A stretch of 64,000 nucleotides of DNA, taken from assembly GCA_964617825.1 (NCBI GenBank), contig CAZTWL010000004.1, positions 71,546-135,545 of the forward strand. Reading direction: 5' to 3'. Positions 1 to 64,000 of this stretch are shown here, piece by piece. The notes below the pieces were generated by a model that worked only from the letters and a program-made list of their open reading frames with translations, had not been told where the DNA came from and did no database searches. The translations under genes were made by a program, and so were the position numbers. The stretch's first letter is position 1, and every line of letters starts with the position of its first letter. This DNA is from an uncultured Verrucomicrobiota bacterium. Its GTDB lineage: Bacteria; Verrucomicrobiota; Kiritimatiellia; JAAZAB01.

Positions 1-318
1 TATTAGAGTGTTAAAAACCATCACCAAGGCAAACGACACGTTCCAGCAAAATGGATTAATCCGCGTCATCGGTCCCCCCTCTATTACATTGTTGAATTTT
101 CAAAAGGCATTGACAAGCACTATTTTGCACGCGAACGATATATCGCATTTCATCACCATGAATGAAAACCGATCCATGTCGATCTGAACGGAAAATAGCT
201 ATGGATGACGGCAGAAACAGAGCCGCAGGATATCGTCGATCATATGGCTCAAAACAAAGCCCCGCGTTAAACCCTGAAAAGCCAGATTTTCATGGCGTTT
301 ACAAACACCTTCCGGTAG

Positions 319-2367
<2,049 letters not shown>

Positions 2368-2593
2368 AATCTCCGGCGGAATCTTCCAGCCGGCTACCGC
2401 AACACGACAATACTGCAACAAATACTTGCTTTTTATCCTGCCGAGTGACAGTATCCCGTTGTTTGTTATTTCGCAGCAGTTGGCCTTTGTTTAATCTTTT
2501 CAAGAACAGGAGGTGAACTCATCGAGAAAGCAAACGATTTTGACATGTTTGGAAAGTGAAACAATTTTTTATCACAAGCAAGGAAGATCACAT

Positions 2594-3022
2594 ATGAAGC
2601 GTATTGTTGTCGGATTAATGGCTGTTTGTCTGTTTGGTTCTCTGTCGGTTTTTGCTGAACAAGCTGAAAAAACGGCTACAGCTGAAAAAACGGCTAAGAA
2701 AGATGCCGTATTGCAAGAAATCACGGTTACAGGCAAGCTGGCCAAACATCCCATGGGATTCATCCTTACGGAAGCCGACGGCACGGCAGTGAAAGTGATG
2801 GCTCCGAAGGCAGCCAAGGAAGGCGAACCCTCTGTTGCGGATATTGATAAGTTTATCGGCAAGGACGTCAAGCTGGTCGGCATGGGCACCACGAAGACGA
2901 GCAAGTCCGGCAAGAAGGCGACGATGATCAAGACCGTCACCAGCATTGCGGAAGCGGCGGCGGCGGCCCCAGCGGCAGCTCCGGCAGCAGCTCCGGCGGC
3001 GGATGCGCCTGCGGCAAAGTAA
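2594..3022 (+). CDS. small secreted protein with a C-terminal Ala/Pro repeat tail (AAAPAAAPAAAPAADAPAAK)
   Basis: The ATG at 2594 is preceded by AAGGAAG. The N-terminus MKRIVVGLMAVCLFGSLSVFA is a signal peptide. The protein is Lys-rich with a low-complexity tail, and no homolog was recognised. Confidence 0.6.
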   Translation: MKRIVVGLMAVCLFGSLSVFAEQAEKTATAEKTAKKDAVLQEITVTGKLAKHPMGFILTEADGTAVKVMAPKAAKEGEPSVADIDKFIGKDVKLVGMGTTKTSKSGKKATMIKTVTSIAEAAAAAPAAAPAAAPAADAPAAK

Positions 3023-3074
3023 GCGAAATTTGATGGCCTTAAGCCAAAAAGCTTAGGCCATAGATTAAACAAGG

Positions 3075-3106
3075 AGGGTCGCTCACCGGAGCGGCCCTTT
3101 TTGTTT
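3075..3106 (+). terminator. putative intrinsic terminator (GGGTCGCTC-ACCG-GAGCGGCCC + TTTTTGTTTG) for the 2594..3022 gene
   Basis: An imperfect GC-rich hairpin is followed by a T-tract. It lies inside the 3' end of the convergent araB coding sequence. A second hairpin, GGCCTTAAGC...GCTTAGGCC, sits at ~3036-3060. Confidence 0.4.
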
Positions 3107-4777
3107 GTCAGTCGGCTTGCGCAGGGCCAGTAACTTTTTCATAATGCCGCCTACGCTCGACGGGGGCATATGGCCGGCTTTCGCGCCAAAGGCATCATGC
3201 AGAATTTTATATTGGCTATATAATTCCCGATAGACGGCAACATTACCAGGAATCGGCCGATATATTTTTCCTTTAATCCCCGTCATCGCGGCAATCGCCG
3301 GCTCAATGGCCGGATATGCACCCCCCGCCAGGGCGCCGGCAATCGCCGCCCCCAGCGCGCAGGTCTGGGCCGAACGCGAAATAAACATCGACCGGTTGAG
3401 CACATCGGCATAAATCTGCATAAAAAGCGCATTTTTTTCGGCAATCCCGCCACAGCAAACCACGCGCTCAATCGGCACTCCATATTCCTCAATCCGGTTG
3501 ATGATGGTCAATGCGCCGAAGGCCGTAGCCTCCAGCAGAGCGCGATAAATCTCTGCACGCGTCGTGTGCAGGGTCATGCCGACCAGTAGTCCGGAAAGTT
3601 GCGGATCGCCGATGATGTTCCGATTTCCATTGTGCCAGTCGAGAGCCAGAAGCCCGCTGGCTCCGGGTTTCGAGCGCTGGGATTCATTTGTCAGTTTGAC
3701 CTGCAAGGCATCATTTCCCTGGCATACGTCGGAGACAAACCAGCGAAAGATATCCCCCACGGCGGCTTGGCCCGCTTCAATGCCAATATAGCCGGGCAAA
3801 ACCGATCCATCCACAATGCCGCAAACACCCGGGATATCCGGCACCTGCATCGTATTTTTGGCCACCATAATATCGCAAGCGGACGTGCCAACGATCTTTA
3901 CCAGCGTCCCGGTTTTGATTCCCGCCCCCACGGCGCCAAGATGGGCATCTATGGCGCCCACCGCCACGGGCAACCCTTCAGGCAGCCGCCAGGCAGTTGC
4001 CCACGATTTTGCCAAACGTCCGGCCAGATGATCGATCCCAAATGCTTCCGCCGGCATGTGCTCGCGGATTCTGGCCAGGCGCGAGTCAAGCTCTGCGAGG
4101 AATTCGACATCCGGCATCCCGCCCCACTGCCTGCTAAACAAAGCCTTATGCCCGGCGGCGCATACTCCGCGGACAACAGCCTCGGGCCGGCTGATCCCGC
4201 AAAGCAAGGCCGGGATATAATCGGCCAACTCGATCCAGGCATGTGTGGCCTCGAACAGGCCGCGATCCAAATTAAGGCAATGCCATACTTTGGCCCAATA
4301 CCATTCCGGGGAATAAACCCCGCCGCACTTGGCAAGAAAATGCGGCCTTGATCTGTTGGCCTGCTCCGTGATCCGCTCCGCTTCGACGCAAGCCGTATGA
4401 TCTTTCCAAAGCCAGGCATATGCGTTTAAATTTTTTTTATAGGCCGGTCGCAGACACATCGGGCGATTCTGCGCATCCACCGGAATAGGGGTTGAGCCGG
4501 TGGCATCCACCCCAATCCCAACAAAATCTTTCCCCTGCACGCCGAATTGACGCCGCGCCCGGCTTAAAGCCGTTCTGACGACCTTATCCAGGCACGCTGC
4601 ATAATCCAATGGCGACTGGCGCGCCAGATTGTGGTCATGGGCATCTAGTAAAATGCCGTTCGTCCCGCTGGGATAACCGGCAATCGCCGCGCCGACTTCC
4701 TGGCCGTCGGCCGTGCTGACCACGAGGGCCCGCACTGAATTTGTGCCATAATCAATGCCGAGAGCATACTTGGCCAT
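3083..4777 (-). CDS. araB: L-ribulokinase (FGGY carbohydrate kinase family)
   Basis: 564 aa, colinear with E. coli AraB. Shared blocks include GIDYGTNSVRALVV, IGVDATGSTPIPVD, WKDHTA, SPEWYWAKVWH, IGTSACDIMVA, GIVDGSVLPGYIGIEAGQAAVGD, LDWHNGNR and CGGIAEKNALFMQIYADVLNRSM. Confidence 0.9.
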   Translation of the reverse strand: MAKYALGIDYGTNSVRALVVSTADGQEVGAAIAGYPSGTNGILLDAHDHNLARQSPLDYAACLDKVVRTALSRARRQFGVQGKDFVGIGVDATGSTPIPVDAQNRPMCLRPAYKKNLNAYAWLWKDHTACVEAERITEQANRSRPHFLAKCGGVYSPEWYWAKVWHCLNLDRGLFEATHAWIELADYIPALLCGISRPEAVVRGVCAAGHKALFSRQWGGMPDVEFLAELDSRLARIREHMPAEAFGIDHLAGRLAKSWATAWRLPEGLPVAVGAIDAHLGAVGAGIKTGTLVKIVGTSACDIMVAKNTMQVPDIPGVCGIVDGSVLPGYIGIEAGQAAVGDIFRWFVSDVCQGNDALQVKLTNESQRSKPGASGLLALDWHNGNRNIIGDPQLSGLLVGMTLHTTRAEIYRALLEATAFGALTIINRIEEYGVPIERVVCCGGIAEKNALFMQIYADVLNRSMFISRSAQTCALGAAIAGALAGGAYPAIEPAIAAMTGIKGKIYRPIPGNVAVYRELYSQYKILHDAFGAKAGHMPPSSVGGIMKKLLALRKPTDKQKGPLR

Positions 4778-4840
4778 GATTGATGTCCCTGCTTATTTCG
4801 ATATATGATTTCAACCGGAAGATGGCGCCTTGCGGTCTAT

Positions 4841-5788
4841 TCAGGTCGCTGTGGAAAGATCGGCGCCCGCCTCGTCGGTGTTCGCCGCCGGGTCCAGCGG
4901 ATCGAGAATCCAGCGTTTGTTGAACCAGAACCACTGTTCCGGCTGTTCCCTGATTGCGCGATCGAAAACATCAAAGACAGCCTGAGTCATCCGCTGCCAG
5001 TCTTCCTTCTTATCCAAACGGTCATCAGGCCAAACCGCCTCCAGAATCCGATACCGATGCCGCGTCCAACCTTGCCGCGTAATAATGCAGGGAAAAATCG
5101 GCACGCCGGTCATTTTGGCAATCAATCCCAGCCCACCGGCAATATTGGCCGGCTTGCCCAGGAACTGGACAACGACGCCCGGCGTGCGCGACCGCACATC
5201 CGGCAACATGGCCATGACCTTGCCCTCGCGGATTCGGCGGATGATCCCCTTCAGTACGGACGAGCTGCGCTGAAGCGTTTCAAAGCCCGAGCCCATGCGC
5301 ATGCGATGGATATATTCCTCGACCAGCTGATTCTTCTGGTTCCCGGTGACGGTAAAGAGGCGGACGCCGCACGCCAGACTGGTCAGCGTCGCCATTTCCC
5401 ACGAGCCCATGTGCGGTGCGGCAATAATAGCCCCCTTCCCCGTGTTTAAATGATCAAGGATTATACGGTCCGAGCCGCCGACATCCACTATCGAACGAAT
5501 CCATGCCGGCGAACTGACCGGGATTCGGACCATTTCCACCGCCGTAAAGCAAAAATCGCGCCAGGACCGCCAGGAAATGCTTCGCACCTCGCGATCGGAA
5601 TATCGCGTCCCGAATACTTCACGGATGCGGGACTGGGCATCCGCCACCCGATAGCGACAAGCATGAAAGATGAGCCAGGCAATCCCCCACGCCAATCCCA
5701 AGGCCACGCGGTACGGCAAGAATTGAACCAGTCCCGCCACGGCGCGTACGCCAACGTATTCCAGAACGTGCTTGGCACGGTGTTTCAT
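4841..5788 (-). CDS. lipid A biosynthesis acyltransferase (LpxL/HtrB family lysophospholipid acyltransferase)
   Basis: 315 aa with an N-terminal membrane anchor and an H(x)4E motif (HMGSWE). The overall layout resembles Kdo2-lipid IVA acyltransferases. Its start overlaps the stop of the upstream DUF362 gene by 4 nt. Confidence 0.7.
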   Translation of the reverse strand: MKHRAKHVLEYVGVRAVAGLVQFLPYRVALGLAWGIAWLIFHACRYRVADAQSRIREVFGTRYSDREVRSISWRSWRDFCFTAVEMVRIPVSSPAWIRSIVDVGGSDRIILDHLNTGKGAIIAAPHMGSWEMATLTSLACGVRLFTVTGNQKNQLVEEYIHRMRMGSGFETLQRSSSVLKGIIRRIREGKVMAMLPDVRSRTPGVVVQFLGKPANIAGGLGLIAKMTGVPIFPCIITRQGWTRHRYRILEAVWPDDRLDKKEDWQRMTQAVFDVFDRAIREQPEQWFWFNKRWILDPLDPAANTDEAGADLSTAT

Positions 5789-6927
5789 GAAGGCAATTTT
5801 CCTCTTTTTCGAAGGTTCAACAAGAAACTCTGCGTCATCTCCACTGCCTTTTGGGGGCAGACCTCATGACAACAGCAACAGCCAATGCAGGTCGTGGGCG
5901 TCAAAACCGGCTTTGGTTCGTTATCGACCAGACGCAAGGCGGTAACCGGGCAGGCTTTGACGCACAAACCGCACCGCACACAAAGATCCGTGAACGCCGG
6001 ACGAATCCATAAATACGGAGCCAACATACGGACCAGCCAAACTGGAATTTGATTGAACAGCCTTGCGGAAACAGGGGTACGGAACGGAGGGCGCTGGAGC
6101 GGCACGGGCACATTGCCAACCAACTCGATCCGGCTCCAATCGGCGGAACCAACTCCCGCCCGCTCAAGCAAGCCGAGATAAGGAACAGCCTTGAGCGGAA
6201 TATCGAGGAGATGACACAAAGCGCCATCCAAGGCCACACCATCGTTTGAGCCCGCAAGGAAGCCCAAGGGAACGAGATCGCCGGCCGAAGGGCCATTTCC
6301 ATCCATGGCGATGATCGCATCGGTAATGGTCAAACCCGGCTTAATGCGCGCATAAAGCGTGGCCAGGAAGGCGCAAAACTGGGAAGGTGTGGGATATTGC
6401 TTATGCAACATTGTTTTTTGAAAGCCCGGCAGGGTGCCATAGGTGTTTTTAACGGCATTGGTAAACGCAGTCAGCATGTGTGTTTTCAGTTTGGGCATAT
6501 TAATGACAAGCGCCGCATCCAGGACCGGTTTGGCCACACTATAGACTACACCTTCCCGGTTAAATTGCACCGAGCCGGCCTTTTCCAGGTTTACGAGCGG
6601 GACCGCTTCCTCTTCACACATGGCCTTGAATCCCGTCTTTTCCCAAACGCGCTCGATCTTGAGCGCGTTACAGGAACTGTCCGCCACCATGGGGCTACCG
6701 CCCGCAGCTTTAACCATGCGGATCACGGCCCGGACAACTTCCGGATGCGTGGTCACACCCTGTTCCGGGGTCCTGGCGCTCAGCAAATTGGGTTTCAGCA
6801 GAACCGTTTGCCCGGGCCGCACCCAGGCGGACATTCCACCCAAATCGGCAACCAGACGTTCGACGGCCGATCGGACAGCGGTTGGCGTATAATCAGGACA
6901 GGCAGATAAGGCCACTTTGGCACGCAT
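5785..6927 (-). CDS. DUF362 domain protein with two 4Fe-4S ferredoxin-type cysteine clusters
   Basis: 380 aa. There are two CxxCxxCxxxCP motifs (CVRCGLCVKACP, CIGCCCCHEVCP) in the C-terminal part. The N-terminal domain resembles DUF362. Confidence 0.65.
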   Translation of the reverse strand: MRAKVALSACPDYTPTAVRSAVERLVADLGGMSAWVRPGQTVLLKPNLLSARTPEQGVTTHPEVVRAVIRMVKAAGGSPMVADSSCNALKIERVWEKTGFKAMCEEEAVPLVNLEKAGSVQFNREGVVYSVAKPVLDAALVINMPKLKTHMLTAFTNAVKNTYGTLPGFQKTMLHKQYPTPSQFCAFLATLYARIKPGLTITDAIIAMDGNGPSAGDLVPLGFLAGSNDGVALDGALCHLLDIPLKAVPYLGLLERAGVGSADWSRIELVGNVPVPLQRPPFRTPVSARLFNQIPVWLVRMLAPYLWIRPAFTDLCVRCGLCVKACPVTALRLVDNEPKPVLTPTTCIGCCCCHEVCPQKAVEMTQSFLLNLRKRGKLPS

Positions 6928-6946
6928 GATAATATTTCCACCCCAT

Positions 6947-7360
6947 TCAGGCCGGATTTGCCGGCTTGGCCGGATTCATTTGTATAATTCTTAATGGATA
7001 GCGCAATTTCAAGTCGCCATCCAGCTGAATCTCCACCCAATAAACACCAGGTTGTTCGAATCCCGTATTGATGAACACTTCCACATTCGTTGCCGTCGCT
7101 TCCGCACTCTGCAGGCGCACGGGAATGGATTGACCTTTCACAAGCACGGTGGATTGATCCGGTTTCAGCAAACGGGTCTCCTGCTTGAAGGCGCCCTCTC
7201 CGCCACACCAGCGGGTCACAACGCAAATGCGGGGAAACATCAAAGGAAATTGCTTGGCCGAGATGACCTCGAACAGCCCGATCAACATGAATTTGCCGTT
7301 CATTTCCTGACGGACATCATCACACATAACGCTGGCTTGAAGATCTGGAATCATGGTCAC
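6947..7360 (-). CDS. hypothetical protein (137 aa), first gene of the putative operon with DUF362 and LpxL-like genes
   Basis: The ORF is clean and the ATG is preceded by AGGTGA. It lies 20 nt upstream of the DUF362 gene. No confident family assignment was made. Confidence 0.5.
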   Translation of the reverse strand: MTMIPDLQASVMCDDVRQEMNGKFMLIGLFEVISAKQFPLMFPRICVVTRWCGGEGAFKQETRLLKPDQSTVLVKGQSIPVRLQSAEATATNVEVFINTGFEQPGVYWVEIQLDGDLKLRYPLRIIQMNPAKPANPA

Positions 7361-7380
7361 CTACCCTTTATATGAATTGA

Positions 7381-7570
7381 TATTTTTATTAGCTTTCCAC
7401 AGGATACTCAGAACTTAGACTGTGGACCGTGGGCTGCAGGAAAACGGGCAATAATCAGCCAGATGCAAAGAACCATAGTTCCGGTTTTGTGTATCTGCAT
7501 TTTGCCTGTTCGAACCTACGGACTACAGTCTTCAGCCCTCGGCGGCCCTATGGGACGCCAATGCTATGTT
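7381..7570. repeat. intergenic repeat element copy A (~190 nt) shared with 51067..51270 and partly with 44750..45135
   Basis: Three blocks are shared with copy B: CCACAGGATrCTC...CTGTGGrCCGT..AGGAAAAC, then AGTTCCGGTTTT, then ...ACAGTCTNCAG.CC..GG.G.CCCTNTGGGACGCCARTG. Confidence 0.6.
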
Positions 7571-7681
7571 TTTATCGTTTTGAAACATGCGCGCCGGATA
7601 TTCCGCATTCGGTGCAACGCGCCAAACCCACTCCCTTGATCGATACTAGAGGCAACTTTGCCTGCAACGGAATTCAAATTG

Positions 7682-8440
7682 CTATTTTACGGCTTTCAAG
7701 ATCATGGGGCCCGCAGGATCAGCCACGGACTGCTCGCCAGGCTGAAGCACAATGAACTTGTCCTCAGGCCAATCGCCATTCAACAGGCATTGGAGCAGTC
7801 CGGGATCGCCCGGTATTTCATCATACTCCCACTTCAACTCTTCGGCACAACGCCGCGTGAAGGCCCGATCCTGTTCCCGGTTGGGAAAGCCCCAGTCGAT
7901 GTAAGCAGCGCGATGGTAATTCCGATACCACTCCGCCTGGACGTCCATCAGGTACTGGGCATTATCCTCGCCATATTGTTCAGTATAATTCGCCAGCTCC
8001 TGGGCATAGCGCGCCTTGCCCGGCATCAACGAAGTTTCGATCCAGCCGCTGCTGTACCAGTATGTTCCGGGATGCTTGTCAAAATATTCCTGGTAGCGCT
8101 GTCGCGCTCCAAGGAGCAGGGTCAGACAATCATGCGCGCGCGGAATGACCACCGGGCAATGCCTGGCCTTCAAGCCCGCGGTGCCATTGCTGCATAAAGC
8201 ATACCCCAGCAAAATGGCGTCGTACGGTCTATCTGCGGCCACCTGAGGACTCGGCCCGCGGCCCCGCGGATGAACAGTCAGGGGCGTGTCAATTTCACGC
8301 TGGACAGACTGGCGCAACAATTCGGGCTGGTCATGCAAACCTTGCGGCAGCATAACCACATCCACCTGATGTGGCGAACGGGCCGCGCAGGCAAATATTT
8401 CACGCCGGAGCACATTACAGCCGATCACTTTAAAATGCAT
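7682..8440 (-). CDS. conserved hypothetical protein, DUF1638-like
   Basis: 252 aa. The size and sequence character resemble the DUF1638 family (recall only). It is translationally coupled to the upstream ATP-grasp gene across a 5-nt gap. Confidence 0.4.
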   Translation of the reverse strand: MHFKVIGCNVLRREIFACAARSPHQVDVVMLPQGLHDQPELLRQSVQREIDTPLTVHPRGRGPSPQVAADRPYDAILLGYALCSNGTAGLKARHCPVVIPRAHDCLTLLLGARQRYQEYFDKHPGTYWYSSGWIETSLMPGKARYAQELANYTEQYGEDNAQYLMDVQAEWYRNYHRAAYIDWGFPNREQDRAFTRRCAEELKWEYDEIPGDPGLLQCLLNGDWPEDKFIVLQPGEQSVADPAGPMILKAVK

Positions 8441-8445
8441 TTTAT

Positions 8446-9477
8446 TTATCGCGCCCTATCCTGCTTGCTTGGCTTCCGTGTTCTGGTCGCCTGACGGCGC
8501 ACGCCCCGCGCGGCGCGCTTTGGTGTTTTGCCCCGGCGCGGATGCGGCGCAACCATTCCGGCCTTCGTTTCCGGAAAAAGATAATCGAGAAAATGACGTG
8601 CGACCTTCTCGCCTTCCGGCGGCGATATGGCCAGGTCGGGACTGAGTTCAATCACCCAATGCCGGCCGGTCTGGAAATTAACCAGAAAATCGATACCCAG
8701 CACCGGGATGGCAAACAGGCGGGCGATTTTTTGCGCTTCATGGACGAGATCGGCGCTGACGGTTTCCGTGATTTCGCTGACCGATCCTCCCGTATGATAA
8801 TTCGAGGTCAAACGCACTTGGACAATTGAACCCTTGCGGGGCACGCTGCCGTAATCCAGTCCGAATACCGCCAGGTTGCGCCGCGTTTCGGCATCCAGTG
8901 GAATCCGGTTGCTGGCGTCGGCATGACTGGTGCGCGCATTTTTTTGTAAAATCAGGGAGCGGATCGAACTGACGCCATTGCCGATAACGCAAGCCGGATC
9001 GCGCCGGATGGCCGCCACAAAGCAACCGTCTATAATAATCAGCCGATGATCAACTCCCTCGACATATTGCTCAATGACCACATCTTCGCTGTATTTCTGC
9101 GCCCGCTCGATTGCGCGCTTCAGATCCGCCATCGTGCTGACCGCCACAGAAACCCCGCGTCCGCCCCATTCCCGGCAAGGCTTGACAACAACCGATTTGA
9201 ATTTTGCCAGAAAAGCCATGGCTTGATCGAGAGTCGCGTATTTGATTTGCCTGGGAACAGGAAAGCCATAGCGCACCATAAACGCATTGGCCAGGCGCTT
9301 GTCCTGCGCCATGAGAAACGAGACCGCTCCGACGCGATCGGTCATGGCATTAAAGCACCTGATCTTGCGATCCCCGTGTTTGAGAATAAAGATCGGCATT
9401 TCGGCATCGATGACCTCGATGCCAATGCCGCGGCGTTTGGCTTCCTGGGTAATGGTGGTTGTATATACGGTATTCAC
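8446..9477 (-). CDS. stand-alone ATP-grasp ligase resembling the N-terminal ATP-grasp domain of cyanophycin synthetase CphA (RimK-like)
   Basis: 343 aa. ITQEAKRRGIGIEVID and VVVKPCREWGGRGVSV closely resemble the CphA ATP-grasp region (EAKRRGIPVEILD, VVVKP..G.HGRGV). There is no Mur-ligase domain. The C-terminal ~35 aa form an Arg/Lys-rich tail. Confidence 0.6.
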   Translation of the reverse strand: MNTVYTTTITQEAKRRGIGIEVIDAEMPIFILKHGDRKIRCFNAMTDRVGAVSFLMAQDKRLANAFMVRYGFPVPRQIKYATLDQAMAFLAKFKSVVVKPCREWGGRGVSVAVSTMADLKRAIERAQKYSEDVVIEQYVEGVDHRLIIIDGCFVAAIRRDPACVIGNGVSSIRSLILQKNARTSHADASNRIPLDAETRRNLAVFGLDYGSVPRKGSIVQVRLTSNYHTGGSVSEITETVSADLVHEAQKIARLFAIPVLGIDFLVNFQTGRHWVIELSPDLAISPPEGEKVARHFLDYLFPETKAGMVAPHPRRGKTPKRAARGVRRQATRTRKPSKQDRAR

Positions 9478-9606
9478 GGCGGCATGATTGCGCTTTGATT
9501 ATCCGGTGTCAAGCGCGTTGCATCCATATTCTCCAAAGCATGACTTGACGTTTCCGCCGCGCGCTTTACCATATTGCCGTCGCACGTCGGTTATTAATGT
9601 TCATAA

Positions 9607-9936
9607 TTGAATATGTCCACAATATCCATTGCCGTTGTCCAAACAACCGTTGGCTCTCGCCGTGAGGCATTGCGTCTGGCCGGGCTGATTGTTGATGCAC
9701 GGCTGGCCGCCTGTGTCCAGATCACGCCAATTCACAGCACTTATCGCTGGAAAAGCAAGGTGACGCACTCCGCCGAATGGCTGCTCGCGGCCAAAACCCG
9801 CAGCGCACACACCAAGGGATTGATGGCATTTATCCGGCGGAACCACGCCTATGAGCTGCCGGAAATTATAGCGCTGAACGTCAAGCAGGTCCTGCCCGCC
9901 TACCGCCAATGGATATTCCGGGAAACAAAGACTTAG
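9607..9936 (+). CDS. cutA: divalent-cation tolerance protein CutA
   Basis: 109 aa with conserved CutA1 blocks (LAACVQI..IHSTYRWKSKV, YELPEIIAL). Confidence 0.8.
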   Translation: MNMSTISIAVVQTTVGSRREALRLAGLIVDARLAACVQITPIHSTYRWKSKVTHSAEWLLAAKTRSAHTKGLMAFIRRNHAYELPEIIALNVKQVLPAYRQWIFRETKT

Positions 9937-10018
9937 CGCAAGCCGAACAACATGCCAACGAGTAACGCAGAACGACGGCGCATTCGGTCTCAGCGACCAG
10001 GCAAGCGCCCCCGGCATT

Positions 10019-10651
10019 TTGAGGTTCATCCGGTCAAAAGGCATGGCTTGCAGCATGTTTGCCGCCCAGTTCCTGTTGGAAGGCTTAGCCAGCGCCGGAG
10101 AGGAAGACTTGCTGCAGGAGTTGACCATGGCCAAGGGAAAACACGGTTGGCTGGCAATGCTCGATCAAGGCGCCACGATTACGATGGAAGCCTGGAATCC
10201 CGAGGAAGAAGCCGCCCTAGACTGGACACACCCGTGGGGCGCTGCGCCGGCCAATATCATTCCGCGCTGCATCATGGGAATACGGCCGTTGGAACCTGGA
10301 TTTTCAAAGGCGCTGATTCAGCCGCTGCCAGGTCATCTCGCGGCAGCCGCCTGCTCGCAGCCAACCATGCGCGGCACAATTCTGGTATCGTTCCGCAATA
10401 CGCCGGGCGCTTATTTCTCAATGGACATCGGCTTACCGCCCGGCATGACGGCGGAGGTTCGCCTGCCGCACTGGGCCCTGGTCCTGGCCAAACAGAGCTC
10501 GGACGGCAACTTGAATAAACAGCTCGACCAGATCGCAGGCAGCGCCAGGATTACCGTTTCACGGTCTGGGGGTCTGGCGATTGACAGGCAGTTTCCACCA
10601 GCCCATCCCCTCGATCAGGTCATCGAGCGTGTAGACGCACCAGCCCATTGA
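10019..10651 (+). pseudogene. C-terminal remnant of a GH78 alpha-L-rhamnosidase (gene fragment)
   Basis: The translation (LLEGLASAGEEDLLQEL...GATITMEAWNP...WTHPWGAAPANIIPRCIMGIRPLEPGFSKALIQPLPGHLAAAACSQPTMRGTILVSF...LPPGMTAEVRLP) matches the last ~200 aa of bacterial rhamnosidases. Full-length enzymes are ~900 aa, and no N-terminal catalytic part is present upstream, where cutA sits. Confidence 0.5.
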
Positions 10652-11794
10652 TTGCCCAAACCAGGCATACCCGATCTTAATGCCGGCTTCCGTCAATCGG
10701 AAGGGACCCTCATTATCGCGCTGCGCGTTATTCCACAGGTCCGTGCGGACGTAGCGCATCAACTCCAAGGCTTCATGTCGCCATATGTCGCCATTCTTGG
10801 AATCGTCCATGTTGGCAAACCGGGTCAAGGCGCTGGCGATAAAAAAGTATTCCGCGGTAAAATACAGGCAAGCAGTGTTATTGACGGCCCAGTTGATTTT
10901 CGTGCCTTTTTTGGTCTGCAACAGAGCGTCACGGCTGAGCCAGACTGCGGCACGCCTCAGGGCAGACAGGATGGAGCGGTTACGATTGTGAGGCGGATAT
11001 GCAGCCGCCTCCACGAGGTATTGCATGCACATGGCATGATGACCGGCATCTTTCCATTTGTCACCGACGCAATAAGGCCATTGCCCATCGCGATCCTGAC
11101 CAGCCAAAAGGTGCTTGATTGCGCGGCCAGCGGCGCTGAGCCAAACCTGTTTTGGCTTGCCACCGTGCTTCGCGAGGTAATAGTAAATGCGCTGGAGCAT
11201 CATGGAAGCCAGAGCCGTGGTGTTCTGACAGTCCCGGTGCGATCCTTCCTCACCCCAATGAATGATGGTTCCTGATTGATCCTTGAATGTGCGCCGATGG
11301 TTCGTGTCGTGGTAAAAAGCGCCTGGTTTCCATTCCAACGTGAGCTCAAAATCGGCCATTTTTTCCAGAGCCGCCAGATCGCGCGTCTGACAATCGAGGC
11401 CCAGTTCATATGCCTTGATCAAATTGGCGGCCACCAACGATGTATTAACGGTTGATCCGTCATCGCTCTGTTTGCGCCCCCGCAATTCCGGATAACCTCC
11501 GTTGGGCTTCTGGACAGAGAGGACGTGATCTCGTGCCAGCGAGGCTTTTTGGCGCCACGCCATGTCGCCTGTGCGGAGATGCTGCCGCATAAACGCGCGC
11601 GCCATGCAAGCAGTGTCACGATTGCAGAACCGATCCTCCGTTGGAAAATAGATCGCACCTCTGTTTGGGTCACCCCGCTTGGCAACCTGATGCTCGGAAA
11701 GCCACGTCACCATCTCTTCGAACATCCCGACCGCCTTTTTGCGGCCAAACTCCTTGATACTGCTCTTTCGAATAATCATACTTGATTTCTTCAC
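10559..11794 (-). CDS. hypothetical protein with prenyltransferase/terpenoid-cyclase-like (alpha/alpha toroid) repeats; possibly a six-hairpin glycosidase-like protein
   Basis: 411 aa. It contains QxxxGGYPE and QDRDGQWPY motifs reminiscent of QW or alpha-alpha-toroid repeats. Its 3' end overlaps the GH78 remnant by ~90 nt. The start is uncertain. Confidence 0.35.
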   Translation of the reverse strand: MKKSSMIIRKSSIKEFGRKKAVGMFEEMVTWLSEHQVAKRGDPNRGAIYFPTEDRFCNRDTACMARAFMRQHLRTGDMAWRQKASLARDHVLSVQKPNGGYPELRGRKQSDDGSTVNTSLVAANLIKAYELGLDCQTRDLAALEKMADFELTLEWKPGAFYHDTNHRRTFKDQSGTIIHWGEEGSHRDCQNTTALASMMLQRIYYYLAKHGGKPKQVWLSAAGRAIKHLLAGQDRDGQWPYCVGDKWKDAGHHAMCMQYLVEAAAYPPHNRNRSILSALRRAAVWLSRDALLQTKKGTKINWAVNNTACLYFTAEYFFIASALTRFANMDDSKNGDIWRHEALELMRYVRTDLWNNAQRDNEGPFRLTEAGIKIGYAWFGQSMGWCVYTLDDLIEGMGWWKLPVNRQTPRP

Positions 11795-11843
11795 TTACAG
11801 TTCTGCGATATGACATAAGAGCTAGTCCGCGAGAGTTTTTTGA

Positions 11844-12713
11844 TCAAGCCCGGCGAAAACAACCGGATTTCCACCGGTCCAAAACGACACAATCCTGTTC
11901 TTCAAAACCTCTGGACACATACGCGGCTTTAACCTCCTCGTATTGCTCCTCCAGGATTCCGGAAAGCACCAGGCCGCTTCCGGGCGCCTTGCTCACAGCG
12001 GCGGCAATCCGATCCGCAAATTGGACAAGGAGCCCCGCCAGCAAGTTGGCCAGGACAAGGTCATAGGGAATTTCGGCTTTATATTCGCCGGCGTCTGCCT
12101 GAACGCATTCAATGCGATCGGCCACCAGATTGCTGGCGGCATTGGCGCGCGCCACGCGCACGGCGGCGGGATCGTTATCCATTGCAGTCACACGCGGGAA
12201 CCCCAACTTGGCGGCGGCAATTGCCAAAATGCCCGTGCCGCACCCCATATCCAGCACAGACGCCTGCGGCTGACGCTGTTGCCAGATATCCAGAAATCTG
12301 AGACAGGCCCGGGTTGTACCATGCAGGCCCGTCCCAAAACTCAGCCCCGGATCAATTTCGACGATGCAATCTTCCGGCTTGGCGTCAAACGATTCCCACG
12401 ACGGCTTGACGACAATTCGCTTCGAAACGCGCTGCGCATGAAAATATTGCTTCCAGCTTTCCGCCCAATCCTGCCGGGCCACCGGCTTGATGGTCGCCGG
12501 TCCAAAACACGCCTGGGGCGCCAGTTTTCGAAGATCGCGCAGACGCGATTCGGCCTCGGCGCGAGTCGCGCAAAAGACTTCCAGTCTCGCAGGTCCTGAG
12601 CCATCCGGCAAATGAACGCCCAAATTCCAATCGGCAAGGGCTTCATTAAGGATGAGCGCAGTTGTTTCATCAGTCGTAATGGCAAGGGTATAGCTGTCGT
12701 AGAGCGCTTTCAT
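11844..12713 (-). CDS. prmA: ribosomal protein L11 methyltransferase PrmA
   Basis: The central block IDPGLSFGTGLHGTTRACL is diagnostic for PrmA. It is followed by an AdoMet-binding motif (VLDMGCGTGILAIAAAKLG). The start was chosen at MKALYD (GGAAAGG upstream); the ORF stays open to 12830, which gives an alternative longer N-terminus. Confidence 0.75.
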   Translation of the reverse strand: MKALYDSYTLAITTDETTALILNEALADWNLGVHLPDGSGPARLEVFCATRAEAESRLRDLRKLAPQACFGPATIKPVARQDWAESWKQYFHAQRVSKRIVVKPSWESFDAKPEDCIVEIDPGLSFGTGLHGTTRACLRFLDIWQQRQPQASVLDMGCGTGILAIAAAKLGFPRVTAMDNDPAAVRVARANAASNLVADRIECVQADAGEYKAEIPYDLVLANLLAGLLVQFADRIAAAVSKAPGSGLVLSGILEEQYEEVKAAYVSRGFEEQDCVVLDRWKSGCFRRA

Positions 12714-13111
12714 GTTTTCTTGTCTGGGCCTTTCCCAGTTCGATATTTCGGCGCACCGGGCCATGTCATCCAGGAATGTCACGATTTCCACCCGGTTCAA
12801 CTCGCGCCGACTCCTACCGGGAAACCGCATAAATAACTCTGTACCTAGGTCATCAGGAACCCCTGCGCTCCAGCCTTCCTCAATGCGGCAACATAACTAT
12901 CCGGCCACTTCAGATTGGCATTCGCTTAACCCTCGCCGAACAGCTTGACGAATATCACAACTCCTCTTTGCCCGTTTGCCATGCCTATCCGGCAAAATAC
13001 ATTGACAGCTCATAGGCAGTCAACTAGATTGTCGCCAAGCTTGATGGTAATGGTTGAAACGTGCCGGGCTATGCGTGATGCATAATGTTATGTTCGGCAA
13101 CAGGAGAAAAC

Positions 13112-13444
13112 ATGATTGGCTACTGCGGCTTGGATTGCGAGCAATGCGAGGCTTTCATTGCCACGCGGAACAACGACAACGCGCTCCGGAGCAAAGTCGC
13201 CGAGCAATGGGCAAGGCAAAACAACGCGCCCATAAAGCCCGAGCACATCAACTGCACCGGATGTCTGTCGACGGGCGTGAAGACCTACTACTGCGAGCAG
13301 CTCTGCAAGACCAGAAAATGCGCGATGAAGAAGTCCGTCAGAACCTGCGCAGACTGCTCTGACTATCCTTGCTCCGTACTTGATCAAATTCTCCGGATGG
13401 CTCCCCAAGCAAAGACAACGCTTGATGCGCTGAGGAAGAAGTAG
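13112..13444 (+). CDS. DUF3795 family cysteine-rich protein
   Basis: MIGYCGLDCEQCEAF with further CxxC pairs matches DUF3795. The ATG is preceded by AGGAGA. Confidence 0.65.
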   Translation: MIGYCGLDCEQCEAFIATRNNDNALRSKVAEQWARQNNAPIKPEHINCTGCLSTGVKTYYCEQLCKTRKCAMKKSVRTCADCSDYPCSVLDQILRMAPQAKTTLDALRKK

Positions 13445-13657
13445 AATGCCGAATCAGTGCATTTAAGCTATCGGCAGTCCGGGGCCGTTCTTACGATGTT
13501 CCGAAGTAGCCCTATCCATCGGCCCGCTGGTTTCCCCTAGCCTTCCTCCCCCTGATCGGTTACCCTTTCAGAGTTGACTTTGAGTAGTAGTTTTACGTAT
13601 TCACGTGTGGGCCGCCTATAGGGAAGTTGCACATTATTTCCGGCGCCAGGGAAGACC

Positions 13658-14719
13658 ATGGAATTGACTGCGATAGGATTTGACGACTGGTTTGAACAAC
13701 GTTCTGCCGCCATCCTGCAGCCGGGACACAGCATCGCGCGCGTCACGGCCGTCGATCGGGGCGCCTTTCTCCTCCGGAGTCATGACGCCGAGATACATGC
13801 GGAACTCGCGGGCAAGTTCCGTTTCGCAGTTGACGCCGCCGCTGATCTGCCGTGTGTGGGCGATTGGGTGTGTATGCAGCGCCATGCCTCGGACGGTCCA
13901 GCCATGATTCATAGCGTCCTTCCAAGGAAAACGTTCCTGCGCCGCAAGTGCCCCGGCAAGCCCATGGATTTCCAAATGATCGCGGCGAACATCGATGTCG
14001 CCTTCATCGTGCAGGCTTGTGGCTACGATTTCAACTTGGCAAGGCTTGACCGATACCTTGTGATGGCCAACGAAGGCGCGATTGAGCCGTGGATACTCCT
14101 GACAAAGACAGACTTGGTGTCGCCGAACGAACTCGATCACACACTGGAACAAATCAGGCGCAGATGCACTTTTGTCAACGCCGTGGCGCTCAGCAACATA
14201 ACGGGCTTCGGCTTGGACCAGTTGCGCGCGCTTCTCTTCTCAGGGCGAACATATTGCCTGCTGGGCTCCTCTGGAGTCGGGAAAACCACGCTTATCAACC
14301 GATTGATTGGTTGCGACGCATTTGTGACAAGCACTGTCAGCAGAACGGGAGAAGGCGTCCATACCACTTCGCGGCGCCAGTTACTTATGTTGGATGGTGG
14401 CGCCATGTTGATCGACACGCCGGGGATACGCGAGTTGGGCCTTCTTGAGGCGGACGATGGACTGGACGACACGTTTGCCGATATTCACGAGCAATCCGCA
14501 GGCTGTCGCTTTGCGGATTGCACCCACACCAACGAACCTGGCTGCTCAGTTCTTTTGGCAGTCGAAAATGACGTCATCAGTGAAGACAGATTCCAGAGCT
14601 ATCTCAAACTCAAGAAAGAAGCCGAGTTCCATAATCTCTCCTACGTCGAGAAGCGAAAGAAGGACAGATCATTCGGTCGGTTTATAAAGACCGTCAAAAA
14701 GAGCATGCGGAAGCATTAA
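13658..14719 (+). CDS. rsgA: ribosome small-subunit-dependent GTPase A
   Basis: It shows a circularly permuted GTPase: G4 TKTD lies before the G1 P-loop GSSGVGKTTLIN. The C-terminal zinc knuckle is CRFADCTHTNEPGC. Confidence 0.9.
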   Translation: MELTAIGFDDWFEQRSAAILQPGHSIARVTAVDRGAFLLRSHDAEIHAELAGKFRFAVDAAADLPCVGDWVCMQRHASDGPAMIHSVLPRKTFLRRKCPGKPMDFQMIAANIDVAFIVQACGYDFNLARLDRYLVMANEGAIEPWILLTKTDLVSPNELDHTLEQIRRRCTFVNAVALSNITGFGLDQLRALLFSGRTYCLLGSSGVGKTTLINRLIGCDAFVTSTVSRTGEGVHTTSRRQLLMLDGGAMLIDTPGIRELGLLEADDGLDDTFADIHEQSAGCRFADCTHTNEPGCSVLLAVENDVISEDRFQSYLKLKKEAEFHNLSYVEKRKKDRSFGRFIKTVKKSMRKH

Positions 14720-14928
14720 AAAGACACAGAATCGGCTCGCCAGGCCCCGTGAAGGCCAACCCGGCTGCCACACCACTTGTCAAAGCTCTTTTAATCGGAA
14801 GAATTAATTGTTATGGTCGTGGGCAACAAATGAAGAACAAACGTCTTGATTAAAAGAATCGAATCGGCTTCAGACGACGCCTCTCCGGCGCGCGGCTAAT
14901 CTTTAACGTTCGCCACTGAGGAATAATC

Positions 14929-16551
14929 GTGAAAATTGTAATACTCCAACCGCCCTATCCGACCGAAGGCACCCCAGCCAGTGCCGAGGATTGTCTTCGC
15001 TGGATATTGGACCGGATTGATGCCCTGAACCCCCGCGAACAAGACTTGGTGCTCTTGCCGGAATACGCCAATGTGCCGGGCCTGAGTGATCGGCAGACGA
15101 TTCGGCAGTTTGCCGCGGGTCAAGGTGCGGACTTTGTGCAGGCAATCGCCGCTTCGGCGAAGCGCCTAGATAGCATGATCGTTTTGGCTGTCCTTGCGCA
15201 AAGTGGATCACGCTGGCTCAATCAAACTCTGGTATTCAATACCAAGGGACAGGTCGCATTCACCTACGACAAGATGCACCTCACGGATGTGGAGAGAAAC
15301 GAACTTGATTTGACTCCGGGCGCAGAAATAATAGTGTTTGAGCATGCCGGTGTTCGCGTAGGGTTTGCCACCTGCTTCGATCTATACTTTCCAGAGCATT
15401 TTGAGTCCTTGGCCGCGCAACATGTGGATATCGTGCTTTGCCCAAGCTACCAGCGCTCCGAATCCAGCGAGCGCATTCGTCTCATCGCGCAGGCCCGCGC
15501 CCTTGACAGCGGCGCTTACGTGATCCGCAGTTCCTACTCCATGGGAAAGTCGAATATAGGAGGTTGTTCTCTCGTTGCCACACCCAATGGAGCGTTGCTG
15601 GCCGATGCGGGCGATGGGACATGTGTTCTGAGGGCCGAAATAGACCCAAAGCATAAGTTCATAAAACCTGCTTCCCACGGTCGGCATGCTGTGGAGCACA
15701 GAACGCTGATTGAAGCGCACCGACGGCCTGCGGCCTATCGGCCACATACGGAACGCATACAACGACTCGCAGGAATTCCGTTTCCCCGTCTTTGCGCTCA
15801 TCGGGGACTTAGTCGCGCCTGCCCTGAAAACACTTTGCCCGCCTTTGCCGCCGCGATTGCCGTGGGAGCCGACGAAATCGAATTTGACTTATGGATGAGT
15901 TGCGACCGGGTAGCGGTGGTTTGCCACGATGATACCGTTGACCGCACCACCGATGGCAAAGGGAAAATATCCGAGATGACTTGGGACGATATTCGGCGGC
16001 TTGATGCCGGCGTTAAGCATGGCGCAAACGACAGTTCCAGTCCGGATAAGCTGAATGATGCATGGCGCGGCACCCGCATACCGCGCTTGGAGGAAGTGTT
16101 AGAGCTGGTTGACGGACGGATCGGATTAAACATTCATATTAAGGATGCCGGCCCCGACGGCTGGCTGGTAAAAATGGTCTGCGATATCCTGCGCCAGCAG
16201 GCGCTGTTGGATATTGCGTACATTGCCGGATGCACCGAGGCTGTTCTCAAAAAAACTTGTGATTATGCGCCTGAAATGACGCGCGCCTGTCTCCTTGGAC
16301 AGAACAACGTTTCCCGACAGATTGAACTAGCGCAGAAATATGACTGTCAACGGATCCAAATAGGGGGAAGCGTAAATGAAAGCCAGATCAAATGCGCGCA
16401 CGACGCGGGATTGATCTGCAACTATTTCTGGTCGGATGACGCGGCGGAAGCCAAAGAGTATGTAAAAAAGGGGATAGACGTGATCCTCACAAACTGCGCG
16501 CACACGATGATCGCCGATGGCTTCCATGCCTTGCGGCAATTTTCCGGCTAA
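14929..16551 (+). CDS. fusion protein: N-terminal carbon-nitrogen hydrolase (nitrilase superfamily) + C-terminal glycerophosphodiester phosphodiesterase (GDPD) domain
   Basis: GTG start preceded by GAGGAA. The N-terminal ~260 aa have CN-hydrolase character (LLPEYANVPG, GFATCFDLYFPE). The C-terminal ~255 aa carry GDPD motifs (LCAHRGLS...ENTLPAF, EFDLWMSCDRVAVVCHDDTVDRTTDGKG). Confidence 0.7.
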   Translation: MKIVILQPPYPTEGTPASAEDCLRWILDRIDALNPREQDLVLLPEYANVPGLSDRQTIRQFAAGQGADFVQAIAASAKRLDSMIVLAVLAQSGSRWLNQTLVFNTKGQVAFTYDKMHLTDVERNELDLTPGAEIIVFEHAGVRVGFATCFDLYFPEHFESLAAQHVDIVLCPSYQRSESSERIRLIAQARALDSGAYVIRSSYSMGKSNIGGCSLVATPNGALLADAGDGTCVLRAEIDPKHKFIKPASHGRHAVEHRTLIEAHRRPAAYRPHTERIQRLAGIPFPRLCAHRGLSRACPENTLPAFAAAIAVGADEIEFDLWMSCDRVAVVCHDDTVDRTTDGKGKISEMTWDDIRRLDAGVKHGANDSSSPDKLNDAWRGTRIPRLEEVLELVDGRIGLNIHIKDAGPDGWLVKMVCDILRQQALLDIAYIAGCTEAVLKKTCDYAPEMTRACLLGQNNVSRQIELAQKYDCQRIQIGGSVNESQIKCAHDAGLICNYFWSDDAAEAKEYVKKGIDVILTNCAHTMIADGFHALRQFSG

Positions 16552-16767
16552 TCGGCTCGCCGGGACTGACCTCTGCGGGCCAGCCCGGCCGCCACACCAC
16601 CTCGGCAGGCAGGTCCGCACCGGGCGCTTCCGAGCAGCCTTCGCCAACGGCTACAGCCGCCGCGTCAGCCCCAAGCCTTTGGAAGAATAATCCCGGTTGC
16701 ACTTGCTTCGGCAGGCGCCTGACAGTAAGATGAGCAGCAAAAAAGAATATTCATTCGCAAAGCGCAA

Positions 16768-17772
16768 GTGATGCAAGGGCTAAAACATCCAAGTATTTTG
16801 TCAATCCGGGAATGGGCCGCCTGGCGCAAAGGTGTGGCCGATGCCGGCGGAACGGTGGCGGTGGTCACGGGGACATTCGCCCTGTTGCACCCCGGCAATC
16901 TGGCCACCGTCAGGGAAGCCGCGCGCCAGGCCAGCGATGTCTGTGTTCTCATTCGCCCTGACGATCCTTCTATGCCAAGGGCTTCTGTGCCCAGCATAGC
17001 CGTGCGTCTCGAAGTGGCGGCCCATCTGCGCTCGGTTTCCATGGTTGCCGCATGTTCTTCCTACGAAGCTGCCACGGCCTTAGACCAATTGCGGCCCTTT
17101 ACGCTCGTGGATTGCCTCAAACAAAAGGAAGCCGGCGCCATTGCCACGGCGGCAGTTGCCACGCATGCGCGTAAACTGGCGGACCGCGTCGTGGACCTCG
17201 CGCCGGTCCCCGGTTGCTTTACAGCCGATATTCAAAAGGCCATCCAGAAAGGGCATACTCCGATAGCGATTCCGGAAGACAACATGTTGCCCCAGCCGAC
17301 CGATCAGGACCTTGACCGGTTTCTGAATGCCGGGGCCAAAGGGAGGCTGCTGATCACGGTAAACGGATGCTTTGACGTTCTGCACTTGGGACACATGCGA
17401 CTGCTGGAAAGGGCAAGAAACCTGGGCGCACGCCTGCTGGTGCTGGTCAATGACGACGGCTCCGTCCGACGCTACAAAGGGGTCAAGCGCCCGATCTTTC
17501 CAATCCGGTTTCGACTGCATGCGCTCAGCGCGCTCGATCCCGTTGACCTGGCATATCCATTTTCCGGCGACAACCCCCTGTCACTGCTGGCCAAGATACG
17601 GCCGGATATCCATGTCAAGGGCGGGTCATTCGAAGAAGCGCGCGTTAGCGACGAAAGACGCCTGGTGGAAAGCTGGGGCGGCCGCCTGGCAATTATTCCC
17701 CTGGTGGAAGGCTTCAGCACCACCAATGTCATAAGCCGGATGGCCGGCAAGAACGCTGTATCCGGCAAGTGA
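16768..17772 (+). CDS. tandem cytidylyltransferase-like protein (two HldE/RfaE domain-II-like adenylyltransferase domains; the first is degenerate)
   Basis: The second domain has canonical motifs (NGCFDVLHLGHMRLLERARNLGARLLVLVNDDGSV...RP, IRPDIHVKGG). The first domain shows the same pattern but has LHPGN in place of HxGH. No sugar-kinase domain is present. The start is GTG-ATG at 16768/16771. Confidence 0.6.
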   Translation: MMQGLKHPSILSIREWAAWRKGVADAGGTVAVVTGTFALLHPGNLATVREAARQASDVCVLIRPDDPSMPRASVPSIAVRLEVAAHLRSVSMVAACSSYEAATALDQLRPFTLVDCLKQKEAGAIATAAVATHARKLADRVVDLAPVPGCFTADIQKAIQKGHTPIAIPEDNMLPQPTDQDLDRFLNAGAKGRLLITVNGCFDVLHLGHMRLLERARNLGARLLVLVNDDGSVRRYKGVKRPIFPIRFRLHALSALDPVDLAYPFSGDNPLSLLAKIRPDIHVKGGSFEEARVSDERRLVESWGGRLAIIPLVEGFSTTNVISRMAGKNAVSGK

Positions 17773-17899
17773 CCTCGCCGAAAAGATCCTTCCGTTTTAA
17801 CCTCAAAGAAGGCCCATGGCGCCACAAGCTTGCCGTGGCGGCCACTGCGCTTTTTTCGGCCAAAGAACTCCGATCCGGCTATATCGACCGGAACGAAAT

Positions 17900-18430
17900 T
17901 CAGCAACCTTCATATACAATGGCCGAAAACACGGGATAGCCCGCCAGTTTGGCTCGGCCTTTCAGGCCGGCCAGTTCGATCAGGAACGCAATCTCGACAA
18001 TCTTGCCGCCCAAGCGTTCAATCAATCTGGCACAGGCCGCAGCCGTGCCTCCGGTAGCCAGGAGATCGTCGACAATAAGGATCGAATCGCCCTTTTTCAC
18101 GGCATCCACGTGTGCACTAATGGTGGCCGAGCCATATTCCAAGTCGTAGGATTCATCGATGGTGGTAAACGGTAGTTTGCCTTTTTTACGAATGGGAATG
18201 AAACCCGCGCCAAGCTTCAGGGCAACGGCCGCGCCGAAAATAAATCCACGCGCGTCGATGGCCGCAACGGCTTTGGGCTTCTGCTTGGCATGCCGCTCGC
18301 AGAAAATGTCAACCGATTGCTGGAACAACTTGGCATCCGCCAGAATCGGGGTGATGTCGTAAAACAAAATCCCCGGCTTGGGAAAATCCGGCACTTCTCG
18401 AATGGCTTTTTTAAGCGTGTCACAATTCAT
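17900..18430 (-). CDS. apt: adenine phosphoribosyltransferase
   Basis: 176 aa with a PRTase motif (ILIVDDLLATGGTAAA) and N-terminal FPKPGILFYDITP typical of Apt. Confidence 0.9.
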   Translation of the reverse strand: MNCDTLKKAIREVPDFPKPGILFYDITPILADAKLFQQSVDIFCERHAKQKPKAVAAIDARGFIFGAAVALKLGAGFIPIRKKGKLPFTTIDESYDLEYGSATISAHVDAVKKGDSILIVDDLLATGGTAAACARLIERLGGKIVEIAFLIELAGLKGRAKLAGYPVFSAIVYEGC

Positions 18431-18480
18431 CTTCTATTCTCCTTCATGCTTTAGCGAACACTCCAGCAATGTAATTCATC

Positions 18481-19221
18481 CTACACATCCGCATCCCAGG
18501 GAACAATCATTTTTATCGTCTCCGACGCGGCCAGCAGCCCGAAAATGCCTGTGGCATAGGAAAGGCTGCCTATCGGTTTCCGCGGCCGGCCCTTCGCAAA
18601 TGTTTCCGGCTCATCGGCAACCGGTGCCGCCGTATTGCGGGGAGCTTCGATGGAGTAGATGCAACGGACACCGTGATTAACGCCGGCGGCTCTGAGTTTC
18701 TTGCGCACGAATCTTGCCAGTGGACATACATTCGTTTCAGAAATATCGCCGACGCGAATCAGGGAAGGATCGAGGCGGGTGGCCGCACCCATGCTGGCGA
18801 CGACCTTCAAGCCGGCATGCACCGCCGTTGCAATCAGCATTGCCTTGGGGGCCACGCTGTCGATGGCATCCACGACCACATCGATAGGCGGCGCCAGCAG
18901 ATCCTTTGCGGTGGAACCATCCACGAACGCCTGGCGCGCATCTACCTTGCAGTTTGGATTGATGTCGAGCACCCGCGCGCGGGCCACCGCGGCTTTCGGT
19001 TTATTCAGGGTGGATTCCAAGGCATAAAGCTGACGGTTGAAGTTGCTGGGGTGCACAACGTCGCAATCCACCAGCCGCAGGTAGCCGATTCCGGCGCGCG
19101 CCAGGGCTTCCACGGCATACGAGCCTACCGCTCCCAGTCCGAAGACCGCTACGCGCGCGTTTTTCAGCTTTTCCAGCGCCGGGCGCCCAAGTAATTGCTC
19201 TATGCGACAAAATCGGTTCAT
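18481..19221 (-). CDS. tcdA: tRNA threonylcarbamoyladenosine dehydratase (ThiF/MoeB E1-like family)
   Basis: 246 aa. It has the Rossmann motif VAVFGLGAVGSYAVEALARAGIG and TcdA/CsdL-like length and layout. Confidence 0.75.
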   Translation of the reverse strand: MNRFCRIEQLLGRPALEKLKNARVAVFGLGAVGSYAVEALARAGIGYLRLVDCDVVHPSNFNRQLYALESTLNKPKAAVARARVLDINPNCKVDARQAFVDGSTAKDLLAPPIDVVVDAIDSVAPKAMLIATAVHAGLKVVASMGAATRLDPSLIRVGDISETNVCPLARFVRKKLRAAGVNHGVRCIYSIEAPRNTAAPVADEPETFAKGRPRKPIGSLSYATGIFGLLAASETIKMIVPWDADV

Positions 19222-19278
19222 TTTAAGTTATAAGCTGGCGATCCGCATCGCGAACGCCATTGATTTGCATTCCAACGT

Positions 19279-20085
19279 TCACGTTTTCATCGATCCATTG
19301 CCGTTTGGCAATGGTTGGACAATTCCGGCAAACAGCCGCCCGGCATTGGCAAACGTATGATCCGACACCCACTCCGGCGACCGCTCCAGGATTTGCGCCG
19401 CGCACGCGGCCACCAACGCCAAATTAGCCGGCTCATTGGCGGCATCCGCCAAGCCCACCGGCAGCAGGTCGGGGCTGTCGGTTTCAATCAGCAGGCGTCC
19501 GGGAGACACGGCCTTCAAAGCCTGCCGGGCGCGTTTGTTTTCCGGACGCGTAATAGCTCCGCTAAAAGAAATATACCACCCCATTTCTTCCAGCGGCTTC
19601 ACAAGTTCCGCGGAGCCCGAGTATGAATGAATCAGACCAAGCCAGGGGCCCCCGCCTTCCCGGTCCAGAATCGAGAGTAGCCGACCCCAGGCTTTGCGGC
19701 AATGGATACTGAGCGGCCGCTGCAACTTACGGGCCAGACGCAGTTGGGCCAGGAATACGGATTCCTGCTCCTCATCAACGCGGGGAACCACGGCGTGATC
19801 GAGGCCGATCTCGCCCACCCCCGAAGGTTGGGCCGCCAAATAGCGCTCTAGCACCTCGATCCAATTTCCGCTGCGCCCTTGCATATGCCAGGGATGAATA
19901 CCGAAAGAAGGCACAATTTCCCGATGGGTCCGCGCCAAGTCCAGAACAGTATTCCAATTGGCTTCATTACAACCGCAACACAGCATGCGCCTTACCTCCG
20001 CCTGCTCCGCACGCCGTAAAACCGCCGGCAGGTCGTTAGCCAGCCGTTCGTCTTCTAAATGGCAATGCGCATCGAATAGAGGCAT
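19279..20085 (-). CDS. TatD family metal-dependent hydrolase
   Basis: 268 aa with N-terminal FDAHCHL and conserved His/Asp/Glu positions of TatD (SFGIHPW, EIGLD). Confidence 0.8.
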   Translation of the reverse strand: MPLFDAHCHLEDERLANDLPAVLRRAEQAEVRRMLCCGCNEANWNTVLDLARTHREIVPSFGIHPWHMQGRSGNWIEVLERYLAAQPSGVGEIGLDHAVVPRVDEEQESVFLAQLRLARKLQRPLSIHCRKAWGRLLSILDREGGGPWLGLIHSYSGSAELVKPLEEMGWYISFSGAITRPENKRARQALKAVSPGRLLIETDSPDLLPVGLADAANEPANLALVAACAAQILERSPEWVSDHTFANAGRLFAGIVQPLPNGNGSMKT

Positions 20086-20349
20086 AAATGCACCCGCAGA
20101 ACGTATTTCCGGTCAGCGCAATCAAGAAAACCATCCGCTTTTGCGGCAGCTGACTGCCGCCCGAATTTTTATCCCTTTACAGGAAACCAGGCGGAAATGC
20201 ATCATGTTTTCTTATTTGTACCCGAGTCCTGAACGTCAACAGCGCTTAGCATTTAGGATTTGACCGGGCAGCACACTTGTAATACAAAGTTGACCAAGTC
20301 TCAAGAAATCGCCTAGACAAAGCCGGCACTAACGGAAACAAATATATTC

Positions 20350-22098
20350 ATGACGACAAACACAAATATCGACCAGTTTTTGGCGGCGCGCGATTTCCTG
20401 TTGCGTGCCAAATCCTACGACGAAGCCCGCGCCGGATTTCGCTGGCCCGACCTGATCCACTTCAACTGGGCGCTCGATTATTTCGACCGCATGGCGCTGA
20501 ACAATGCCAAGACCGCTTTGATAATTGTCGATGAAAACGGCCTGGAAATCAAGAAGTCATTCGATGACCTGCGCCGGCGCTCGAACCAGGCCGCCAATTT
20601 TTTCAAAGATCAGGGTATCGAAAAAGAAGACTGCATCCTACTGATGATGACAAATTCAGCTGAGCTTCTGGAAACCATGCTGGCCGCCATCAAAATCGGG
20701 GCCGTTATTACTCCCGCATCCACCCTGCTGACGGCCGCGGATATCGAGGACCGCATCCGGCGCGGGCAGGTTAAATGCATTGTCGCCGATGCCGCCATGG
20801 CGGATCGGATCGAGTCCGTCGGCGACATTCTCAAAACCGTGCGCCTGAAAGTGGCGCTGGGCGGCGAACCCCGTCATGGTTGGACATCCTATGCCGCGGT
20901 GGGCGACTATGCGGACACATTCACGACATCCCTGCCGACGTATTCGACCGATCCTTGCCTGCTGTACTTCACCTCGGGCACGACCAGTCACCCCAAGATG
21001 GTCATGCACACGCACGTGAGCTATCCGGTCGGCCACCTGGTGACCATGTTCTGGATCGGGATCAAGGAATCAGATATCCACTACAACATCAGCGCCCCGG
21101 GATGGGGCAAGCACGCCTGGAGCAGTCTTTTCTCGCCATGGAACGCCGGAGCGACAATCTTCATTTATCGTTATGAGCGCTTCAACGCCCGCCAGGCGCT
21201 GGAATATATCTCGCGCTATAAGATCACCACACTCTGCGCGCCCCCCACCGTTTGGCGCCGGTTCCTGATCGAGGATCTTAAGCCTTATAAATTTTCACTT
21301 CGTGAAATCGTAAGTGCCGGCGAGCCTTTAAATCCTGAAATCATCGATAAAATACGGCAAGCCACCGACATTACCATTCGCGAAGGATATGGCCAGACAG
21401 AAACGGTTCTGCAGATCGGCACCTTCCCGGGGATGCCGGTAAAGTCCGGGGCCATGGGCAAAGCGGCTCCGGGCTTCAATGCCCAGGTAGTAAATTCGAC
21501 CCTGATGCCGCAGCCTGTCGGACAGGAGGGCCAACTGGCTCTGCGTATTTGTCCGGAGCGCCCCATGGGCCTGATGAAAGGCTATCACGGTGATCACGCC
21601 ATGGAGGACGATGTTTTCATGGGCGGATGGTATCTTTCCGGCGACGTCGCCAAGCTCGACAAGGACGGCTATTTCTGGTTTGTCGGCCGCCACGATGATG
21701 TTTTCAAATCTTCGGATTATCGGATCAGCCCCTTTGAAATCGAAAGCGAGTTGTTGACGCATCCGGCCGTGGCGGAAGCGGCCGTGGTAGCCAGCAGCGA
21801 TCCGGAGCGCGGACTGGTGCCCAAAGCATTTATTGCATTGCGCCCCGGCTACCAAGCTTCGCCGGATCTGGCCCTGGATGTCTTTCGCTTCTGCCGGCGC
21901 ACGATGGCGCCTTACAAGCGCCCCAGGCGCCTGGAATTCATGGAAGACCTGCTGAAGACCATCAGCGGCAAGATCAAGCGCGCCGAATTGCGCCGTTACG
22001 ACGACGCCATGCAGCGCAAGAAGAAAAAAGCGCCGCTGGAGTTCTATGAAAGCGACTTTGATGACATCCTGAAAAAGCACCCCCACCCGCAGAACTGA
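20350..22098 (+). CDS. AMP-forming acyl-CoA synthetase (ANL superfamily, medium-chain type)
   Basis: 582 aa with the AMP-binding motif YFTSGTTSHPKMVMHTH, GYGQTET and an A10 lysine (SGKIKR). The substrate is unknown. Confidence 0.8.
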   Translation: MTTNTNIDQFLAARDFLLRAKSYDEARAGFRWPDLIHFNWALDYFDRMALNNAKTALIIVDENGLEIKKSFDDLRRRSNQAANFFKDQGIEKEDCILLMMTNSAELLETMLAAIKIGAVITPASTLLTAADIEDRIRRGQVKCIVADAAMADRIESVGDILKTVRLKVALGGEPRHGWTSYAAVGDYADTFTTSLPTYSTDPCLLYFTSGTTSHPKMVMHTHVSYPVGHLVTMFWIGIKESDIHYNISAPGWGKHAWSSLFSPWNAGATIFIYRYERFNARQALEYISRYKITTLCAPPTVWRRFLIEDLKPYKFSLREIVSAGEPLNPEIIDKIRQATDITIREGYGQTETVLQIGTFPGMPVKSGAMGKAAPGFNAQVVNSTLMPQPVGQEGQLALRICPERPMGLMKGYHGDHAMEDDVFMGGWYLSGDVAKLDKDGYFWFVGRHDDVFKSSDYRISPFEIESELLTHPAVAEAAVVASSDPERGLVPKAFIALRPGYQASPDLALDVFRFCRRTMAPYKRPRRLEFMEDLLKTISGKIKRAELRRYDDAMQRKKKKAPLEFYESDFDDILKKHPHPQN

Positions 22099-22114
22099 CC
22101 GGCAAGGGCGTTCT

Positions 22115-23464
22115 TCAACCGATTTCGCGCTGTACGCTGGCTGCCAGCGATTCGGCCAGCCGCTGGGTCACGGCCGCATCGATGCATTCCACCATCACCC
22201 GGCAAATGGCCTGTGTGCCGGAGTACCGCACCAGTACGCGCCCGGAATCGCCCATTTCCTGTTCGGCCTTCCTGATTTCCGCCTGCAAAGACGCGAGGGA
22301 CTCAATCGGCGGCTTGCGCGTCACATTCACGTTGATCAGGCGCTGCGGAGCAATCTTCATGATCGCCGCCAGTTCGGAAAGCGGCTGGCCGGAATCCTGC
22401 ATGATGGCCAAGATCTGAAGCGCCGAGATGATGCCGTCACCCGTGGTGTGATGATTGAGAAAGATGATGTGCCCGGACTGTTCGCCGCCCAGAACGGCGC
22501 CGCGTTCCCGCATCATTTTAAGCACATACCGGTCGCCGACATCGCCAACGGCCGTTTGAATGCCAAGCTGGCGCATGGCCGCATAATAGCCAAAATTACT
22601 CATCGGAGTGCTGATCACCAGATTGTTGCTCAACAGTCCGTTAGCTTTCATGAACTTGGCGCAGATTGTCAGAATGTGGTCGCCGGTCAGCGCACAGCCA
22701 TGCTCGTCAATCGCAATCAGCCGGTCTCCGTCACCGTCGAAAGCCAATCCCGCGTGGGCGCCGGTTTTGGCAACCGCCGCCATGAGCGCCTCGGGAAACA
22801 TGGCGCCGCAATGATCATTGATGTTCATGCCGTTGGGATGATCGTTAATCGTAATCACCTCCGCACCCAGCTCGGAAAAAATAATCGGGGCCACTTTATA
22901 TGTGGCGCCGTTGGCGCAATCGATCACGAGTTTCATTCCGCTCAATGTCAAATTGTCCGGAAAAGTGTTTTTACAAAACACGATGTAACGCCCTATCGCA
23001 TCATCGATACGGAATGCCTTGCCGATTTCACCGGCCGTCGGACGAATATCCTTGATACGCTCGGTGGTTACCAGGCTTTCGATATCATCCTCGACCGTGT
23101 CGGGCAGCTTGAACCCGTCGCGCGAGAATATTTTGATGCCATTATCCTGATAAGGATTATGGGAAGCCGAAATGACCATGCCCGCATCGGCGCGCATGCT
23201 GTGAGTGATAAAGGCAATACCGGGCGTCGGCATGGGACCGACAAGGAGCACATCCACGCCCATCGAGCAAATCCCCGCCGTCAAGGCCGTCTCGATCATG
23301 TAACCACTGACGCGCGTATCCTTGCCGATGACAATGCGGTGCCGGTCTTTATGGCGCTTGCAGATGTGCGCCGTGGCCCGTCCAATAAGCAAGGCCGTTT
23401 CAGCGGTCATGGGTTCCATATTGGCCACCCCGCGCACCCCGTCGGTTCCAAACAATCGCCCCAT
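22115..23464 (-). CDS. glmM: phosphoglucosamine mutase
   Basis: 449 aa. It opens MGRLFGTDGVRGVAN, has the active-site Ser loop SASHNPYQDNGIKIF, and is colinear with GlmM. Confidence 0.9.
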   Translation of the reverse strand: MGRLFGTDGVRGVANMEPMTAETALLIGRATAHICKRHKDRHRIVIGKDTRVSGYMIETALTAGICSMGVDVLLVGPMPTPGIAFITHSMRADAGMVISASHNPYQDNGIKIFSRDGFKLPDTVEDDIESLVTTERIKDIRPTAGEIGKAFRIDDAIGRYIVFCKNTFPDNLTLSGMKLVIDCANGATYKVAPIIFSELGAEVITINDHPNGMNINDHCGAMFPEALMAAVAKTGAHAGLAFDGDGDRLIAIDEHGCALTGDHILTICAKFMKANGLLSNNLVISTPMSNFGYYAAMRQLGIQTAVGDVGDRYVLKMMRERGAVLGGEQSGHIIFLNHHTTGDGIISALQILAIMQDSGQPLSELAAIMKIAPQRLINVNVTRKPPIESLASLQAEIRKAEQEMGDSGRVLVRYSGTQAICRVMVECIDAAVTQRLAESLAASVQREIG

Positions 23465-23570
23465 AAATCAACCTCCGTCTTAATTTAACAATTCAATGAT
23501 TCAGCAACTTGGTTTTTTGCGCGATTAATCCCCTGCACTCTGCAAACAGTCTTTAAAAAACAACGAATCG

Positions 23571-24827
23571 CTAGTTTTGTTTCCCCGGCCAAAGCGAGGC
23601 GGCGGCATCCACCAGCGATTGCAGCCAGGCCGTTCCGGCGGCGCGCGCCGCGGGGCTTAATGACTTCAAGGCCTCAAGATAGCTCGTTCCGGACGGGATG
23701 CGCCCCAACGCATTCAGCAGACTGGCGCGTTCCAGGGCCTTGCCTTCCGCCTGATCCAAATCGTCCAATGCCGCGCGCATCATCGGCCAGTTTGCGATCA
23801 AGGCCTGTTGATGTCGATAATGCTCCGAGGAAAGGTCCTGTCGATCGGCCCGGGCCATTTCCAAAGACGCCGGCATTTTCCCGACAAATTCATCGAAGCG
23901 CTTGAGACGTTCCCGTTTCACGCTCGCCAATCGCGCGCAAGCGCCCGCCAGGCAAGCCGACTGGAACGGGTCGGCCCGCATGAAAAGCGTGCGGACATCC
24001 CTGTACCAGGCACACAGCGCAATGATATTACCCATGTAGATCAAGTTGTTCGCCACGATCCGCTGGATTGCGCGGTAGGCTCCCATGCGATACGGCACAA
24101 TTGCCGTTGCGTGTGTGACTTTGAGCGCCGTCATCGGCGCAGTCCGCGCCAGGCAAAGCCCGCCCTGCAGGACATCCTTGCGCAAAATTGTGCCCGCGGC
24201 AACCACCGTCCCAAAAGCCACCCGCGTTGGCCCCACCAGCCCCCCCTGGCCACCCAAAAAAATTGGCGGTTGATCCAGCATGACGCCGCGGGGTACGTCG
24301 CCGACAAGCGAGGCCGTGGCCTTATCCTGATGCGGCGTATAGTTGAAATGGATGTAGCTGGAGCCCACTTCGCTGTGATTGCGGCGACTCGTGCCGCCGG
24401 CCATCAGGCAATCACAAAAATTTATCAGGCTGCCCAAGACCACATATGGCAACAAAACAGTCTGCTTGAGTCCCACCGTATGGGCGCCGCAAGCTTCTTC
24501 CTCCAACAGTGTGCCGGCGCGCACATGCGCCCCACTGGCCATGGAAGCTCCGTTCAAAAACGTGGCTTCACGAAAGGCGCCTCCCTGAAGCTTAACGCGC
24601 TCGCCAAGCTGGCAATCGACCAGCGTGACTGGGGCTTCCGCTCCCAGTTCGCATCCCGGTCCGACGGACGTTGTCTTCCCCATGAGACGCACTCCCGGAT
24701 GGAGCGTGACGCCCGGGGCAATGTTTTCCAGAATCACATCGTCATCGATAAACACCATTTGCGGATGCGGCAGCTTAACTCCGCGCGAGATCAGTCGGCA
24801 GGCTATATCCTGAATTTTTCCATCCAT
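23571..24827 (-). CDS. left-handed beta-helix (hexapeptide-repeat) protein, putative acyltransferase, with a C-terminal helical domain
   Basis: The start was chosen at MDGKIQD (GGGAGG upstream). There are ~270 aa of imperfect hexapeptide repeats, then a ~150-aa helical tail. The gene lies immediately upstream of glmM. Confidence 0.5.
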   Translation of the reverse strand: MDGKIQDIACRLISRGVKLPHPQMVFIDDDVILENIAPGVTLHPGVRLMGKTTSVGPGCELGAEAPVTLVDCQLGERVKLQGGAFREATFLNGASMASGAHVRAGTLLEEEACGAHTVGLKQTVLLPYVVLGSLINFCDCLMAGGTSRRNHSEVGSSYIHFNYTPHQDKATASLVGDVPRGVMLDQPPIFLGGQGGLVGPTRVAFGTVVAAGTILRKDVLQGGLCLARTAPMTALKVTHATAIVPYRMGAYRAIQRIVANNLIYMGNIIALCAWYRDVRTLFMRADPFQSACLAGACARLASVKRERLKRFDEFVGKMPASLEMARADRQDLSSEHYRHQQALIANWPMMRAALDDLDQAEGKALERASLLNALGRIPSGTSYLEALKSLSPAARAAGTAWLQSLVDAAASLWPGKQN

Positions 24828-24917
24828 TTGCAATTGCCTCCCTGTTTGCATCGTAAAGGGTCGCCTGTTGAGCATGCAAGACGAAAAATGGATAATTTTT
24901 ATATTTTTACTGGTTGA

Positions 24918-26000
<1,083 letters not shown>

Positions 26001-26017
26001 CCCGCGCTCTGCGCAGG

Positions 26018-26938
26018 TTGATCGAACGGCAAGTGTCTGCTGCGCGGGGCGCCTATCATCCCATACGCCGACAAGGCGTCTCGTTTTATTTCGTCGCCGA
26101 AACTGTCTGGAGTTTTGGCGTGAGGCGTAATTTTTATATTCTAATACTGGCCGGCATTCTGATTGTCGTTTTATTTAATCTGCCCGCCGCCACAACCACC
26201 CGCATGAGCAACTTCATGCGCGATGCGCTTCTGCCATTATCAAGACCGCTGAATCGTTTGCTGGCGTCCGGACGCGGTGTGTTCCAGGACGGACAGCAGA
26301 ACGCGAACAATGTCAACCTACTGGCCGAGATCGCCCAGCTGCGCCTGGAATTGCGCCAGGCCAAGGTGCTCGAAAGGGAAAACCGCGACTTGCGTCAGAT
26401 GCTGGGACTTTCGGCGCACGTCGGACGGCGCCTGATTGCCGCCGAAATTGTTGTTCGGGACATTAACGCCTGGTGGCAATCGGCGCGCCTGAACAAGGGC
26501 ACAACCGACGGCATCGCCGAGGATATGGCCGTCATCACGCCCGACGGCCTGGCCGGACGGATCATCCGTAGTTCCATGACCACAAGCGACGTCCTCTTTA
26601 TCGTTGACCCGGCATCGCGGATCTCTGCCCGACTTGTCCGTGCAGATGCCTTTGGCATTGTCCAAGGACAAGGGATATCATGGCGCGGGCAGGCTTCCTG
26701 CCGGATGGACTTCATCGACAAAGCCACGCAGATCGTTCCGGGCGATGTCGTGGTTACATCTGGACTGGGAGGCATTTACCCGTCAGGGCTGGTGATCGGC
26801 CACGTCAGCCAGGTGCACCCGGACCCATCGGGATTATACCAGTCGGCCAACATCGTGCCGGCCTCCAATTTTCGGTCATTGGATCTGATGTTTGTGATGA
26901 GCAATGACTCAAGCATTCGGCCGCCAGCGGACGACTGA
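26018..26938 (+). CDS. mreC: rod shape-determining protein MreC
   Basis: An N-terminal TM segment (ILILAGILIVVLF), a coiled-coil (LRLELRQAKVLERENRDLRQ) and a C-terminal beta domain are present. The gene follows mreB. The start is uncertain: TTG at 26018 or GTG near 26120. Confidence 0.75.
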   Translation: MIERQVSAARGAYHPIRRQGVSFYFVAETVWSFGVRRNFYILILAGILIVVLFNLPAATTTRMSNFMRDALLPLSRPLNRLLASGRGVFQDGQQNANNVNLLAEIAQLRLELRQAKVLERENRDLRQMLGLSAHVGRRLIAAEIVVRDINAWWQSARLNKGTTDGIAEDMAVITPDGLAGRIIRSSMTTSDVLFIVDPASRISARLVRADAFGIVQGQGISWRGQASCRMDFIDKATQIVPGDVVVTSGLGGIYPSGLVIGHVSQVHPDPSGLYQSANIVPASNFRSLDLMFVMSNDSSIRPPADD

Positions 26939-27000
26939 CGGCCAGGCCGGATGTAAAACGTTAATAAGAAAGAAGCGTAACAAAGAACCAAGCACGCGCC

Positions 27001-27516
27001 ATGATAAATTTTGTCATTATGTTCTTGGCCATCTTAGTCGGCGCTGTGACGCAGCAGGTATTCCCGGGATTGCCATTGCTGGGCCAAGCCAAGGCGCCGC
27101 TGGTGTTGAGCGTCGTGCTTTACTACGCTCTCCACCGCTCGCTCGCGCTGCTGCTGACGGCTGGCATTTGCGGCGGACTGCTCTGCGACAGTATTGAAAA
27201 CCTGCCCATGGGTTACTCCTCCGCTATCTTTTGCCTGCTGGGAATCGCCGCCTGGTTTTACCGCGACATGTTCTTCAGCGCCCGGGGCGTAACACATATG
27301 GTGTTCGGACTTCTCTCCGGACTGGGACTTACCCTCGGCCTTTATGGCCTTTTGATATGCAGCGACGAAAGCCTGCGTGAAGCCGCTCCTGTATGGATCG
27401 CGCTCAAGACCATCGGCACCGCGTTGCTCGGAATGGTTCTGGCTCCGGTAGTGTTTGCCGTCTTGGAACTACTCGACCGGTTGACCGGCAATATTACTGT
27501 GGAATATTCGGCATGA
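27001..27516 (+). CDS. mreD: rod shape-determining protein MreD
   Basis: 171 aa, polytopic membrane protein lying between mreC and the PBP2 gene. Confidence 0.7.
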   Translation: MINFVIMFLAILVGAVTQQVFPGLPLLGQAKAPLVLSVVLYYALHRSLALLLTAGICGGLLCDSIENLPMGYSSAIFCLLGIAAWFYRDMFFSARGVTHMVFGLLSGLGLTLGLYGLLICSDESLREAAPVWIALKTIGTALLGMVLAPVVFAVLELLDRLTGNITVEYSA

Positions 27517-29345
27517 GTCAGGACCTGACAACACACGAAATAATCCGCTTGCGCTGGCTGCAGATCGTCATCCTGGCGGCTCTTGGTATTCTGGTGATTG
27601 CGCTCTGGCGGATCCAGGTGGGACAGGGCGAGCGGTACGCGAGCAACCTGGAAAAACAATCCGTTCGCCGCGTTCGCACCCCAGGCGTACGCGGGAAAAT
27701 CTACGATCGCCAAGGCGCCTGTCTGGCCGATAATGCCCCAAATTACGGCATTGCCATTTACCTTGAGGAACTTCGTAATGCCATGCAGAGCAGCGCGGGC
27801 AAGCAGGCGGGTAAACGGCGCAACACCGCCAGGGATATTTGGGCCATGATCCAGCAGATTGCCGCCATTATTGGGCAGCCGCCCCAGATCGATCAAGCCA
27901 AGATTGCCGACCATCTCTATAGCCGCAAAGCCCTGCCGCTGGTGGCATGGCGGCGCGTGGACGAACGGACCATGGCCCGCCTGGCGGAAGCCGGCGCGCG
28001 CCTGCCGGGAGTGGATATTTTGGTTGATGCCGACAGGGTTTATCCCCAGGGCGCCACCCTCGCCCATTTGCTGGGATACGTGGGTGCGGCCGATATCCAG
28101 AACGAAGAAGACGAGCTTTACCATTATTATCTTCCCGACCTGGCCGGCAAAAACGGCCTTGAAAAGAAATTCGACGATCTTCTGACCGGCAAAGCCGGCG
28201 GCCGGCTGGTCCAGGTGGATGTAACCGGTTTCAAACATGACGAAACAATCATGCGCAAACCGGTGCCCGGCGGTGACTTGAAACTCACCATCGACCTGCG
28301 CATCCAGAAGGCTGCGGAACAGATTATCGCCGATACGGTTGGCGCCGTAGTCGTTGTGGACCCGCGCAATGGCGACATCCTGGCCATGGTCAGCACACCG
28401 GATTTCGATCCCAACCTGTTCTGTCCCAAAATCACAACGGAAAACTGGAATCGCCTGGTGCATGACTCTCGCAAGCCGCTCTTTAACCGCACCATAAACG
28501 GCCTTTACGCGCCGGGCAGCATCTTCAAACCGCTGGTGGCCCTGGCCGCCCTCGGACAGGGTATTGACGTCAACTGGACACTGGATTGCCCCGGTTATTT
28601 CGCTTTAGGCAATCAAAAGTTCGACTGTTATATGGGCGAGGCGCATGGAACCCTTGATTTGCGCCGGGCCATTCGAGTTTCCTGCAACGTTTATTTTTAT
28701 CAATTGGGCCTGAAGTGCGGGTACGACGCACTGTATAATATGGCGCAGGCCGCAGGCTTTGGCCAGAAAACCGGCATCAGCCTCGATGGCGAAAGCGCCG
28801 GTCTCTTGCCGAGCAAGTCTTGGAAGCGAATGACTTTTCGCGAATCTTGGCGCGATGGCGACACCTGTAATATTTCCGTCGGGCAGGGCGCGCTCCAGGT
28901 TACCCCTTTGCAAATGGCCATGCTGACGGCAACCATCGCCAACGGCGGCTGCCTTTATCAGCCGCACCTGATCATGGCCGAACGCCAGGCAAACGCCACG
29001 GAATTTCAGGAAGTTCCGGCGGTCGTCGTCCGCCATATGAACTGGCCCGCAGACCATTTGAACCTGGTTAAAAACGGTATGCGCGATGTCATCCAGGACG
29101 ATGAAGGTACCGGACGCCTGGCCAGACTGGATGATGTCATCATGGCCGGCAAAACCGGCACGGCCGAATACGGACGCAAAAGCGCCGGGCAGAAACACGG
29201 CTGGATGATTCTTTTCGCCCCGTTCGAACAGCCGCGCTACGCCGTGGCCATCGTGATGGATGACGCCGTTAGCGGCGGTATTTCGGTCGGCCCGCGCATG
29301 CGCCAGTTGATGCGCGAAATTTTTGACGGAGAAGGAAACGGATGA
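27513..29345 (+). CDS. mrdA: penicillin-binding protein 2 (peptidoglycan D,D-transpeptidase MrdA)
   Basis: The start at MSQDLTT overlaps the mreD stop (ATGA). It has a TM anchor, the SxxK site (GSIFKP), SCN (SCNVYF) and KTG (KTGTAE). Confidence 0.9.
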   Translation: MSQDLTTHEIIRLRWLQIVILAALGILVIALWRIQVGQGERYASNLEKQSVRRVRTPGVRGKIYDRQGACLADNAPNYGIAIYLEELRNAMQSSAGKQAGKRRNTARDIWAMIQQIAAIIGQPPQIDQAKIADHLYSRKALPLVAWRRVDERTMARLAEAGARLPGVDILVDADRVYPQGATLAHLLGYVGAADIQNEEDELYHYYLPDLAGKNGLEKKFDDLLTGKAGGRLVQVDVTGFKHDETIMRKPVPGGDLKLTIDLRIQKAAEQIIADTVGAVVVVDPRNGDILAMVSTPDFDPNLFCPKITTENWNRLVHDSRKPLFNRTINGLYAPGSIFKPLVALAALGQGIDVNWTLDCPGYFALGNQKFDCYMGEAHGTLDLRRAIRVSCNVYFYQLGLKCGYDALYNMAQAAGFGQKTGISLDGESAGLLPSKSWKRMTFRESWRDGDTCNISVGQGALQVTPLQMAMLTATIANGGCLYQPHLIMAERQANATEFQEVPAVVVRHMNWPADHLNLVKNGMRDVIQDDEGTGRLARLDDVIMAGKTGTAEYGRKSAGQKHGWMILFAPFEQPRYAVAIVMDDAVSGGISVGPRMRQLMREIFDGEGNG

Positions 29346-30529
29346 ATTTGCCAAACACATTGCGCCCGTTGCGCAGGTTGAACTTGAGCTTGGTGGCAGC
29401 CATGCTGGCGCTCTTGGGCATCGGGATCGCCTTCATTTTCAGCGCGGGCTACGGCAACCCCGATTCGCCTGCTCATCCGTTGTTCCTTAAACAGATTTGC
29501 TGGGCTTCGCTTGGCATGATTTTTTTTCTGGGTTTTGCTTTAATTGACTATCATTGCTGGACACGCATGGCCTGGTGGATTTATGCCCTCGGCCTGATCC
29601 TGCTTGTTCTGGTATTCGTGCCGCATGTTGGCCTCAAAATTTACGGCGCACGGCGCTGGCTTCAGCTGGCCGGGTTGCGCATTCTCCAGCCGGCAGAACT
29701 AATGAAACTGGCGATCGTCATCCTCATGGCCAGATTATTCGGCTGGCCGGGAAGGAATCTGCGCCGATGGCGCTTAGTGCTCATCGGCATAGCACTCGTA
29801 TTGATTCCCATGGTGTTGATCGTCAAACAACCTGACCTGGGATCGGCGTTGATCCTGCCGCCCATTCTGGCAGCAGTCATGTGGACGACGGGCATATCCG
29901 GACGACGTCTGGCCGCTTTGGCCGGACTGGGCATTATGCTGGCCGGCACGGTTCTGGCGCTGATCATCGTCCCGCCCAAGATGGGCATGGATGAACACCT
30001 CCACGAACAGCTGCTTCGCCGGATCGGCATTTCCCCTTACCAGCGCGACCGTGTTGCCGTTTTCCTGGACCGCAACCGCGACCCGTTGGGCGCAGGCTGG
30101 AACAAGGCCCAGTCCCAGATCGCGGTGGGGTCCGGACGGCTCACCGGCAAAGGCTATCTTCAGGGAACGCAAAACCTGCTTGGTTTTCTGCCGCGTACCG
30201 TGGCGCCAAACGACTTCATTTTTTCGGTCATTGCCGAGGAAAAAGGATTTATTGGCGGGGCCGTCACGCTCGCATTGTTTGGCGCCCTGCTGTTCGCCGG
30301 TTTGCGCGCGGCGGAATCGGCCGCCGACAAAATTGGGCGCTTGTTGTGTGTGGGTATTGTAACCATGCTCTTCTGCCATGTCTTCGTCAACATTGCGATG
30401 ACAATCGGCCTATTGCCGATTACCGGGATACCACTCCCGTTGATCAGTTATGGCGGAACGTTCATGATCGGCACAATGACGGCCCTGGGCATTGTGCAAA
30501 GCGTTTATATCCGGGGAGAATGGAGATAA
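29342..30529 (+). CDS. rodA: peptidoglycan glycosyltransferase RodA (SEDS family)
   Basis: 395 aa polytopic membrane protein of the FtsW/RodA family (GYLQGTQ...FLP). It overlaps mrdA by 4 nt. Confidence 0.9.
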   Translation: MNLPNTLRPLRRLNLSLVAAMLALLGIGIAFIFSAGYGNPDSPAHPLFLKQICWASLGMIFFLGFALIDYHCWTRMAWWIYALGLILLVLVFVPHVGLKIYGARRWLQLAGLRILQPAELMKLAIVILMARLFGWPGRNLRRWRLVLIGIALVLIPMVLIVKQPDLGSALILPPILAAVMWTTGISGRRLAALAGLGIMLAGTVLALIIVPPKMGMDEHLHEQLLRRIGISPYQRDRVAVFLDRNRDPLGAGWNKAQSQIAVGSGRLTGKGYLQGTQNLLGFLPRTVAPNDFIFSVIAEEKGFIGGAVTLALFGALLFAGLRAAESAADKIGRLLCVGIVTMLFCHVFVNIAMTIGLLPITGIPLPLISYGGTFMIGTMTALGIVQSVYIRGEWR

Positions 30530-30539
30530 CAGCGAGGTT

Positions 30540-32153
30540 ATGAAAGGATTTAATTTGATGTCAGTATTCCGGCGGAAAAAAAACAGCGATCAAAAGCAAA
30601 TCATTATCAGCGCGGAAAGTCTGCAAACGCGCGTAGCCGTACTCGAAAGGGGCAAGCTCGAGGATTTCAAGATCGAGCATCCCTCCGAGGAACGGATTGT
30701 CGGCAGCATTTTCAAGGGCGTTGTCCAGAACCTGGAGGACGGCTTGCAAGCCGCCTTCGTGGATATCGGCATGCGCAAGAACGCCTTTATCCATTACTGG
30801 GATATGTTTCCGGAGGATGTCTCGCGCCTGGAAGCCATGGAAGGCGTGGCCTCCCGGTCAATGCCCCGGAGGCGTCAGTTCACCAAGGAGGACATTTCCA
30901 AGCACTTCCCGGTAGGCTCGGAAATCTGCGTCCAGGTTTCCAAGGGCCCGATCAGCACCAAGGGCCCGCGCGTCACGGCCAGCCTGAGTATTCCCAGCCG
31001 TTATTTCGTATTGATGCCCGGCAGTAAATTGCGCGGTATTTCGCGCAAAATCGAGGACGACAAGGAGCGCAAACGCCTGAAAAAAGTGCTCAGCCGCCTT
31101 CCAGTACCGGAGGGCTGCGGCCTCATAATCCGCACAGCCGGATCCGGGGCTGCAAGTACAAGCTTCGTCCGCGACATGCGTTCGCTTCTGGCCACCTGGC
31201 AGGATATCCAGAAGGCCTCCAACGAAAAACGCGCCCCCTGCTGTCTGTACCAGGAACCCGACCTCGTGGAACGAATTGTGCGCGACTCGGTCACGGAGGA
31301 CCTTGATAGCATTATCATCGATTCCAAGGATGAATACACCCGCATCAAGGATATCCTGGCTCGCATTTCGCGGCATGTGCACGCCCGGGTCAAGCTTTAC
31401 GAAGGCGCCCGGCCGATCTTCGAACAATTCGACGTCGCCCGCCAGATTGACGAAGCCTTCCGCCGCAAGGTCACGCTGAAATCGGGTGGCTGCCTCATCT
31501 TCGATGAAACCGAAGCGCTGATTGCCATCGACGTCAACACGGGACAGCACAAGGGCACAACCAACCAGGACGACACGATTCTCCAAGTCAACCTGGAAGC
31601 GGTGCAGGAAATTGCCCGTCATCTGCGCCTGCGGAATATCGGGGGGCTGATCGTGCTGGACTTGATCGACATGCGCCATAAAAAACATCGCAATCAGGTC
31701 TATTTGGCGCTTAAGGAGGCGCTCCAACGCGACAAGGCGCGCACGAACGTCCTGCCGATTTCGTCCATGGGCCTTTTGGAAATGACTCGCCAGCGGGTGG
31801 CGGAAAGCATCGAATCCACGCTTTACGTTGACTGTCCCTATTGCCACGGGCGCGGAAGCGTTAAATCACCACTCAGCATGAGCGTGGAAATTCAACGCCG
31901 GATCATATCCATTTTGCGCAAATACCAGATCGACAAAAAGGAAATACCCGAACTGCGCATTACGGTCAATCCGACTATCCTCAAGCGACTGCGTGAGGAA
32001 GACGAGGCCCTTTTGATGGATATGCAACAGAAATTCGACGGCCGACTTAGCTTCCGGGCAAATCCCGCTCAGCATATGGAGGAAGTCTCTATTGTCAATG
32101 CCGCTACCAATGAGGAACTGTACGCCAACCTGCCTCACGGCAAAACGACCTGA
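30540..32153 (+). CDS. rng: ribonuclease E/G family endoribonuclease (RNase G-like)
   Basis: It has an S1 domain, the DNase I-like core (LIAIDVNTG) and a Zn-link (CPYCHGRG). The ATG at 30540 is preceded by GAGG. Confidence 0.85.
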   Translation: MKGFNLMSVFRRKKNSDQKQIIISAESLQTRVAVLERGKLEDFKIEHPSEERIVGSIFKGVVQNLEDGLQAAFVDIGMRKNAFIHYWDMFPEDVSRLEAMEGVASRSMPRRRQFTKEDISKHFPVGSEICVQVSKGPISTKGPRVTASLSIPSRYFVLMPGSKLRGISRKIEDDKERKRLKKVLSRLPVPEGCGLIIRTAGSGAASTSFVRDMRSLLATWQDIQKASNEKRAPCCLYQEPDLVERIVRDSVTEDLDSIIIDSKDEYTRIKDILARISRHVHARVKLYEGARPIFEQFDVARQIDEAFRRKVTLKSGGCLIFDETEALIAIDVNTGQHKGTTNQDDTILQVNLEAVQEIARHLRLRNIGGLIVLDLIDMRHKKHRNQVYLALKEALQRDKARTNVLPISSMGLLEMTRQRVAESIESTLYVDCPYCHGRGSVKSPLSMSVEIQRRIISILRKYQIDKKEIPELRITVNPTILKRLREEDEALLMDMQQKFDGRLSFRANPAQHMEEVSIVNAATNEELYANLPHGKTT

Positions 32154-32278
32154 TTTGTGCTTGGTTTCCCGGGCGAATTCATGCTAAAAACCATGCGGCT
32201 TTTGGAAAACGACCGTGCACCGGCTCCAGTTCCCATTTTCAAGATATGAACGGCCAAGCCTTTCAGGAAATTAATCTT

Positions 32279-35200
32279 ATGGCAGGCAGATCGATTGTCC
32301 GCGCGGGAATCCGGCTTTGTACACTCGGGCTGATTGTCTTGGGCTTGGCTGTTTTCAGTCCGGCCGCCGAACCGGGAACTCCGGATGAAACACAGTGGCG
32401 CTTGACGAGCGACCAGTTGACGGATGCGCCGAGCCTGTTCCTCAAATTGCGCGACGCCGACGATCCGCTTTCCGCCTATCTTCAGGATGCCTGCTCGGCG
32501 GACACGCGCCGACTTCTTGAAAATTATCAGGCGGGCGCCGAGCCTTCCGAAGAACTGACCCGGTCCGTATTGGACGATCTCAACCGCATCATCGGCCAGG
32601 CCACGCTTTTCGACAAGGATCTTTTTGGCGACATCGCGCTTTCGGCACGAACCCAGGCGCTACTGGATCAAAAAGCCGAAGACGTGGATCGGCCCCAGCT
32701 CAACCGGCGGTTGTTGGAAGACGCATATTCCAACGATATCGCCCCGGCATGGATACTGCCCTGTTTCATGACGGACAAGGACCTGCTGGACCCGCGTTCC
32801 TTTGCGCTCAGCCTGCAGGCAGGCAAGGACCCTGTATCGCGTTACCTGCGCGACAGTCTGAAACCCGACGTCCGGCGGCAGGTGATGGAATATACCGGCG
32901 CAGCGCCGCCGGCCCCGCCGCTGCTGAATGCCCTGATAGCGGCTATGAATGCGGCGATCCTCAGCGACACCTTGTATGACAAGGACCGATTCGCCGGCGT
33001 ATCCCTTGAAAAGAAAACCAAGCAGAGCATCGACCAGAAGCCGGAAGGCGAAGCCCGATCCACGATGAACCGCCTTCTCCTTGAGGACGCCTATCCGAAA
33101 TTCATTCGCCGACACGTCCCCTCCCCGATTGAGGTGCAAGCCGACAGTCTGGAGTATGAGCACGAAAAAAACCTGATGATCGGAACAGGTCATGTGCTTG
33201 TTCGTCGAAACAACGAATCGTTGCGCGGCGATCATGCCATCGTCAACATGCAAAGCTACGATGTGCTGGCGGAAGGCAATGTAACCTTTGAACGCGACAG
33301 CGATATCTGGGTCGGCAACAAATTGCGCTATAATTTCAAAAGTCAAAAGGGCGACTTTGGCGGTTTCAACGCCTTTCTCGATCCGTTTTATGCCAAGGCC
33401 GATTCATCCCACCGGATCAGCGCCGATGAGTATCTGCTCCAAAACGCGACGTTGAGCACCTGCGAGGGCGCCCACCCGGAGGCTTATTTTCGCGCCAAGA
33501 AAGTATGGATTATACCCGGGCACCATGTCCGCGCCCAGCATGTCGTGCTCTACCTCAAAGGCATCCCCGTGATGTACAGCCCTTACTGGAACCAGAACAT
33601 CGGCGATAAGAACTTTATGAGCATCGTGCCCGGCTACAGCAGCCGGATGTATGCGTACCTGCTGACGACCTTCAACTACCGCATCAGCCAGCATGTCGAA
33701 GCCTCCTCGCACATCGACCTGCGCATGCGACGCGGCGTCGGCTTGGGCCAGGACATTATGTGGTCCGAAAGCGGCGACGCCAAGGAGCTTTCCACGGAGC
33801 GCAATATCGCCCAAAAGGACAACAACTTCTGGCACTATGGGCGAATGCTTCCGGACGAACAGGAAAAGGAACCGGCCAAAGAAGAGCGCTGGGCCGGCGA
33901 CCTCATCGCCTATTACACAGAAGATGCCTGGCCCGATGAAGGCGACACGCAGGAATATAAGATCGACAGCGAACGTTACCGCTTGCGGCTTTATCATAAC
34001 CAATCGTTCGACGACCAGAACTACCTGATGTCACAGATCAATTACCTGAGCGACCCGAAGATCATCGAGCAGTTCTTCCGCGAGGAATACAAAAATACGC
34101 CCGAACCCGACAATTACATCGTGCTTGGGCATCGCGCCGAACATTATACCGCCAGCCTGATGGTTGAAAAACGGCTTAACGACTTTTACACCACGGTGGA
34201 TCGCCTGCCTGAATTGAAACTGGATTTTTCACGCCAGCAAATCGGGAATACGCCGCTCTATTATCAGGGTGATACCGAAGCATCTTATCTCGAGAAAAAC
34301 TGGGAATCGATCCTCACCAACATGCAGGATTACGCCGCCGGGCGCTTCAACACGGCGCACATGATCTACTATCCGATCAAGATGGTCGGATTCCTGAACG
34401 TCATCCCGCGCGCCGGATGGCAAGGCACCTGGTATTCCGCGACGAAGGAAGACTACACGAACGTGACCACGGTCACGACCATCGGCACCAACAGCCAGCC
34501 GGCGACCTCTTCAACGACCAACGTCTTATACCGGGAGATGGGAGCGCGTTTCCGTTCCCTCCCGCAACTGGGCATGGAAACATCCTTCAAGGCCTTTAAG
34601 ATCTGGGAAACATATCCAGGCGATGTCATCAACAATGTCCGGCACATTGCCGAACCGTACGCCAATTATACTTTGACCCCCGAACCCAATGTAACGGCCG
34701 ACAACCTCTACCAATTCGACGACATCGATACGCTTGGCAAAGCCAACCAAATCCAATTCGGCATGCGCAATAAGATCCAGACCCAGCGCTACAACAGGCA
34801 GCAAATGAAGAGCCACTCCGTCTACGACCTGATCAACGCCGATGTATGGGTTATCTATCGCCTCGATTCCCAGCCAAACGAGAATATCTTCAGCAACATT
34901 TGTTTTGACGTGCGTTCAACTCCCTTCGACTGGCTGGCATTAAAAATCGACGGCGCTTACGATCAATATACCAACCAGGTGCAAACGATCAATACGCGCC
35001 TGGCGGTAAACGACGGGACGCTCTGGAGATATGCCATCGAGCACCGTTACAATAACGGCAGCAGCAGCCTGCTCAACAACGAACTCACGCTTTCCCCATT
35101 CATCAACTGGGAATACAGCATTTATGCGCGCTACGAATTCGAAGACTCCACCATGCAGGCTTGGGGCCTGACCGTCCAGCGAACTCTGGAATGCATCGCC

Positions 35201-35299
35201 TATAAAGTCGGCACCGAATTCGAAGATGACGAATATACCTTCTGGCTCCAATTCTGGTTCACTAAGTTCCCGAAAGCACGCATGGATATTGGGTTATAG
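32279..35299 (+). CDS. lptD: LPS-assembly protein LptD (OstA) with a long N-terminal extension containing an internal tandem repeat
   Basis: There is a signal peptide (MAGRSIVRAGIRLCTLGLIVLGLAVFSPAAEP). An OstA/LptA-like beta-jellyroll is present at ~aa 290-400 (VQADSLEYEHEKNLMIGTGHVLVRRNNESLRGDHAIVN). A large C-terminal beta-barrel follows, rich in aromatic residues and ending in an aromatic. Confidence 0.8.
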   Translation: MAGRSIVRAGIRLCTLGLIVLGLAVFSPAAEPGTPDETQWRLTSDQLTDAPSLFLKLRDADDPLSAYLQDACSADTRRLLENYQAGAEPSEELTRSVLDDLNRIIGQATLFDKDLFGDIALSARTQALLDQKAEDVDRPQLNRRLLEDAYSNDIAPAWILPCFMTDKDLLDPRSFALSLQAGKDPVSRYLRDSLKPDVRRQVMEYTGAAPPAPPLLNALIAAMNAAILSDTLYDKDRFAGVSLEKKTKQSIDQKPEGEARSTMNRLLLEDAYPKFIRRHVPSPIEVQADSLEYEHEKNLMIGTGHVLVRRNNESLRGDHAIVNMQSYDVLAEGNVTFERDSDIWVGNKLRYNFKSQKGDFGGFNAFLDPFYAKADSSHRISADEYLLQNATLSTCEGAHPEAYFRAKKVWIIPGHHVRAQHVVLYLKGIPVMYSPYWNQNIGDKNFMSIVPGYSSRMYAYLLTTFNYRISQHVEASSHIDLRMRRGVGLGQDIMWSESGDAKELSTERNIAQKDNNFWHYGRMLPDEQEKEPAKEERWAGDLIAYYTEDAWPDEGDTQEYKIDSERYRLRLYHNQSFDDQNYLMSQINYLSDPKIIEQFFREEYKNTPEPDNYIVLGHRAEHYTASLMVEKRLNDFYTTVDRLPELKLDFSRQQIGNTPLYYQGDTEASYLEKNWESILTNMQDYAAGRFNTAHMIYYPIKMVGFLNVIPRAGWQGTWYSATKEDYTNVTTVTTIGTNSQPATSSTTNVLYREMGARFRSLPQLGMETSFKAFKIWETYPGDVINNVRHIAEPYANYTLTPEPNVTADNLYQFDDIDTLGKANQIQFGMRNKIQTQRYNRQQMKSHSVYDLINADVWVIYRLDSQPNENIFSNICFDVRSTPFDWLALKIDGAYDQYTNQVQTINTRLAVNDGTLWRYAIEHRYNNGSSSLLNNELTLSPFINWEYSIYARYEFEDSTMQAWGLTVQRTLECIAYKVGTEFEDDEYTFWLQFWFTKFPKARMDIGL
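32435..33106 (+). repeat. in-frame tandem duplication (2 x ~102 aa) within the LptD N-terminal extension
   Basis: Repeat 1 is at 32435..32740 and repeat 2 at 32801..33106. Both follow the pattern DP(L/V)S.YL.D....D.RR...Y.....P...L...L.......L(F/Y)DKD.F........K....DQK.........NR.LLEDAY. Confidence 0.7.
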
Positions 35300-35379
35300 C
35301 CCATAAATGGTTGACGACGCCTCGCAAACTGCATTTGCCCCGCCGCTTCCATTATCCGTCGAACATTGTTCGTCAATTA

Positions 35380-36174
35380 TTATTCTTTTCGCGCCCGGAA
35401 ATAGGCCGCTTTATAACTGGCGTAAACGCCTTTATCCGCACGGTAGTGCTCTTCATAATCGCGCACAAGCCGGTGAAGGTCGGCGCGATTCAACGGCCGG
35501 CTGGACCGGGAGAGCGCCCCGCCGGTCAGGCCCTGTTCATGCAGCCGGCGCAAAAGGTCGCTTCCTGACGCATATGTCTGCCGCCTGGTTTCCTCGTGTT
35601 CTTCCTCGATGCGCATTCGGGCCTGAAGCAGCGCAGTCTTGACGGTCAAGGTCGTCGGCAAACTGCGGGCCGGCAGTTTATGCGGCGCCACGCGCTGGCG
35701 CGCTTCCTGCAATTCGGACAGCGTCCCTTGAACCATGAGGGCAAACACCAAACCACCCTGCCCGGCAAGCATGCCGGAAAGAATATCCATGACGCCGGAT
35801 AACGGATCCATCCAATGCAAGGCCGAACTGCTTACGATCAAGGCATACGGCGCTTCCGCACGAAATGTTTTTAAATCGACCGCATGGCAATGCAATCCAG
35901 GTGCGCCAGCCAAGCGCATGCGGCATTGCGCCACCATGCCGCCAGAGATATCGATGGCGTCAATCCGCGCATGCGGGAACAAACGGCACAGATGCGTGGT
36001 CAACAACCCCGTGCCGCAGCCGATCTCAAGAATGCGCTCCGCACCATCGTATCCCGCCAGCATAATGCTCAGGCGTTCAGCCACGGCGCGCTGGATTGTC
36101 GCGGAAGCATGATAGGTAGCGGACGCGGACGAAAATCGGGCCGCAAGTGGCAGGTGTTCGCACTTGATCGTCAT
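35380..36174 (-). CDS. bioC: malonyl-[ACP] O-methyltransferase BioC
   Basis: 264 aa class I SAM methyltransferase (ILEIGCGTGLLT) in a bioF-bioH-bioC arrangement. Confidence 0.75.
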   Translation of the reverse strand: MTIKCEHLPLAARFSSASATYHASATIQRAVAERLSIMLAGYDGAERILEIGCGTGLLTTHLCRLFPHARIDAIDISGGMVAQCRMRLAGAPGLHCHAVDLKTFRAEAPYALIVSSSALHWMDPLSGVMDILSGMLAGQGGLVFALMVQGTLSELQEARQRVAPHKLPARSLPTTLTVKTALLQARMRIEEEHEETRRQTYASGSDLLRRLHEQGLTGGALSRSSRPLNRADLHRLVRDYEEHYRADKGVYASYKAAYFRARKE

Positions 36175-36926
36175 GGGCCATCTTCCAGAAAAGCGCGAAT
36201 ATCATCCGCCACAAGCAAGGGCGCATGGATCGGCAAGCCGTGGCCATAATCCGCATAAGCACGCCAATTGCTGGCGGGCAAGCGGCGACTCAACCATTCG
36301 CCGGCCTGCCAAGGCACAATGCGGTCTTTCTGTCCGTGCAACACGAGGGTCGGAATCGTTTGTTTGTCAAGGTTATCGCGCAGATCAATATCTTGCAGAT
36401 AATCGAGTCCCTGCCGCAATTCATCGCGGTCCAGTTGCATAAAAAACCGATTCGTTGACAGTTCCGCACTCCCGGGATCAAGCTGTGGCGCATGTACCTG
36501 GGCATAATAAGCGGCAAACAGGTCGCCCGGAGCCCGCCGTAATCCAAGCGCCATGGCGCGCAGAACCGCAATATTGACACCGGCGGGCTCATCTGCTTCC
36601 GAGCAAAAACGCGCAGTCCCGCCAATGATTACAAGGCGCTGCAACAAAGCCGGATCCGCCCGCAAAGTTTCCAGAGCAATAATACCTCCCATGGACCAGC
36701 CGATGACGCCAACGCGCCCGCCAAAAGGCATGAGCCGACTGCGCAATCCTTGCGCATACCGCGAAAGACCGGAAGCTGGGGGCATGACAACCGCGGACTG
36801 GGTTTGCCACAACTCAGCGGTCGAGGTAACCTCTATCGAATACTCAGCCAAAGTCGCCTGCAAATGCCGCATGGCTTCGCCCGTATGCCCCCAACCGGCA
36901 ATTAAGATCAGCGGCAACTTCCTCAC
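36171..36926 (-). CDS. bioH: pimeloyl-[ACP] methyl ester esterase (alpha/beta hydrolase, BioH-like)
   Basis: 251 aa, opening LILIAGWGH, with a nucleophile elbow GWSMGG. It lies between bioF and bioC with 4-nt overlaps. Confidence 0.7.
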   Translation of the reverse strand: MRKLPLILIAGWGHTGEAMRHLQATLAEYSIEVTSTAELWQTQSAVVMPPASGLSRYAQGLRSRLMPFGGRVGVIGWSMGGIIALETLRADPALLQRLVIIGGTARFCSEADEPAGVNIAVLRAMALGLRRAPGDLFAAYYAQVHAPQLDPGSAELSTNRFFMQLDRDELRQGLDYLQDIDLRDNLDKQTIPTLVLHGQKDRIVPWQAGEWLSRRLPASNWRAYADYGHGLPIHAPLLVADDIRAFLEDGP

Positions 36927-38095
36927 AGCACCCCCTCTTTTCGCGCCGTGGCCGCGAGAATTTCCGCCGCATGCTCCAAATCGTCGGGCGTATGATCCAG
37001 AGTTATCGAAAGCCGCAAACGTGCCGTGCCCACCGGTACAGTCGGCGGACGGATGGCTACCGCCAGGACGCCTTGACTCCGTAAGCGGCGAGCAAACGCC
37101 ACAGTTTTCTGATTATCGCCGATAATTACCGGCACTATCTGACTGAGGGAACCACCGGTATTGAACCCGGCTGCCTGCAGGCGCTTGCGGAACATATCGG
37201 CCTGGCGCAGCAGCATGGCGCCCATACCAGGCTGTTTTTTCAGGACATCCAGCGCCCCCAGTACGGCGCCAACGCAGGGAGGAGGCAACCCCGTGCTGAA
37301 GATGAACGAACGCGCGCGATTCACCAGCCATCGCTTGAGGGTCTCCGACCCGGCTATGAATCCGCCATAGGCACCCAGCGCCTTGCTAAGCGTGCCCATG
37401 GCCACGCCTACGCCCGACTGCAGGCGCCATTCGCCAACCAGTCCGCTCCCGCCGGGCCCCCATATCCCCGTGGCATGCGCCTCATCCACCAGGAGCATGG
37501 CGCCATGTTCCTGCGCCACGCGCGCAATCTCGCGCAACGGCGCCAAATCGCCATCCATGCTGAACACCGACTCGGTTATAATGAGATCGCGACCGGATCC
37601 CGATTTTTGATTCAGAAGATGCGCAAGGTGATCGACATCATTGTGCTGGAATCGGTGAATCGCGGCTCGGCTGAGGCAGGCGCCATCGAGCAGGCTGGCA
37701 TGCGCCAACTTGTCGGCCAGAACACGGTCATGCCGATCGACCAGCGCTGCCACCGTACCGGCATTGGCAAGGTAGCCGCTCCCGAACACCAGCGCTGCCG
37801 CATAACCCTTAAATTGCGCCAGGCGGTTTTCCAGTTCCGCGTGACACGGCAAAGTGCCGACTACCAGCCGGGAGGCTGTGGCCCCGGCACCCCAGCGCCG
37901 CAAGGCGGCTGCGGCAGCCTCCACGACTTGCGGCGCACGCGCAAGCCCCAAATAATCGTTGCTGGAAAAATTAAGTATACGCCGGCCTTCGGCCATGAAT
38001 GCGCCGCCGGTATCCGTCCTGACCTGCAATTCACGTTCCAGCCCCTCAGCGCGCAAACCGGTCAATTCCGACTCCATCCAGGTTTCGTCAATCAT
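36923..38095 (-). CDS. bioF: 8-amino-7-oxononanoate synthase
   Basis: 390 aa PLP-dependent alpha-oxoamine synthase with a PLP lysine region (GTLSKALG), in biotin-operon context. Confidence 0.85.
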   Translation of the reverse strand: MIDETWMESELTGLRAEGLERELQVRTDTGGAFMAEGRRILNFSSNDYLGLARAPQVVEAAAAALRRWGAGATASRLVVGTLPCHAELENRLAQFKGYAAALVFGSGYLANAGTVAALVDRHDRVLADKLAHASLLDGACLSRAAIHRFQHNDVDHLAHLLNQKSGSGRDLIITESVFSMDGDLAPLREIARVAQEHGAMLLVDEAHATGIWGPGGSGLVGEWRLQSGVGVAMGTLSKALGAYGGFIAGSETLKRWLVNRARSFIFSTGLPPPCVGAVLGALDVLKKQPGMGAMLLRQADMFRKRLQAAGFNTGGSLSQIVPVIIGDNQKTVAFARRLRSQGVLAVAIRPPTVPVGTARLRLSITLDHTPDDLEHAAEILAATARKEGVL

Positions 38096-38303
38096 AATTC
38101 CATCCCGCTATCCATGAATTCCTATCCCCTGCCCCGCTAAATATCATCCAACAACGGCATGAATGACGAAGCCGAAGAAACTTTAATCTTCTAAATTCCT
38201 GGGAAATAAAACCGACGCAAACAAACCTCTCGATCAGACAGGATTTGTTTTATTGGAATTGCCTTAATCTTTGAGAGGTAGACGCGCCTGGAATGCGGAG
38301 TGA

Positions 38304-39407
38304 TCAAGTCACTTCAATCAGGCGGTATTGGGATTGCCCCACTCCATGCTGCTCGAGAGCATGAATTTGCAGGAACGGGTCCTTGCCATGAATCTGTTCA
38401 AACAAGTGACGTCCTTTCAGCAACCTCCGATTGCCGACCAGGCTTCCGGAAATAAAATGCCGCGATTCAATCGCCTTGAGCGTCGCCGTTTCGATGGCCA
38501 CCATGTCCCGAGAGACCATGACCCCAATATCTGGAACAATGCTGGGCGTGCTCATGCCCCAGCAGTCGCACAGCATAGAAATGTTCGTCAGCAGGTTGAC
38601 ATGAAGAATTCGCCTGGGATCAAAGGAATCCATAATGGTCTTGGTTGTCATGGCCATACCTGCCTGGAAACGGAGAGAACCGGCTTGGGCCTCGACTGCC
38701 AGTGCCCCGTGAGGACAAGCCATAACGCAGTGGGAACACAACCGGCAATCATGCCAGTTGAACGCCACCTTTTTCTTTTTTTTATCCATGCTGATCGCGC
38801 CGCTATCGCAGGCCTTGACACAACGGCCGCACAGGCGACAACGGTCTTTGATCCAGTTAATCCCCCCGCTGAGGCCATGCAGGCGTCCGCGCGTGGCCCG
38901 ATCCACGCATCCCATGGCAATGTTTTTGCAGGCTCCGCCGTAACTGCAAACACCGTGCCCCTTGATATGAGAAAAATTGATTATGCAGGGCGCGTCCCAA
39001 ATGACACCAAAAACGTTGATTTTATCCAGCCCAGGGAAATCCACCTCTCGCGTTACAATGTGCGAATCATAGGGGCCACCGGCAGAAACGATTGGACAAC
39101 CCAGCGATTCCGTCGTATAGCCACGTTCGGCCGCTGAGGCAATCGTACTGAACAGGCCATCCACAATAAACGGCCGGCCTCCCGCGGCCTTTACCGCCTT
39201 GACCACAACATTGACAAACACCGGATGGATCATGCTGTAGCCGAGATGGCTGCCCAGATGCATTTTGATTGGAACCCATGCGCCTTGACACAGCCGTGGC
39301 AGATCCACCTTGTCGAGAATGCGGCGCAACTTGGCCGGCAGCGTGGCCTCAGCATCCGCGCGGGCCACATGCGCTGATCCGAAATAAACTTTAGGAATCG
39401 ATGCCAT
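38304..39407 (-). CDS. DUF362 domain protein with two 4Fe-4S cysteine clusters (paralog of 5785..6927)
   Basis: CRLCGRCVKACDSGAI and CRLCSHCVMACPHGAL are present, with a DUF362-like N-terminus. The start was chosen at MASIPKV (AGGGAG upstream). Confidence 0.6.
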   Translation of the reverse strand: MASIPKVYFGSAHVARADAEATLPAKLRRILDKVDLPRLCQGAWVPIKMHLGSHLGYSMIHPVFVNVVVKAVKAAGGRPFIVDGLFSTIASAAERGYTTESLGCPIVSAGGPYDSHIVTREVDFPGLDKINVFGVIWDAPCIINFSHIKGHGVCSYGGACKNIAMGCVDRATRGRLHGLSGGINWIKDRCRLCGRCVKACDSGAISMDKKKKKVAFNWHDCRLCSHCVMACPHGALAVEAQAGSLRFQAGMAMTTKTIMDSFDPRRILHVNLLTNISMLCDCWGMSTPSIVPDIGVMVSRDMVAIETATLKAIESRHFISGSLVGNRRLLKGRHLFEQIHGKDPFLQIHALEQHGVGQSQYRLIEVT

Positions 39408-39617
39408 ATATTGAATCGATGCTCCCTGGTTGGTGTAATTTAAACAATTATTTCGCCCAGGCGCCAACGAGCGTTAGGCCGAGTTGCTAGTGACTAAAAA
39501 ACCCAAACAAAGCTCTTCCCGTCACGGTTAATATTGCAGGGATTACGTAACGGCGCAAGCCGAATCTGCCGGGTTGTCAGCGGAAAAATTACTTTATGCA
39601 TGCGGCCGGCATTAGAT

Positions 39618-40994
39618 CTACCAAAACACCCATGTTTTCACCGCCAAAGGCGGGATGTTGCCGCTCACTGACGTCGTGCCGAGAACGATTGCAAACCGCT
39701 TGAACATGCGTTCAGGATTTGCTGTAATGACGACAATCGTCCCATCGGGATTCCGGAAAGCAACATGTTCAGGCAACGTTTTACTTGCGAAGCTTGCGAG
39801 CCGCAAGGCGCCGCGCTTAACGAACCGCGTCAGCTGGGCCGAAATGTGATAGCCGCACGTTGTTCGCCATTTATTGGGAAAGAAACGTGGCGCGACAAGC
39901 GCCGGCAATGCATCTTCGCTGATCGGAACAAGCGTCTTCTCGCTCCCGCCGGAATACTGGTGCGGCCCACCGTATTCGTCCTGAATTGTTGTCCAGTGGT
40001 TGTGGCTGCGCGCGCCATTTCGAAGCGTGAGGATGATCTGCGCCATCCCCGCGATCGTATAGAGCGATTGCTCGGTGTGATACATGGGCAGGTTCGGGAA
40101 TTTCTTTGTCAGCACGCCCATTTCTGAGGGGTTGCCGCCATCGTAGCCGTGCCAGGCAACCGCGTCGATCACGGCGCGCGCCCGCCTGTCCGACACAAGC
40201 GGCAGCACCCATTTCTTTGCATAGCAGAAATTGTGATCGTGCGCCCATATCTGCGACTTGATTTTCTGCCGGCTGAATTCATCGCCCATCACGATCAAAA
40301 AGTCACGCATCGGCTTCCAGTCCATCCAAAGCGCTTGCGGCGTCCTGCGGCCATCGTCGCACAGCGGCTCGTTTTGCGGCGACACCGAAAGGATGGGAAT
40401 ACCTGCTTCCGCGTACGCCAGCACACATTTGCACAGGTACTTGGCATAAAGGCGGTAGTTGCAGGGCGGTATCGTTCCGTCGGTAATAAGTTTGTCGTTA
40501 TCCTTGAGCCACGCCGGCGGGCCCCAAACCGATGCAATTATTTTGAGTTCAGGATTTATGGCCAAGGACTGCCGGATGATCTGCAGATGCCCCCGCCGGA
40601 TGTCCTTTTGAATGGAAAAATGCGACAGCCGCGCGTCGTCGCGCTTGCCTTTGGGCATGTCATCATATGTGTAAAAACGCCAATTACGGTCCCAATCGGT
40701 GGAACCGAACGAAATACGCATAATGTTCCAGCCAGCTCCGGAAACCGGATCGAACAGGCTTCGCAAGGCAGCCTCACGGGCAACGCGACTCATGCGCATG
40801 AAATGATAGATTGCGGCATCGTTGAACATGCCTCCAAAACCCAGAATTGGCTGTTCTTGCCTGGCGACATCAACGGATATTTGCCTAATATCGCGGTCAG
40901 TTTCGGAGAGTGGACTTAGGTGGCACTCTTCACGAAACATGATTTTTGTCAGATCGCGGGTTGTGGTAAAGCATTCCGCTACTTTAAAAGCCAT
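39618..40994 (-). CDS. glycoside hydrolase family 30 (glucosylceramidase/xylanase-like)
   Basis: It has the N-terminal GFGG motif (ILGFGGMF) and TIM barrel plus beta-sandwich length typical of GH30. No signal peptide is evident. Confidence 0.6.
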   Translation of the reverse strand: MAFKVAECFTTTRDLTKIMFREECHLSPLSETDRDIRQISVDVARQEQPILGFGGMFNDAAIYHFMRMSRVAREAALRSLFDPVSGAGWNIMRISFGSTDWDRNWRFYTYDDMPKGKRDDARLSHFSIQKDIRRGHLQIIRQSLAINPELKIIASVWGPPAWLKDNDKLITDGTIPPCNYRLYAKYLCKCVLAYAEAGIPILSVSPQNEPLCDDGRRTPQALWMDWKPMRDFLIVMGDEFSRQKIKSQIWAHDHNFCYAKKWVLPLVSDRRARAVIDAVAWHGYDGGNPSEMGVLTKKFPNLPMYHTEQSLYTIAGMAQIILTLRNGARSHNHWTTIQDEYGGPHQYSGGSEKTLVPISEDALPALVAPRFFPNKWRTTCGYHISAQLTRFVKRGALRLASFASKTLPEHVAFRNPDGTIVVITANPERMFKRFAIVLGTTSVSGNIPPLAVKTWVFW

Positions 40995-41038
40995 ATAAAC
41001 TTTCTAGTTTGGCAGGAATCATTCTTGTATTTCAACCA

Positions 41039-41848
41039 TTATTTCTGAAGCACTCCCTTTTCATTCCGCCGGCATTGGCGGAAAACCCAGTCGACCAAGC
41101 CGGGCTCCTTGTAAGCGTAATTCCAGGCATCGTGTTCAACCTTTGCATATTCCGTATAGCGCGGGCTGCCCCCGGCTTTTTTAACGGCGGCAATCATGTT
41201 CCGGCTGCAGATTACTTTGACCACCGGATCCAGGGCGCCGTGAAAAGCCCAGATCGGAATATCCTTGATAATGGCGGCCTTGGTTTCATCGCCACCGCCA
41301 CATACCGGGACAGCAGCGGCAAACATGTCTGGGCGCCGGCAAATGACATCCCAGACTGCAAATCCGCCCATGGATTGGCCATGGACATAGATCCGATCCC
41401 GGTCAATTGGATAATCCGATAGGATTTTGTCGACAATTTCAAGGGCCATTCGCATTTCAGGCGTAATGGCCGGCTGATTATGCTCCGTTTTGCCCCAATC
41501 CGTGTCCACCCAGCGTCGTCCCGCCGGACACTGTGGCGCAACAACAAAACAAGGATGGCCGGCTTGAATCTTTGGGTCCGCGAACACTTTGCCATAGCCA
41601 GCCGTAACCTGCGCCAAATTATCGGCCCCAACACTTCCGGCGCCATGAAAGGCTACAACCAACGGATACTTTTTACCTTCCTGAATGTTGGTGGGGCAAA
41701 ACAAGCGGTATGGCAGCGTTCCGCCGTTTTTGGCTCCGTGGTCAAACGGTTTAAAACCATAGTCTTCATTGGCGGCCTGAACTACGGATAAGAGCGACAA
41801 TAATGTCAAACCGCTCAGGCCGGCCACCGTTATCCTTGACTCATTCAT
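41039..41848 (-). CDS. secreted alpha/beta-hydrolase carbohydrate esterase (PHB-depolymerase/feruloyl esterase-like)
   Basis: The start is at MNESRIT with a signal peptide. It has the GQSMGG nucleophile elbow. It is ~70% identical to the C-terminal ~270 aa of the 1216-aa protein at 47416..51066. Confidence 0.7.
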   Translation of the reverse strand: MNESRITVAGLSGLTLLSLLSVVQAANEDYGFKPFDHGAKNGGTLPYRLFCPTNIQEGKKYPLVVAFHGAGSVGADNLAQVTAGYGKVFADPKIQAGHPCFVVAPQCPAGRRWVDTDWGKTEHNQPAITPEMRMALEIVDKILSDYPIDRDRIYVHGQSMGGFAVWDVICRRPDMFAAAVPVCGGGDETKAAIIKDIPIWAFHGALDPVVKVICSRNMIAAVKKAGGSPRYTEYAKVEHDAWNYAYKEPGLVDWVFRQCRRNEKGVLQK

Positions 41849-42005
41849 ATCGTTTCCTGTTTTGGTTTTTATCCAACACGGATTTGACGCTAGGCTGAAA
41901 TCATCACCACGGTGGTTGATAAATCGGAAAAAGCAATTCCAAACAAGCGCCATCCGCGGCATACTTCTTTATGTATAACTGTTTCCAATATGCAAAAACA
42001 CAAAA

Positions 42006-43340
42006 TCATTTTGCCGATTCTGAAGATAACACCAAATTAACAGTATTCAAGGAGCCTTTGTGCAAAACAAGCGATCGTTCAAATGAGCCACGATCGGTTT
42101 TTATGGTCAGATCATATGTCCCATAAAATCCTTGGAACTTATTAAGCTTGCCTGCCCGATAATCCATTTTCAGGTCGGTTGTCCATTCCTTTTTTATCAG
42201 GTGTTTTAGCGCATTATAGGCTTTTTTCCTGGAGAAATCGTATTTGACCAGTCCGGCCTTGTATATGTTTTCTCCCTCATCGCTGCCTTGCGGCGCATCA
42301 TTTGCCGTGCCGTCGACAAGGTTCCACCAGATGATCCCGTTCGTTGCCGGATGGCTAAACCAGATTCGATACAGTTTCTCGGTGACCAGCGCCTGAAATT
42401 CCTCGCCATCGCCCAAGTTTTTGCCGCCGACCACGGTAATTTCGGAAACGTTGAGGGGAATACCCAGTCGGGCATATTGATCCATGCAGGCATATAAATA
42501 CTGCGGATTCAGCATGTCATTTGCCAGCTGTGGGAGCTGGTCATCGTTACAGAATTGGTGGTACTGCAATCCCAGGCCATCAACCTTGCAGCCCAGGGAC
42601 TGCAGCCGGCGAACGAACTGAAACAGGGGCGTGTAATCACCGCGATAATTCCGCCAACTGACCGACGAAACATCATTGTAAAGCAAGTCGCATTGCGGAT
42701 AATATTTCTCCGCCAGCTTGAAACAGAGCTCTACATGCCGGTCCGGCATCAGGCAGCGCAACGGGTTCCAGGCCAGCACCTCGTTGATCACATCCCAGAT
42801 TTTGACTTTACCGGCATAGCGCTCCCCGATCTCCCGAAAACGACGCTCGATGCGGGTTGCCAGCGATTTTTTATCTTTCGGCAGCCAACTGGGATAATAA
42901 TGATCCCAAAACAACGGATGGCCTTTTGGGACGATCTTGTTATTCAAACAGAATTCGATCACGCTGTCTGGCGGCGGCCGCCGATAAATCGGCCGGCTGT
43001 CCTTTCCAAACCGGACTTCCCCGTCTTTTGGCTCAAGATCCGACCAGTAAAACGGCGCCACGGCCAAGTTGAAGAGATCCCGGAAAGCGTCAACATACAG
43101 GTTGTTCTGTTCCTGGCTTTTGAATTGATCCAGCATGAAAATGTTGCAGCCGAAATTGTATTCATGCCGCGCCAGGCGGATTTGTATCTCGGCGCCTTCC
43201 AGCGGCTTGCCGGTCGCGTCAAACAACGCGATTTCCCAATAGCCTTGACGATTGTTTTCGATTCCCATCCGGATTTTGCCTTCAATTTCCGGATCGTCTT
43301 TCAATATGTTTTTTGCAGCAGCCTTGGCTAATTCATTCAT
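42006..43340 (-). CDS. glycoside hydrolase family 10 endo-1,4-beta-xylanase
   Basis: The GH10 acid/base motif WDVINE and the nucleophile motif in VSEITVVG are present, along with GHPLFWDHYYPSWL (cf. GHTLVWHSQLPSW). The start was chosen at MNELAK (GGGAGG upstream); no obvious signal peptide. Confidence 0.75.
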   Translation of the reverse strand: MNELAKAAAKNILKDDPEIEGKIRMGIENNRQGYWEIALFDATGKPLEGAEIQIRLARHEYNFGCNIFMLDQFKSQEQNNLYVDAFRDLFNLAVAPFYWSDLEPKDGEVRFGKDSRPIYRRPPPDSVIEFCLNNKIVPKGHPLFWDHYYPSWLPKDKKSLATRIERRFREIGERYAGKVKIWDVINEVLAWNPLRCLMPDRHVELCFKLAEKYYPQCDLLYNDVSSVSWRNYRGDYTPLFQFVRRLQSLGCKVDGLGLQYHQFCNDDQLPQLANDMLNPQYLYACMDQYARLGIPLNVSEITVVGGKNLGDGEEFQALVTEKLYRIWFSHPATNGIIWWNLVDGTANDAPQGSDEGENIYKAGLVKYDFSRKKAYNALKHLIKKEWTTDLKMDYRAGKLNKFQGFYGTYDLTIKTDRGSFERSLVLHKGSLNTVNLVLSSESAK

Positions 43341-43437
43341 GCTATCGCATGCCTCCCATCTTGTTGCCCATTTTTGCCGGTTTGTGTTTCTGCTCGTTCC
43401 GATCTTAGTCCGAACGTCCGTGGCGCCACTTTCCTGT

Positions 43438-44673
43438 CTAACGAAAACGGAACATTGTGCCCGACTGAATAAATACTTCGTAAGCGCCCATGTCCACCGT
43501 CCCATGCAAAATACGCGCATGTCCATCCAAGTCAACCGCATTTGTCATCCAGTCTTGATTCAAGCCCGAATTATAACACGGTGAATACCGATTGAAGCGA
43601 TAGTCGCCGGTCGCAAAACTTGCAAACCCGGGATTATCGGTCTTGTTGCCGGTGCGCATGGAATTAAAATATGTGCCCGAGGGCATTGAACATGAATACA
43701 TGCAGACGTCCCTGGTCGCCGACCATCCGCCCAAATTACCAGGGGCATTGTTATAAACAATGCAATTAACGACCGCATTGGTTGACGATTTGCCGAAAGC
43801 GACGCCGCCGCTGGCCCAGGGGCTGTAATTACTCACGATGGTACAGTTAATAACCAGAGTATTGGTGCTGATGATTGCTATGCCGCCACCATGAACTGAT
43901 CCACCATCCACCCTGTTATATCTAATCAGGCAATTTTCAATCGTAGCTACAGCATCGCCGGTCGAATATCCGACACGAATGCCGCCTCCATGCGAAGTCA
44001 GCGCTTGATTGTTTTCGATTATGCAGTTCTTGATTAAGGCATAGGTTAGGCTATCGCTTATATTTATACCTCCCCCCATGCCAGTCGTGCTTATATTGTT
44101 CCTGATCGCACAGTTCGCAACAATGCAGGTTCCCAGATAGGTTTTCTTGGGCCACGTATCCACCAAGATCGCAATGCCCCCTCCGATTTGGGCCTTGCAA
44201 TCGGTAATAAGACAATTAGTGACCGTTCCACCTGACATTACTATTCCCCCGCCATTAAGCGAATAGCCATTTGTGATCGTCAGGCCATCAAGAACACTGT
44301 CGTTGTGCTTCAGATAGAAGTTATACAAGGCATTCCCGTTAAAAATCGCGGCGCCCCTTCCGTTGAGACTCCGGATAACGACGTCATTCGTAATGGCAAT
44401 GACATTATTCGTGAGTCCATAAACCCCATTAGTCACCCAGACGATTTTGGGCGTATCGCCATCGTTCATGGCGACCTTCACCACATCGATGACGCTGGTC
44501 CCAGCCGTCGCCCAGTTGGTGTAGGGAGGTTGCGCCCCGGCATTGCTCGGAACCAGATAATGGGTGGCCGCATCGGCATTCGCCACCCCGAAAATGATCG
44601 CCACCATCGCTGCCGCACGCACCACATATTTAACGTTCAATCGTCTGGTTGTCGTTTTATATTGCTGAATCAT
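43438..44673 (-). CDS. secreted right-handed parallel beta-helix repeat protein (pectate-lyase fold / CASH-type)
   Basis: A signal peptide is followed by many NxGGGI/NCxI-type beta-helix rungs (GGGIAI, NCIIENN, NCLIRYN, NCTIVSN). Confidence 0.6.
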   Translation of the reverse strand: MIQQYKTTTRRLNVKYVVRAAAMVAIIFGVANADAATHYLVPSNAGAQPPYTNWATAGTSVIDVVKVAMNDGDTPKIVWVTNGVYGLTNNVIAITNDVVIRSLNGRGAAIFNGNALYNFYLKHNDSVLDGLTITNGYSLNGGGIVMSGGTVTNCLITDCKAQIGGGIAILVDTWPKKTYLGTCIVANCAIRNNISTTGMGGGINISDSLTYALIKNCIIENNQALTSHGGGIRVGYSTGDAVATIENCLIRYNRVDGGSVHGGGIAIISTNTLVINCTIVSNYSPWASGGVAFGKSSTNAVVNCIVYNNAPGNLGGWSATRDVCMYSCSMPSGTYFNSMRTGNKTDNPGFASFATGDYRFNRYSPCYNSGLNQDWMTNAVDLDGHARILHGTVDMGAYEVFIQSGTMFRFR

Positions 44674-44841
44674 TTTTACCTTTTCTGGGTTTAGAGTGAA
44701 ACACCCTAAACATATAGTGGTTATGACGATGTCGGATGCGGATACAAGTTTAAGCCGCCATAATGAAAATAAATTGCCAACCCCTGTCATCCCACAAGGT
44801 CAGACAAATGAGTTAAGACACGGTTAATATCGAAGGAAAAC

Positions 44842-45102
44842 GTGCCTTCCTCGAAAAATCAGTTCCGGTTTTTTGGATCAACATATATGCAGCACACCTC
44901 CTTCCAACACATGGCTGTCCCACAGGAATTAGCCGAATCCTGGCAAACAAGCCGGTTCCGGGGTGCCGCAGATGCGCCCAGGAATACAGATGCGCCAGGT
45001 AACGCAGGATCAAATGGACCAACAGGCCCATCCACTTCTGCCAGCGCACAGCATTGGCGTTATGCCCCAGAAAATCGGCCAGTTGCAAGGTTTGTTTAAT
45101 CT
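44842..45102 (+). other. small + strand ORF (85 aa) inside the repeat region, ending immediately before a perfect 8-bp hairpin and T-rich tract
   Basis: ORF 44842..45099. The hairpin is CACTGGCG-tcccacagggg-CGCCAGTG at 45104..45130, followed by TTCCTGTTTT. Coding status is unproven. Confidence 0.2.
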
Positions 45103-45138
45103 CCACTGGCGTCCCACAGGGGCGCCAGTGTTCCTGTT

Positions 45139-47397
45139 TTAATACTTCTCAGCGAGGGTAATTTCCAAAACTTTGATGTCGCCCGGGCCAACATCAATTG
45201 AGAATGAATTTTTGTTTTTGTCCCAGGCCATATCCGTGCCTTCCCGCAGTTCCTGCACCATGATCGGGGTCAGCGACCGCATGTCGACCGTAACCTTGGC
45301 GGTTTGGGCAACATCCGCCTTTTCCGGCGTGCGCGTGAATTTAGTTACGCCCTTGTTGTTGATCAGATACACCCACCAGCCATCCGACACTTTGTTCAGC
45401 CCATATTCGATATCGCCCTTTACCTCAACCGGCAGGACGTCTTTCACAATCTGCCGCATCAGAATTTGAACAAGAGGATGTTCCCTGGATTTCATGGCCT
45501 TGATGTAAGTATCGTCGTTGTTATCGCAAAAGCTTTTGCGCGGAACCATATAATCGACGGCGGTCAAAACCACCCGCCCCCGGCCATACGCATGCGCGCT
45601 TGCAAGAATCCCGCCCTTGCTGTCACGCCACAGCGGTTCGGCGCCTTTTAGTTCAAGCATTTCATAATCGTATGGCTCGGGCAGCGTTATGGCATCGCTT
45701 CCGCCAACAACATTGACTTTTCCTTCTGTCGCGCACATTTTCCCCGTCCGCCTGACCCCGATAAAATCATCCGGCAGATTGTCGTTAACCTGCCGGGTAT
45801 TGAGGACCAGCGTTCCGCCTTTCTTTACATATTCCTTCAATCGTTTCGCCAGCGCCTGGTCGATATTGAATCCACCCAGCATGATCGCCACCTTGTAATT
45901 CATCAGCGTTTTCAAGGCCACGGGCCCGCTAGGCGGACGGGGCGTAACCACGTCATAGATGTCCCCATATGGGCTGTTTGCCAGGCAGCCTTCCTGGCCT
46001 TGCTTTAAATTCTGCGCCATCGGCACCAAGGTATACATAAAGGCATCGATCATACTGTCCGGACGCTCCATGGGAAAATATGACCAGGGACGTCCGCCAA
46101 ATTGCGGATAACCCTGATTAAATGGAATCATGATCGCCACCGGCGCGTAGCTTGAGCCGCGGTCGGGAAACCATTGGGTGAATGCGTACCATTCCTTCAT
46201 CGCCTCGCCGTACGGGGAAAGCTCGACGTCGCCGCGCGCATCCTGGTTTTTGAATTTCCAATAGGTATATGGCCAGCCTTCGTGTTGGACAATACTGGCC
46301 CCGGCTAAATACGCCAAATACATATTTCGTCGATTAAGCGAAATCGACGGCCCGCAGGTCGGGCCACGGACATGTTCGTCTCCGATACCAAAGGCAGTGG
46401 TATTGGTTGTCAAACAATACGGAAATGCATTGTCATCCCATTTGCCATCCTCGGTAAAGCCGTTATAACAGACGGCAATATACCATTCCCACGGTTTGCC
46501 ATATTGCCGTGCGGCCCCGCGCGCAAACGACATGGCAACTTGGTACCGGTAGGGACCGGTGCTCGACGTTTCCAGAATCACCATCCCGGCGCCCCATTCC
46601 AGCGGGTAATGATCCCAGCACCAGCCACTGTGCAGGAAGATCATTTTTGCCGGATCGTTAAAATAGTAGCGCTGCGCGGCTTTGAAACAGGCATATGATC
46701 CGGCCAACGCCTGATCGCGGCCTTTTCTCGCGTTCACAAGAATGTTGGTTGCCTGCGTTATCATTGCTTCCGAATAATTTTGCGCTCGCAGCCGCTTGAC
46801 ATATTCAAGCACGTTCGTCTGGTGAAGAGCTCCAATATAATCGCTGTCATATTCATCGCCGGCCGCAAATCCCAGAAAATTGGGATGCTCTTTTTTCCAT
46901 TTTTTATATTCTTTATCGTCTACCTTGAAATCATCCATGCACCTGAAATGGGGACGGCTGCCGCCTCCGCCGAGAATAAACGGCACCTTGGGATCGAATT
47001 CCGCTTCATTCAATCGGGCGGCGCTGATCGCAAGACTATTATTCGTGTCCGGTACCAACAGATTCTTGCGCGAATACCAGCGCGCCGCCTCACGCAGCAT
47101 CGGTTCGCTTGAATGTACCATTCTGCCCTGCGAGGCTAGCGCTTTCTTCGTAGGCAACGGCTTGGGATCGGATTTGTTCCGCCAATCCCCGGGAAGCAGA
47201 TTCCAGAACCTGCGTCCCATTATTTGCTGCGGAATTTGATCCGCAGTCGAGTCATAATCCTGCCGGGCGACAATACGGGCGGCATCACTTGAACCGTTCG
47301 TTCCCTCCACGCCGGCGGCGGCCCCAAATGCCGTTAGACAGAGCAGACAGACCATCGGCAGCGTTACGCGGCATATTTTACGCATATTGATTTTCAT
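45139..47397 (-). CDS. putative glycoside hydrolase of an unassigned family, paralog 1 of 3; central domain resembles a beta-galactosidase-trimerisation/ThuA-like fold
   Basis: ~750 aa with a signal peptide. Conserved blocks shared with 51277..53553 and 61441..63687 include IVARQDYD, EHPNFLGF.AG.E.DSD, FLHSGWCWDHYPLEWG, ARQY.K.WSWYIAVCYNG, FPYCLTTN, GPTCG.S.SL.RR.MYL.YL.GAS, SYFPMERPDSMIDAF.YTLVP, CLANSPYGDIYDV and YKVA..LGGF.ID..LAKRL.EYVKKGGTLV.N.RQ. Confidence 0.55.
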   Translation of the reverse strand: MKINMRKICRVTLPMVCLLCLTAFGAAAGVEGTNGSSDAARIVARQDYDSTADQIPQQIMGRRFWNLLPGDWRNKSDPKPLPTKKALASQGRMVHSSEPMLREAARWYSRKNLLVPDTNNSLAISAARLNEAEFDPKVPFILGGGGSRPHFRCMDDFKVDDKEYKKWKKEHPNFLGFAAGDEYDSDYIGALHQTNVLEYVKRLRAQNYSEAMITQATNILVNARKGRDQALAGSYACFKAAQRYYFNDPAKMIFLHSGWCWDHYPLEWGAGMVILETSSTGPYRYQVAMSFARGAARQYGKPWEWYIAVCYNGFTEDGKWDDNAFPYCLTTNTTAFGIGDEHVRGPTCGPSISLNRRNMYLAYLAGASIVQHEGWPYTYWKFKNQDARGDVELSPYGEAMKEWYAFTQWFPDRGSSYAPVAIMIPFNQGYPQFGGRPWSYFPMERPDSMIDAFMYTLVPMAQNLKQGQEGCLANSPYGDIYDVVTPRPPSGPVALKTLMNYKVAIMLGGFNIDQALAKRLKEYVKKGGTLVLNTRQVNDNLPDDFIGVRRTGKMCATEGKVNVVGGSDAITLPEPYDYEMLELKGAEPLWRDSKGGILASAHAYGRGRVVLTAVDYMVPRKSFCDNNDDTYIKAMKSREHPLVQILMRQIVKDVLPVEVKGDIEYGLNKVSDGWWVYLINNKGVTKFTRTPEKADVAQTAKVTVDMRSLTPIMVQELREGTDMAWDKNKNSFSIDVGPGDIKVLEITLAEKY

Positions 47398-47415
47398 ACT
47401 TATCACTTTCTTGTT

Positions 47416-50400
47416 TTATTTTCTTTTTTGCCCGAAAATCCATTCCGTCAATCCCGGTTCCTTGTACGCATGATTCCAGGCATCGTGCTTGACATTTTCC
47501 CATTCCGTATAGCGCGGGCTGCCGCCGGCTTTTTTAATGGCGGCGATCATATTTCGGCTGTTTATGACGGGAACCGAGGTATCCAGCGCGCCGTGGAAAG
47601 CCCAGATCGGTATATCCTTGATGCTGGCCGCCCTGGTGACATCGCCGCCGCCGCATAGCGGCACTGCCGCTGCAAACATGTCCGGCCTCCGGCATATAAT
47701 GTCAAAAACAGCGTACCCGCCCAAGGATTGGCCGTTGACATAAATCCGGGCGTTGTCAATCGGATATTCCGCGACAATCCGGTCAATGATTTCAAGCGTC
47801 ATTTTCATTTCGCGGGTTATGGCCGGCTGAATATGTTCTGTTTTGCCACAGTCCGTGTCCACCCATCGGTGATTCTCAGGAATTTGAGGTGCCACGATAA
47901 AACAGGGATATTTTGATTGAATCTCCCGGTCAGCATACACTTTTGCATAGTTAAGCTGCGCCAGGTTGTCGTTGCCCGCACTCCCGGAGCCATGAAAATA
48001 GACTATCAGCGGATATTTTTCGCCTTCCCTGATATTTTCTGGAATAAACAACCGGCAAGGCAGTGTTCCGTTCGTTCCGGATTCATGGATAAACACCCTA
48101 AAACCATTGACAATGTTGGTACCGTCTGGCCGGGCACGGGATTGGCCGGATGCTTTTACCGGCACGGCGCGGACGTCGTCAATCTCGGCCCGGTCCGTGA
48201 CCCCGAGCGCCAGCGTCGCAACAGGCGGATAGTCAACCGGGAGGGTATGGATAAATTCATAGCGCTTCCATTGAGATGCCGGCGTTAAATTCAAGTCTGC
48301 CTCGCCTAATTTGGTTACCTTGAATAGTTTCGCGGTGTTGTAATGATAAAGGGACACTTCTATCTTGCCCAGGCCGCGGGCGGCAAATGAAATTTCAAAC
48401 GTGTCGCCGGGCTTCATCGCCACTTTCATACTGTTTAAAATCACGCCGCCATCGATCTGGAGGGAATTTTTGCCCGCGTACGCCCCCTCGGACAGTATCG
48501 TGGCCATTCGGCCCCCCGCATAGTGCAATTTCCAGTCTTTCGGCACTATCGGCGGCTGGTTACCGAACTTCCATGTTCCGGATTTATGCTTCTTGAGCAA
48601 GGCTTCGTTGTCCAGCGTGATCGTTTCCTCAAACCCTCCGTTGGCGATAATGGGACCGGCAAAGGTTACCCCGCGAAAACTGCTGATATCATGGAACGAG
48701 CCGTCCATCCAGGAACTGATCTCGGCTTTGCCGGCATTCCTGCTCCGCCCAACATTCATCAGCCAGCGACCACCGTCGGCAATATTTCCGCCCAGCGACT
48801 TGGCCGAAACTTTCATCTCCACGGTCCATTGGTTCGTTCCGGCCAGGGCCGCCACCTGGGCATCGGTATTGAAATTAACCGCGCCAATCGTCGGCGCGCC
48901 GGGCTTGCATTCGGAATCGCGCAAGGCGCCGGCGAAATTGATTGCCATGTGGACGTAACGTTTGCCGTCCCCCGCCGGATCGATAAACAGCTCCACCGTG
49001 TTGCCGTCCCAGATTTTATTATCATCGCGCTCCCTGGTTTTGGCCATGAGCTTGCCCGGCAGGGGCTCGTCCATCTCCAGACCGGCATAAAGATTTTCGT
49101 TGTCGTAGAGCAGGCGCACGGAGGTCTGCGCTTCGGCCACCGCGCCATTTGACCGGATGAAACCGGTCGCGCGTTCGCATAAGCCCCAGTCGACTTCGTC
49201 CAGTTTACCATCAAGCGTGACAGGGGCGGTGATCCGTGCCGCGTGCACGTCGTTGGCCTGCCGTTTGATGTATTGCTCGCGCGCCTTCAGCCATCCTTCC
49301 TTGAAAATCTCCTTGTCCTTCGCGATGCGCTTCAGGACAACCGGGTCTCCCGTGGCGGCCTTCTCCGCCTCGTCCAGCATGTCGGAGAGCGCCTTGATCG
49401 CGGATGGCGACTCAACGCTCTTGCCGATGGCGCCGTAGCTGGAGCCGTAGATAAAGTCCCCGGGGGTTTCGTCCCAGAGCTTGCGCGCCAGGGCCTGGTA
49501 GCGCCCCATGGCTCCGGAGGCCGGGCCGTAATATTTATCGTTCAAATCCTTCAGCAGCGCGTCCACATCCGCGTTGATGTTCCAGGCCAGCTTGGCCTGG
49601 ACGTAATGCATAGCCATGTTTGCCCGCCAGAAATCCCAGTTGCGCGGGCTGTCGTACAATCCGTTGCTGTGCCGGTAATTACCGTCCGGAGGTATGGTCC
49701 CTATACCCCACGCGGTGTGTCCCAGGCGGTGCGAGTAACGCATATCGCCGGCCACGATATATTCGAGCGGGGCGCAGAGAATCCCGGCCGTTCTTTCGTT
49801 TTGCTCACCCGCATAGATGACGTAATAGGTAGCGAGCTGCATCGAGCTAACAACCTTGGCCCATCCTTCAAGCATGTCGCGGAACCACTGGTTGGCTGGA
49901 CAGTTAGTGTCACCCAGCGAGTGCCGGTAACAGCGGTCGTGGTCAAAGAACACGAACTTGAGCCGGGGGTCAAAGCGGACGCCGGTCGGCGGGATACGGA
50001 AATTCTGGTAGGCCCTCCCGTACAAATCCGCATCCGGAAACTCGCTAAAGACACGATTGGCAATTTCGTTCTCGAAAACGGCAAAGCGCGTGGCCACTGC
50101 ACCTTTCCTGCGCTCATCCGGCGGGTCCAACACCAGACATTTCTCGCACTGGCACCAGCCGCCGCAATCGTTGTTGGCTATCTGGAACTGGCCGTCCGGG
50201 AACTTTCTGAAAAAATCAAGGACGTACTTTGTCGCAAGGTCTATCACTTCCGGGTTCGAGGTGCAGGGCTGGAAACGCACTCTCTTGTCCTGTGATTGCC
50301 GGCAACGCTTGCCATCGATCAATGCAAAATATTCCGGATGCGCTTCAAACAGGCTGTCGGGCACCATCTTCAGCATTACATTATCGCTGCCGCCATGCAC

Positions 50401-51066
50401 AGTGTAACGTCCGCGTTTCTCAACTTCTTCGCGCCCACTCCTCATCGAGCAAGGCTTCACCCTGTTGCGCGCACACCAGTCCCAGGAATTTGTCGTCTTG
50501 GCAGTGGTAGCCGTATTGCAGTAACCCATACTACGCTGCTTGAACGACGGATTCTGCCGGTTGTTTATCCGCCTGATTTTCAGCGTGGGAGTCTTGGGGC
50601 AGTATTCGCCATCCTCGCCGGGAAAGAACCAGCGCATCCCGACGTGCTCCTCAAGGAACGCATAGACGCCATACAGGACCCCGAGCGGCGTCTTGCCGGC
50701 AATCAGCAGCCCGCGCTCATCCGACCTGATAAGGACGCCTTGATCCGAAAGCGACTGCACATCTTTCAGTGCCCCTAGCTTGGCGATTGCCGGACACGTT
50801 TCCGGCGTTCCGAGCCAGATGCTGTATTTGTCCGCCTGCGGCGCATTGCTCTGCGCAACCCGGGCTCCGGTCACCTTGCCGAGGAAAAGGCACAATTCCT
50901 CAGCCGCGTGTTTCTCCACCACCGAGGCTTTGTCGCCGATTACCACCGCGCAGCGGGAATTGCCTTTGTCAACAAGCGCGATGGAGCCGGCAGGCAAATC
51001 CCTGTTACGTGCGCAGGCACAGACCAGCAAGAGGCATAAAACAAGCATGGTGATCCTAGATGTCAT
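47416..51066 (-). CDS. multidomain carbohydrate-active protein: DUF4838-like putative GH domain + CBM9-like + CBM4_9-like + C-terminal alpha/beta-hydrolase esterase
   Basis: 1216 aa with a signal peptide (MTSRITMLVLCLLLVCACA). The N-terminal ~560 aa resemble DUF4838 (LGVLYGVYAFLEEHVGMRWFFPGE). A CBM9-like block follows (ITAPVTLDGKLDEVDW...VHMAINFAGALRDSE), then a CBM4_9-like beta-sandwich (IIANGGFEE...LQIDGG). The last ~270 aa are an esterase with GQSLGG, homologous to 41039..41848. Confidence 0.6.
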   Translation of the reverse strand: MTSRITMLVLCLLLVCACARNRDLPAGSIALVDKGNSRCAVVIGDKASVVEKHAAEELCLFLGKVTGARVAQSNAPQADKYSIWLGTPETCPAIAKLGALKDVQSLSDQGVLIRSDERGLLIAGKTPLGVLYGVYAFLEEHVGMRWFFPGEDGEYCPKTPTLKIRRINNRQNPSFKQRSMGYCNTATTAKTTNSWDWCARNRVKPCSMRSGREEVEKRGRYTVHGGSDNVMLKMVPDSLFEAHPEYFALIDGKRCRQSQDKRVRFQPCTSNPEVIDLATKYVLDFFRKFPDGQFQIANNDCGGWCQCEKCLVLDPPDERRKGAVATRFAVFENEIANRVFSEFPDADLYGRAYQNFRIPPTGVRFDPRLKFVFFDHDRCYRHSLGDTNCPANQWFRDMLEGWAKVVSSMQLATYYVIYAGEQNERTAGILCAPLEYIVAGDMRYSHRLGHTAWGIGTIPPDGNYRHSNGLYDSPRNWDFWRANMAMHYVQAKLAWNINADVDALLKDLNDKYYGPASGAMGRYQALARKLWDETPGDFIYGSSYGAIGKSVESPSAIKALSDMLDEAEKAATGDPVVLKRIAKDKEIFKEGWLKAREQYIKRQANDVHAARITAPVTLDGKLDEVDWGLCERATGFIRSNGAVAEAQTSVRLLYDNENLYAGLEMDEPLPGKLMAKTRERDDNKIWDGNTVELFIDPAGDGKRYVHMAINFAGALRDSECKPGAPTIGAVNFNTDAQVAALAGTNQWTVEMKVSAKSLGGNIADGGRWLMNVGRSRNAGKAEISSWMDGSFHDISSFRGVTFAGPIIANGGFEETITLDNEALLKKHKSGTWKFGNQPPIVPKDWKLHYAGGRMATILSEGAYAGKNSLQIDGGVILNSMKVAMKPGDTFEISFAARGLGKIEVSLYHYNTAKLFKVTKLGEADLNLTPASQWKRYEFIHTLPVDYPPVATLALGVTDRAEIDDVRAVPVKASGQSRARPDGTNIVNGFRVFIHESGTNGTLPCRLFIPENIREGEKYPLIVYFHGSGSAGNDNLAQLNYAKVYADREIQSKYPCFIVAPQIPENHRWVDTDCGKTEHIQPAITREMKMTLEIIDRIVAEYPIDNARIYVNGQSLGGYAVFDIICRRPDMFAAAVPLCGGGDVTRAASIKDIPIWAFHGALDTSVPVINSRNMIAAIKKAGGSPRYTEWENVKHDAWNHAYKEPGLTEWIFGQKRK

Positions 51067-51270
51067 GTTTTTCCTTTATCATCCCACAGGATGCTCTGGC
51101 CGAGGGCTGTGGGCCGTAGACCGTAGGAAAACACCAAGAAAAGAGATGATTATGAAAAGCCCTTCAAAATCATCAGTTCCGGTTTTTCCAACTTGGATTT
51201 GTTCGATTCCGACTTACAGCCTTCGGCCTACAGTCTACAGTCCGAGGTGCCCCTGTGGGACGCCAGTGTT
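51067..51270. repeat. intergenic repeat element copy B (~200 nt), homologous to 7381..7570
   Basis: It shows the same three-block structure. A CCCACAGG...(17 nt)...CTGTGGG palindrome lies ~45 nt upstream of the 47416..51066 start codon. Confidence 0.6.
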
Positions 51271-51276
51271 GCTGAG

Positions 51277-53553
51277 TCATTCTTTAATTTCCACTACTTT
51301 GATGTCACCCGGACCGACAGTGAGGGACAAGGACTTCCCGACACGATCCCAGCTAACATCTTGCTCTTCCCTCAATTCGCGAACTTGTTTCGCGGCCAAA
51401 TCCCGCAGGCGAATGGTTACTTGGGCAGACGCGGCCGGATCCAGCTTCTCGGCCGTGCGCGTAAACTTGGTTACGCCCTTGTTATTGATCAGATAGACCC
51501 ACCAACCGCCTTCGACCCGGTTAACTCCATACTCAATCTCCCCCACGACTTCAACTGGCAGCGCTTCCCGTACAATCTGGCGCATAAGCAATTGGATCAG
51601 CGGCAGATTGCGGGCTTTCATGGCTCTGATGAACGTATCGTCGTTGTTATCGCAAATACTCTTGCGCGGCACCATGTAATCGGCGGTGGTCAGGACGACC
51701 CGTCCGCGGCCATAATCGTTCACGCTGGCCAGGACACCACCCTGTCCGTCCAACCACAAAGGCTGCGCGCCACGCAAATCAACCTGCTCATAATCGTAGG
51801 GCTCGGTGAGCGTCACGGACGACTTTCCATCCGCCGTCCGGATCTCGCCTTCCGTCCCGCAGACTTTGCCCGACCGCTGTGCGCCGATGAACTCCGCCGG
51901 TAGATTGGCATTAACCTGCCTTATATTAATGACCAGCGTTCCGCCTTTTTTAACATATTCCCTGAGGCGCCTGGCCAGCGCCTTGTCAATATCGAAGCCC
52001 CCGAGCATGACCGCCACTTTGTAATTCATAAGCGTTTTCAACGCCACAGGTCCGCTTGGCGGATTCGGCAGGATGACATCATAGATGTCTCCGTACGGAC
52101 TATTGGCAAGGCATCCTTCCTGTCCCTGCTTCAGATATTGCATCAGTGGCACCAGGGTATACGTGAACGCGTCGATCATGCTATCCGGCCGCTCCATCGG
52201 GAAATAGGACCAGGGACGTCCGCCCCATTGCGGGGCGCCCTGGTTGAACGGAATCATCAACGCTACCGGCGTATAGGCCACACCACGTGCCGGGTGCCGG
52301 CGCGCGAACGCATAGCTGTCCTTAATCGCTGCGCCATAAGGGGACAGCTCCCATTCTTCCGCGTGCTTTTCCTTGCTCCCCTTGACAAACTGGCAATAGG
52401 CATAAGGCCAGGTCTCATTCTCGACGAAACTTGCCCCGCTCAAGTAAGCCAGATACATATCCCGCCGGTTTAGTGAAACCGACATGCCGCAGGTCGGGCC
52501 ACGGACATGGCCGCTGGCGGCAATCGGAGATTCATTGGTGGTTAGGCAGTAAGGAAAGGCATTGTCGTCCCATTTTCCATCCTCGGTGAAACCGTTATAA
52601 CAGACCGCAATATACCAGCTCCAGAATTTGTGGTATTGGCGCGCCGCTCCACGGGAAAAAAACATGCCCAACTGATGACGGTATGACCCCGTACCGCTGG
52701 TTTCCAAAGTAATGCCGCCGGCCCCCCACTCCATGGGATAATGGTCCCAAGTCCAGGCCGAGTGCAAAAAGAGCAGCTTATCGCAATCGTTAAAAAAGTA
52801 CCCGCGCCAGGCATCATGGCATTTCTTCAACCCCGCCACCGCTTCCCAACGCCCTTTTTGACTCGCCTCTATCACTTGGCTGGCGGACTGGACGCAGGCC
52901 TCAATATCCTTCTCGGCAAAACCTTTGCGCCTTAAATCATTCCGCAACCAATCGGCACCCTGGTACCCTTCGAAATCAAGTCCGGCTTTCTTGCTTTTCG
53001 CCAATGCGCCAACAAAGTCGCTGTCGAATTCGTCGCCGGCCATGAACCCGACAAAATTCGGGTATTGTTCTTTCCAATGCTTATAGGTGGAATAATTTGG
53101 GCGAAATGGCAGCATGTACGCCAGGGGTGGACGACCTCCAGCACTTAACATAAAAGGCACGTTCGTCTCCGGCTTGATGCACGAACCTTTCAACTTGAGA
53201 TTGGTCATATCGACGACCAGAGGATTATTGGTTGTGCTCAGGGACGCGCCATATCGCACTGCCGATTCGAACACCATCGGCTCAGAGCTGATATATTTTG
53301 CCATTTTGTATTCATTCGCCCAGTTGGTCCATATTTTAACACTCATCAGATTCCAAAAATCGCGTCCCGTAAAGACCGGCAAGGTCCAGTCCGGGGAAAT
53401 GTCAAAATCCGTCCGGGCCACAATTCGATTATCGTTCGTTCGGCATATTCCTTCGTCAACCTTGCAAGGATTGAACGCACACCCCCCGACCAGGATCCAT
53501 ATCGCTGCCGGCAACAAAATACTGCAGACTATTCCACGCAGTTTATTTGACAT
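51277..53553 (-). CDS. putative glycoside hydrolase of an unassigned family, paralog 2 of 3 (lipoprotein-type signal LVGGC)
   Basis: 758 aa, colinear with paralog 1 (about 55-60% identity over the conserved core). Confidence 0.55.
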   Translation of the reverse strand: MSNKLRGIVCSILLPAAIWILVGGCAFNPCKVDEGICRTNDNRIVARTDFDISPDWTLPVFTGRDFWNLMSVKIWTNWANEYKMAKYISSEPMVFESAVRYGASLSTTNNPLVVDMTNLKLKGSCIKPETNVPFMLSAGGRPPLAYMLPFRPNYSTYKHWKEQYPNFVGFMAGDEFDSDFVGALAKSKKAGLDFEGYQGADWLRNDLRRKGFAEKDIEACVQSASQVIEASQKGRWEAVAGLKKCHDAWRGYFFNDCDKLLFLHSAWTWDHYPMEWGAGGITLETSGTGSYRHQLGMFFSRGAARQYHKFWSWYIAVCYNGFTEDGKWDDNAFPYCLTTNESPIAASGHVRGPTCGMSVSLNRRDMYLAYLSGASFVENETWPYAYCQFVKGSKEKHAEEWELSPYGAAIKDSYAFARRHPARGVAYTPVALMIPFNQGAPQWGGRPWSYFPMERPDSMIDAFTYTLVPLMQYLKQGQEGCLANSPYGDIYDVILPNPPSGPVALKTLMNYKVAVMLGGFDIDKALARRLREYVKKGGTLVINIRQVNANLPAEFIGAQRSGKVCGTEGEIRTADGKSSVTLTEPYDYEQVDLRGAQPLWLDGQGGVLASVNDYGRGRVVLTTADYMVPRKSICDNNDDTFIRAMKARNLPLIQLLMRQIVREALPVEVVGEIEYGVNRVEGGWWVYLINNKGVTKFTRTAEKLDPAASAQVTIRLRDLAAKQVRELREEQDVSWDRVGKSLSLTVGPGDIKVVEIKE

Positions 53554-53641
53554 ATACTAACATTTCACTTGGATTAACATCATGATGTGCCTGCTTGTAC
53601 GCCACTTTGCCTCTGCCTTGGAGAATATGGCCGCGGCAAAA

Positions 53642-56155
53642 TCATTCCAGGCATACCTCGTAGTATATCGCTCCGCGTCCAATGCGCAGGGAGATCCAGT
53701 CGTTTTGCCAGGTAGGCTTCATTTTTTGAATCCGCTTTCCTGTCGGATCCAAGGCAAAGACTTTGCCACAGCGATGGATCGCGCCGGTATTGATCGCTAT
53801 CCGCGCTTTGACCGGCTCGATGATCACCGGCGCCGCTCCCTTTTCATCATAGCGCAGTTCCCAATGCGTGCCTTGGTCGGCAAACAACTGACCTCGATTC
53901 TCGGCCTTGCCGACAGTGGTGACCAGGAGATGCCTGGAAACGGAAATCGGCTTGCCGTCCAAGGAACTGACGGTAATGGAGCAATATTCCGTTTCGCACT
54001 CCACAATCAGGTTCGCCAGCGCTATTTTGCCGGCTTGTTTTAGAAAACCCACCGCCGACTGCACTCGCGGGCTATTGATGGTAAACACACCTTGCTTGAA
54101 ATCGCGCGTTAACTCGCCGGTATCGCTTGTCAGACGGCTGCCGAGGGAGCTTAGTTTGTATCGGGCGCCAAATATTCCCCAATACTTGCCGGCGCTCAGG
54201 AACAGGCGCGCCAGATTCTCGCTGGTGATTTCCATATCGGGCGCCACGCAATTACGCCCGTCAATGAATCCGGCGCATATATTCCGCTTGGAATCCACGC
54301 CGACTGCCAGGGCATCGCGCGGGATGCTTGACAACCGGATTCCTCGTTTGAGCTCCCTGACAATTGTTTTATTTGGCCACATCACCTCCCGGAAACTTAA
54401 AGCGCATTCACTTGCGCCAATGAGTTTGAGCTTCGGGTATAATTTACGGATAACATTGCCGGAGCTGTTCTTTAGAAGCATCAGGTGCTTGTTTCTGTAT
54501 CCCTTGGGCAAATAACTTAGATCGCTTAATCCGGAAGGGATGATTACATCGGCGAGATTATCAACCGCCTGATCGAAAAAGCGTCCTTGAATTCCCGATA
54601 TGAACGGCAGTGATTTATATGGCGATATTTGATCGATCGCGCCCCATACCCGATTAGTGAAAGCATCTTTGCGCGAATACTCGATTTCCAGCATGCTCTT
54701 GGCCGCCTTGACGTCGTGACGGTGAAACAACAAGGCGGCCGCCGGCATTAATCCCATTATTGCCGGATCCGACGCGATTTTGAAATGCCGGATATCGTTG
54801 CATTTCTTTCTGGGCCATAAATCAAGCGGGATGATCGGTCCTTCATAGTTATGAATGATAAATCCGTCCCAGTCTTGAAGGCAGGCATAGGCCGCCGTAG
54901 AAAGAACGCCCTCGCAGCGCCATTCATTTGGCCATACGTAATTCCACTCGGAAACGACCAGAGGCTTGCCCGCAAGCCTGGTTGGCGCAATGGTATGCAC
55001 CAGCGTTTCGCGCCCGTTTTCAAAAGGGCTGACGTTAACCATAGGTTGATTGTGAAAGTGGAGCGCTCCATTTCCATAATGCGGATGGTCCCAATAATGA
55101 TGGTCGCCGCTAAAATCCATCATGGTATATGACTTCAGGTTGGCAGGCGAGAAAACGTCGTCATTCGTGCCCGTGATCGGTATTTTAACACCCAAGGTGC
55201 GCAGGTGTTTGACCATGTCTTGATAGTATGCATTTTGGCATTCGTAGGCAAAAGCGCTGAATTCATCCAGCCGGGCTCCGGCATGCTTATTGTCACTGCA
55301 TGTCACCACCGGCGGAAATTCCACCGTCCCTTTCCTTGGATCTTCACCATCGGCCAGGGATTGGGGTTCTTGGCGGCTGGACCAGCTTTTTACGAGCTTT
55401 TCCCGAAAGCCATATTTTTCAACCAGCCATTTATTCCACCGACGCTTCAATTCACTATAATATGGCTCGGGAACGCCCGACTGCCATATCGACCCCCAGG
55501 CAGCCTTGGAATCTTTATGCTCCCAAAAGGTCATGAAAATTGAATTTTCGTTGGTGATTTCCAAGAGTGCGATGCCGGGATCATCAACGTAGCGCTTTCC
55601 AACGTAAGGGTTGTAATGGGTCAGCAGGTCTTGCGCATATTGTTTCTGGAGCATAATCATGCGCGGATCGAAAGTGGACAAGTATTTAGCTCCGCGCCCG
55701 AGCTTTTCGCTTGCGCGCACGCCATCGCCCGGCTTGAATTTTCGATAATCAAGCAGGTCCAGGTAAATATAAATGCCCCTTTGCTCGAGAACGTGAATGA
55801 AATAATCCACCTTGTCCAATGCGGCCTTTATCAAGGACTGGGTGTGATCGGGTGCAGGATCAATAATATACGTGTCGATATCATGAAAGCGGACCAGATT
55901 GATACCGTATTTGGCAAGCCTTGCGGCAATGAGCCGCGCCTCGCTCTTGGAAGGGAGCGCATTGAATCTGGCGACGTTAATGCCCCAAAAACGAATTCTT
56001 CTACCATTCTCAAAGCAGAAATGTCCGTTTTCCGATTGTAAAAACCCGTGCTTGCCGGCCGGGGCATCGAGAAGGAAGCTCACATTGATGGCCGTATCGC
56101 TTTTGTCCTCGCGCGGCAATATGCATTCGACCCACTTTGATTTTGATATTTTCAT
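53642..56155 (-). CDS. clan GH-A glycoside hydrolase, GH5-like (possibly a mannanase or cellulase relative)
   Basis: 837 aa. The TIM-barrel N-terminal half has INLVRFH and LLEITNENS (an NE-type acid/base motif). There is no signal peptide. The C-terminal ~400 aa have unknown accessory domains. Confidence 0.45.
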   Translation of the reverse strand: MKISKSKWVECILPREDKSDTAINVSFLLDAPAGKHGFLQSENGHFCFENGRRIRFWGINVARFNALPSKSEARLIAARLAKYGINLVRFHDIDTYIIDPAPDHTQSLIKAALDKVDYFIHVLEQRGIYIYLDLLDYRKFKPGDGVRASEKLGRGAKYLSTFDPRMIMLQKQYAQDLLTHYNPYVGKRYVDDPGIALLEITNENSIFMTFWEHKDSKAAWGSIWQSGVPEPYYSELKRRWNKWLVEKYGFREKLVKSWSSRQEPQSLADGEDPRKGTVEFPPVVTCSDNKHAGARLDEFSAFAYECQNAYYQDMVKHLRTLGVKIPITGTNDDVFSPANLKSYTMMDFSGDHHYWDHPHYGNGALHFHNQPMVNVSPFENGRETLVHTIAPTRLAGKPLVVSEWNYVWPNEWRCEGVLSTAAYACLQDWDGFIIHNYEGPIIPLDLWPRKKCNDIRHFKIASDPAIMGLMPAAALLFHRHDVKAAKSMLEIEYSRKDAFTNRVWGAIDQISPYKSLPFISGIQGRFFDQAVDNLADVIIPSGLSDLSYLPKGYRNKHLMLLKNSSGNVIRKLYPKLKLIGASECALSFREVMWPNKTIVRELKRGIRLSSIPRDALAVGVDSKRNICAGFIDGRNCVAPDMEITSENLARLFLSAGKYWGIFGARYKLSSLGSRLTSDTGELTRDFKQGVFTINSPRVQSAVGFLKQAGKIALANLIVECETEYCSITVSSLDGKPISVSRHLLVTTVGKAENRGQLFADQGTHWELRYDEKGAAPVIIEPVKARIAINTGAIHRCGKVFALDPTGKRIQKMKPTWQNDWISLRIGRGAIYYEVCLE

Positions 56156-56261
56156 GTTAATGCAAGGTAATATTTGCCAAGCACGTCACACTAGTCACCA
56201 ATTGCACCACATTTTGATAAAAAACAACACGAATATTGCACGTACGATCACCACAATCTGT

Positions 56262-59186
56262 TTATCGCACCGGCACAGCGGTAACCTCATCAATGGCGGC
56301 CTGGCCATCAATGCCGATGGCAAGCTTCATAATTTGCGGGTAGCCCGCCGGGTGCACATAGTCCAATGCCCATGGCTTCCATTCCGGCGTAAGCTCCAAT
56401 TCCCCCACTTTAGTAACTTTGAAAATAGATTGAGCGCCGTTTCCCGGATCGATAGAATAGTGATAGATATTTACCGTTATCTTGCCCTTGCCACGCGCAA
56501 CGAAGGAGATGCGTAGCTTGGCGCCTTCCTTCATCATGACGGTCATGTCGTTCATAATTATGCCGCCGTCGATTTGGAGGGACTGTTTGCCCGCGTAGGC
56601 ACCTTCGGTCAACACCGTGGCCATCCGTCCGCCCGCATAGTGCAATTGCCAGTTTTTCGGCGCCAGCGGCGGCGTGTTGCCGAACTTCCATGTTCCGGCC
56701 CCGTAGCGCTTGATGAGGGCCGCGCTGTCCAGGGTGACGGTGTCCTCGAACCCGCCGTTGGCAATAATGGGGCCTATGAACGCAACCCCGCGAAAACTGC
56801 TGCTATCATGGAACGATCCGTCCATCCAGGAACTGACCTCGGATTGGCCTGCCTGCCGCACCCTGCCAACGTTCATCATCCAGCGGCCGCCATCGAGTAT
56901 GGAACCTCCCAACGACTTGGCCGACACTTTCATCTCCACGATCCATTTGTTTGTCCCGATCAGGGATACCACCTGGGCATCGGTATTGAAATTAACCTCG
57001 CCAATTGTCGGCGCGCCGGGCTTGCATTCGGAATCGCGCAACGCGCCGATGCTATTGATTGCCATGTGCACATAACGTTTGCCATCTCCGTCCGGATCGA
57101 CAAACAGCTCCACCGTATTTCCGTCCCAGATTTTCGCGTTATCACGTTCCTTGGTTTTAGCGACAAGTTGTTCCGGTTCCGGCTCGTCCATCTCCAGCCC
57201 GGCGTAAAGGTTTTCGCCGTCGTAAAGCAGGCGCACGGCGGTCTGAACCTTGGCCGCCGCGCCGTCCGCCCGGATGAAACCGCTGACGCGCTCGCATGTG
57301 CCCCAGTCCGCCTCTTCAAGCTTGCCGTCAACCGTGATGGGGGCGGTGATCCGCGCCGCGCGCACATCGTTGGACTGCCGTTTGATGTATTGCTCACGCG
57401 CCTTCAGCCAGCCTTCCTTGAAAATATCCTTGTCCTTCGCGATGCGCTTCAGGACGACCGGGTCTCCCGCGGCAGCCTTTTCAGCTTCGTCCAGCAGGTC
57501 GGAGAGCGCTTTGATCGCGGCCGGAGACTCAACGCTCTTGCCGATTGCGCCGTAGCTGGATCCATAAATAAAGTCCCCGGGAGTTGCCTTCCAGAGCTTG
57601 CGCGCCAGGGCCTGGTAACGTTCAATAGCATCCGCCGCCGGACCGTAGAATTTCGCGTTTAGATCCTTCATTAATGCGTCAACATCCAGGTCAGGATTCC
57701 AGGCCAGCTTGGCCTGCACATAATGCGCCAGCAGGTTTGCCCGCCAAAATTCCTTGTTCCGCGGGCTATTGTAGACTCCGTTGCTGTGCCGGTAATCACC
57801 ATCGGGGGGAATTGTCGACATGGACCATTCGGTGTGCCCCAGGCGATACATGTACCGCAAATCATCGGCCACAATATATTCAAGCGGCGCACAGAGTATG
57901 CCTGCGGTCCGTTCGGAAGTCTCGCCGGCATAAATACAGTAATAATTAAAAATCCCGCGTGGATTTCCGGTCTTGGCCCAGCTTTCAAACATATTACGGA
58001 ACCACTTATTCGCCTGACAGGACGGATCCGGGAGTGAATGCCGGTAACAGCGATAGTGATCGCAAATCATGATTATTATGCGAGGATCGGGCCTCACGTT
58101 GGCCGGGGGCATCTGAAAATTCTGGTAGGCCAGCATCTTGACACACGCATTGGGACATTCGCGGTAAACGCGCTTGAAGACTTCGTTGGCATAGATGGTG
58201 AAACGGGTGGAAACACGGTTGGCCTTGCGCTCTTCCGGCGGGTCTTGGGCCACACAATTCGTGCACTGGCACCAGCCGCCGCAATCATTGTTGATCAAGG
58301 TGAATTGGCCGTCCGGATGTTCCTTGAAATACTTGATCACACGTTTGGCCGACATTTCAATGACCTCCGGATTGGAAGTGCAGGGCTGGCTCATAAACCT
58401 TCCATTAGGACTCAATTGCTTGCGGCGCGTACCATCAATCAACGCAAAATATTCCGGGTGGGTGTCAAATAGGCTGTCAGGGACCAATGCGAACATAATA
58501 TGCCCGCCCCATTTCGGGATAGCTCCGCCGCGTTTTTCGAATTCGGCCTTGTGCTCTGGGCGAAATCCGATCAGCTGCATCCGATTACGCACAGCCCAGT
58601 CCCATGTATTTGTCATTTTTGCATTGACGGCCGTGTTGCCCAAACCAAGAACCCGCTCCTTGAAAGCCGGATTCTGTTTTTCGTCGATTCGCCCGATTTC
58701 CAGAGTCGGCTTGCTTGGGCAATACTCGCCGTCCTCGCCCGGGAAAAACCAGCGCATCCCGACATGCTCTTCAAGAAACGCATACACACCATACAGGACC
58801 CCGAGCGGCGTCTTGCCGGCGATCAGCAGCCCGCGCTCATCCGACCTGATGAGGAAGCCTTGATCCGAAAGCGCCTGCACATCTTTCAGCGCCCCGAGCT
58901 TGGCGATCGCGGGACACGTTTCCGGCGTGCCGAGCCAAATGCTGTATTTGTCCGCCTGCGGCGCATTGGTCGGCGCAATCCAAGCCCCGGTCACCTTGCC
59001 AAGAAAAAAACATAATTCCTCGGCCGCGTGTTTCTCCGTCAATGAAAACTTTTCGCCCATCACCACCGCGCATCGGAAATTGCCCTTGTCAACCAGCGCG
59101 ATGGAGCCGGCAGGCAACGCCCTGTTCCGGACACAGGCACTGGCCAGCAAAAGGCATAAAACAAGCGTGGTGATTTTGGATGTCAT
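56262..59186 (-). CDS. DUF4838-like + CBM9-like + CBM4_9-like protein, paralog of 47416..51066 lacking the esterase domain
   Basis: 974 aa, colinear with and ~70% identical to the first ~960 aa of the 1216-aa protein. The signal peptide is MTSKITTLVLCLLLASACV. Its upstream region shares ATAAAGGAAAAAC-ATGACATC with the paralog. Confidence 0.6.
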   Translation of the reverse strand: MTSKITTLVLCLLLASACVRNRALPAGSIALVDKGNFRCAVVMGEKFSLTEKHAAEELCFFLGKVTGAWIAPTNAPQADKYSIWLGTPETCPAIAKLGALKDVQALSDQGFLIRSDERGLLIAGKTPLGVLYGVYAFLEEHVGMRWFFPGEDGEYCPSKPTLEIGRIDEKQNPAFKERVLGLGNTAVNAKMTNTWDWAVRNRMQLIGFRPEHKAEFEKRGGAIPKWGGHIMFALVPDSLFDTHPEYFALIDGTRRKQLSPNGRFMSQPCTSNPEVIEMSAKRVIKYFKEHPDGQFTLINNDCGGWCQCTNCVAQDPPEERKANRVSTRFTIYANEVFKRVYRECPNACVKMLAYQNFQMPPANVRPDPRIIIMICDHYRCYRHSLPDPSCQANKWFRNMFESWAKTGNPRGIFNYYCIYAGETSERTAGILCAPLEYIVADDLRYMYRLGHTEWSMSTIPPDGDYRHSNGVYNSPRNKEFWRANLLAHYVQAKLAWNPDLDVDALMKDLNAKFYGPAADAIERYQALARKLWKATPGDFIYGSSYGAIGKSVESPAAIKALSDLLDEAEKAAAGDPVVLKRIAKDKDIFKEGWLKAREQYIKRQSNDVRAARITAPITVDGKLEEADWGTCERVSGFIRADGAAAKVQTAVRLLYDGENLYAGLEMDEPEPEQLVAKTKERDNAKIWDGNTVELFVDPDGDGKRYVHMAINSIGALRDSECKPGAPTIGEVNFNTDAQVVSLIGTNKWIVEMKVSAKSLGGSILDGGRWMMNVGRVRQAGQSEVSSWMDGSFHDSSSFRGVAFIGPIIANGGFEDTVTLDSAALIKRYGAGTWKFGNTPPLAPKNWQLHYAGGRMATVLTEGAYAGKQSLQIDGGIIMNDMTVMMKEGAKLRISFVARGKGKITVNIYHYSIDPGNGAQSIFKVTKVGELELTPEWKPWALDYVHPAGYPQIMKLAIGIDGQAAIDEVTAVPVR

Positions 59187-59241
59187 GTTTTTCCTTTATT
59201 AACAACCACTTGTTGTCCGAATAAATAAGGAGTTCGATGTT

Positions 59242-60594
59242 TTATTTAGATTCAAATATCAGCGTCATGACTGAATGCGACGCAATCTTAAACCTGGCAA
59301 TTTGCGGAGCGCAGCGGAGCACGAATTCTTTTTCAGCATCGGTCCTGTTCATCACCACCGCAACGATTTCGCCCGAAAGATTTCTTGCAGCGGTGACCTC
59401 GAGATCCGGCGTATATTTGCTGAAGCCGATAATGTGCGCGCCGGGCTGGATGTATTTGCTGATGTGCCCGATGTAATAATAAGAAGACTTAAAAATTATC
59501 TTTTTCTTTTTCGTGTCGACAATTATCGGGGCATCGCAGGCATTCCCAACGTGGTTTGGCCCCCCCTGTTCGTCCAGCGCCATGTTCCAATCGATCCAGC
59601 CCTGTGACCAGTGGTTCAGGTCGCCAATAATATCGTGTAAATATTTTTCACCGTTGATCCAGTCGTTCCTTTCATGACCGTGAAGGCATCCTTCCGTGAA
59701 GATCAATCCTTTTTCCGGGAAGAGCGCATGGAGAGCGGACAGCGCTTCGAAATGGTCGCCGGAATACCAGTGGAAGGCAGTGCCCCAAACGTACTTGGCG
59801 GCCTTGCGATCGGCAAATACGGTCTGGGCGCGATCAAAAACCCGCTCCTTGTTATGGTCCCATACCAGCAGCCTGATGCTACCGTGTCCGTGCCTCTTTA
59901 GCGAAGGCCCCAGGTGGTTTTTGACGAAATCCCTCTCCTCCTCGGCGGTATATACGCAGGAATCAAATGGTTGGGTCGCCTTAGGCTCGTTCTGAACGGT
60001 TAGATAACGGATCTTGATGCCTTCCTTCGCATATGCGGCAATGTATTTGGAATAGTATTCAGCCCAGATTTTGCGGCAGTCGGGCCTTAGTTTCCCGCCT
60101 AAATTCATCTTTCCGGTGGTTTTCATCCAGTCCGGCGGGCTCCAGGGCGAGGAAAGGATGCCGAGTTTTGAGCCCCTGATCACCTGGGCGGCCTTGATCA
60201 TCGGGATGAGGTGCTGCTTGTCGCGCTCGATACAGAACGTCATGAGCCGGCGATCATTCTTGGCCGTGTAGTGATAGTTTTCGGTGGAAAAGTCGCAACT
60301 GTTGATGTGCGTGCGGCACAGGCTGTAGTTCAAGCCTTTTGCGGTGTCAAAACAGGCTTTCAGCACTTTTTCCCTGATTGCCGGGCCGGCCTTGTCCAGC
60401 GTAACTGCCGCCGACTCCGTGAAGGCTCCGCCGAACCCCTCGATCTTCTGGTAATGTACCTGGGGAAAGATGTTGATCACCTTTTGTTCGACGCCTTCAG
60501 TATCTTTCTCGAAAAGGACGCTACGCTTTTCCGACAGTCTGTCAGCCGTTTCCCGAGAAGTAAGCACCACTCTTATCGCGTTTTTTGATTTCAT
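59242..60594 (-). CDS. glycoside hydrolase family 30
   Basis: 450 aa with KIEGFGGAFTESAA at the N-terminus and GH30-like length. No signal peptide. Confidence 0.65.
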   Translation of the reverse strand: MKSKNAIRVVLTSRETADRLSEKRSVLFEKDTEGVEQKVINIFPQVHYQKIEGFGGAFTESAAVTLDKAGPAIREKVLKACFDTAKGLNYSLCRTHINSCDFSTENYHYTAKNDRRLMTFCIERDKQHLIPMIKAAQVIRGSKLGILSSPWSPPDWMKTTGKMNLGGKLRPDCRKIWAEYYSKYIAAYAKEGIKIRYLTVQNEPKATQPFDSCVYTAEEERDFVKNHLGPSLKRHGHGSIRLLVWDHNKERVFDRAQTVFADRKAAKYVWGTAFHWYSGDHFEALSALHALFPEKGLIFTEGCLHGHERNDWINGEKYLHDIIGDLNHWSQGWIDWNMALDEQGGPNHVGNACDAPIIVDTKKKKIIFKSSYYYIGHISKYIQPGAHIIGFSKYTPDLEVTAARNLSGEIVAVVMNRTDAEKEFVLRCAPQIARFKIASHSVMTLIFESK

Positions 60595-60754
60595 CTTCCC
60601 CTTCCATTAATAACCTGTTCAATTCCGCTGTTTCACCATAGCAACACGCCCAAGCGAGGCAGATCCATCCAAGTAGCCACATGGCTGTTCAAAGCAATAT
60701 CGACATCAGGAATAACATCATTCGATTTAGCGATAAGGCTCGTTTCTTTTGAAA

Positions 60755-61381
60755 TTACTGGGCAACCCCGTGTTCTGTAAAGGCCACAAGCCAGCCGGCA
60801 ATATAGGCCGCCTGATTTTTCCGGATGTGATCATGAAAATGAATGTGATCGCAGTACAGGTCTGCCCCCAGATTCAAGGTAAAGGTGTACAAATCGATGG
60901 AAGGGACCCCATGATCTTTCATAATTCGATCTGCCGCCAGATTGTATGCGTCACAATCAGCCGCAAAACGATGGAAGTTCACGCCACCTTGATTGTGGAC
61001 CACCTCATCGCAGGGTGTGGTTCTGATCCAGATCGGCTTTGGACGCATTGTCGCAACCGTTTGCAGAATAGCCCTCAAGTTGTCTTCGTATTGCCTGATG
61101 GGGATTTGTTTCCGCCCGGTTAGCGGGTCAGTCCGGATATCGTGAAGACCGCAATTCATGAGCAGCAGGTCTGCGTCAATACCATTGCCGCGAGCCTTAC
61201 CCTTGAGAAATGTCAGGACCATCGACGAATCGCCGCCATTTGCTCCCTGGGGTTTATCCAAATTAAGAAGGGCCTCCTCCTCGCCCGCCTTTCGGGAGTA
61301 CTCCATGATGCCCTTCAAGTCTGCTTGCAGATAAGGTCCATAGTGGATCGAAATGCTATCGCCGATAATGTAAATCTTCAT
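60755..61381 (-). CDS. SGNH/GDSL-family hydrolase (carbohydrate esterase-like)
   Basis: 208 aa with block I GDSIS at the N-terminus and a C-terminal DxxH (DHIHF). No signal peptide. Confidence 0.65.
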   Translation of the reverse strand: MKIYIIGDSISIHYGPYLQADLKGIMEYSRKAGEEEALLNLDKPQGANGGDSSMVLTFLKGKARGNGIDADLLLMNCGLHDIRTDPLTGRKQIPIRQYEDNLRAILQTVATMRPKPIWIRTTPCDEVVHNQGGVNFHRFAADCDAYNLAADRIMKDHGVPSIDLYTFTLNLGADLYCDHIHFHDHIRKNQAAYIAGWLVAFTEHGVAQ

Positions 61382-61440
61382 ATTGTTGGTCCTGGTTTTG
61401 ATTGATAAATTGCTTCACGCATCAAGATTCCATAAATATT

Positions 61441-63687
61441 TTATTTATCCCGAACGGTAATCTTCACGACCTTGATATCTCCGGGACCAACGTCAATGAA
61501 AAACGATTTCCCATCCCGATCCCAGGCTATATCCTCTTCCGCCCGCAACTCCCGTACGCCGCCTACCGCCAGCTTGCGCATATTCACGGCAACTCGTGCA
61601 GTCGCAGCGGAATTCAAGCGCTCTGGCGTCAGCACGAATTTACTGACACCCTTGTTGTTGATCAAATAGACCCACCAGCCGTCAGCTACTTTGTTCAATC
61701 CGTATTCGATATCCCCTTTAACTTCAACCGGCAGCGCTTCCTGCACGATTTGCTGCATAAGCAATTGGACCAACGGATGCTGGCGCGCTTTCATGGCTCT
61801 AATGTATGCATCGATGTTTATATCGCAAAAGCTCTTGCGCGGCAGCATAAAATCCACTCCCGTCAAAACGACCCGCCCTGAACCATATTGGTTCACGCTC
61901 GCCAATATGCCACCCTTGCCATCAAGCCAAAGCGGTTTTGCCCCATTCAACTCTATTTGCTCGTAATCATAAGGTTCGCTTAATACGGCCGAATGGCAAC
62001 CACCTGCAACCTTGATCGCGCCATCCGTTCCACACACTATCCCTGACCGCTTGGCCCCGACAAAATCCTCCGGCAGCGTATCGCCGAACTGCCTGATGTT
62101 GACGACGAGCGTTCCTCCTTTTTTCACATACTTCATCAGCCGTTTTGCCAACGGCTTGTCGATCTTGAATCCGCCCAGCAGAATGGCCACCTTGTAATTC
62201 ATTAAAACATCCAACGCCACCACGCCATGCGGCGGATTCGGCAGGATCACATCGTAAATATCGCCATACGGGCTGTTTGCCAGGCAACCTTCCAGACCTT
62301 CCGACAATTTGTCTGAAAATGGGACCAGGGTATAGGTGAAGGCGTCAATCATGGAATCCGGCCGCTCCATTGGGAAATAAGACCAGGGGCTACCGCCCCA
62401 TTGCGCATATCCCTGGTTAAACGGAATCAGGAGCGCCACCGGCGCGTAGCTTACACCGCGATCGGGATGACGTTGCGCGAACGCATATAGTTCCTTCAGA
62501 TCCTCGCCGAACGGCGAAAGTTCGTAACCGTCTTTCTTGTTATGGTTTTTGAATTGCCAATAGGCATAGGGATAGGTTTCGGGTTGCACCATGCTTGCCC
62601 CGGCCAGGTATCCCAAATAGAAATCCCGACGGTGCAATGAAGGCGACATGCCGCAGGTCGGACCGTAGACATCGCCATTCCCGACAAACGTGGGGGCATC
62701 ATTGGTAGTCAGAAAATAAGGGAACACATTCGACCGGTATTTTCCATTTTCCTCATTACCATTATAGCATACGGCTATATACCAACTCCAAAACTTGAGA
62801 TATTGCCGGGCTGCCCCGCGGGCAAAAAACATCGAAACCTGGTGCCGGTAGGGCCCGGTATTGGTAGTTTCCATGATTGCGCCCGCTGAGCCCCATTCCA
62901 GAGGATAGTGGTCCCAGCACCACCCGCCCCGCAAAAAAAGCATTTTTTCAGGATCGTCAAAGCAATATTTTCTGGCCGCCAGATAACATTCACGTAGGGC
63001 GGCCAGGGCATGGTCGCGATCCTTGGATGCCGGCGCAAAAATGTCCCGCATGCGGTTGACGACGTCATCCGACATCCCCCATTTGCGGAGAAGTTTTACG
63101 CTTTCATTGACGTCCCGCCTCAGGTAGCCCATAAAATCGCTATCCCATTCCGCGCCGGCCATGAATCCCAGGAAATTAGGATGCTCCTTTTTCCATTTCC
63201 GATAGCCTTTCTTCTCAACCTGAAAGGATTGCTGACAGGCCAAAAAGGGGCGGCTGCTTAGAACAAATGGCACCCCCATGTCGGGATCCATGTTCTGCAA
63301 TTTTGCATCGTTCATCAGAAGGACGCCGTCGTTTGTGCTCAGTAGTCCGTCACGGACGTGATAACAAGGCACCGCGTCATGGACCATGGCCTCGTTCGAA
63401 TAGGCATAACGTTCCTGCGGATTGTAGCGCAATTCCCGGGGACGATTGTCCGATTTCAAGTATAGATATCTGCCCAGCACATTCCAGAATCTCCGCCCCA
63501 TGATTTCCGGCGGCGCCAGTTTGGCGCTCACATCGTAATCCTGCCTTGCCACAATTCTCTCTGGTTTCGCGCAATCGTCCGCCGGCGCGGCGTCCAGGAT
63601 TAAAGCTGTCGGCACCTGTAAAGCCACGATCAGCATCACGGCTAATTTTATGTCCAAACAATGCACGCCGTCTTTCCTTTCTTTCAA
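61441..63687 (-). CDS. putative glycoside hydrolase of an unassigned family, paralog 3 of 3
   Basis: 748 aa with an N-terminal hydrophobic anchor. It shares the same conserved blocks as paralogs 1 and 2. Confidence 0.55.
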   Translation of the reverse strand: MKERKDGVHCLDIKLAVMLIVALQVPTALILDAAPADDCAKPERIVARQDYDVSAKLAPPEIMGRRFWNVLGRYLYLKSDNRPRELRYNPQERYAYSNEAMVHDAVPCYHVRDGLLSTNDGVLLMNDAKLQNMDPDMGVPFVLSSRPFLACQQSFQVEKKGYRKWKKEHPNFLGFMAGAEWDSDFMGYLRRDVNESVKLLRKWGMSDDVVNRMRDIFAPASKDRDHALAALRECYLAARKYCFDDPEKMLFLRGGWCWDHYPLEWGSAGAIMETTNTGPYRHQVSMFFARGAARQYLKFWSWYIAVCYNGNEENGKYRSNVFPYFLTTNDAPTFVGNGDVYGPTCGMSPSLHRRDFYLGYLAGASMVQPETYPYAYWQFKNHNKKDGYELSPFGEDLKELYAFAQRHPDRGVSYAPVALLIPFNQGYAQWGGSPWSYFPMERPDSMIDAFTYTLVPFSDKLSEGLEGCLANSPYGDIYDVILPNPPHGVVALDVLMNYKVAILLGGFKIDKPLAKRLMKYVKKGGTLVVNIRQFGDTLPEDFVGAKRSGIVCGTDGAIKVAGGCHSAVLSEPYDYEQIELNGAKPLWLDGKGGILASVNQYGSGRVVLTGVDFMLPRKSFCDINIDAYIRAMKARQHPLVQLLMQQIVQEALPVEVKGDIEYGLNKVADGWWVYLINNKGVSKFVLTPERLNSAATARVAVNMRKLAVGGVRELRAEEDIAWDRDGKSFFIDVGPGDIKVVKITVRDK

Positions 63688-63860
63688 TTTGCTGCGAAAA
63701 GCGTCATTATACCGACGATTGTTTTCATGCTATCGGTTCTAAAGAACAAAGCAATCGTTCGTGTTTGGATATTTGGACAAATAATTTGTACGACTGATCA
63801 ACGCCCTCTTTTCCAAAACAATTATTCGGCTTTGATCAACGTTAAGCGACAGGAATCGAC

Positions 63861-64000
63861 ATGGCAGACTTATCCATGGCCGGCGCAGTCAAGCGCTATT
63901 CTTATTTGTTGTCCGATCGCATCCCTTTCAGCGGCGAATATTACCCGCGGAAAACGGCGCCAACTGTCGTTTATGACATGCATTATCCGCTGGAATTGAT
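63861..64000 (+). CDS. 5' end of an unidentified + strand gene running off the window (partial)
   Basis: The open frame from ATG 63861 (MADLSMAGAVKRYSYLL...) has no stop before the window end. It is very short, so confidence is low. Confidence 0.2.
   Translation, partial: MADLSMAGAVKRYSYLLSDRIPFSGEYYPRKTAPTVVYDMHYPLEL

Follow-up and report, generated by a model that had tools for sequence, protein, structure and literature searches.

Three intergenic repeats of a Kiritimatiellia contig as probable MITE copies and a deletion derivative of an IS4-family insertion sequence

Two of three related intergenic repeats, copies A and B, are very probably old copies of a MITE, and the third, copy C, a deletion derivative of the autonomous IS4-family insertion sequence (IS) from which such elements descend; the probability of this reading is put at about 0.9. 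All three lie within the stretch of DNA that was analysed, 64 kb in length and referred to below as the window. The family to which they belong combines fixed ends, inverted termini and flank duplications of variable sequence and fixed length, which identifies a transposable element, and its size of about 200 bp without any gene identifies this element as a MITE. A MITE-like nature was one of several possibilities raised in a preliminary description of the window, and it is now strongly supported by the sharp ends, the terminal inverted repeats, the 9-bp duplications, the occurrence of many copies across genomes and the existence of a matching autonomous IS. The elements are ordinary selfish DNA, not a dedicated regulatory signal.

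The existence of a family of intergenic repeats of ~190 nt, as initially proposed, was borne out, the three copies being present far above chance. The exact 12-mer of block 2, AGTTCCGGTTTT, was found at three sites of the window (7477, 44861 and 51175), where ~0.008 occurrences are expected in 2 x 64 kb, and its count at up to two mismatches was equalled by no shuffle. Block 1, CCACAGGATRCTC, was present in the window as an exact match at 7397 and 51084 only, and block 3, GGGACGCCARTG, as an exact match at 7552, at 51257 and, in either orientation, at 45104/45119. The minus strand is the natural reading strand of the three copies, each of which lies between minus-strand genes; on this strand they have in common AAAACCGGAACT followed, after a gap of 15-45 nt, by GTTTTCCT. 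The edges first assigned to the elements prove to be a few bases too wide (true boundaries are given in Table 1). Local blastn and an inverted-repeat search showed that blocks 1 and 3 are mutually complementary, so that each element constitutes one long imperfect inverted repeat. Copies A and B fold as imperfect hairpins of ~180 nt, with -64.8 kcal/mol (z=-3.0 versus shuffles) and -79.7 kcal/mol (z=-4.6), respectively. This inverted-repeat architecture accounts both for the extended hairpin and for the palindrome reported ahead of the ATG. The distance of ~30-45 nt reported between palindrome and ATG does not apply to copy C, for which sequence reading places the likely start codon of the downstream gene at 44672, ~110 nt from the element end. 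A signal-peptide-like sequence follows this codon. A scan of the window for tRNA genes found none.

Table 1. Positions of the repeat elements and of their component parts in the window
Feature	Position	Strand	Evidence
MITE copy A, 177 bp	7387..7563	-	HMM positions 1-194 of 195, E=1.2e-36; between DUF1638 and DUF6941 genes
Copy A, left terminal inverted repeat and hairpin CATTGGCGTCCCATAGGGCCGCC	7541..7563	-	Aligns with family 5' end CACTGGCGTCCCATA(A)GGGACGCC
Copy A, right terminal inverted repeat, degenerate, GAGTATCCTGTGGAAAGCTAATA	7387..7409	-	Aligns with family 3' end GAGCATCCTGTGGGATGCTAATG; several positions mutated
Copy A, core motif AAAACCGGAACT (block 2)	7477..7488	-	Exact match; also in right subterminal region of the full-length IS L118
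Copy A, candidate decayed duplication, left, AAAACATAG	7564..7572	-	6/9 versus AAAATATCA; suggestive only
Copy A, candidate decayed duplication, right, AAAATATCA	7378..7386	-	6/9 versus AAAACATAG; suggestive only
MITE copy B, 195 bp	51074..51268	-	HMM positions 1-193 of 195, E=4.9e-37
Copy B, core motif AAAACCGGAACT	51175..51186	-	Exact match
Copy C, internally deleted IS4-family IS, 349 bp	44782..45130	-	blastn versus the 1455-bp IS L118
Copy C, transposase C-terminal pseudogene	44932..45103	-	EIKQTLQLADFLGHNANAVRWQ...SWAH, deletion and frameshift, PGRICGTPEPACLPGFG, stop; tblastn with P0018, E=6e-22 and 1e-3, in two frames
Copy C, 27-nt terminal palindrome CACTGGCGTCCC-ACA-GGGGCGCCAGTG	45104..45130	-	MITE-type left-end hairpin; 12-nt arms, 92% complementary
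Copy C, right terminal inverted repeat CCTTGTGGGATGACAGGG	44782..44799	-	Matches right end of full-length ISs, CTATGGGATGACAGTG
Copy C, core motif AAAACCGGAACT, IS right subterminal region	44861..44872	-	Exact match; aligned with AAAAACCGGAACTGA of the IS L118

Analysis of the distribution of the family was performed by scanning one genome per species with the pattern AAAACCGGAACT, 15-45 nt, GTTTTCCT, which yielded at least 103 loci. Among the matches listed, ~35 copies (about a third) were found in MAGs of Kiritimatiellia/Verrucomicrobiota, and the remaining pattern matches were scattered over coding sequence of unrelated phyla and were devoid of the other blocks. Since the retrieval pattern itself holds AAAACCGGAACT and GTTTTCCT, the conservation of these two motifs among MITE copies is partly given by construction. 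Single genomes can host many copies: MAG JBDRJR01 has at least 13 and CAZYXU01 at least 10. In JBDRJR01, copies that are nearly identical differ in their flanks, which implies recent movement of the element. The 16 complete foreign copies were 184-225 bp long (184, 185, 193, 195, 196 and 225 bp among the lengths), and the length of the element ranged from 177 to 225 bp when the window copies were included.

Similarity among family members starts sharply at CACTGGCGTCCCATA(A)GGGACGCC and stops at GAGCATCCTGTGGGATGCTAATG, with unrelated flanks beyond. The terminal inverted repeats are imperfect: the 5' terminus CACTGGCGTCCCA is identical at 10 of 13 positions with CATTAGCATCCCA, the reverse complement of the 3' terminus TGGGATGCTAATG. 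A small hairpin is found at each family end (GGCGTCCC-ATA-GGGACGCC and GCATCC-TGTG-GGATGC). Perfect target-site duplications (9/9) flanked eight of the 14 testable copies among the 16 complete ones from other genomes, where the chance probability of a 9/9 flank match is ~4e-6; the other six testable copies scored 8, 8, 7, 7, 6 and 4 of 9. The duplicated 9-mers were all different, e.g. GATGTAATT, GAACTGCTT, AGCCGATTT and ATTCCGTTT. No conserved ORF with start and stop was found in the family, the lengths of which differ by non-multiples of 3, and no ORF of at least 120 aa was interrupted by a copy, as judged by crude stop-to-stop ORF calling. Several copies were located at contig ends (L035, L046, L068, L072, L077 and L078), as is to be expected because repeats break assemblies. 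Short repeats containing GTAG were noticed by eye in the element arms; the count of CTGTAG-like repeats in these arms was uninformative, the degenerate motif being nearly self-complementary.

A profile HMM of 195 positions, made solely from the 16 foreign copies, was run on the window and recovered copies A and B over almost their entire length (Table 1). Along its whole length, copy A shared 82.5% identity with a copy from MAG JAQUMN01 (L069) that has different flanks, and copies A and B were 59.5% identical to each other; these two values indicate separate old insertions belonging to different subfamilies. Copy B occupies nearly all of a 210-bp spacer between a 758-aa gene and a 1216-aa DUF4838/esterase gene, and no target-site duplication of copy B was found at several offsets. 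The outer termini of both copies are mutated, A ending in ...GGAAAGCTAATA and B in ...GGGATGATAAAG. Judging from these mutated termini and from a duplication that is at best decayed in A and not found in B, the two copies are probably no longer mobile.

The surroundings of copy A provided an empty site. In three relatives (L188 from MAG CAYYBV01, L189 and L190), there is a 4-nt overlap between the DUF1638 and DUF6941 genes, while in the window they are separated by a gap of 327 nt, 177 nt of which are MITE copy A. Two other MAGs (L186 and L187) carry a different insertion at the DUF1638/DUF6941 junction, with no match to the MITE profile. An independent assembly of the copy A locus (Logan SRR8925806, L185) stops within copy A. 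Close homologues of the DUF6941 protein carry labels of Kiritimatiellae or Verrucomicrobiota MAGs.

Copy C had been taken for a rearranged copy of the repeat with a perfect hairpin. It is instead an internally deleted IS with a transposase remnant, and its hairpin is made of 11 pairs out of 12 plus one G-T pair. The MITE HMM matched copy C in two short pieces only (E=6e-4 and 0.04). By blastn, positions 27-137 of C correspond to positions 1028-1138 of the full-length IS L118 at 81% identity, and positions 149-347 of C to positions 1254-1453 of this IS at 76%. This alignment in two blocks identifies copy C as an IS that is lacking ~1 kb of internal sequence and a further ~115 bp. Its left end is identical to that of copy B at 22 of 23 positions. 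A minus-strand ORF of about 94-97 aa (44813-45106), the translation of which starts with VEIKQTLQLADFLGHNANAVRWQKWMGLLVHLILRYLAHLYSWAH, is located in C between the left-end hairpin and the core motif. No Pfam match was obtained with this ORF; a large protein search with it gave fragments carrying the annotation IS4 transposase or PF01609, and on NCBIfam model NF033592 (IS4 family transposase) the C fragment covered the last 36 positions (296-331 of 332, E=1.6e-4). By tblastn with a 186-aa fragment as reference, the residues retained in C correspond to 95-138 in one frame and to 170-186 in a second one, after which a stop is reached. Longer homologues of the C fragment display LYRCRWDIEVFFKEIKQ, the Y-(2)-R-(3)-E-(6)-K signature of the IS4 family, of which C has lost everything before EIKQ.

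Full-length relatives of this IS were obtained from a metagenome scan with an alignment of transposase fragments, which provided 80 loci; protein searches had given fragments only, and full-length transposase genes were taken from these DNA loci. Inverted termini were found around a single transposase gene in 16 loci, defining ISs of 1448-1467 bp with transposases of 403-416 aa (310 aa in L110). Their termini fit CAYTNNCNTCCCAYA, the commonest form being CACTGTCATCCCATAG. Perfect 9-bp duplications were present in three of 17 testable IS loci (L116, L117 and L118). Many of the full-length IS loci are short metagenome contigs, possibly collapsed assemblies. The transposases of L118 and L116 scored 254.3 and 241.2 bits, respectively, against NF033592 (cut-off 115). 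Sequences P0001, P0009 and P0011 read LYRCRW(D/Q)IEVFFK(E/Q)IKQ, which in P0001 is parsed as Y-RC-R-WDI-E-VFFKEI-K. The nearest annotated plasmid-borne IS4 transposases were no more than 28-33% identical, a level that points to a distant, unnamed subgroup of IS4. No full-length IS was found within the window, and tblastn detected no transposase in the 103 genome loci listed for the MITE pattern. We infer the parent IS of the MITE-bearing genomes from its metagenome relatives.

The link between the MITE and these ISs is provided by short regions of similarity at corresponding positions. The termini of the MITE and of the IS L118 match over 15-19 nt with 88-93% identity, and the core block matches over 23-25 nt with 84-87% identity (IS positions 1362-1386), at the same position from the right end. 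It is worth noting that this likeness is limited to ~16-19 nt per end and to a block of ~23 nt, the left arm of the MITE having no IS counterpart. Retrieval of the IS L118 relied on its transposase and not on the DNA pattern. Block 2 is accordingly a motif of the subterminal region at the right end of the IS; it lies ~85 nt from the right end of the IS L118, and weaker versions of it (AAATCGGAACTGAC and AAAATCGAAAATGA) were found in other full-length ISs. All 16 full-length ISs carry the end motif once more internally, as CTGTGGGACAGCC, right after the transposase stop codon. Likewise, the last 170 nt of the IS L118 align with the right part of copy C, including CTGTGGGACAGCC after the stop, AAAAACCGGAACTGA and the right terminus.

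By analogy with IS10 and IS50, a full-length IS present in the same cell would supply a DDE transposase in trans, which would bind both terminal repeats of the MITE and excise it by a cut-and-paste process. Insertion would then occur at a 9-bp staggered cut, the repair of the gaps producing the 9-bp duplication. The position of the copies upstream of genes probably reflects the survival of insertions in spacers, and any effect of A or B on neighbouring genes would be secondary.

Such an effect may nevertheless be considered as a co-option superimposed on the mobile origin. The core, AAAACCGGAACT with GTTTTCCT, might serve as an outward promoter or protein-binding site and the hairpin as a signal for RNA processing or stability, copies A and B thereby driving or insulating the downstream gene. 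This possibility is regarded as unlikely; if it were true, the family would represent a portable regulatory cassette in Kiritimatiellia. The GGAAC of the core resembles an ECF-type -35 box. Two promoter readings of the core motif were assessed by eye and rejected, sigma-54 for its wrong spacing and ECF for a -35/-10 spacing in C of ~19 nt, which is too long. Neither a sigma-70-like promoter nor an intrinsic terminator was found inside A or B by consensus scans, which may not suit this phylum.

Besides a MITE-like element supplying regulatory signals, the preliminary description had proposed a shared operator or leader RNA structure. Under this hypothesis, the repeats would be a conserved cis-regulatory unit (operator plus promoter, or structured 5' leader RNA) maintained for gene control. 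The identity of the 12-nt core in A, B and C, the location of A and B just upstream of start codons in the orientation of the downstream gene, and folding of both copies better than that of shuffles can be put forward in its favour. The hairpin is however an automatic outcome of the inverted repeats, and fixed termini with perfect 9-bp flank duplications are the mark of insertion, not of vertical conservation. Flanking genes differ from copy to copy and are unrelated, and the site of copy A is empty in relatives. Orientation is mixed as well: of ~26 foreign copies, nine had their nearest downstream ORF on the same strand and 17 had it on the opposite one (noisy counts, based on stop-to-stop ORFs of at least 120 aa). 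No match to the Rfam 15 covariance models was obtained at the gathering threshold over the whole window. Together with the lack of promoter or terminator consensus in A and B, these observations speak against the proposal, and a unit kept for gene control is considered very unlikely.

A still weaker case can be made for paralogous untranslated regions, duplicated together with tandem paralogous genes of a glycoside-hydrolase cluster. Copies B and C do lie in such a cluster, which is on the minus strand, is devoted to carbohydrate degradation and includes GH30, two DUF4838/GH67N-like, GH42-like and beta-helix proteins, as well as three paralogues of 748-758 aa with no Pfam match. Each copy starts exactly 8 nt past a stop codon, that of a 758-aa gene for B and of a 755-aa gene for C; the two genes are paralogues with 56% identity, and the 8-nt flanks agree at five of eight positions. 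Copy A is however found in the unrelated DUF1638/DUF6941 context, and nothing of the kind follows the stop codon of the third paralogue (748 aa, 61441-63687). Moreover, the two are different objects, a complete MITE in the case of B and an IS remnant with part of a transposase in that of C, neither being a diverged copy of the other, and the near-identity of their 23-nt left ends (22/23) is at odds with the 56% protein identity of the genes. Finally, the family is present in many other genomes, next to unrelated genes, and is therefore neither confined to these copies nor carried along by gene duplication. Paralogous untranslated regions are thus a highly improbable origin; the common 8-nt offset of B and C is possibly due to a target preference, or to a rearrangement with its junction inside an element.

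The remaining alternatives can be dealt with briefly. The small hairpin at each end and the short GTAG repeats seen in the arms bring to mind a palindrome-associated element (PATE) derived from IS200/IS605, or else a repeat of the REP/RAYT type, but there is hardly any likelihood of either: inverted termini and 9-bp duplications of variable sequence are present here, whereas IS200/IS605 and REP elements are not known to have target-site duplications or terminal inverted repeats, and the associated protein remnant is a DDE transposase of the IS4 family, not a Y1/HUH enzyme. Coding of a short plus-strand peptide by block 3, suggested earlier from the pattern of conservative substitutions, is extremely unlikely. 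Of 13 distinct family copies, 12 do keep the 17-codon frame open, and ...PYGTPV is conserved at its end, but the frame has no start codon and in every copy passes the element boundary into flanking sequence that is unrelated; moreover, element lengths differ by non-multiples of 3, and the long plus-strand ORFs over A (7429-7755) and B (51193-51903) run antisense into real genes. The stretch is part of the terminal inverted repeat, and its codon-like pattern, with conservative substitutions in one frame, arises because inverted-repeat ends, to which transposase would bind, are conserved at the DNA level.

Although MITEs and IS4-family ISs are well known, no description of the present family was found in the literature, and no paper was found joining Kiritimatiell* with 'miniature inverted'. 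A census of MITEs in 183,232 genomes refers in its main text neither to Kiritimatiellia or Verrucomicrobia nor to IS4 (PMC11602168). Current understanding is not challenged by the elements described here. Their interest lies rather in a clean link from IS to MITE, through a full IS, a deleted IS (copy C) and the MITE itself, within a distant and unnamed IS4 subgroup of a poorly studied phylum. In practical terms, A, B and C should be masked or labelled as mobile-element relics instead of promoters, leaders or small ORFs, and the family, by breaking MAG assemblies, bears on the quality of Kiritimatiellia/Verrucomicrobiota genomes. Copy A, which splits a gene pair that once overlapped, and copy B, inserted between co-directional genes, offer natural test cases for the effect of a MITE on operon expression.

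Bacterial MITEs such as Correia of Neisseria, RUP of Streptococcus pneumoniae, ERIC and MITEAba12 of Acinetobacter are likewise small (about 100-400 bp), non-coding, multi-copy and mostly intergenic, and they share with the present family terminal inverted repeats, flank duplications and a long hairpin. Correia elements duplicate TA, and RUP has been linked to an IS630-type IS. The comparison with these four is one of general features, no sequence relation being seen or expected; the present element differs from them in its host phylum (Kiritimatiellia/Verrucomicrobiota), in its greater length (184-225 bp) and in a 12-nt core inherited from the right end of its parent IS. About 90% of bacterial MITEs were found to be intergenic in a census (PMC11602168), and duplications of 9 bp are discussed in the report on MITEAba12 (PMC6382973). 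As for the IS4 family (IS10, IS50 and IS231 type; NF033592, PF01609), the parent ISs resemble its members in model score (241-254 bits), in the Y-(2)-R-(3)-E-(6)-K signature, in their size of ~1.45 kb with a single transposase gene, in termini starting with CA and in 9-bp duplications, and homologues of the C transposase fragment carry PF01609. Duplications of this length are also made by IS10 and IS50. The parent ISs are set apart from this family by their low identity to the nearest annotated plasmid-borne members and by the extra internal end motif. Lastly, IS231-derived MIC231 and the IS231-type MITEs of the Bacillus cereus group demonstrate that IS4-family elements spawn transposase-less derivatives mobilised in trans. 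The present element differs from these in host, termini and internal content, MIC231 carrying passenger genes and the present element none.

Directly 3' of the transposase stop codon, the IS remnant C (an internally deleted IS4-family element carrying a transposase C-terminal pseudogene) contained the motif CTGTGGGACAGCC, a near-copy of the terminal-repeat core, and the same place was occupied in all of the full-length related ISs from metagenome loci (16/16), some of which displayed variant forms such as CTATGGGACAGCC. This motif may represent an internal transposase-binding site, for which it is a candidate. On visual inspection, both arms of the MITEs were made up of CTGTAG/CTACAG-like units, each roughly 7 nt long and arranged in tandem, which by eye were similar to the terminal-repeat core CTRTGGGA. 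A simple count of the CTGTAG/CTACAG-like motif in these arms was uninformative because it is nearly self-complementary.

Coordinates of the features discussed (plain numbers refer to the window)
Feature	Coordinates	Context
CTGTGGGACAGCC motif	44917-44929	in C; also in the ISs of L110-L181, within their final ~150 nt
Arm repeat examples (by eye)	7515-7540; 51216-51243	MITE arms; also in family consensus
Flanks of MITE B and of C	51269-51279; 45131-45141	after stop codons of paralogous genes
Paralogous proteins, 748-758 aa	45139-47406; 51277-53553; 61441-63687	all minus strand; carbohydrate-degradation cluster
Extra non-MITE DNA, 118 nt	7564-7681	between MITE A and DUF1638 stop codon
Different insertion, ~250 nt	L186:1353-1686; L187:1511-1844	DUF1638/DUF6941 junction (site of A), two other MAGs
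9-nt IS flanks	L111:17-25/1483-1491; L127:139-147/1596-1604	two short metagenome contigs

MITE B and C both started exactly 8 nt after the stop codons of paralogous genes, whose products (758 and 755 aa) were 56% identical, and their 8-nt flanks were identical at 5/8 positions. This common offset could be the consequence of a target preference, or of a rearrangement junction inside an element. The three paralogues of the cluster were well conserved among themselves and had no Pfam match.

Flanks of the full-length ISs in two short metagenome contigs were exact reverse complements (TATTTATTA/TAATAAATA in L111 and AAAAAAAAT/ATTTTTTTT in L127) instead of direct repeats, a pattern that probably stems from misassembly around a repeat.

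The extra DNA beside MITE A contained a GC-rich inverted repeat (GCGCGTTGCACCG...CCGGCGCGC) and was missing in the 'empty' relatives, in which the DUF1638 and DUF6941 genes overlap by 4 nt. The insertion found at this junction in two other MAGs was not matched by the MITE profile and had inverted ends of its own (GTGTGTCGAATTCGGTT ... AACCGAATTCGATCACAC); it may be a second, unrelated MITE in the same spacer as copy A.

Follow-up and report, generated by a model that had tools for sequence, protein, structure and literature searches.

The stretch of DNA analysed here (the window, 64,000 nucleotides) contains a co-directional run of 12 minus-strand CAZyme genes that occupies ~24 kb (39618..63687). 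The first-pass annotation had described eight consecutive minus-strand genes at 45139-63687; all eight open reading frames were recovered, intact and at those coordinates. The run extends beyond them down to 39618, adding a beta-helix protein, a GH10 protein, an esterase and a GH30 enzyme, and the eight-gene region is best explained as the upper two thirds of a co-directional cluster of ~24 kb for polysaccharide degradation in a diderm bacterium, probably of PVC/Planctomycetota type to judge from the taxa in which the closest homologues occur. From its upper to its lower end, the cluster comprises the following genes:

61441..63687, minus: family-X paralog X3, an unassigned GH42/GH164-like three-domain protein, 748 aa, 56-58% identical to X1 and X2; the TTG start is uncertain
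60755..61381, minus: GDSL/SGNH-type esterase, 208 aa (PF13472, 37.1 bits against a cutoff of 32.9)
59242..60594, minus: GH30 glycosidase, 450 aa (PF02055, E 1e-72)
56262..59186, minus: giant 2, 974 aa, with a lipoprotein-like N-terminus, a GH67N/GH20b-like domain, a DUF4838 TIM barrel and CBM9
53642..56155, minus: clan GH-A enzyme, GH42/GH5-like, 837 aa, with canonical ITNE (acid/base) and VVSEW (nucleophile) motifs and a GH42-type helical subdomain
51277..53553, minus: family-X paralog X2, 758 aa, with a lipobox-like LVGGC; the modelled copy
47416..51066, minus: giant 1, 1216 aa, with the architecture of giant 2 plus a weak CBM4_9 and a C-terminal PHB-depolymerase/CE1-type esterase domain
45139..47406, minus: family-X paralog X1, 755 aa from a GTG, with a Sec-type signal
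43438..44790, minus: right-handed beta-helix protein of the same co-directional cluster, 450 aa (PF13229, E 4e-10)
42006..43541, minus: GH10 domain protein (PF00331, E 4.6e-30, residues 190-446)
41039..41962, minus: secreted alpha/beta-hydrolase esterase, PHB-depolymerase/CE1-like, a paralog of the C-terminal domain of giant 1
39618..40994, minus: second GH30, divergent, 458 aa, at the lower end of the cluster (PF02055, E 2.5e-26)

The neighbours named at first pass, namely GH10, two GH30s, a GH5-like enzyme and esterases, thus agree with what was found. The 837-aa clan GH-A enzyme scores 20.9 bits with PF02449, slightly below the cutoff of 21, aligns with GH42 over 590 columns (hhalign, E 3.5e-4) and shows a weak match to GH5 mannanases; no signal peptide was seen in it, and no N-terminal signal sequence was found by eye in the GDSL esterase. 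The X1 start is probably the ATG at 47397, three codons inside the GTG frame, and the X1 frame begins 9 bp past the stop of giant 1. The true start of the GH10 gene probably is internal as well, since its frame overlaps the upstream beta-helix gene by ~100 nt. A homologue of the beta-helix protein lies near family X in another locus (L006).

The three family-X proteins align over their full length with 57-59% amino-acid identity and share all the motifs quoted for them earlier: FPYCLTTN, GPTCG.S.SL.RR.MYLAYL.GAS, SYFPMERPDSMIDAF, CLANSPYGDIYDV and YKVA..LGGF.ID..LA.RL.EYVKKGGTLV. The pairwise dN values are 0.34-0.37 while synonymous sites are saturated (dS 2.3-3.0); hence, these are conserved genes rather than decaying pseudogenes, and every paralog pair is under purifying selection. 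The notion of repeated duplication inside one locus, however, turned out to be misleading. Between X1 and P0002, a protein from another assembly, identity reaches 85%, far above the 58-59% between X1 and either X2 or X3, and in the tree X1-X3 interleave with homologues from other genomes, so that the three copies represent old paralogous lineages rather than products of a recent duplication within the locus. The N-termini, which had been described as diverged, read by eye as Sec-type in X1 and as lipobox-type in X2 and both giants; judged by these N-termini, family X appears to be exported, unlike GH42 enzymes, which are typically cytoplasmic.

The two giants share 70.6% identity (dN 0.205, dS 0.88), and CBM9, DUF4838 and a GH67N-like domain are present in both; giant 1 alone has a CBM4_9 match, weak and below the cutoff, and the esterase domain, whose identity to the separately encoded esterase 41039..41962 is 61.5%. 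Thus, the paralogy, DUF4838 and CBM9 proposed previously hold, and CBM4_9 does so weakly and for giant 1 alone, but the proposed status of an unassigned family does not: the giants score 127 and 155 bits with Pfam DUF4838 against a cutoff of 26.6, and this domain is already established as the catalytic part of the CAZy families GH163 and GH185 (PMC10570127). The giants belong to a described superfamily and only their subgroup is uncharacterised. Among their 492 homologues, many have the same GH67N+DUF4838+CBM9 architecture, and the subgroup carries a near-invariant His, Asp and Tyr together with an invariant Cys4 cluster.

Like GH163 BT1035 and GH185 Sp_0475, the giants combine a far-above-threshold PF16126 (DUF4838) with a GH20b/GH67N-like N-terminal domain, and their His/Asp/Tyr set resembles, by description, the one reported for Sp_0475 (H227, D309, Y436); the Cys4 cluster is absent from the account in the GH185 paper. 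The giants add CBM9 and, in giant 1, the esterase and the weak CBM4_9, whereas BT1035 has an F5/8-C domain instead; their gene context is plant/fungal cell-wall-like (GH10, GH30, CE1-type esterase), whereas that of BT1035 and Sp_0475 points to host glycans. The nearest solved fold is GH115 both for the giant model and for the AlphaFold model of Sp_0475. Identity to the GH115/GH67 xylan alpha-glucuronidases (7PXQ, 4ZMH, 1K9D) is, nevertheless, only 11-16%, neither Pfam nor sequence comparison linked the giants to the catalytic domains of GH115 or GH67, and the characterised DUF4838 enzymes are of the retaining beta-hexosaminidase type, not inverting alpha-glucuronidases. The giants can be envisaged as lipoprotein-like DUF4838 enzymes on the cell surface that belong to the GH163/GH185 superfamily and have a GH115/GH67/GH20-like fold, in which CBM9 would provide a tether to the polymer and, in one copy, an esterase is fused.

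Family X is a different case. The view that its ~750-aa core cannot be assigned to a known GH family is borne out: neither the three window copies nor eight diverse homologues gave any Pfam, NCBIfam or PDB-sequence match in the barrel. The AF2 model of X2 (pLDDT 90.3, pTM 0.91) comprises a barrel (~45-425), a GH42M-like domain (~428-665) and a beta-sandwich (~668-758), and its Foldseek matches (E 1e-19 to 1e-15, probability 1.0) are headed by structures of the IaSGT transglycosylase. In domain B, the family-X profile matches 6t5o (E 9e-6) and aligns with GH42 (hhalign, probability 92%, E 7e-7), so that this domain is homologous to that of GH42/GH164 at the sequence-profile level. A four-helix insert (residues 176-252) directly follows the strand of E175, which is where "subdomain H" has been described in GH42 and GH164, next to strand 4 on its C-terminal side (PMC7105311). 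The model, the Foldseek matches and the profile matches therefore support the earlier suggestion that the architecture is GH42-like, with a barrel that has diverged strongly and a C-terminal trimerisation/ThuA-like domain. Specifically, the GH164 beta-mannosidase Bs164 (6T5O) and GH42 beta-galactosidases (1KWK, 3TTS, 4OIF, 5XB7) share with the family-X model a TIM barrel, a helical subdomain after strand 4, a flavodoxin-like alpha/beta trimerisation domain and a C-terminal beta-sandwich, with a glutamate ending the putative strand 4 in both. Identity is only 10-13%, and neither PF02449 nor any sequence method run matched the barrel. Family X departs from GH42/GH164 in that Tyr/Phe seems to take the place of the canonical Glu of strand 7, in that putative strands 6 and 8 carry additional invariant glutamates, and in having a conserved N-terminal extension of ~45 residues (RIVAR.D.D). 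The predicted layout also resembles that of the GH35-type exo-beta-glucosaminidase GlmA (5GSM, 8OUG) and the beta-1,2-glucosyltransferase IaSGT (7VKW, 7X87), with no sequence-level relationship in the barrel; GlmA and IaSGT keep the canonical GH-A catalytic pair.

Among 1.84 billion clusters at 50% identity, 2177 representatives match family X at E<=1e-3, of which 1384 remain at 1e-10 and 756 at 1e-30; some members are fused to GH32, F5/8-C, CBM4_9, CBM9, NPCBM or laminin-G domains. We regard family X as a good candidate for a new GH family whose architecture is of a known kind; it was set apart by comparison with Pfam, NCBIfam and PDB sequences, and a CAZy number lacking a Pfam model or structure may already have been assigned to it.

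Residue conservation was counted over 254 diverse members, down to ~25% identity. The conserved residues of X2 include E175 (221/222), H271, E284 (241/248, the Glu sitting one residue later in the exceptions), R301 (250/250), Y314 and E380 (252/252). Position 314 is Tyr in 229 and Phe in 17 of 251 members, and a few distant subgroups carry Asp or Glu there, which suggests that it faces the active site. Four segments are collinear with GH42 1kwg (sequence checked, 100% identical): HPNFLGF..G.E175 with HP....W..NE141, R301-G...PW311.W313-Y314 with R301-G...FW309-V-M-E312, G373-A-S..V..E380.W382 with G343-A-E-V-V-S-Y-F350-R-W352, and P429-VALMIPF with P398-VALVFDY, the first strand of domain B. 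The barrel-level correspondences are each non-significant (hhalign probabilities <1%), and in the hhalign alignments the N-E acid/base of GH42 falls on positions 178-179, not on E175. We infer the strand placement of the glutamates, as well as the mechanism, oligomeric state, exo-action and substrate.

On this basis, the GH42 acid/base seems to be retained as E175, which would act as general acid/base at the end of strand 4 as in clan GH-A, and the canonical strand-7 nucleophile position seems to be occupied by Tyr/Phe314, with the usual Glu absent. E284 on strand 6, near the GH42 Tyr that hydrogen-bonds the nucleophile, would most likely supply the second carboxylate, as if Glu and Tyr had traded places between the two strands, 6 and 7, and the invariant E380-x-W382, where strand 8 ends, would line the -1 subsite. 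Overall, the best explanation of the locus, to which we assign a probability of roughly 0.6, is an exported GH42-like family X with swapped carboxylates next to giants that are DUF4838 enzymes. X1-X3 would then probably be trimeric, exo-acting glycosidases that attack the oligosaccharides set free by the cluster's endo-enzymes.

It is conceivable, albeit rather unlikely, that family X is a divergent GH42/GH164-like retaining beta-glycosidase of clan GH-A with an ordinary mechanism, a strand-4 acid/base and E380 as the strand-7 nucleophile. E380 is the sole absolutely invariant glutamate and follows a hydrophobic strand, its distance to the domain-B "YKV" (~130 residues) is similar to that which separates the nucleophile from the motif in Bs164 and GH42, and the barrel alignments that oppose this assignment are statistically weak. 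The predicted order of secondary structures, however, agrees best with GH42 when E380 is assigned to strand 8: the helical subdomain comes after the E175 strand, the strands at 260-264, 280-288 and 310-316 become strands 5, 6 and 7, GAS.V..E.W corresponds to GAEVVSYFRW of strand 8, the helix 405-419 to helix 8, and PVALMIPF to PVALVFDY. With E380 on strand 7, 260-264 would be strand 4, followed by no conserved carboxylate (D270 is found in only 127/245 members), and the helical subdomain would come after strand 3, unlike in GH42 and GH164.

A departure from simple hydrolysis, be it substrate-assisted catalysis on N-acetylhexosaminides, inversion, or transglycosylation as in the GH35 beta-1,2-glucosyltransferase, appears improbable. 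It would account for Tyr/Phe at the canonical nucleophile position and accord with the top Foldseek matches being IaSGT; moreover, family X adjoins DUF4838 genes here, and among the nearest neighbours sampled at 32 other family-X loci GH20 and DUF4838 account for two ORFs each. The GH112 phosphorylases, whose GH42-like fold lacks an enzymic nucleophile, offer a precedent, but phosphorylase chemistry is disfavoured because the family-X proteins appear to be exported, and the near-invariant E284 and E380 could serve as nucleophile or base. Least probable, and indeed very doubtful, is a non-catalytic pseudo-glycosidase, such as a glycan-binding or scaffolding surface protein with the fold preserved, although the canonical nucleophile is absent, family X is without any characterised member, and a distant Pyrinomonadaceae homologue of ~940 aa is set among housekeeping genes, unlike a polysaccharide-degradation locus. 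Three glutamates, a histidine, several arginines and the barrel aromatic cluster are near-absolute across 254 members, a pattern typical of an active site and therefore evidence against a relic; being joined to CBMs or a GH32 domain, as some members are, is likewise typical of catalytic modules.

As to the substrate, a xylan or hemicellulose side-chain target, as originally proposed, is weakly indicated. It draws on one GH10, the esterases and CBM9, but no synteny of the locus was found in other genomes, and family-X neighbours in other taxa range over fucosidases, GH20/DUF4838, sulfatases, GH2, GH78 and even housekeeping genes, so that these contexts yield no consistent substrate. The idea that the two families might be carbohydrate esterases was dropped, as both have glycosidase-type TIM barrels and CE activity found no support for either. 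For both GH30s, the beta-1,6-glucanase branch seems to fit better than the xylanase branch: the BT3312 model (endo-beta-1,6-glucanase) scores 269 bits against 32 bits for XynC (the xylanase branch) with 59242..60594, both under the equivalog cutoffs, and 187 against 32 bits with 39618..40994.

As the first-pass annotation had described, the ORF listing contains an unbroken series of eight consecutive minus-strand open reading frames, from X3 to X1, among them the three approximately 750-aa paralogs of the protein family referred to here as family X (X1, X2 and X3) and two large proteins with a DUF4838 domain (giants 1 and 2). The run, however, goes on past 45139 down to 39618, so that the functional unit comprises about 24 kb and 12 genes rather than 8.

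Genes of the cluster (eight from the ORF listing, then the downward continuation of the run)
61441..63687, minus strand, X3, 748 aa
60755..61381, minus strand, GDSL esterase, 208 aa
59242..60594, minus strand, GH30, 450 aa
56262..59186, minus strand, giant 2, 974 aa
53642..56155, minus strand, clan GH-A protein, 837 aa
51277..53553, minus strand, X2, 758 aa
47416..51066, minus strand, giant 1, 1216 aa
45139..47406, minus strand, X1, 755 aa
43438..44790, minus strand, beta-helix protein
42006..43541, minus strand, GH10
41039..41962, minus strand, esterase
39618..40994, minus strand, second GH30

Below 39618, the window encodes proteins with no relation to the cluster, namely, a DUF362 Fe-S protein, an aminotransferase, a methyltransferase, LptD, RNase E/G, PBP2 and RodA, which indicate a chromosomal, diderm context. 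Two proteins combining DUF362 with a 4Fe-4S ferredoxin domain are encoded in the window (5785-6927 and 38304-39467), the latter directly below the CAZyme cluster. Within the cluster, the GH10 ORF shares about 100 nt with the upstream beta-helix ORF and its Pfam match starts only at residue 190, and the long annotated N-terminus is probably untranslated. The stand-alone secreted esterase (41039-41962) shares 61.5% identity with the esterase domain at the C-terminus of giant 1 (47416-48300), which indicates that module shuffling has occurred: this module has been duplicated within the locus, with fusion or splitting. The 837-aa protein carries the canonical clan GH-A motifs ITNE and VVSEW together with a GH42-type helical subdomain (W-L-x-x-K-Y-G...L-x-x-S-W). 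Its score narrowly misses the Pfam cutoff for GH42, no signal peptide is obvious, and the protein may in its turn represent an unassigned GH42/GH5-like family.

The three family-X proteins align over their full length with 57-59% identity, and every motif originally quoted for them is present. All reading frames are intact, and the Nei-Gojobori estimates give low dN against saturated dS for the family-X pairs (dN 0.34-0.37, dS 2.3-3.0), with dN 0.205 and dS 0.88 for the two giants. Thus, these genes are under selection and none is a pseudogene.

The proposal that the ~750-aa core cannot be assigned to a known family also holds in sequence searches. No Pfam or NCBIfam model reaches its threshold on any window copy, sub-threshold matches (GLMA_2nd, GH42M, DUF4350) being confined to the middle domain; a PDB search with a profile of three sequences gave no match at E≤10. 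PF02449 (Glyco_hydro_42) is not detected at E≤5 in two window copies and eight diverse homologues, nor in X1 at E≤0.01, and the family-X profile does not match the GH42 barrel in the PDB. The family itself is large: a word-indexed search returned 144 relatives, all "hypothetical", and an exhaustive HMM search yielded 2177 cluster representatives at E≤1e-3, 1384 at 1e-10 and 756 at 1e-30. When one genome per species was scanned, 201 loci emerged. They belong to Kiritimatiellae, Lentisphaeria/Victivallales, Planctomycetaceae/Thermoguttaceae, Armatimonadia, Prolixibacteraceae, Omnitrophota and Pyrinomonadaceae/Acidobacteriota; the last group has the most loci and includes a cultured organism, Pyrinomonas methylaliphatogenes K22. 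In some members, the protein is fused to GH32, F5/8-C, CBM4_9, CBM9, NPCBM or laminin-G domains, which is company typical of catalytic CAZyme modules. The literature on DUF4350, GH42-like proteins and PVC taxa yielded nothing on family X.

The fold is nevertheless recognizable. An AlphaFold2 model of X2, built from a 68-sequence alignment, has a pLDDT of 90.3 and a pTM of 0.91, and Foldseek searches with it agree on a GH42-like fold (E 7e-19 to 1e-15, probability 1.0). The middle domain can be recognized at the sequence level, too: the 68-sequence profile matches the trimerisation domain of Bs164, the GH164 beta-mannosidase of PDB 6T5O (E 9e-6), as well as Op5Man5 (E 1e-3), and hhalign pairs X residues 492-619 with residues 442-564 of the GH42 structure 1kwg (probability 92%, E 7e-7, against a five-sequence GH42 alignment). 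The predicted architecture comprises the GH42 elements, namely, a TIM barrel with a helical subdomain after strand 4, a GH42M trimerisation domain and a beta-sandwich. Taken together, the model, the Foldseek matches and the middle-domain similarities support the GH42-like architecture with a divergent barrel that had been suspected. Family X does not fall into GH164 by sequence or by possession of the catalytic residues of Bs164, E160 on strand 4 and E297 on strand 7. Judged against Pfam, NCBIfam and PDB sequences, family X is best regarded as new and unassigned, with a known, GH42/GH164-like architecture derived from clan GH-A; a CAZy number for it may nevertheless exist. No GH42 gene was found in Thermus pTT27, nor by regex searches in the related loci. 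A search with a 125-aa fragment of 6t5o gave short fragments only, and a GH164-like gene recovered in this way on a JGI metagenome contig (L087, 4788-6746) showed no hhalign signal with family X. This gene is broken into three ORFs of 341, 112 and 140 aa, apparently through a frameshift in a pseudogene or through an error in assembly, and has no bearing on the family-X finding.

Where, then, is the catalytic centre? For comparison with GH42, we used the T. thermophilus A4 beta-galactosidase, which is 100% identical to 1kwg_A, and four other GH42 PDB sequences. Residues are numbered as in X2. The order of predicted secondary-structure elements appears to match that of GH42 one-to-one. Three predicted strands precede residue 167; the strand 167-174 ends at E175, and the four helices that come next (176-252) are the counterpart of the insertion known as "subdomain H", which GH42 and GH164 have after strand 4 (PMC7105311). 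Next come a strand at 260-264 with a short helix, a strand at 280-288 that holds E284 with a helix at 293-307, a strand at 310-322 with a helix at 359-371, and a strand at 376-379 that ends at E380, with a helix at 405-419; the segment PVALMIPF (429-436) is the counterpart of PVALVFDY, the first strand of GH42 domain B. Global and local hhalign runs of the barrel against the five GH42 sequences were each non-significant but all collinear, and were used as hints only. Locally, they pair HPNFLGF..G.E175 of X with HP....W..NE141 of GH42, R301-G..KPW311.W313-Y314 with R301-G..RFW309-V-M-E312, and G-A-S..V..E380.W382 with G-A-E-V-V-S-Y-F350-R-W352. The residue before E175 is not a conserved Asn, and hhalign instead sets the GH42 N-E against positions 178-179 of X, where ~70-80% of members have N and D/E.

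Conservation, counted across 254 diverse members, is nearly complete at the candidate positions: E380 is found in 252/252 sequences, R301 in 250/250, E175 in 221 of 222, E284 in 241 of 248 (the seven exceptions have the Glu shifted one residue later) and H271 in 228 of 245, while position 314 is Tyr in 229 and Phe in 17 of 251. In these low-significance alignments, Y314 is thus what occupies the place of the GH42 strand-7 nucleophile Glu, and no conserved carboxylate is seen among the two residues on either side of 314 or in the loop that follows the strand. Some distant subgroups of ~590-1080 aa (P0113, P0192, P0211, P0229; P0110-P0120) have Asp or Glu aligned to Y314, which suggests that position 314 faces the active site; several of these relatives lack an alignable E175 region, and they may keep a more canonical nucleophile.

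Given this pattern of residues, the catalytic arrangement of family X is probably non-canonical. E175 would be retained as the acid/base and the canonical strand-7 nucleophile would have been lost; the likeliest replacement would be E284 on strand 6, located roughly at the GH42 Tyr that hydrogen-bonds the nucleophile, so that E284 and Y314 would amount to a Glu/Tyr swap between strands 6 and 7. E380-x-W382 on strand 8 would line the -1 subsite. The main rival explanation is that the strands have been misnumbered by one, which would make E380 a normal strand-7 nucleophile. We rate it lower because it places the helical subdomain after strand 3 and gives strand 4 no conserved acid. The possibility of a GH112-like phosphorylase was rejected on account of the export signals, as judged by eye. 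Returning to the relocated nucleophile, the most far-reaching reading, with a probability of about 0.3, is that family X is a new GH family from the GH42/GH164 lineage of clan GH-A in which strand 6 has taken over the nucleophile from strand 7 (E284 for the GH42 Tyr, Y314 for the GH42 Glu), with a specificity outside the existing families and with several old paralogous lineages kept side by side in PVC-type glycan-degradation loci. If true, this would be a clear case of catalytic-residue migration in clan GH-A and would explain why sequence models miss the family. If its members are active glycosidases, family X would be a new addition to CAZy with several hundred to over 1000 sequence clusters, spanning Kiritimatiellae, Lentisphaeria/Victivallales, Planctomycetota, Armatimonadota, Prolixibacteraceae and Acidobacteriota, groups whose glycan-degrading repertoires are full of unannotated genes.

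The history of the three copies differs from the repeated duplication within the locus that had been suggested. X1 is 85% identical to P0002, a protein from another NCBI contig (86,059 bp) with at least seven family-X genes, but only 58-59% identical to X2 and X3, and in a neighbour-joining tree the window's copies fall into different clades, interleaved with proteins of other assemblies. X1-X3 are thus old paralogous lineages kept side by side, and their recent duplication in the locus is unsupported as stated. The giants, at 71% identity, diverged more recently. Recent tandem duplication of a unit consisting of giant plus X was considered and rejected, given the 71% identity of the giants against 57-59% for the X copies and the interleaving of the latter with other genomes.

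As for the giants, their description as an unassigned family could not be maintained. They match DUF4838 (PF16126) with 126.6 and 155.3 bits at a cutoff of 26.6, over nearly the full profile, and their homologues are named "DUF4838 domain-containing protein" at NCBI. DUF4838 is already the catalytic domain of GH163, whose member BT1035 cleaves GlcNAc-beta1,2-Man in complex N-glycans, and of GH185, which includes the 6-sulfo-beta-GlcNAcase Sp_0475, both families being distant relatives of GH20 (PMC10570127). By sequence similarity, the giants are new members of this known superfamily. Both consist of a GH67N/GH20b-like N-terminal domain, DUF4838 and CBM9, an architecture common in Kiritimatiellae, Lentisphaeria, Verrucomicrobia, Planctomycetes, Brocadiaceae and Omnitrophota, and giant 1 has, in addition, a weak CBM4_9 match and a PHB-depolymerase/CE1-type esterase domain. 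Modelling of residues 1-600 (pLDDT 94.5) suggests that the fold of their DUF4838 subgroup is closest to xylan alpha-glucuronidases, with GH84, GH138 and GH89 structures at lower scores; no sequence match to a GH115 or GH67 catalytic domain was found in the giants. In the comparison with GH163 and GH185, for which the published sequence-similarity network is at >~30% identity, no sequence-related PDB entry was found. H243, D301 and Y354 are near-invariant in the subgroup; the catalytic set of Sp_0475 is Q174, H227, D309 and Y436. A cluster of four cysteines (C269, C306, C308 and C311 of the 974-aa giant; QPC...GWC.C..C) is invariant across 63 DUF4838 homologues of the subgroup and may serve as a structural metal site; zinc is nowhere mentioned in the GH185 paper. 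The three diverged X paralogs and the two DUF4838 enzymes make a compact set for heterologous expression, which could also give a function to this uncharacterised DUF4838 subgroup.

The xylan or hemicellulose side-chain target suggested for the locus rests on a single, rather divergent GH10, the CE1-type and GDSL esterases, CBM9 (plus the weak CBM4_9 of giant 1) and the GH115/GH67-like fold of the giants. Both GH30 proteins, only 26% identical to each other, favour the NCBIfam model of the endo-beta-1,6-glucanase BT3312 over that of the glucuronoxylanase XynC (269 versus 32 bits for 59242-60594, 187 versus 32 bits for 39618-40994), and the 837-aa protein, as a canonical clan GH-A enzyme with the GH42-type helical subdomain, was also counted against xylan. 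A tblastn search with all 12 locus proteins against 86 related loci revealed no conserved synteny. The nearest ORFs of family X pooled from 32 other loci (102 ORFs scanned) are varied, including LacI/XylR regulators, GFO/IDH/MocA oxidoreductases, GH29 fucosidases, GHL6/GH42M proteins, GH20, DUF4838, sulfatases and BNR proteins; at one Kiritimatiellae locus, two GH2 genes, three sulfatases and one GH78 accompany family X. In view of the GH30 scores, the lack of synteny and the varied neighbours, the xylan target is unsupported in its original form, and we commit ourselves only to family X being a putative exo-glycosidase whose substrates are oligosaccharides set free in the periplasm or on the cell surface.

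In Pyrinomonadaceae (L035-L082), family X is represented by a single ~940-aa homologue with an N-terminal extension of ~200 aa, as in P. methylaliphatogenes K22 (L043, 8699-11509). Its neighbours, at most of the loci inspected, are a chlorite-dismutase-like (HemQ/ChdC-type) gene on one side and a phosphoribosyltransferase gene on the other, a context unlike a glycan-utilisation locus and a further point against xylan. The adjacency of giant and X, seen twice in the window, recurs in one other locus only, that of a Victivallales MAG (L009), where a DUF4838 gene (143-2530) lies immediately upstream of a family-X gene (2751-4973).

What the first reader, a model, noticed from the sequence alone, without database searches (positions are those of the whole stretch)
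47416..48230. Esterase domain exists both as a stand-alone gene and as a C-terminal fusion on one of two otherwise near-identical giants
The last ~270 aa of the 1216-aa protein (YPLIVYFHGSGSAGNDNLAQ...GQSLGGYAVFDIICRRPDMFAAAVPLCGGGD...IPIWAFHGALD...KKAGGSPRYTEW) are ~70% identical to the secreted esterase encoded at 41039..41848. The paralog 56262..59186 ends exactly where this domain begins. This is a clean domain gain or loss event. It physically couples an esterase (feruloyl or acetyl-xylan-esterase-like) to the DUF4838-like/CBM scaffold, which supports a shared substrate for the two unknown modules.
Basis: seen in the sequence. Interest (0 to 1): 0.55.

Follow-up and report, generated by a model that had tools for sequence, protein, structure and literature searches.

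The report
Esterase module fused onto glycosidase-like lipoprotein
One of two paralogous large sugar-degrading lipoproteins in an uncultured Lentisphaerota-like bacterium has picked up a copy of a nearby esterase gene as a C-terminal domain; the fusion is real, but it is an ordinary kind of event for carbohydrate-degrading enzymes.

Summary
Gene 47416..51066(-) encodes 1216 aa. Residues 988-1216 are 69% identical over the whole domain (E 8e-113) to the secreted esterase 41039..41848(-). The 974-aa paralog 56262..59186(-) stops 17 residues before that domain, and no esterase relic lies downstream of it.

The interpretation needs correcting in four places.
- The giants are 70% identical, not near-identical. 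They are a gene-conversion mosaic, 42-96% by segment.
- The direction is gain. All 970-aa relatives lack the domain.
- The "DUF4838/CBM scaffold" is a glycoside-hydrolase-like enzyme. DUF4838 is the catalytic domain of GH163 and GH185, and the AF2 model resembles GH115/GH67/GH20.
- The esterase is EstA-like (T. maritima, PDB 3DOH). The Ser-Asp-His triad is intact and dN/dS is about 0.16. It is only distantly related to CE1 feruloyl esterases.

This esterase module is promiscuous. Elsewhere it is fused to GH78, GH106, apiosidase-like and beta-helix proteins. The pairing with DUF4838 is a singleton in the databases searched, and esterase genes do not recur next to DUF4838 genes. One distant relative independently carries a CE7 acetylesterase at the same position.

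The most likely function is a bifunctional, lipid-anchored deacylase-glycosidase acting on an O-acylated glycan of unknown identity. Interest is modest.

The parts
47416..51066 (-). Fused gene, 1216 aa plus stop. It encodes a lipoprotein with an N-terminal GH67N/GH20b-like domain, a DUF4838 barrel, a helical region, a CBM9-like domain, a beta-sandwich, a linker and an EstA-like esterase.
   Evidence: ORF and translation. Pfam. Identical protein P0001 (1210 aa, start at M7) in an NCBI assembly contig of 156 kb.
51013..51066 (-). Signal peptide with a lipobox (LLLVCAC, Cys18).
   Evidence: Regex for the lipoprotein pattern matches both giants. The pattern itself was recalled from PROSITE PS51257.
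50659..50994 (-). N-terminal alpha/beta domain of the GH67N/GH20b type (about aa 25-136).
   Evidence: PF03648, 34.4 bits against a cut-off of 24.3. The AF2 model is confident here.
49498..50625 (-). DUF4838 (PF16126) barrel, aa 148-523, the putative glycosidase catalytic domain. It contains an invariant Cys cluster: C268, C305, C307, C310, C379, H382, C389.
   Evidence: PF16126, 126.6 bits against a cut-off of 26.6. Invariant columns. Foldseek hits to GH115, GH67, GH20 and GH84.
48778..49212 (-). CBM9-like domain, aa 619-763.
   Evidence: PF06452, 25.4 bits against a cut-off of 23.4. Foldseek hit to 1i82, the CBM9 of T. maritima Xyn10A, TM(target) 0.75.
48154..48654 (-). C-terminal beta-sandwich, about aa 805-971, with weak CBM4_9 similarity. 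It is the last module shared with the paralog.
   Evidence: PF02018, E 0.007, below the cut-off. All-beta in the AF2 model. Alignment to the paralog ends at aa 971.
48106..48153 (-). Junction linker, aa 972-987 (ASGQSRARPDGTNIVN). It has no homology to either parent and no signal-peptide relic in any frame.
47419..48105 (-). EstA-like alpha/beta-hydrolase esterase module, aa 988-1216. Ser1114 is at 47725..47727, Asp1162 at 47581..47583 and His1194 at 47485..47487.
   Evidence: 69% identical to the stand-alone esterase. 3DOH E 1e-51 with the triad aligned. 53 of 58 family-conserved columns kept. dN/dS about 0.16. GC3 0.57, against 0.72 for the rest of the gene.
56262..59186 (-). Unfused paralog, 974 aa. 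Same architecture as the fused gene up to the stop codon, including the lipobox.
41039..41848 (-). Stand-alone secreted EstA-like esterase, 269 aa, with a Sec signal peptide. It belongs to the lineage from which the fused module derives.
   Evidence: NJ tree. Positional ortholog P0122 in syntenic contig L085 (beta-helix, esterase, GH30).
39618..63687 (-). Enclosing co-directional CAZyme cluster. In transcription order: U750c, GDSL, GH30, giant, GH42-like, U750b, giant-esterase, U750a, beta-helix, GH10-like, esterase, GH30-like.

Best explanation
47416..51066(-) is a genuine in-frame fusion. It encodes a lipid-anchored, multi-modular carbohydrate-active enzyme with two catalytic modules.

The ancestral ~970-aa protein is widespread in Lentisphaerota, Verrucomicrobiota, Armatimonadota, Omnitrophota and Planctomycetota. 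Its modules are:
- a lipobox signal peptide;
- a GH67N/GH20b-like domain;
- a DUF4838 barrel;
- a helical region;
- a CBM9;
- a beta-sandwich.

This gene duplicated. On one copy, a duplicate from the lineage of the neighbouring secreted EstA-like esterase gene was joined to the 3' end. The giant's stop codon and the esterase's signal peptide were both lost, leaving a 16-aa linker. Everything to this point is shown by the analyses.

The rest is inferred. The esterase module is a Ser1114-Asp1162-His1194 serine hydrolase. I propose that it removes O-acyl groups, most probably acetyl, from a decorated glycan. The CBM9 would hold that glycan, so that the DUF4838 glycosidase-like module and the other glycosidases of the cluster can cleave it. 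Tethering would keep the deacylase at the cell surface or in the periplasm, next to its partner, instead of releasing it.

The identity of the glycan is not established. The context gives mixed signals:
- GH10-like, GH30, CBM9 and a GH115/GH67-like fold hint at a hemicellulose such as acetylated glucuronoxylan.
- The beta-helix gene, and this esterase family's usual partners (rhamnosidases, apiosidase-like proteins, beta-helix proteins), hint at pectic or rhamnose-rich glycans.
For: The fusion is real in the sequence:
- It is one continuous ORF. The other two frames at the junction carry stop codons.
- There is no room for a stop, ribosome-binding site, start codon and signal peptide within 17 residues, and no signal-peptide relic in any frame.

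The direction is gain:
- Of the 120 best relatives listed out of 201 in 5.8 billion proteins, only the window's own protein carries this esterase.
- P0003 and P0004 end at the same position as the paralog.

Source of the module:
- The NJ tree gives (fused,(stand-alone,P0122)). The trio is monophyletic in 82% of bootstraps and SA+P0122 in 78%.
- P0122 is the positional ortholog of the stand-alone gene.
- GC3 of the module (0.572) equals that of the stand-alone esterase (0.572) and differs from the rest of the gene (0.716).

The module is under constraint:
- dN 0.21, dS 1.32.
- 53 of 58 family-conserved positions are kept, including GxSxG, the HG motif, Asp and His.

The giant is a glycosidase-like enzyme:
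- PF16126 is the catalytic domain of GH163 and GH185.
- The AF2 model has pLDDT 90.8. Foldseek top hits are GH115 (E 2e-22), GH67 (8e-15), GH20 and GH84, plus a CBM9.

Functional coupling is plausible:
- P0077 (MAG GCA_022709995.1) has the same giant architecture with a C-terminal CE7 AXE1 domain.
- EstA-like modules sit at the C-terminus of GH78, GH106 and apiosidase-like enzymes and beside beta-helix domains.
- GH-CE multicatalytic enzymes are well documented (PMC8417218; PMC7110780).

Localisation:
- Both giants have a lipobox, and the stand-alone esterase has a Sec signal peptide.
Against: - No biochemical data exist for this DUF4838 subfamily or for this esterase clade. The natural substrate of EstA (3DOH) is itself unknown, which I state from memory of the literature.
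- The fusion is a singleton from one assembly, probably a MAG. I could not inspect reads.
- The association is not conserved. An EstA-like gene lies near a DUF4838 gene in only 1 of 83 related loci. It is absent from the neighbourhoods of P0003, P0007, P0009 and P0014.
- The esterase module is fused to unrelated partners as well, including a kinase and an alkaline phosphatase. Fusion alone is therefore weak evidence for a shared substrate.
- The fused copy has unusual substitutions at otherwise near-invariant positions close to the nucleophile: M1115L, W1121F (W in 100% of the family), C1062I and Y1004C. These could mean altered or reduced activity.
- Catalytic residues of the DUF4838 module were not mapped.
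- The characterised DUF4838 enzymes are beta-GlcNAc-ases, which does not obviously fit a xylan or pectin context.
- Published multicatalytic enzymes often show no measurable intramolecular synergy.
Confidence: 0.62

Rival explanations
1. The fusion is a sequencing or assembly artefact. In reality a ~971-aa giant is followed by a separate esterase gene, and an indel or base error removed the stop codon.
For: - The architecture is a singleton seen in one assembly.
- A TAA lies out of frame exactly at the junction (CCG GTA AAA reads as C CGG TAA AA). A 1-2-nt error could therefore create or remove a stop there.
- GC3 changes at the seam.
Against: - Only 16-17 residues separate the two homology blocks.
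- A separate secreted esterase gene would need a spacer, a ribosome-binding site, a start codon and a ~25-aa signal peptide. None of the three frames shows a hydrophobic leader or an ATG.
- The first in-frame Met of the esterase part lies deep inside the fold.
- The join is in frame across 229 conserved residues.
Confidence: 0.07
2. This is domain loss, not gain. The ancestor of both giants carried the esterase, and the paralog 56262..59186 lost it.
For: - The duplication is old. In the catalytic core the paralog is closer to P0003 than to the fused copy.
- Relatives are sampled only as fragments, so a lost-domain history cannot be excluded by direct observation.
Against: - Every outgroup stops at the same position without an esterase: P0003, P0004 and the ~100 other ~970-aa proteins across five phyla.
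- No esterase relic lies downstream of the paralog.
- The module's nearest relatives are the local stand-alone esterase clade.
- Loss would require several independent, precise deletions.
Confidence: 0.04
3. The appended esterase domain is catalytically dead or repurposed, for example as a binding or anchoring module. Alternatively it acts on a substrate unrelated to the glycosidase module, and the fusion is an opportunistic way to export or anchor it.
For: - There are deviations at near-invariant positions next to the nucleophile: M1115L, W1121F, C1062I and Y1004C.
- The fused copy sits on a long branch.
- The esterase module is promiscuous and is fused even to a kinase and a phosphatase.
- There is no conserved gene-neighbourhood link with DUF4838.
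Against: - The triad and the oxyanion HG motif are intact, and 53 of 58 conserved columns are kept.
- dN/dS is about 0.16.
- A convergent CE7 fusion occurs at the same position in P0077.
- Most multi-domain partners of this esterase module are glycan-active proteins.
Confidence: 0.2
4. The esterase module was acquired by horizontal transfer from another organism, not by duplication of the resident esterase lineage.
For: - The fused copy is slightly more similar to P0122, from another metagenome (74%), than to the resident stand-alone esterase (69%).
- 21% of bootstraps group the fused copy with P0122.
Against: - P0122 is the syntenic ortholog of the resident gene (76-81% identical).
- The three sequences form one clade (82%).
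- The majority topology places the fused copy as sister to both, on a longer branch. That is what an old in-lineage duplication with acceleration would give.
- GC3 is identical to that of the resident esterase.
Confidence: 0.07

Closest known systems
Thermotoga maritima esterase EstA (TM0033; PDB 3DOH/3DOI; Levisson et al. 2009, cited in PMC10189120)
   Same: - The alpha/beta-hydrolase domain aligns end to end (query 4-234, chain 140-380, E 1.3e-51).
- The GxSxG serine, the Asp and the His are aligned.
- Shared motifs include PL(V/I)VFxHG, APQ(C)P, CGGGD and IPIWxFH.
- EstA also carries its esterase as the C-terminal part of a two-domain protein.
   Different: - EstA's partner is an N-terminal Ig-like domain, not a glycosidase.
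- It comes from a different phylum and is a thermophilic enzyme.
- Its natural substrate is not established.
- Identity was not computed and looks moderate.
Multicatalytic GH-CE enzymes such as C. thermocellum XynZ (CE1 feruloyl esterase + GH10; PDB 1JJF), B. eggerthii BeCE15A-Rex8A and BeGH43/FAE, and BoCE6-CE1 (PMC8417218, PMC7110780)
   Same: - One polypeptide combines a deacylating esterase with a glycosidase and CBMs.
- The genes sit in a glycan-utilisation cluster.
- The linkers are short.
- The architectures are rare and lineage-restricted.
   Different: - The families differ. The glycosidase-like part here is a DUF4838 protein, which I have not seen reported in such fusions.
- The esterase is EstA-like. 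It is only remotely similar to CE1 (1JJF E 7e-5).
- No activity data exist for this protein.
GH163 (BT1035) and GH185 (Sp_0475), the two characterised DUF4838 families (PMC10570127)
   Same: - The PF16126 domain is present, well above threshold.
- The barrel is GH20-like with an N-terminal alpha/beta domain.
   Different: - The window proteins belong to a different, ~970-aa subfamily with a CBM9 and an extra beta-sandwich.
- They carry an invariant Cys cluster.
- They gave no sequence hit in the PDB.
- They were not compared directly with BT1035 or Sp_0475.
- A HexNAc-ase activity is not implied by the gene context.
P0077 (1367 aa, MAG GCA_022709995.1, locus L084): DUF4838 giant with a C-terminal AXE1/CE7 domain
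   Same: - The N-terminal architecture is the same (GH67N/GH20b, DUF4838, CBM9).
- A deacetylase is appended at the C-terminus.
   Different: - It is only 28% identical to the window giant.
- The esterase belongs to another family (CE7 AXE1, PF05448), so this is an independent fusion event.
EstA-like modules fused to other CAZymes: P0406 (GH78), P0497 (GH106), P0506 (apiosidase-like, with dockerin), P0389 and P0432 (beta-helix)
   Same: - The esterase family is the same (41-48% identity to the query).
- The module is often C-terminal to a glycosidase.
   Different: - The partners are different.
- None of the 150 best representatives carries the DUF4838 giant module.

Membership tests
EstA-like alpha/beta-hydrolase esterases (3DOH type; annotated 'predicted peptidase' or 'PHB depolymerase family esterase') | Full-length sequence similarity of the catalytic domain | tested here: met
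   phmmer against the PDB gives E 1.3e-51 over query 4-234. There are 1302 homologues at E<=1e-20 and 19,699 representatives at E<=1e-3.
EstA-like alpha/beta-hydrolase esterases (3DOH type; annotated 'predicted peptidase' or 'PHB depolymerase family esterase') | Ser-Asp-His triad, GxSxG elbow and HG oxyanion motif | tested here: met
   G1112-Q-S1114-L-G1116, D1162, H1194 and H1025-G1026 all fall in columns that are 100% conserved in 119 family members. They align to the corresponding residues of 3DOH. The triad numbering of EstA is from memory.
EstA-like alpha/beta-hydrolase esterases (3DOH type; annotated 'predicted peptidase' or 'PHB depolymerase family esterase') | Carboxylesterase activity | not testable with these tools
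   This needs an enzyme assay.
CAZy CE1 feruloyl / acetyl-xylan esterases | Clear sequence relationship to characterised CE1 domains such as XynZ (1JJF) | tested here: inconclusive
   1JJF scores E 7e-5 over only the N-terminal 140 residues. Other feruloyl esterases score 6e-4 to 3e-3. Pfam BD-FAE gives 29.0 bits against a cut-off of 26.8. The protein belongs to the same superfamily, but family membership is not shown.
Pfam PF16126 (DUF4838) | Score above the Pfam gathering threshold | tested here: met
   126.6 bits for the fused protein and 155.3 bits for the paralog, against a cut-off of 26.6.
GH163 / GH185 glycoside hydrolases | Family-level sequence similarity to BT1035 or Sp_0475, and conservation of the residues mutated in Sp_0475 (Q174, H227, D309, Y436) | not tested
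Only the shared Pfam domain is established.
GH163 / GH185 glycoside hydrolases | GH20-like (beta/alpha)8 barrel preceded by an alpha/beta N-domain | tested here: met
   The AF2 model has pLDDT 90.8 and pTM 0.85. Foldseek hits GH20 lacto-N-biosidase at 3e-13, GH84 at 7e-13, GH67 at 8e-15 and GH115 at 2e-22.
GH115 / GH67 alpha-glucuronidases | Sequence-level family membership | tested here: not met
   There is no PDB sequence hit at E<=0.01 for aa 1-972. Foldseek identities are 10-12% and TM scores 0.37-0.50. The resemblance is in fold only.
CBM9 | Pfam PF06452 above threshold and a CBM9 fold | tested here: met
   25.4 bits against a cut-off of 23.4, which is marginal. Foldseek hit to 1i82, TM(target) 0.75, E 1.6e-10.
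Multicatalytic CAZymes (GH + CE on one chain) | Two distinct catalytic modules in one ORF, both apparently intact | tested here: inconclusive
   A single ORF is shown and the esterase module is intact. The DUF4838 module is conserved and under purifying selection, but its catalytic residues were not identified.

The most novel reading that the evidence does not exclude
The ~970-aa DUF4838 'giants' may be a new glycoside hydrolase family or subfamily. They have a GH115/GH67-like fold, an invariant Cys/His cluster and a CBM9. Under this reading their substrates are O-acylated glycans. Two independent captures of deacetylases point to acyl groups as the specific obstacle to their action: an EstA-like module here and a CE7 module in P0077. 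The fused enzyme would then be a natural, self-contained deacetylase-glycosidase that reveals the substrate class of an uncharacterised enzyme family widespread in PVC bacteria and Armatimonadota.
Probability: 0.25. Interest if true: 0.5.

Novelty: new variant of a known kind. Interest (0 to 1): 0.3.

Why it matters
If the fusion is functional, it gives a concrete handle on an uncharacterised DUF4838 subfamily. That subfamily is abundant and multi-copy in Lentisphaerota, Verrucomicrobiota, Armatimonadota and related uncultured glycan degraders. The experiment it suggests is to test acylated glycans, comparing the full-length enzyme with the esterase-dead mutant.

It is also a well-resolved small case study of CAZyme evolution. 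It shows an old tandem duplication, partial homogenisation by gene conversion, divergence of the catalytic core, and capture of a neighbouring accessory enzyme with loss of its signal peptide.

It does not change any general picture, because modular shuffling of esterases onto glycosidases is well known.

Tried and rejected
**Organism**
- I looked for the source organism by exact-protein look-up (P0001, P0002, P0243).
- The window's genome is not among the GTDB representatives.
- The closest named relative is an uncultured Lentisphaerales MAG carrying P0003.

**Remnants at the junction**
- I searched for remnants of the giant's 3' UTR or the esterase's 5' region in the linker by short-word blastn. 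Only chance 7-9-mers turned up.
- A possible 4-nt deletion scenario (GTGCCGGT[GCGA]TAAA to VPVK) is too speculative to claim.

**Hidden esterase after the paralog**
- None was found.

**Other copies of the fusion**
- The full-length search of 5.8 billion proteins found none.
- The esterase-domain search found none. It did not return the window's own fused protein either, so its word filter can miss long proteins.
- Because of that gap I repeated the search exhaustively and screened the best 150 with an HMM of the giant. There were none.
- A junction peptide searched against JGI metagenome contigs found none.

**Conserved neighbourhood linkage**
- I tested for esterase and DUF4838 genes lying together in 83 loci and in three annotated metagenome contigs. 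Linkage is not conserved.

**Substrate**
- I considered a firm 'xylan' assignment from GH10, GH30, CBM9 and the GH115-like fold, and rejected it as unproven.
- The GH30 genes score closer to endo-beta-1,6-glucanase models than to XynC, both far below the cut-off.
- The esterase family's other partners point to rhamnose-, apiose- or pectin-type glycans.

**Full-length model**
- A full-length model showing the relative orientation of the two active sites could not be made.
Full report
**1. Observation**

The minus-strand ORF 47416..51066 is uninterrupted and encodes 1216 aa.

- BLASTP against the ORF at 41039..41962(-) gives 160/231 identities (69%), 83% positives and E 8e-113. It covers aa 988-1216 of the large protein and aa 69-299 of the esterase ORF.
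- The similarity therefore spans the entire alpha/beta-hydrolase domain. This disposes of the first refutation criterion, that similarity might be confined to the nucleophile elbow.
- The esterase gene proper starts at M39 of that ORF (nt 41848) with a Sec-type leader, MNESRITVAGLSGLTLLSLLSVVQA.
- The 974-aa protein from 56262..59186(-) aligns with aa 1-971 of the large protein at 70% identity. It ends (..AVPVR*) where the large protein continues (..AVPVK-ASGQSRARPDGTNIVN-GFRVF..).
- A 16-17-residue linker therefore joins the two homology blocks.
- tblastn with both esterase sequences against all six frames of the window, with E up to 10, finds only the two known copies.
- The 106 bp after the paralog's stop lead directly into the next gene. 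The second refutation criterion, a hidden esterase behind a sequencing error, is not met either.

**2. Is the fusion itself an artefact?**

- At the junction the other two frames contain stops.
- No frame shows a hydrophobic leader or a start codon.
- Seventeen residues cannot hold a stop, a spacer, a ribosome-binding site and a signal peptide.
- The first in-frame Met of the esterase part lies deep inside the fold.
- The same protein, called from M7, is in an NCBI assembly on a 156-kb contig (P0001). That is the same assembly, so it is not independent confirmation.
- I rate an artefact at about 7%.

**3. What the modules are**

Pfam finds the following in the fused protein:
- Glyco_hydro_67N (aa 51-136);
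- DUF4838 (aa 148-523, 126.6 bits);
- CBM9 (aa 619-763, marginal);
- a weak CBM4_9-like region (aa 854-944);
- several overlapping alpha/beta-hydrolase families for aa ~1000-1200.

The paralog has the same set minus the hydrolase.

DUF4838 is not an unknown scaffold.
- It is the catalytic domain of GH163 (BT1035, an endo-beta-GlcNAc-ase on complex N-glycans) and of GH185 (Sp_0475, a 6-sulfo-GlcNAc-ase). Both are distantly related to GH20 (PMC10570127).
- An AF2 model of aa 21-972, built on 73 homologues, has pLDDT 90.8 and pTM 0.85.
- Foldseek against the PDB ranks five-domain GH115 alpha-glucuronidases first (4zmh, E 2e-22).
- Next come GH67 alpha-glucuronidase (8e-15), GH20 lacto-N-biosidase, GH84 and GH138.
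- The CBM9 of T. maritima Xyn10A scores TM(target) 0.75.
- There is no sequence-level PDB hit, so the resemblance to these families is in fold only.

Both giants carry a lipobox (Cys18).

The esterase module is closest to T. maritima EstA.
- 3DOH scores E 1.3e-51 with the Ser/Asp/His aligned.
- LC-Est1C (3WYD) scores 1e-22.
- CE1 feruloyl esterase XynZ scores only 7e-5.
- Against 119 family members, the fused module keeps 53 of 58 columns that are at least 90% conserved. These include G-x-S1114-x-G, H1025-G1026, D1162 and H1194.
- It deviates at Y1004C, R1030A, C1062I, M1115L and W1121F. The stand-alone copy keeps 57 of 58.
- dN/dS between the two copies is about 0.16 (dN 0.21, dS 1.32). For the giants it is about 0.23.

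**4. Evolutionary history**

- In a search of 5.8 billion proteins, the 120 best of 201 relatives of the large protein are almost all ~950-1000 aa and lack an esterase. Only the window's own protein has it.
- P0003 (975 aa) and P0004 (983 aa) end at the same position as the unfused paralog. The event is therefore a gain.

The giants are not simply recent duplicates.
- dS is 0.5-0.6 in codons 1-200 and 500-800, but 1.3 to saturated in codons 200-500 and 900-966.
- In 50-residue windows the two window paralogs are 80-96% identical at aa 1-150 and 550-800, where P0003 is only 27-76% identical to either.
- In most windows of the catalytic core (aa 250-450) the unfused paralog is closer to P0003 (64-78%) than to the fused copy (48-63%).
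- The simplest reading is an old duplication that predates the split from the P0003 lineage, followed by gene conversion of the flanking modules. P0003 is 97% identical to a gene in an uncultured Lentisphaerales MAG, L022.
- The catalytic cores have diverged, which suggests different specificities.

The esterase tree agrees with an old event.
- NJ gives (fused,(stand-alone,P0122)), with 78% bootstrap for the inner pair and 82% for the trio. The fused copy sits on a longer branch.
- P0122 lies in a syntenic contig (beta-helix, esterase, GH30) with 62-81% amino-acid identity to the window genes.
- GC3 of the module (0.572) equals that of the stand-alone esterase (0.572) and contrasts with 0.716 in the rest of the gene.

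**5. How general is the coupling?**

It is not general.
- In 83 loci around relatives of the giant (1.18 Mb), an EstA-like gene occurs once, 5.5 kb away (L053).
- Annotated neighbourhoods of P0003, P0007, P0009 and P0014 contain no esterase, and their glycosidase content varies widely.
- A junction peptide found nothing in JGI metagenome contigs.

The esterase module itself is promiscuous.
- An exhaustive phmmer search of 1.84 billion representatives gives 19,699 hits.
- 95 of the best 150 are longer than 350 aa, and many carry 2-8 tandem esterase copies.
- Nine of them scanned with Pfam are fused to GH78, GH106, an apiosidase-like domain with dockerin, beta-helix domains (twice), GDSL with F5/8-type C, Laminin_G with dockerin, a protein kinase and an alkaline phosphatase.
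- None of the 150 contains the giant module.

Two observations still favour a functional link.
- P0077, a 28%-identical giant from another MAG, carries a CE7 AXE1 acetylesterase at the same C-terminal position. This is an independent, convergent fusion.
- Most partners of the EstA-like module are glycan-active.

**6. Context**

The gene sits in a co-directional cluster, 39618..63687(-). In transcription order the cluster is:
- U750c;
- GDSL hydrolase;
- GH30;
- giant;
- GH42-like;
- U750b;
- giant-esterase;
- U750a;
- beta-helix;
- GH10-like;
- esterase;
- GH30-like.

Notes on individual members:
- GH10 membership is supported by xylanase structures (7d88, E 2e-26).
- The GH30 genes score nearer an endo-beta-1,6-glucanase model than XynC, both far below the cut-off.
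- In Lentisphaerae bacterium ADurb.Bin242, a GH10-like gene directly follows a 43%-identical giant (L004).

The substrate cannot be named. The hints split between hemicellulose (GH10, GH30, CBM9, GH115/GH67-like fold) and pectic or rhamnose-rich glycans (the beta-helix gene and the esterase family's usual partners).

**7. Mechanism proposed**

- Shown: the protein is a lipid-anchored chain with a glycosidase-like DUF4838 module, a CBM9, a beta-sandwich and an intact serine-esterase module. It was created by capture of a copy from the neighbouring esterase lineage, with loss of that copy's signal peptide.
- Inferred: the esterase removes O-acyl (probably acetyl) decorations that block the glycosidase. 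Tethering keeps it beside its partner and on the cell.

Confidence in the anatomy and history is about 0.85. Confidence in the deacylase-glycosidase cooperation is about 0.5.

Published multicatalytic enzymes show that such cooperation is common but not universal (PMC8417218).

**8. Comparison and novelty**

- GH-CE multicatalytic enzymes are a well-known kind.
- Each module here belongs to a known superfamily.
- The specific pairing (DUF4838 giant plus EstA-like esterase) was found only in the window's own protein in every collection searched.
- I class it as a new variant of a known kind, of modest interest (0.3).
- Its main value is as a clue for substrate discovery in an uncharacterised, widespread DUF4838 subfamily.

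Noticed in passing
45139..47406(-), 51277..53553(-), 61441..63687(-): Three ~750-aa paralogs (56-60% identical) have no Pfam, NCBIfam or PDB sequence hit. There are 141 homologues, all annotated 'hypothetical', mostly from PVC bacteria and Armatimonadota, with at least 7 further copies on another 86-kb NCBI contig. The AF2 model (pLDDT 91.1) matches three-domain clan GH-A enzymes: GH35 beta-1,2-glucosyltransferase 7vkw (E 1e-20), GH42 and GH164. E185, E279 and E376 are invariant. This is probably an unclassified glycoside hydrolase family.
   Followed up: partly
47416..51066(-) versus 56262..59186(-): The two giants are a mosaic. Segments aa 1-150 and 550-800 are 80-96% identical with dS about 0.5. 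The catalytic core (aa 200-450) is 42-63% identical with saturated dS, and there the unfused copy is mostly closer to the outgroup P0003 (clearly so in aa 250-450). This indicates gene conversion of the flanks after an old duplication, with the catalytic cores kept divergent.
   Followed up: yes
fused protein aa 268-389 (window about 49900..50265, minus strand): C268, C305-x-C307-x-x-C310, C379, H382 and C389 are invariant or nearly invariant in 73 DUF4838 giants (motif NNDxxGWCQCExC ... RCYRHSL..C). They may form a metal-binding or disulfide cluster inside the catalytic domain. I did not see this mentioned in the GH185 paper: a search for 'zinc' and 'cysteine' gave 0 hits.
   Followed up: no
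53642..56155(-): This 837-aa protein has no signal peptide. It has only a sub-threshold GH42 Pfam hit (20.9 bits against a cut-off of 21), no NCBIfam hit and no PDB sequence hit. It is another uncharacterised putative glycosidase in the cluster.
   Followed up: no
P0362-P0511 (database proteins, not in the window): The EstA-like esterase module occurs in very large proteins with 2-8 tandem esterase copies (for example P0376, 1719 aa, 8 stretches; P0375, 2660 aa). It is also fused to GH78, GH106, apiosidase-like, beta-helix, GDSL, kinase and alkaline phosphatase domains.
   Followed up: partly
P0091 (1674 aa) and P0077 (1367 aa, L084 6622..10725): Other relatives of the giant have captured different catalytic modules at the C-terminus. 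P0091 carries a GH78 alpha-L-rhamnosidase and P0077 carries a CE7 AXE1 acetylesterase.
   Followed up: partly
42006..43541(-) and 43438..44790(-); L085: The GH10-like ORF overlaps the end of the beta-helix gene by about 100 nt, so its true start is probably further downstream. The GH10-like gene is absent between the beta-helix and esterase genes in the syntenic metagenome contig L085. It was therefore either inserted in the window genome or lost there.
   Followed up: partly
The word-indexed homologue search with the esterase domain alone did not return the window's own fused protein (P0001). The filter can therefore miss long multi-domain proteins, and the all-stand-alone result is biased. 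The exhaustive search corrected this.
   Followed up: yes
24972..35299(+): A housekeeping block (mreB, mreC, PBP2, rodA, RNase G, an LptD-like gene) lies just upstream of the CAZyme cluster. LptD indicates a diderm envelope, consistent with lipoprotein and periplasmic localisation of the giants.
   Followed up: no
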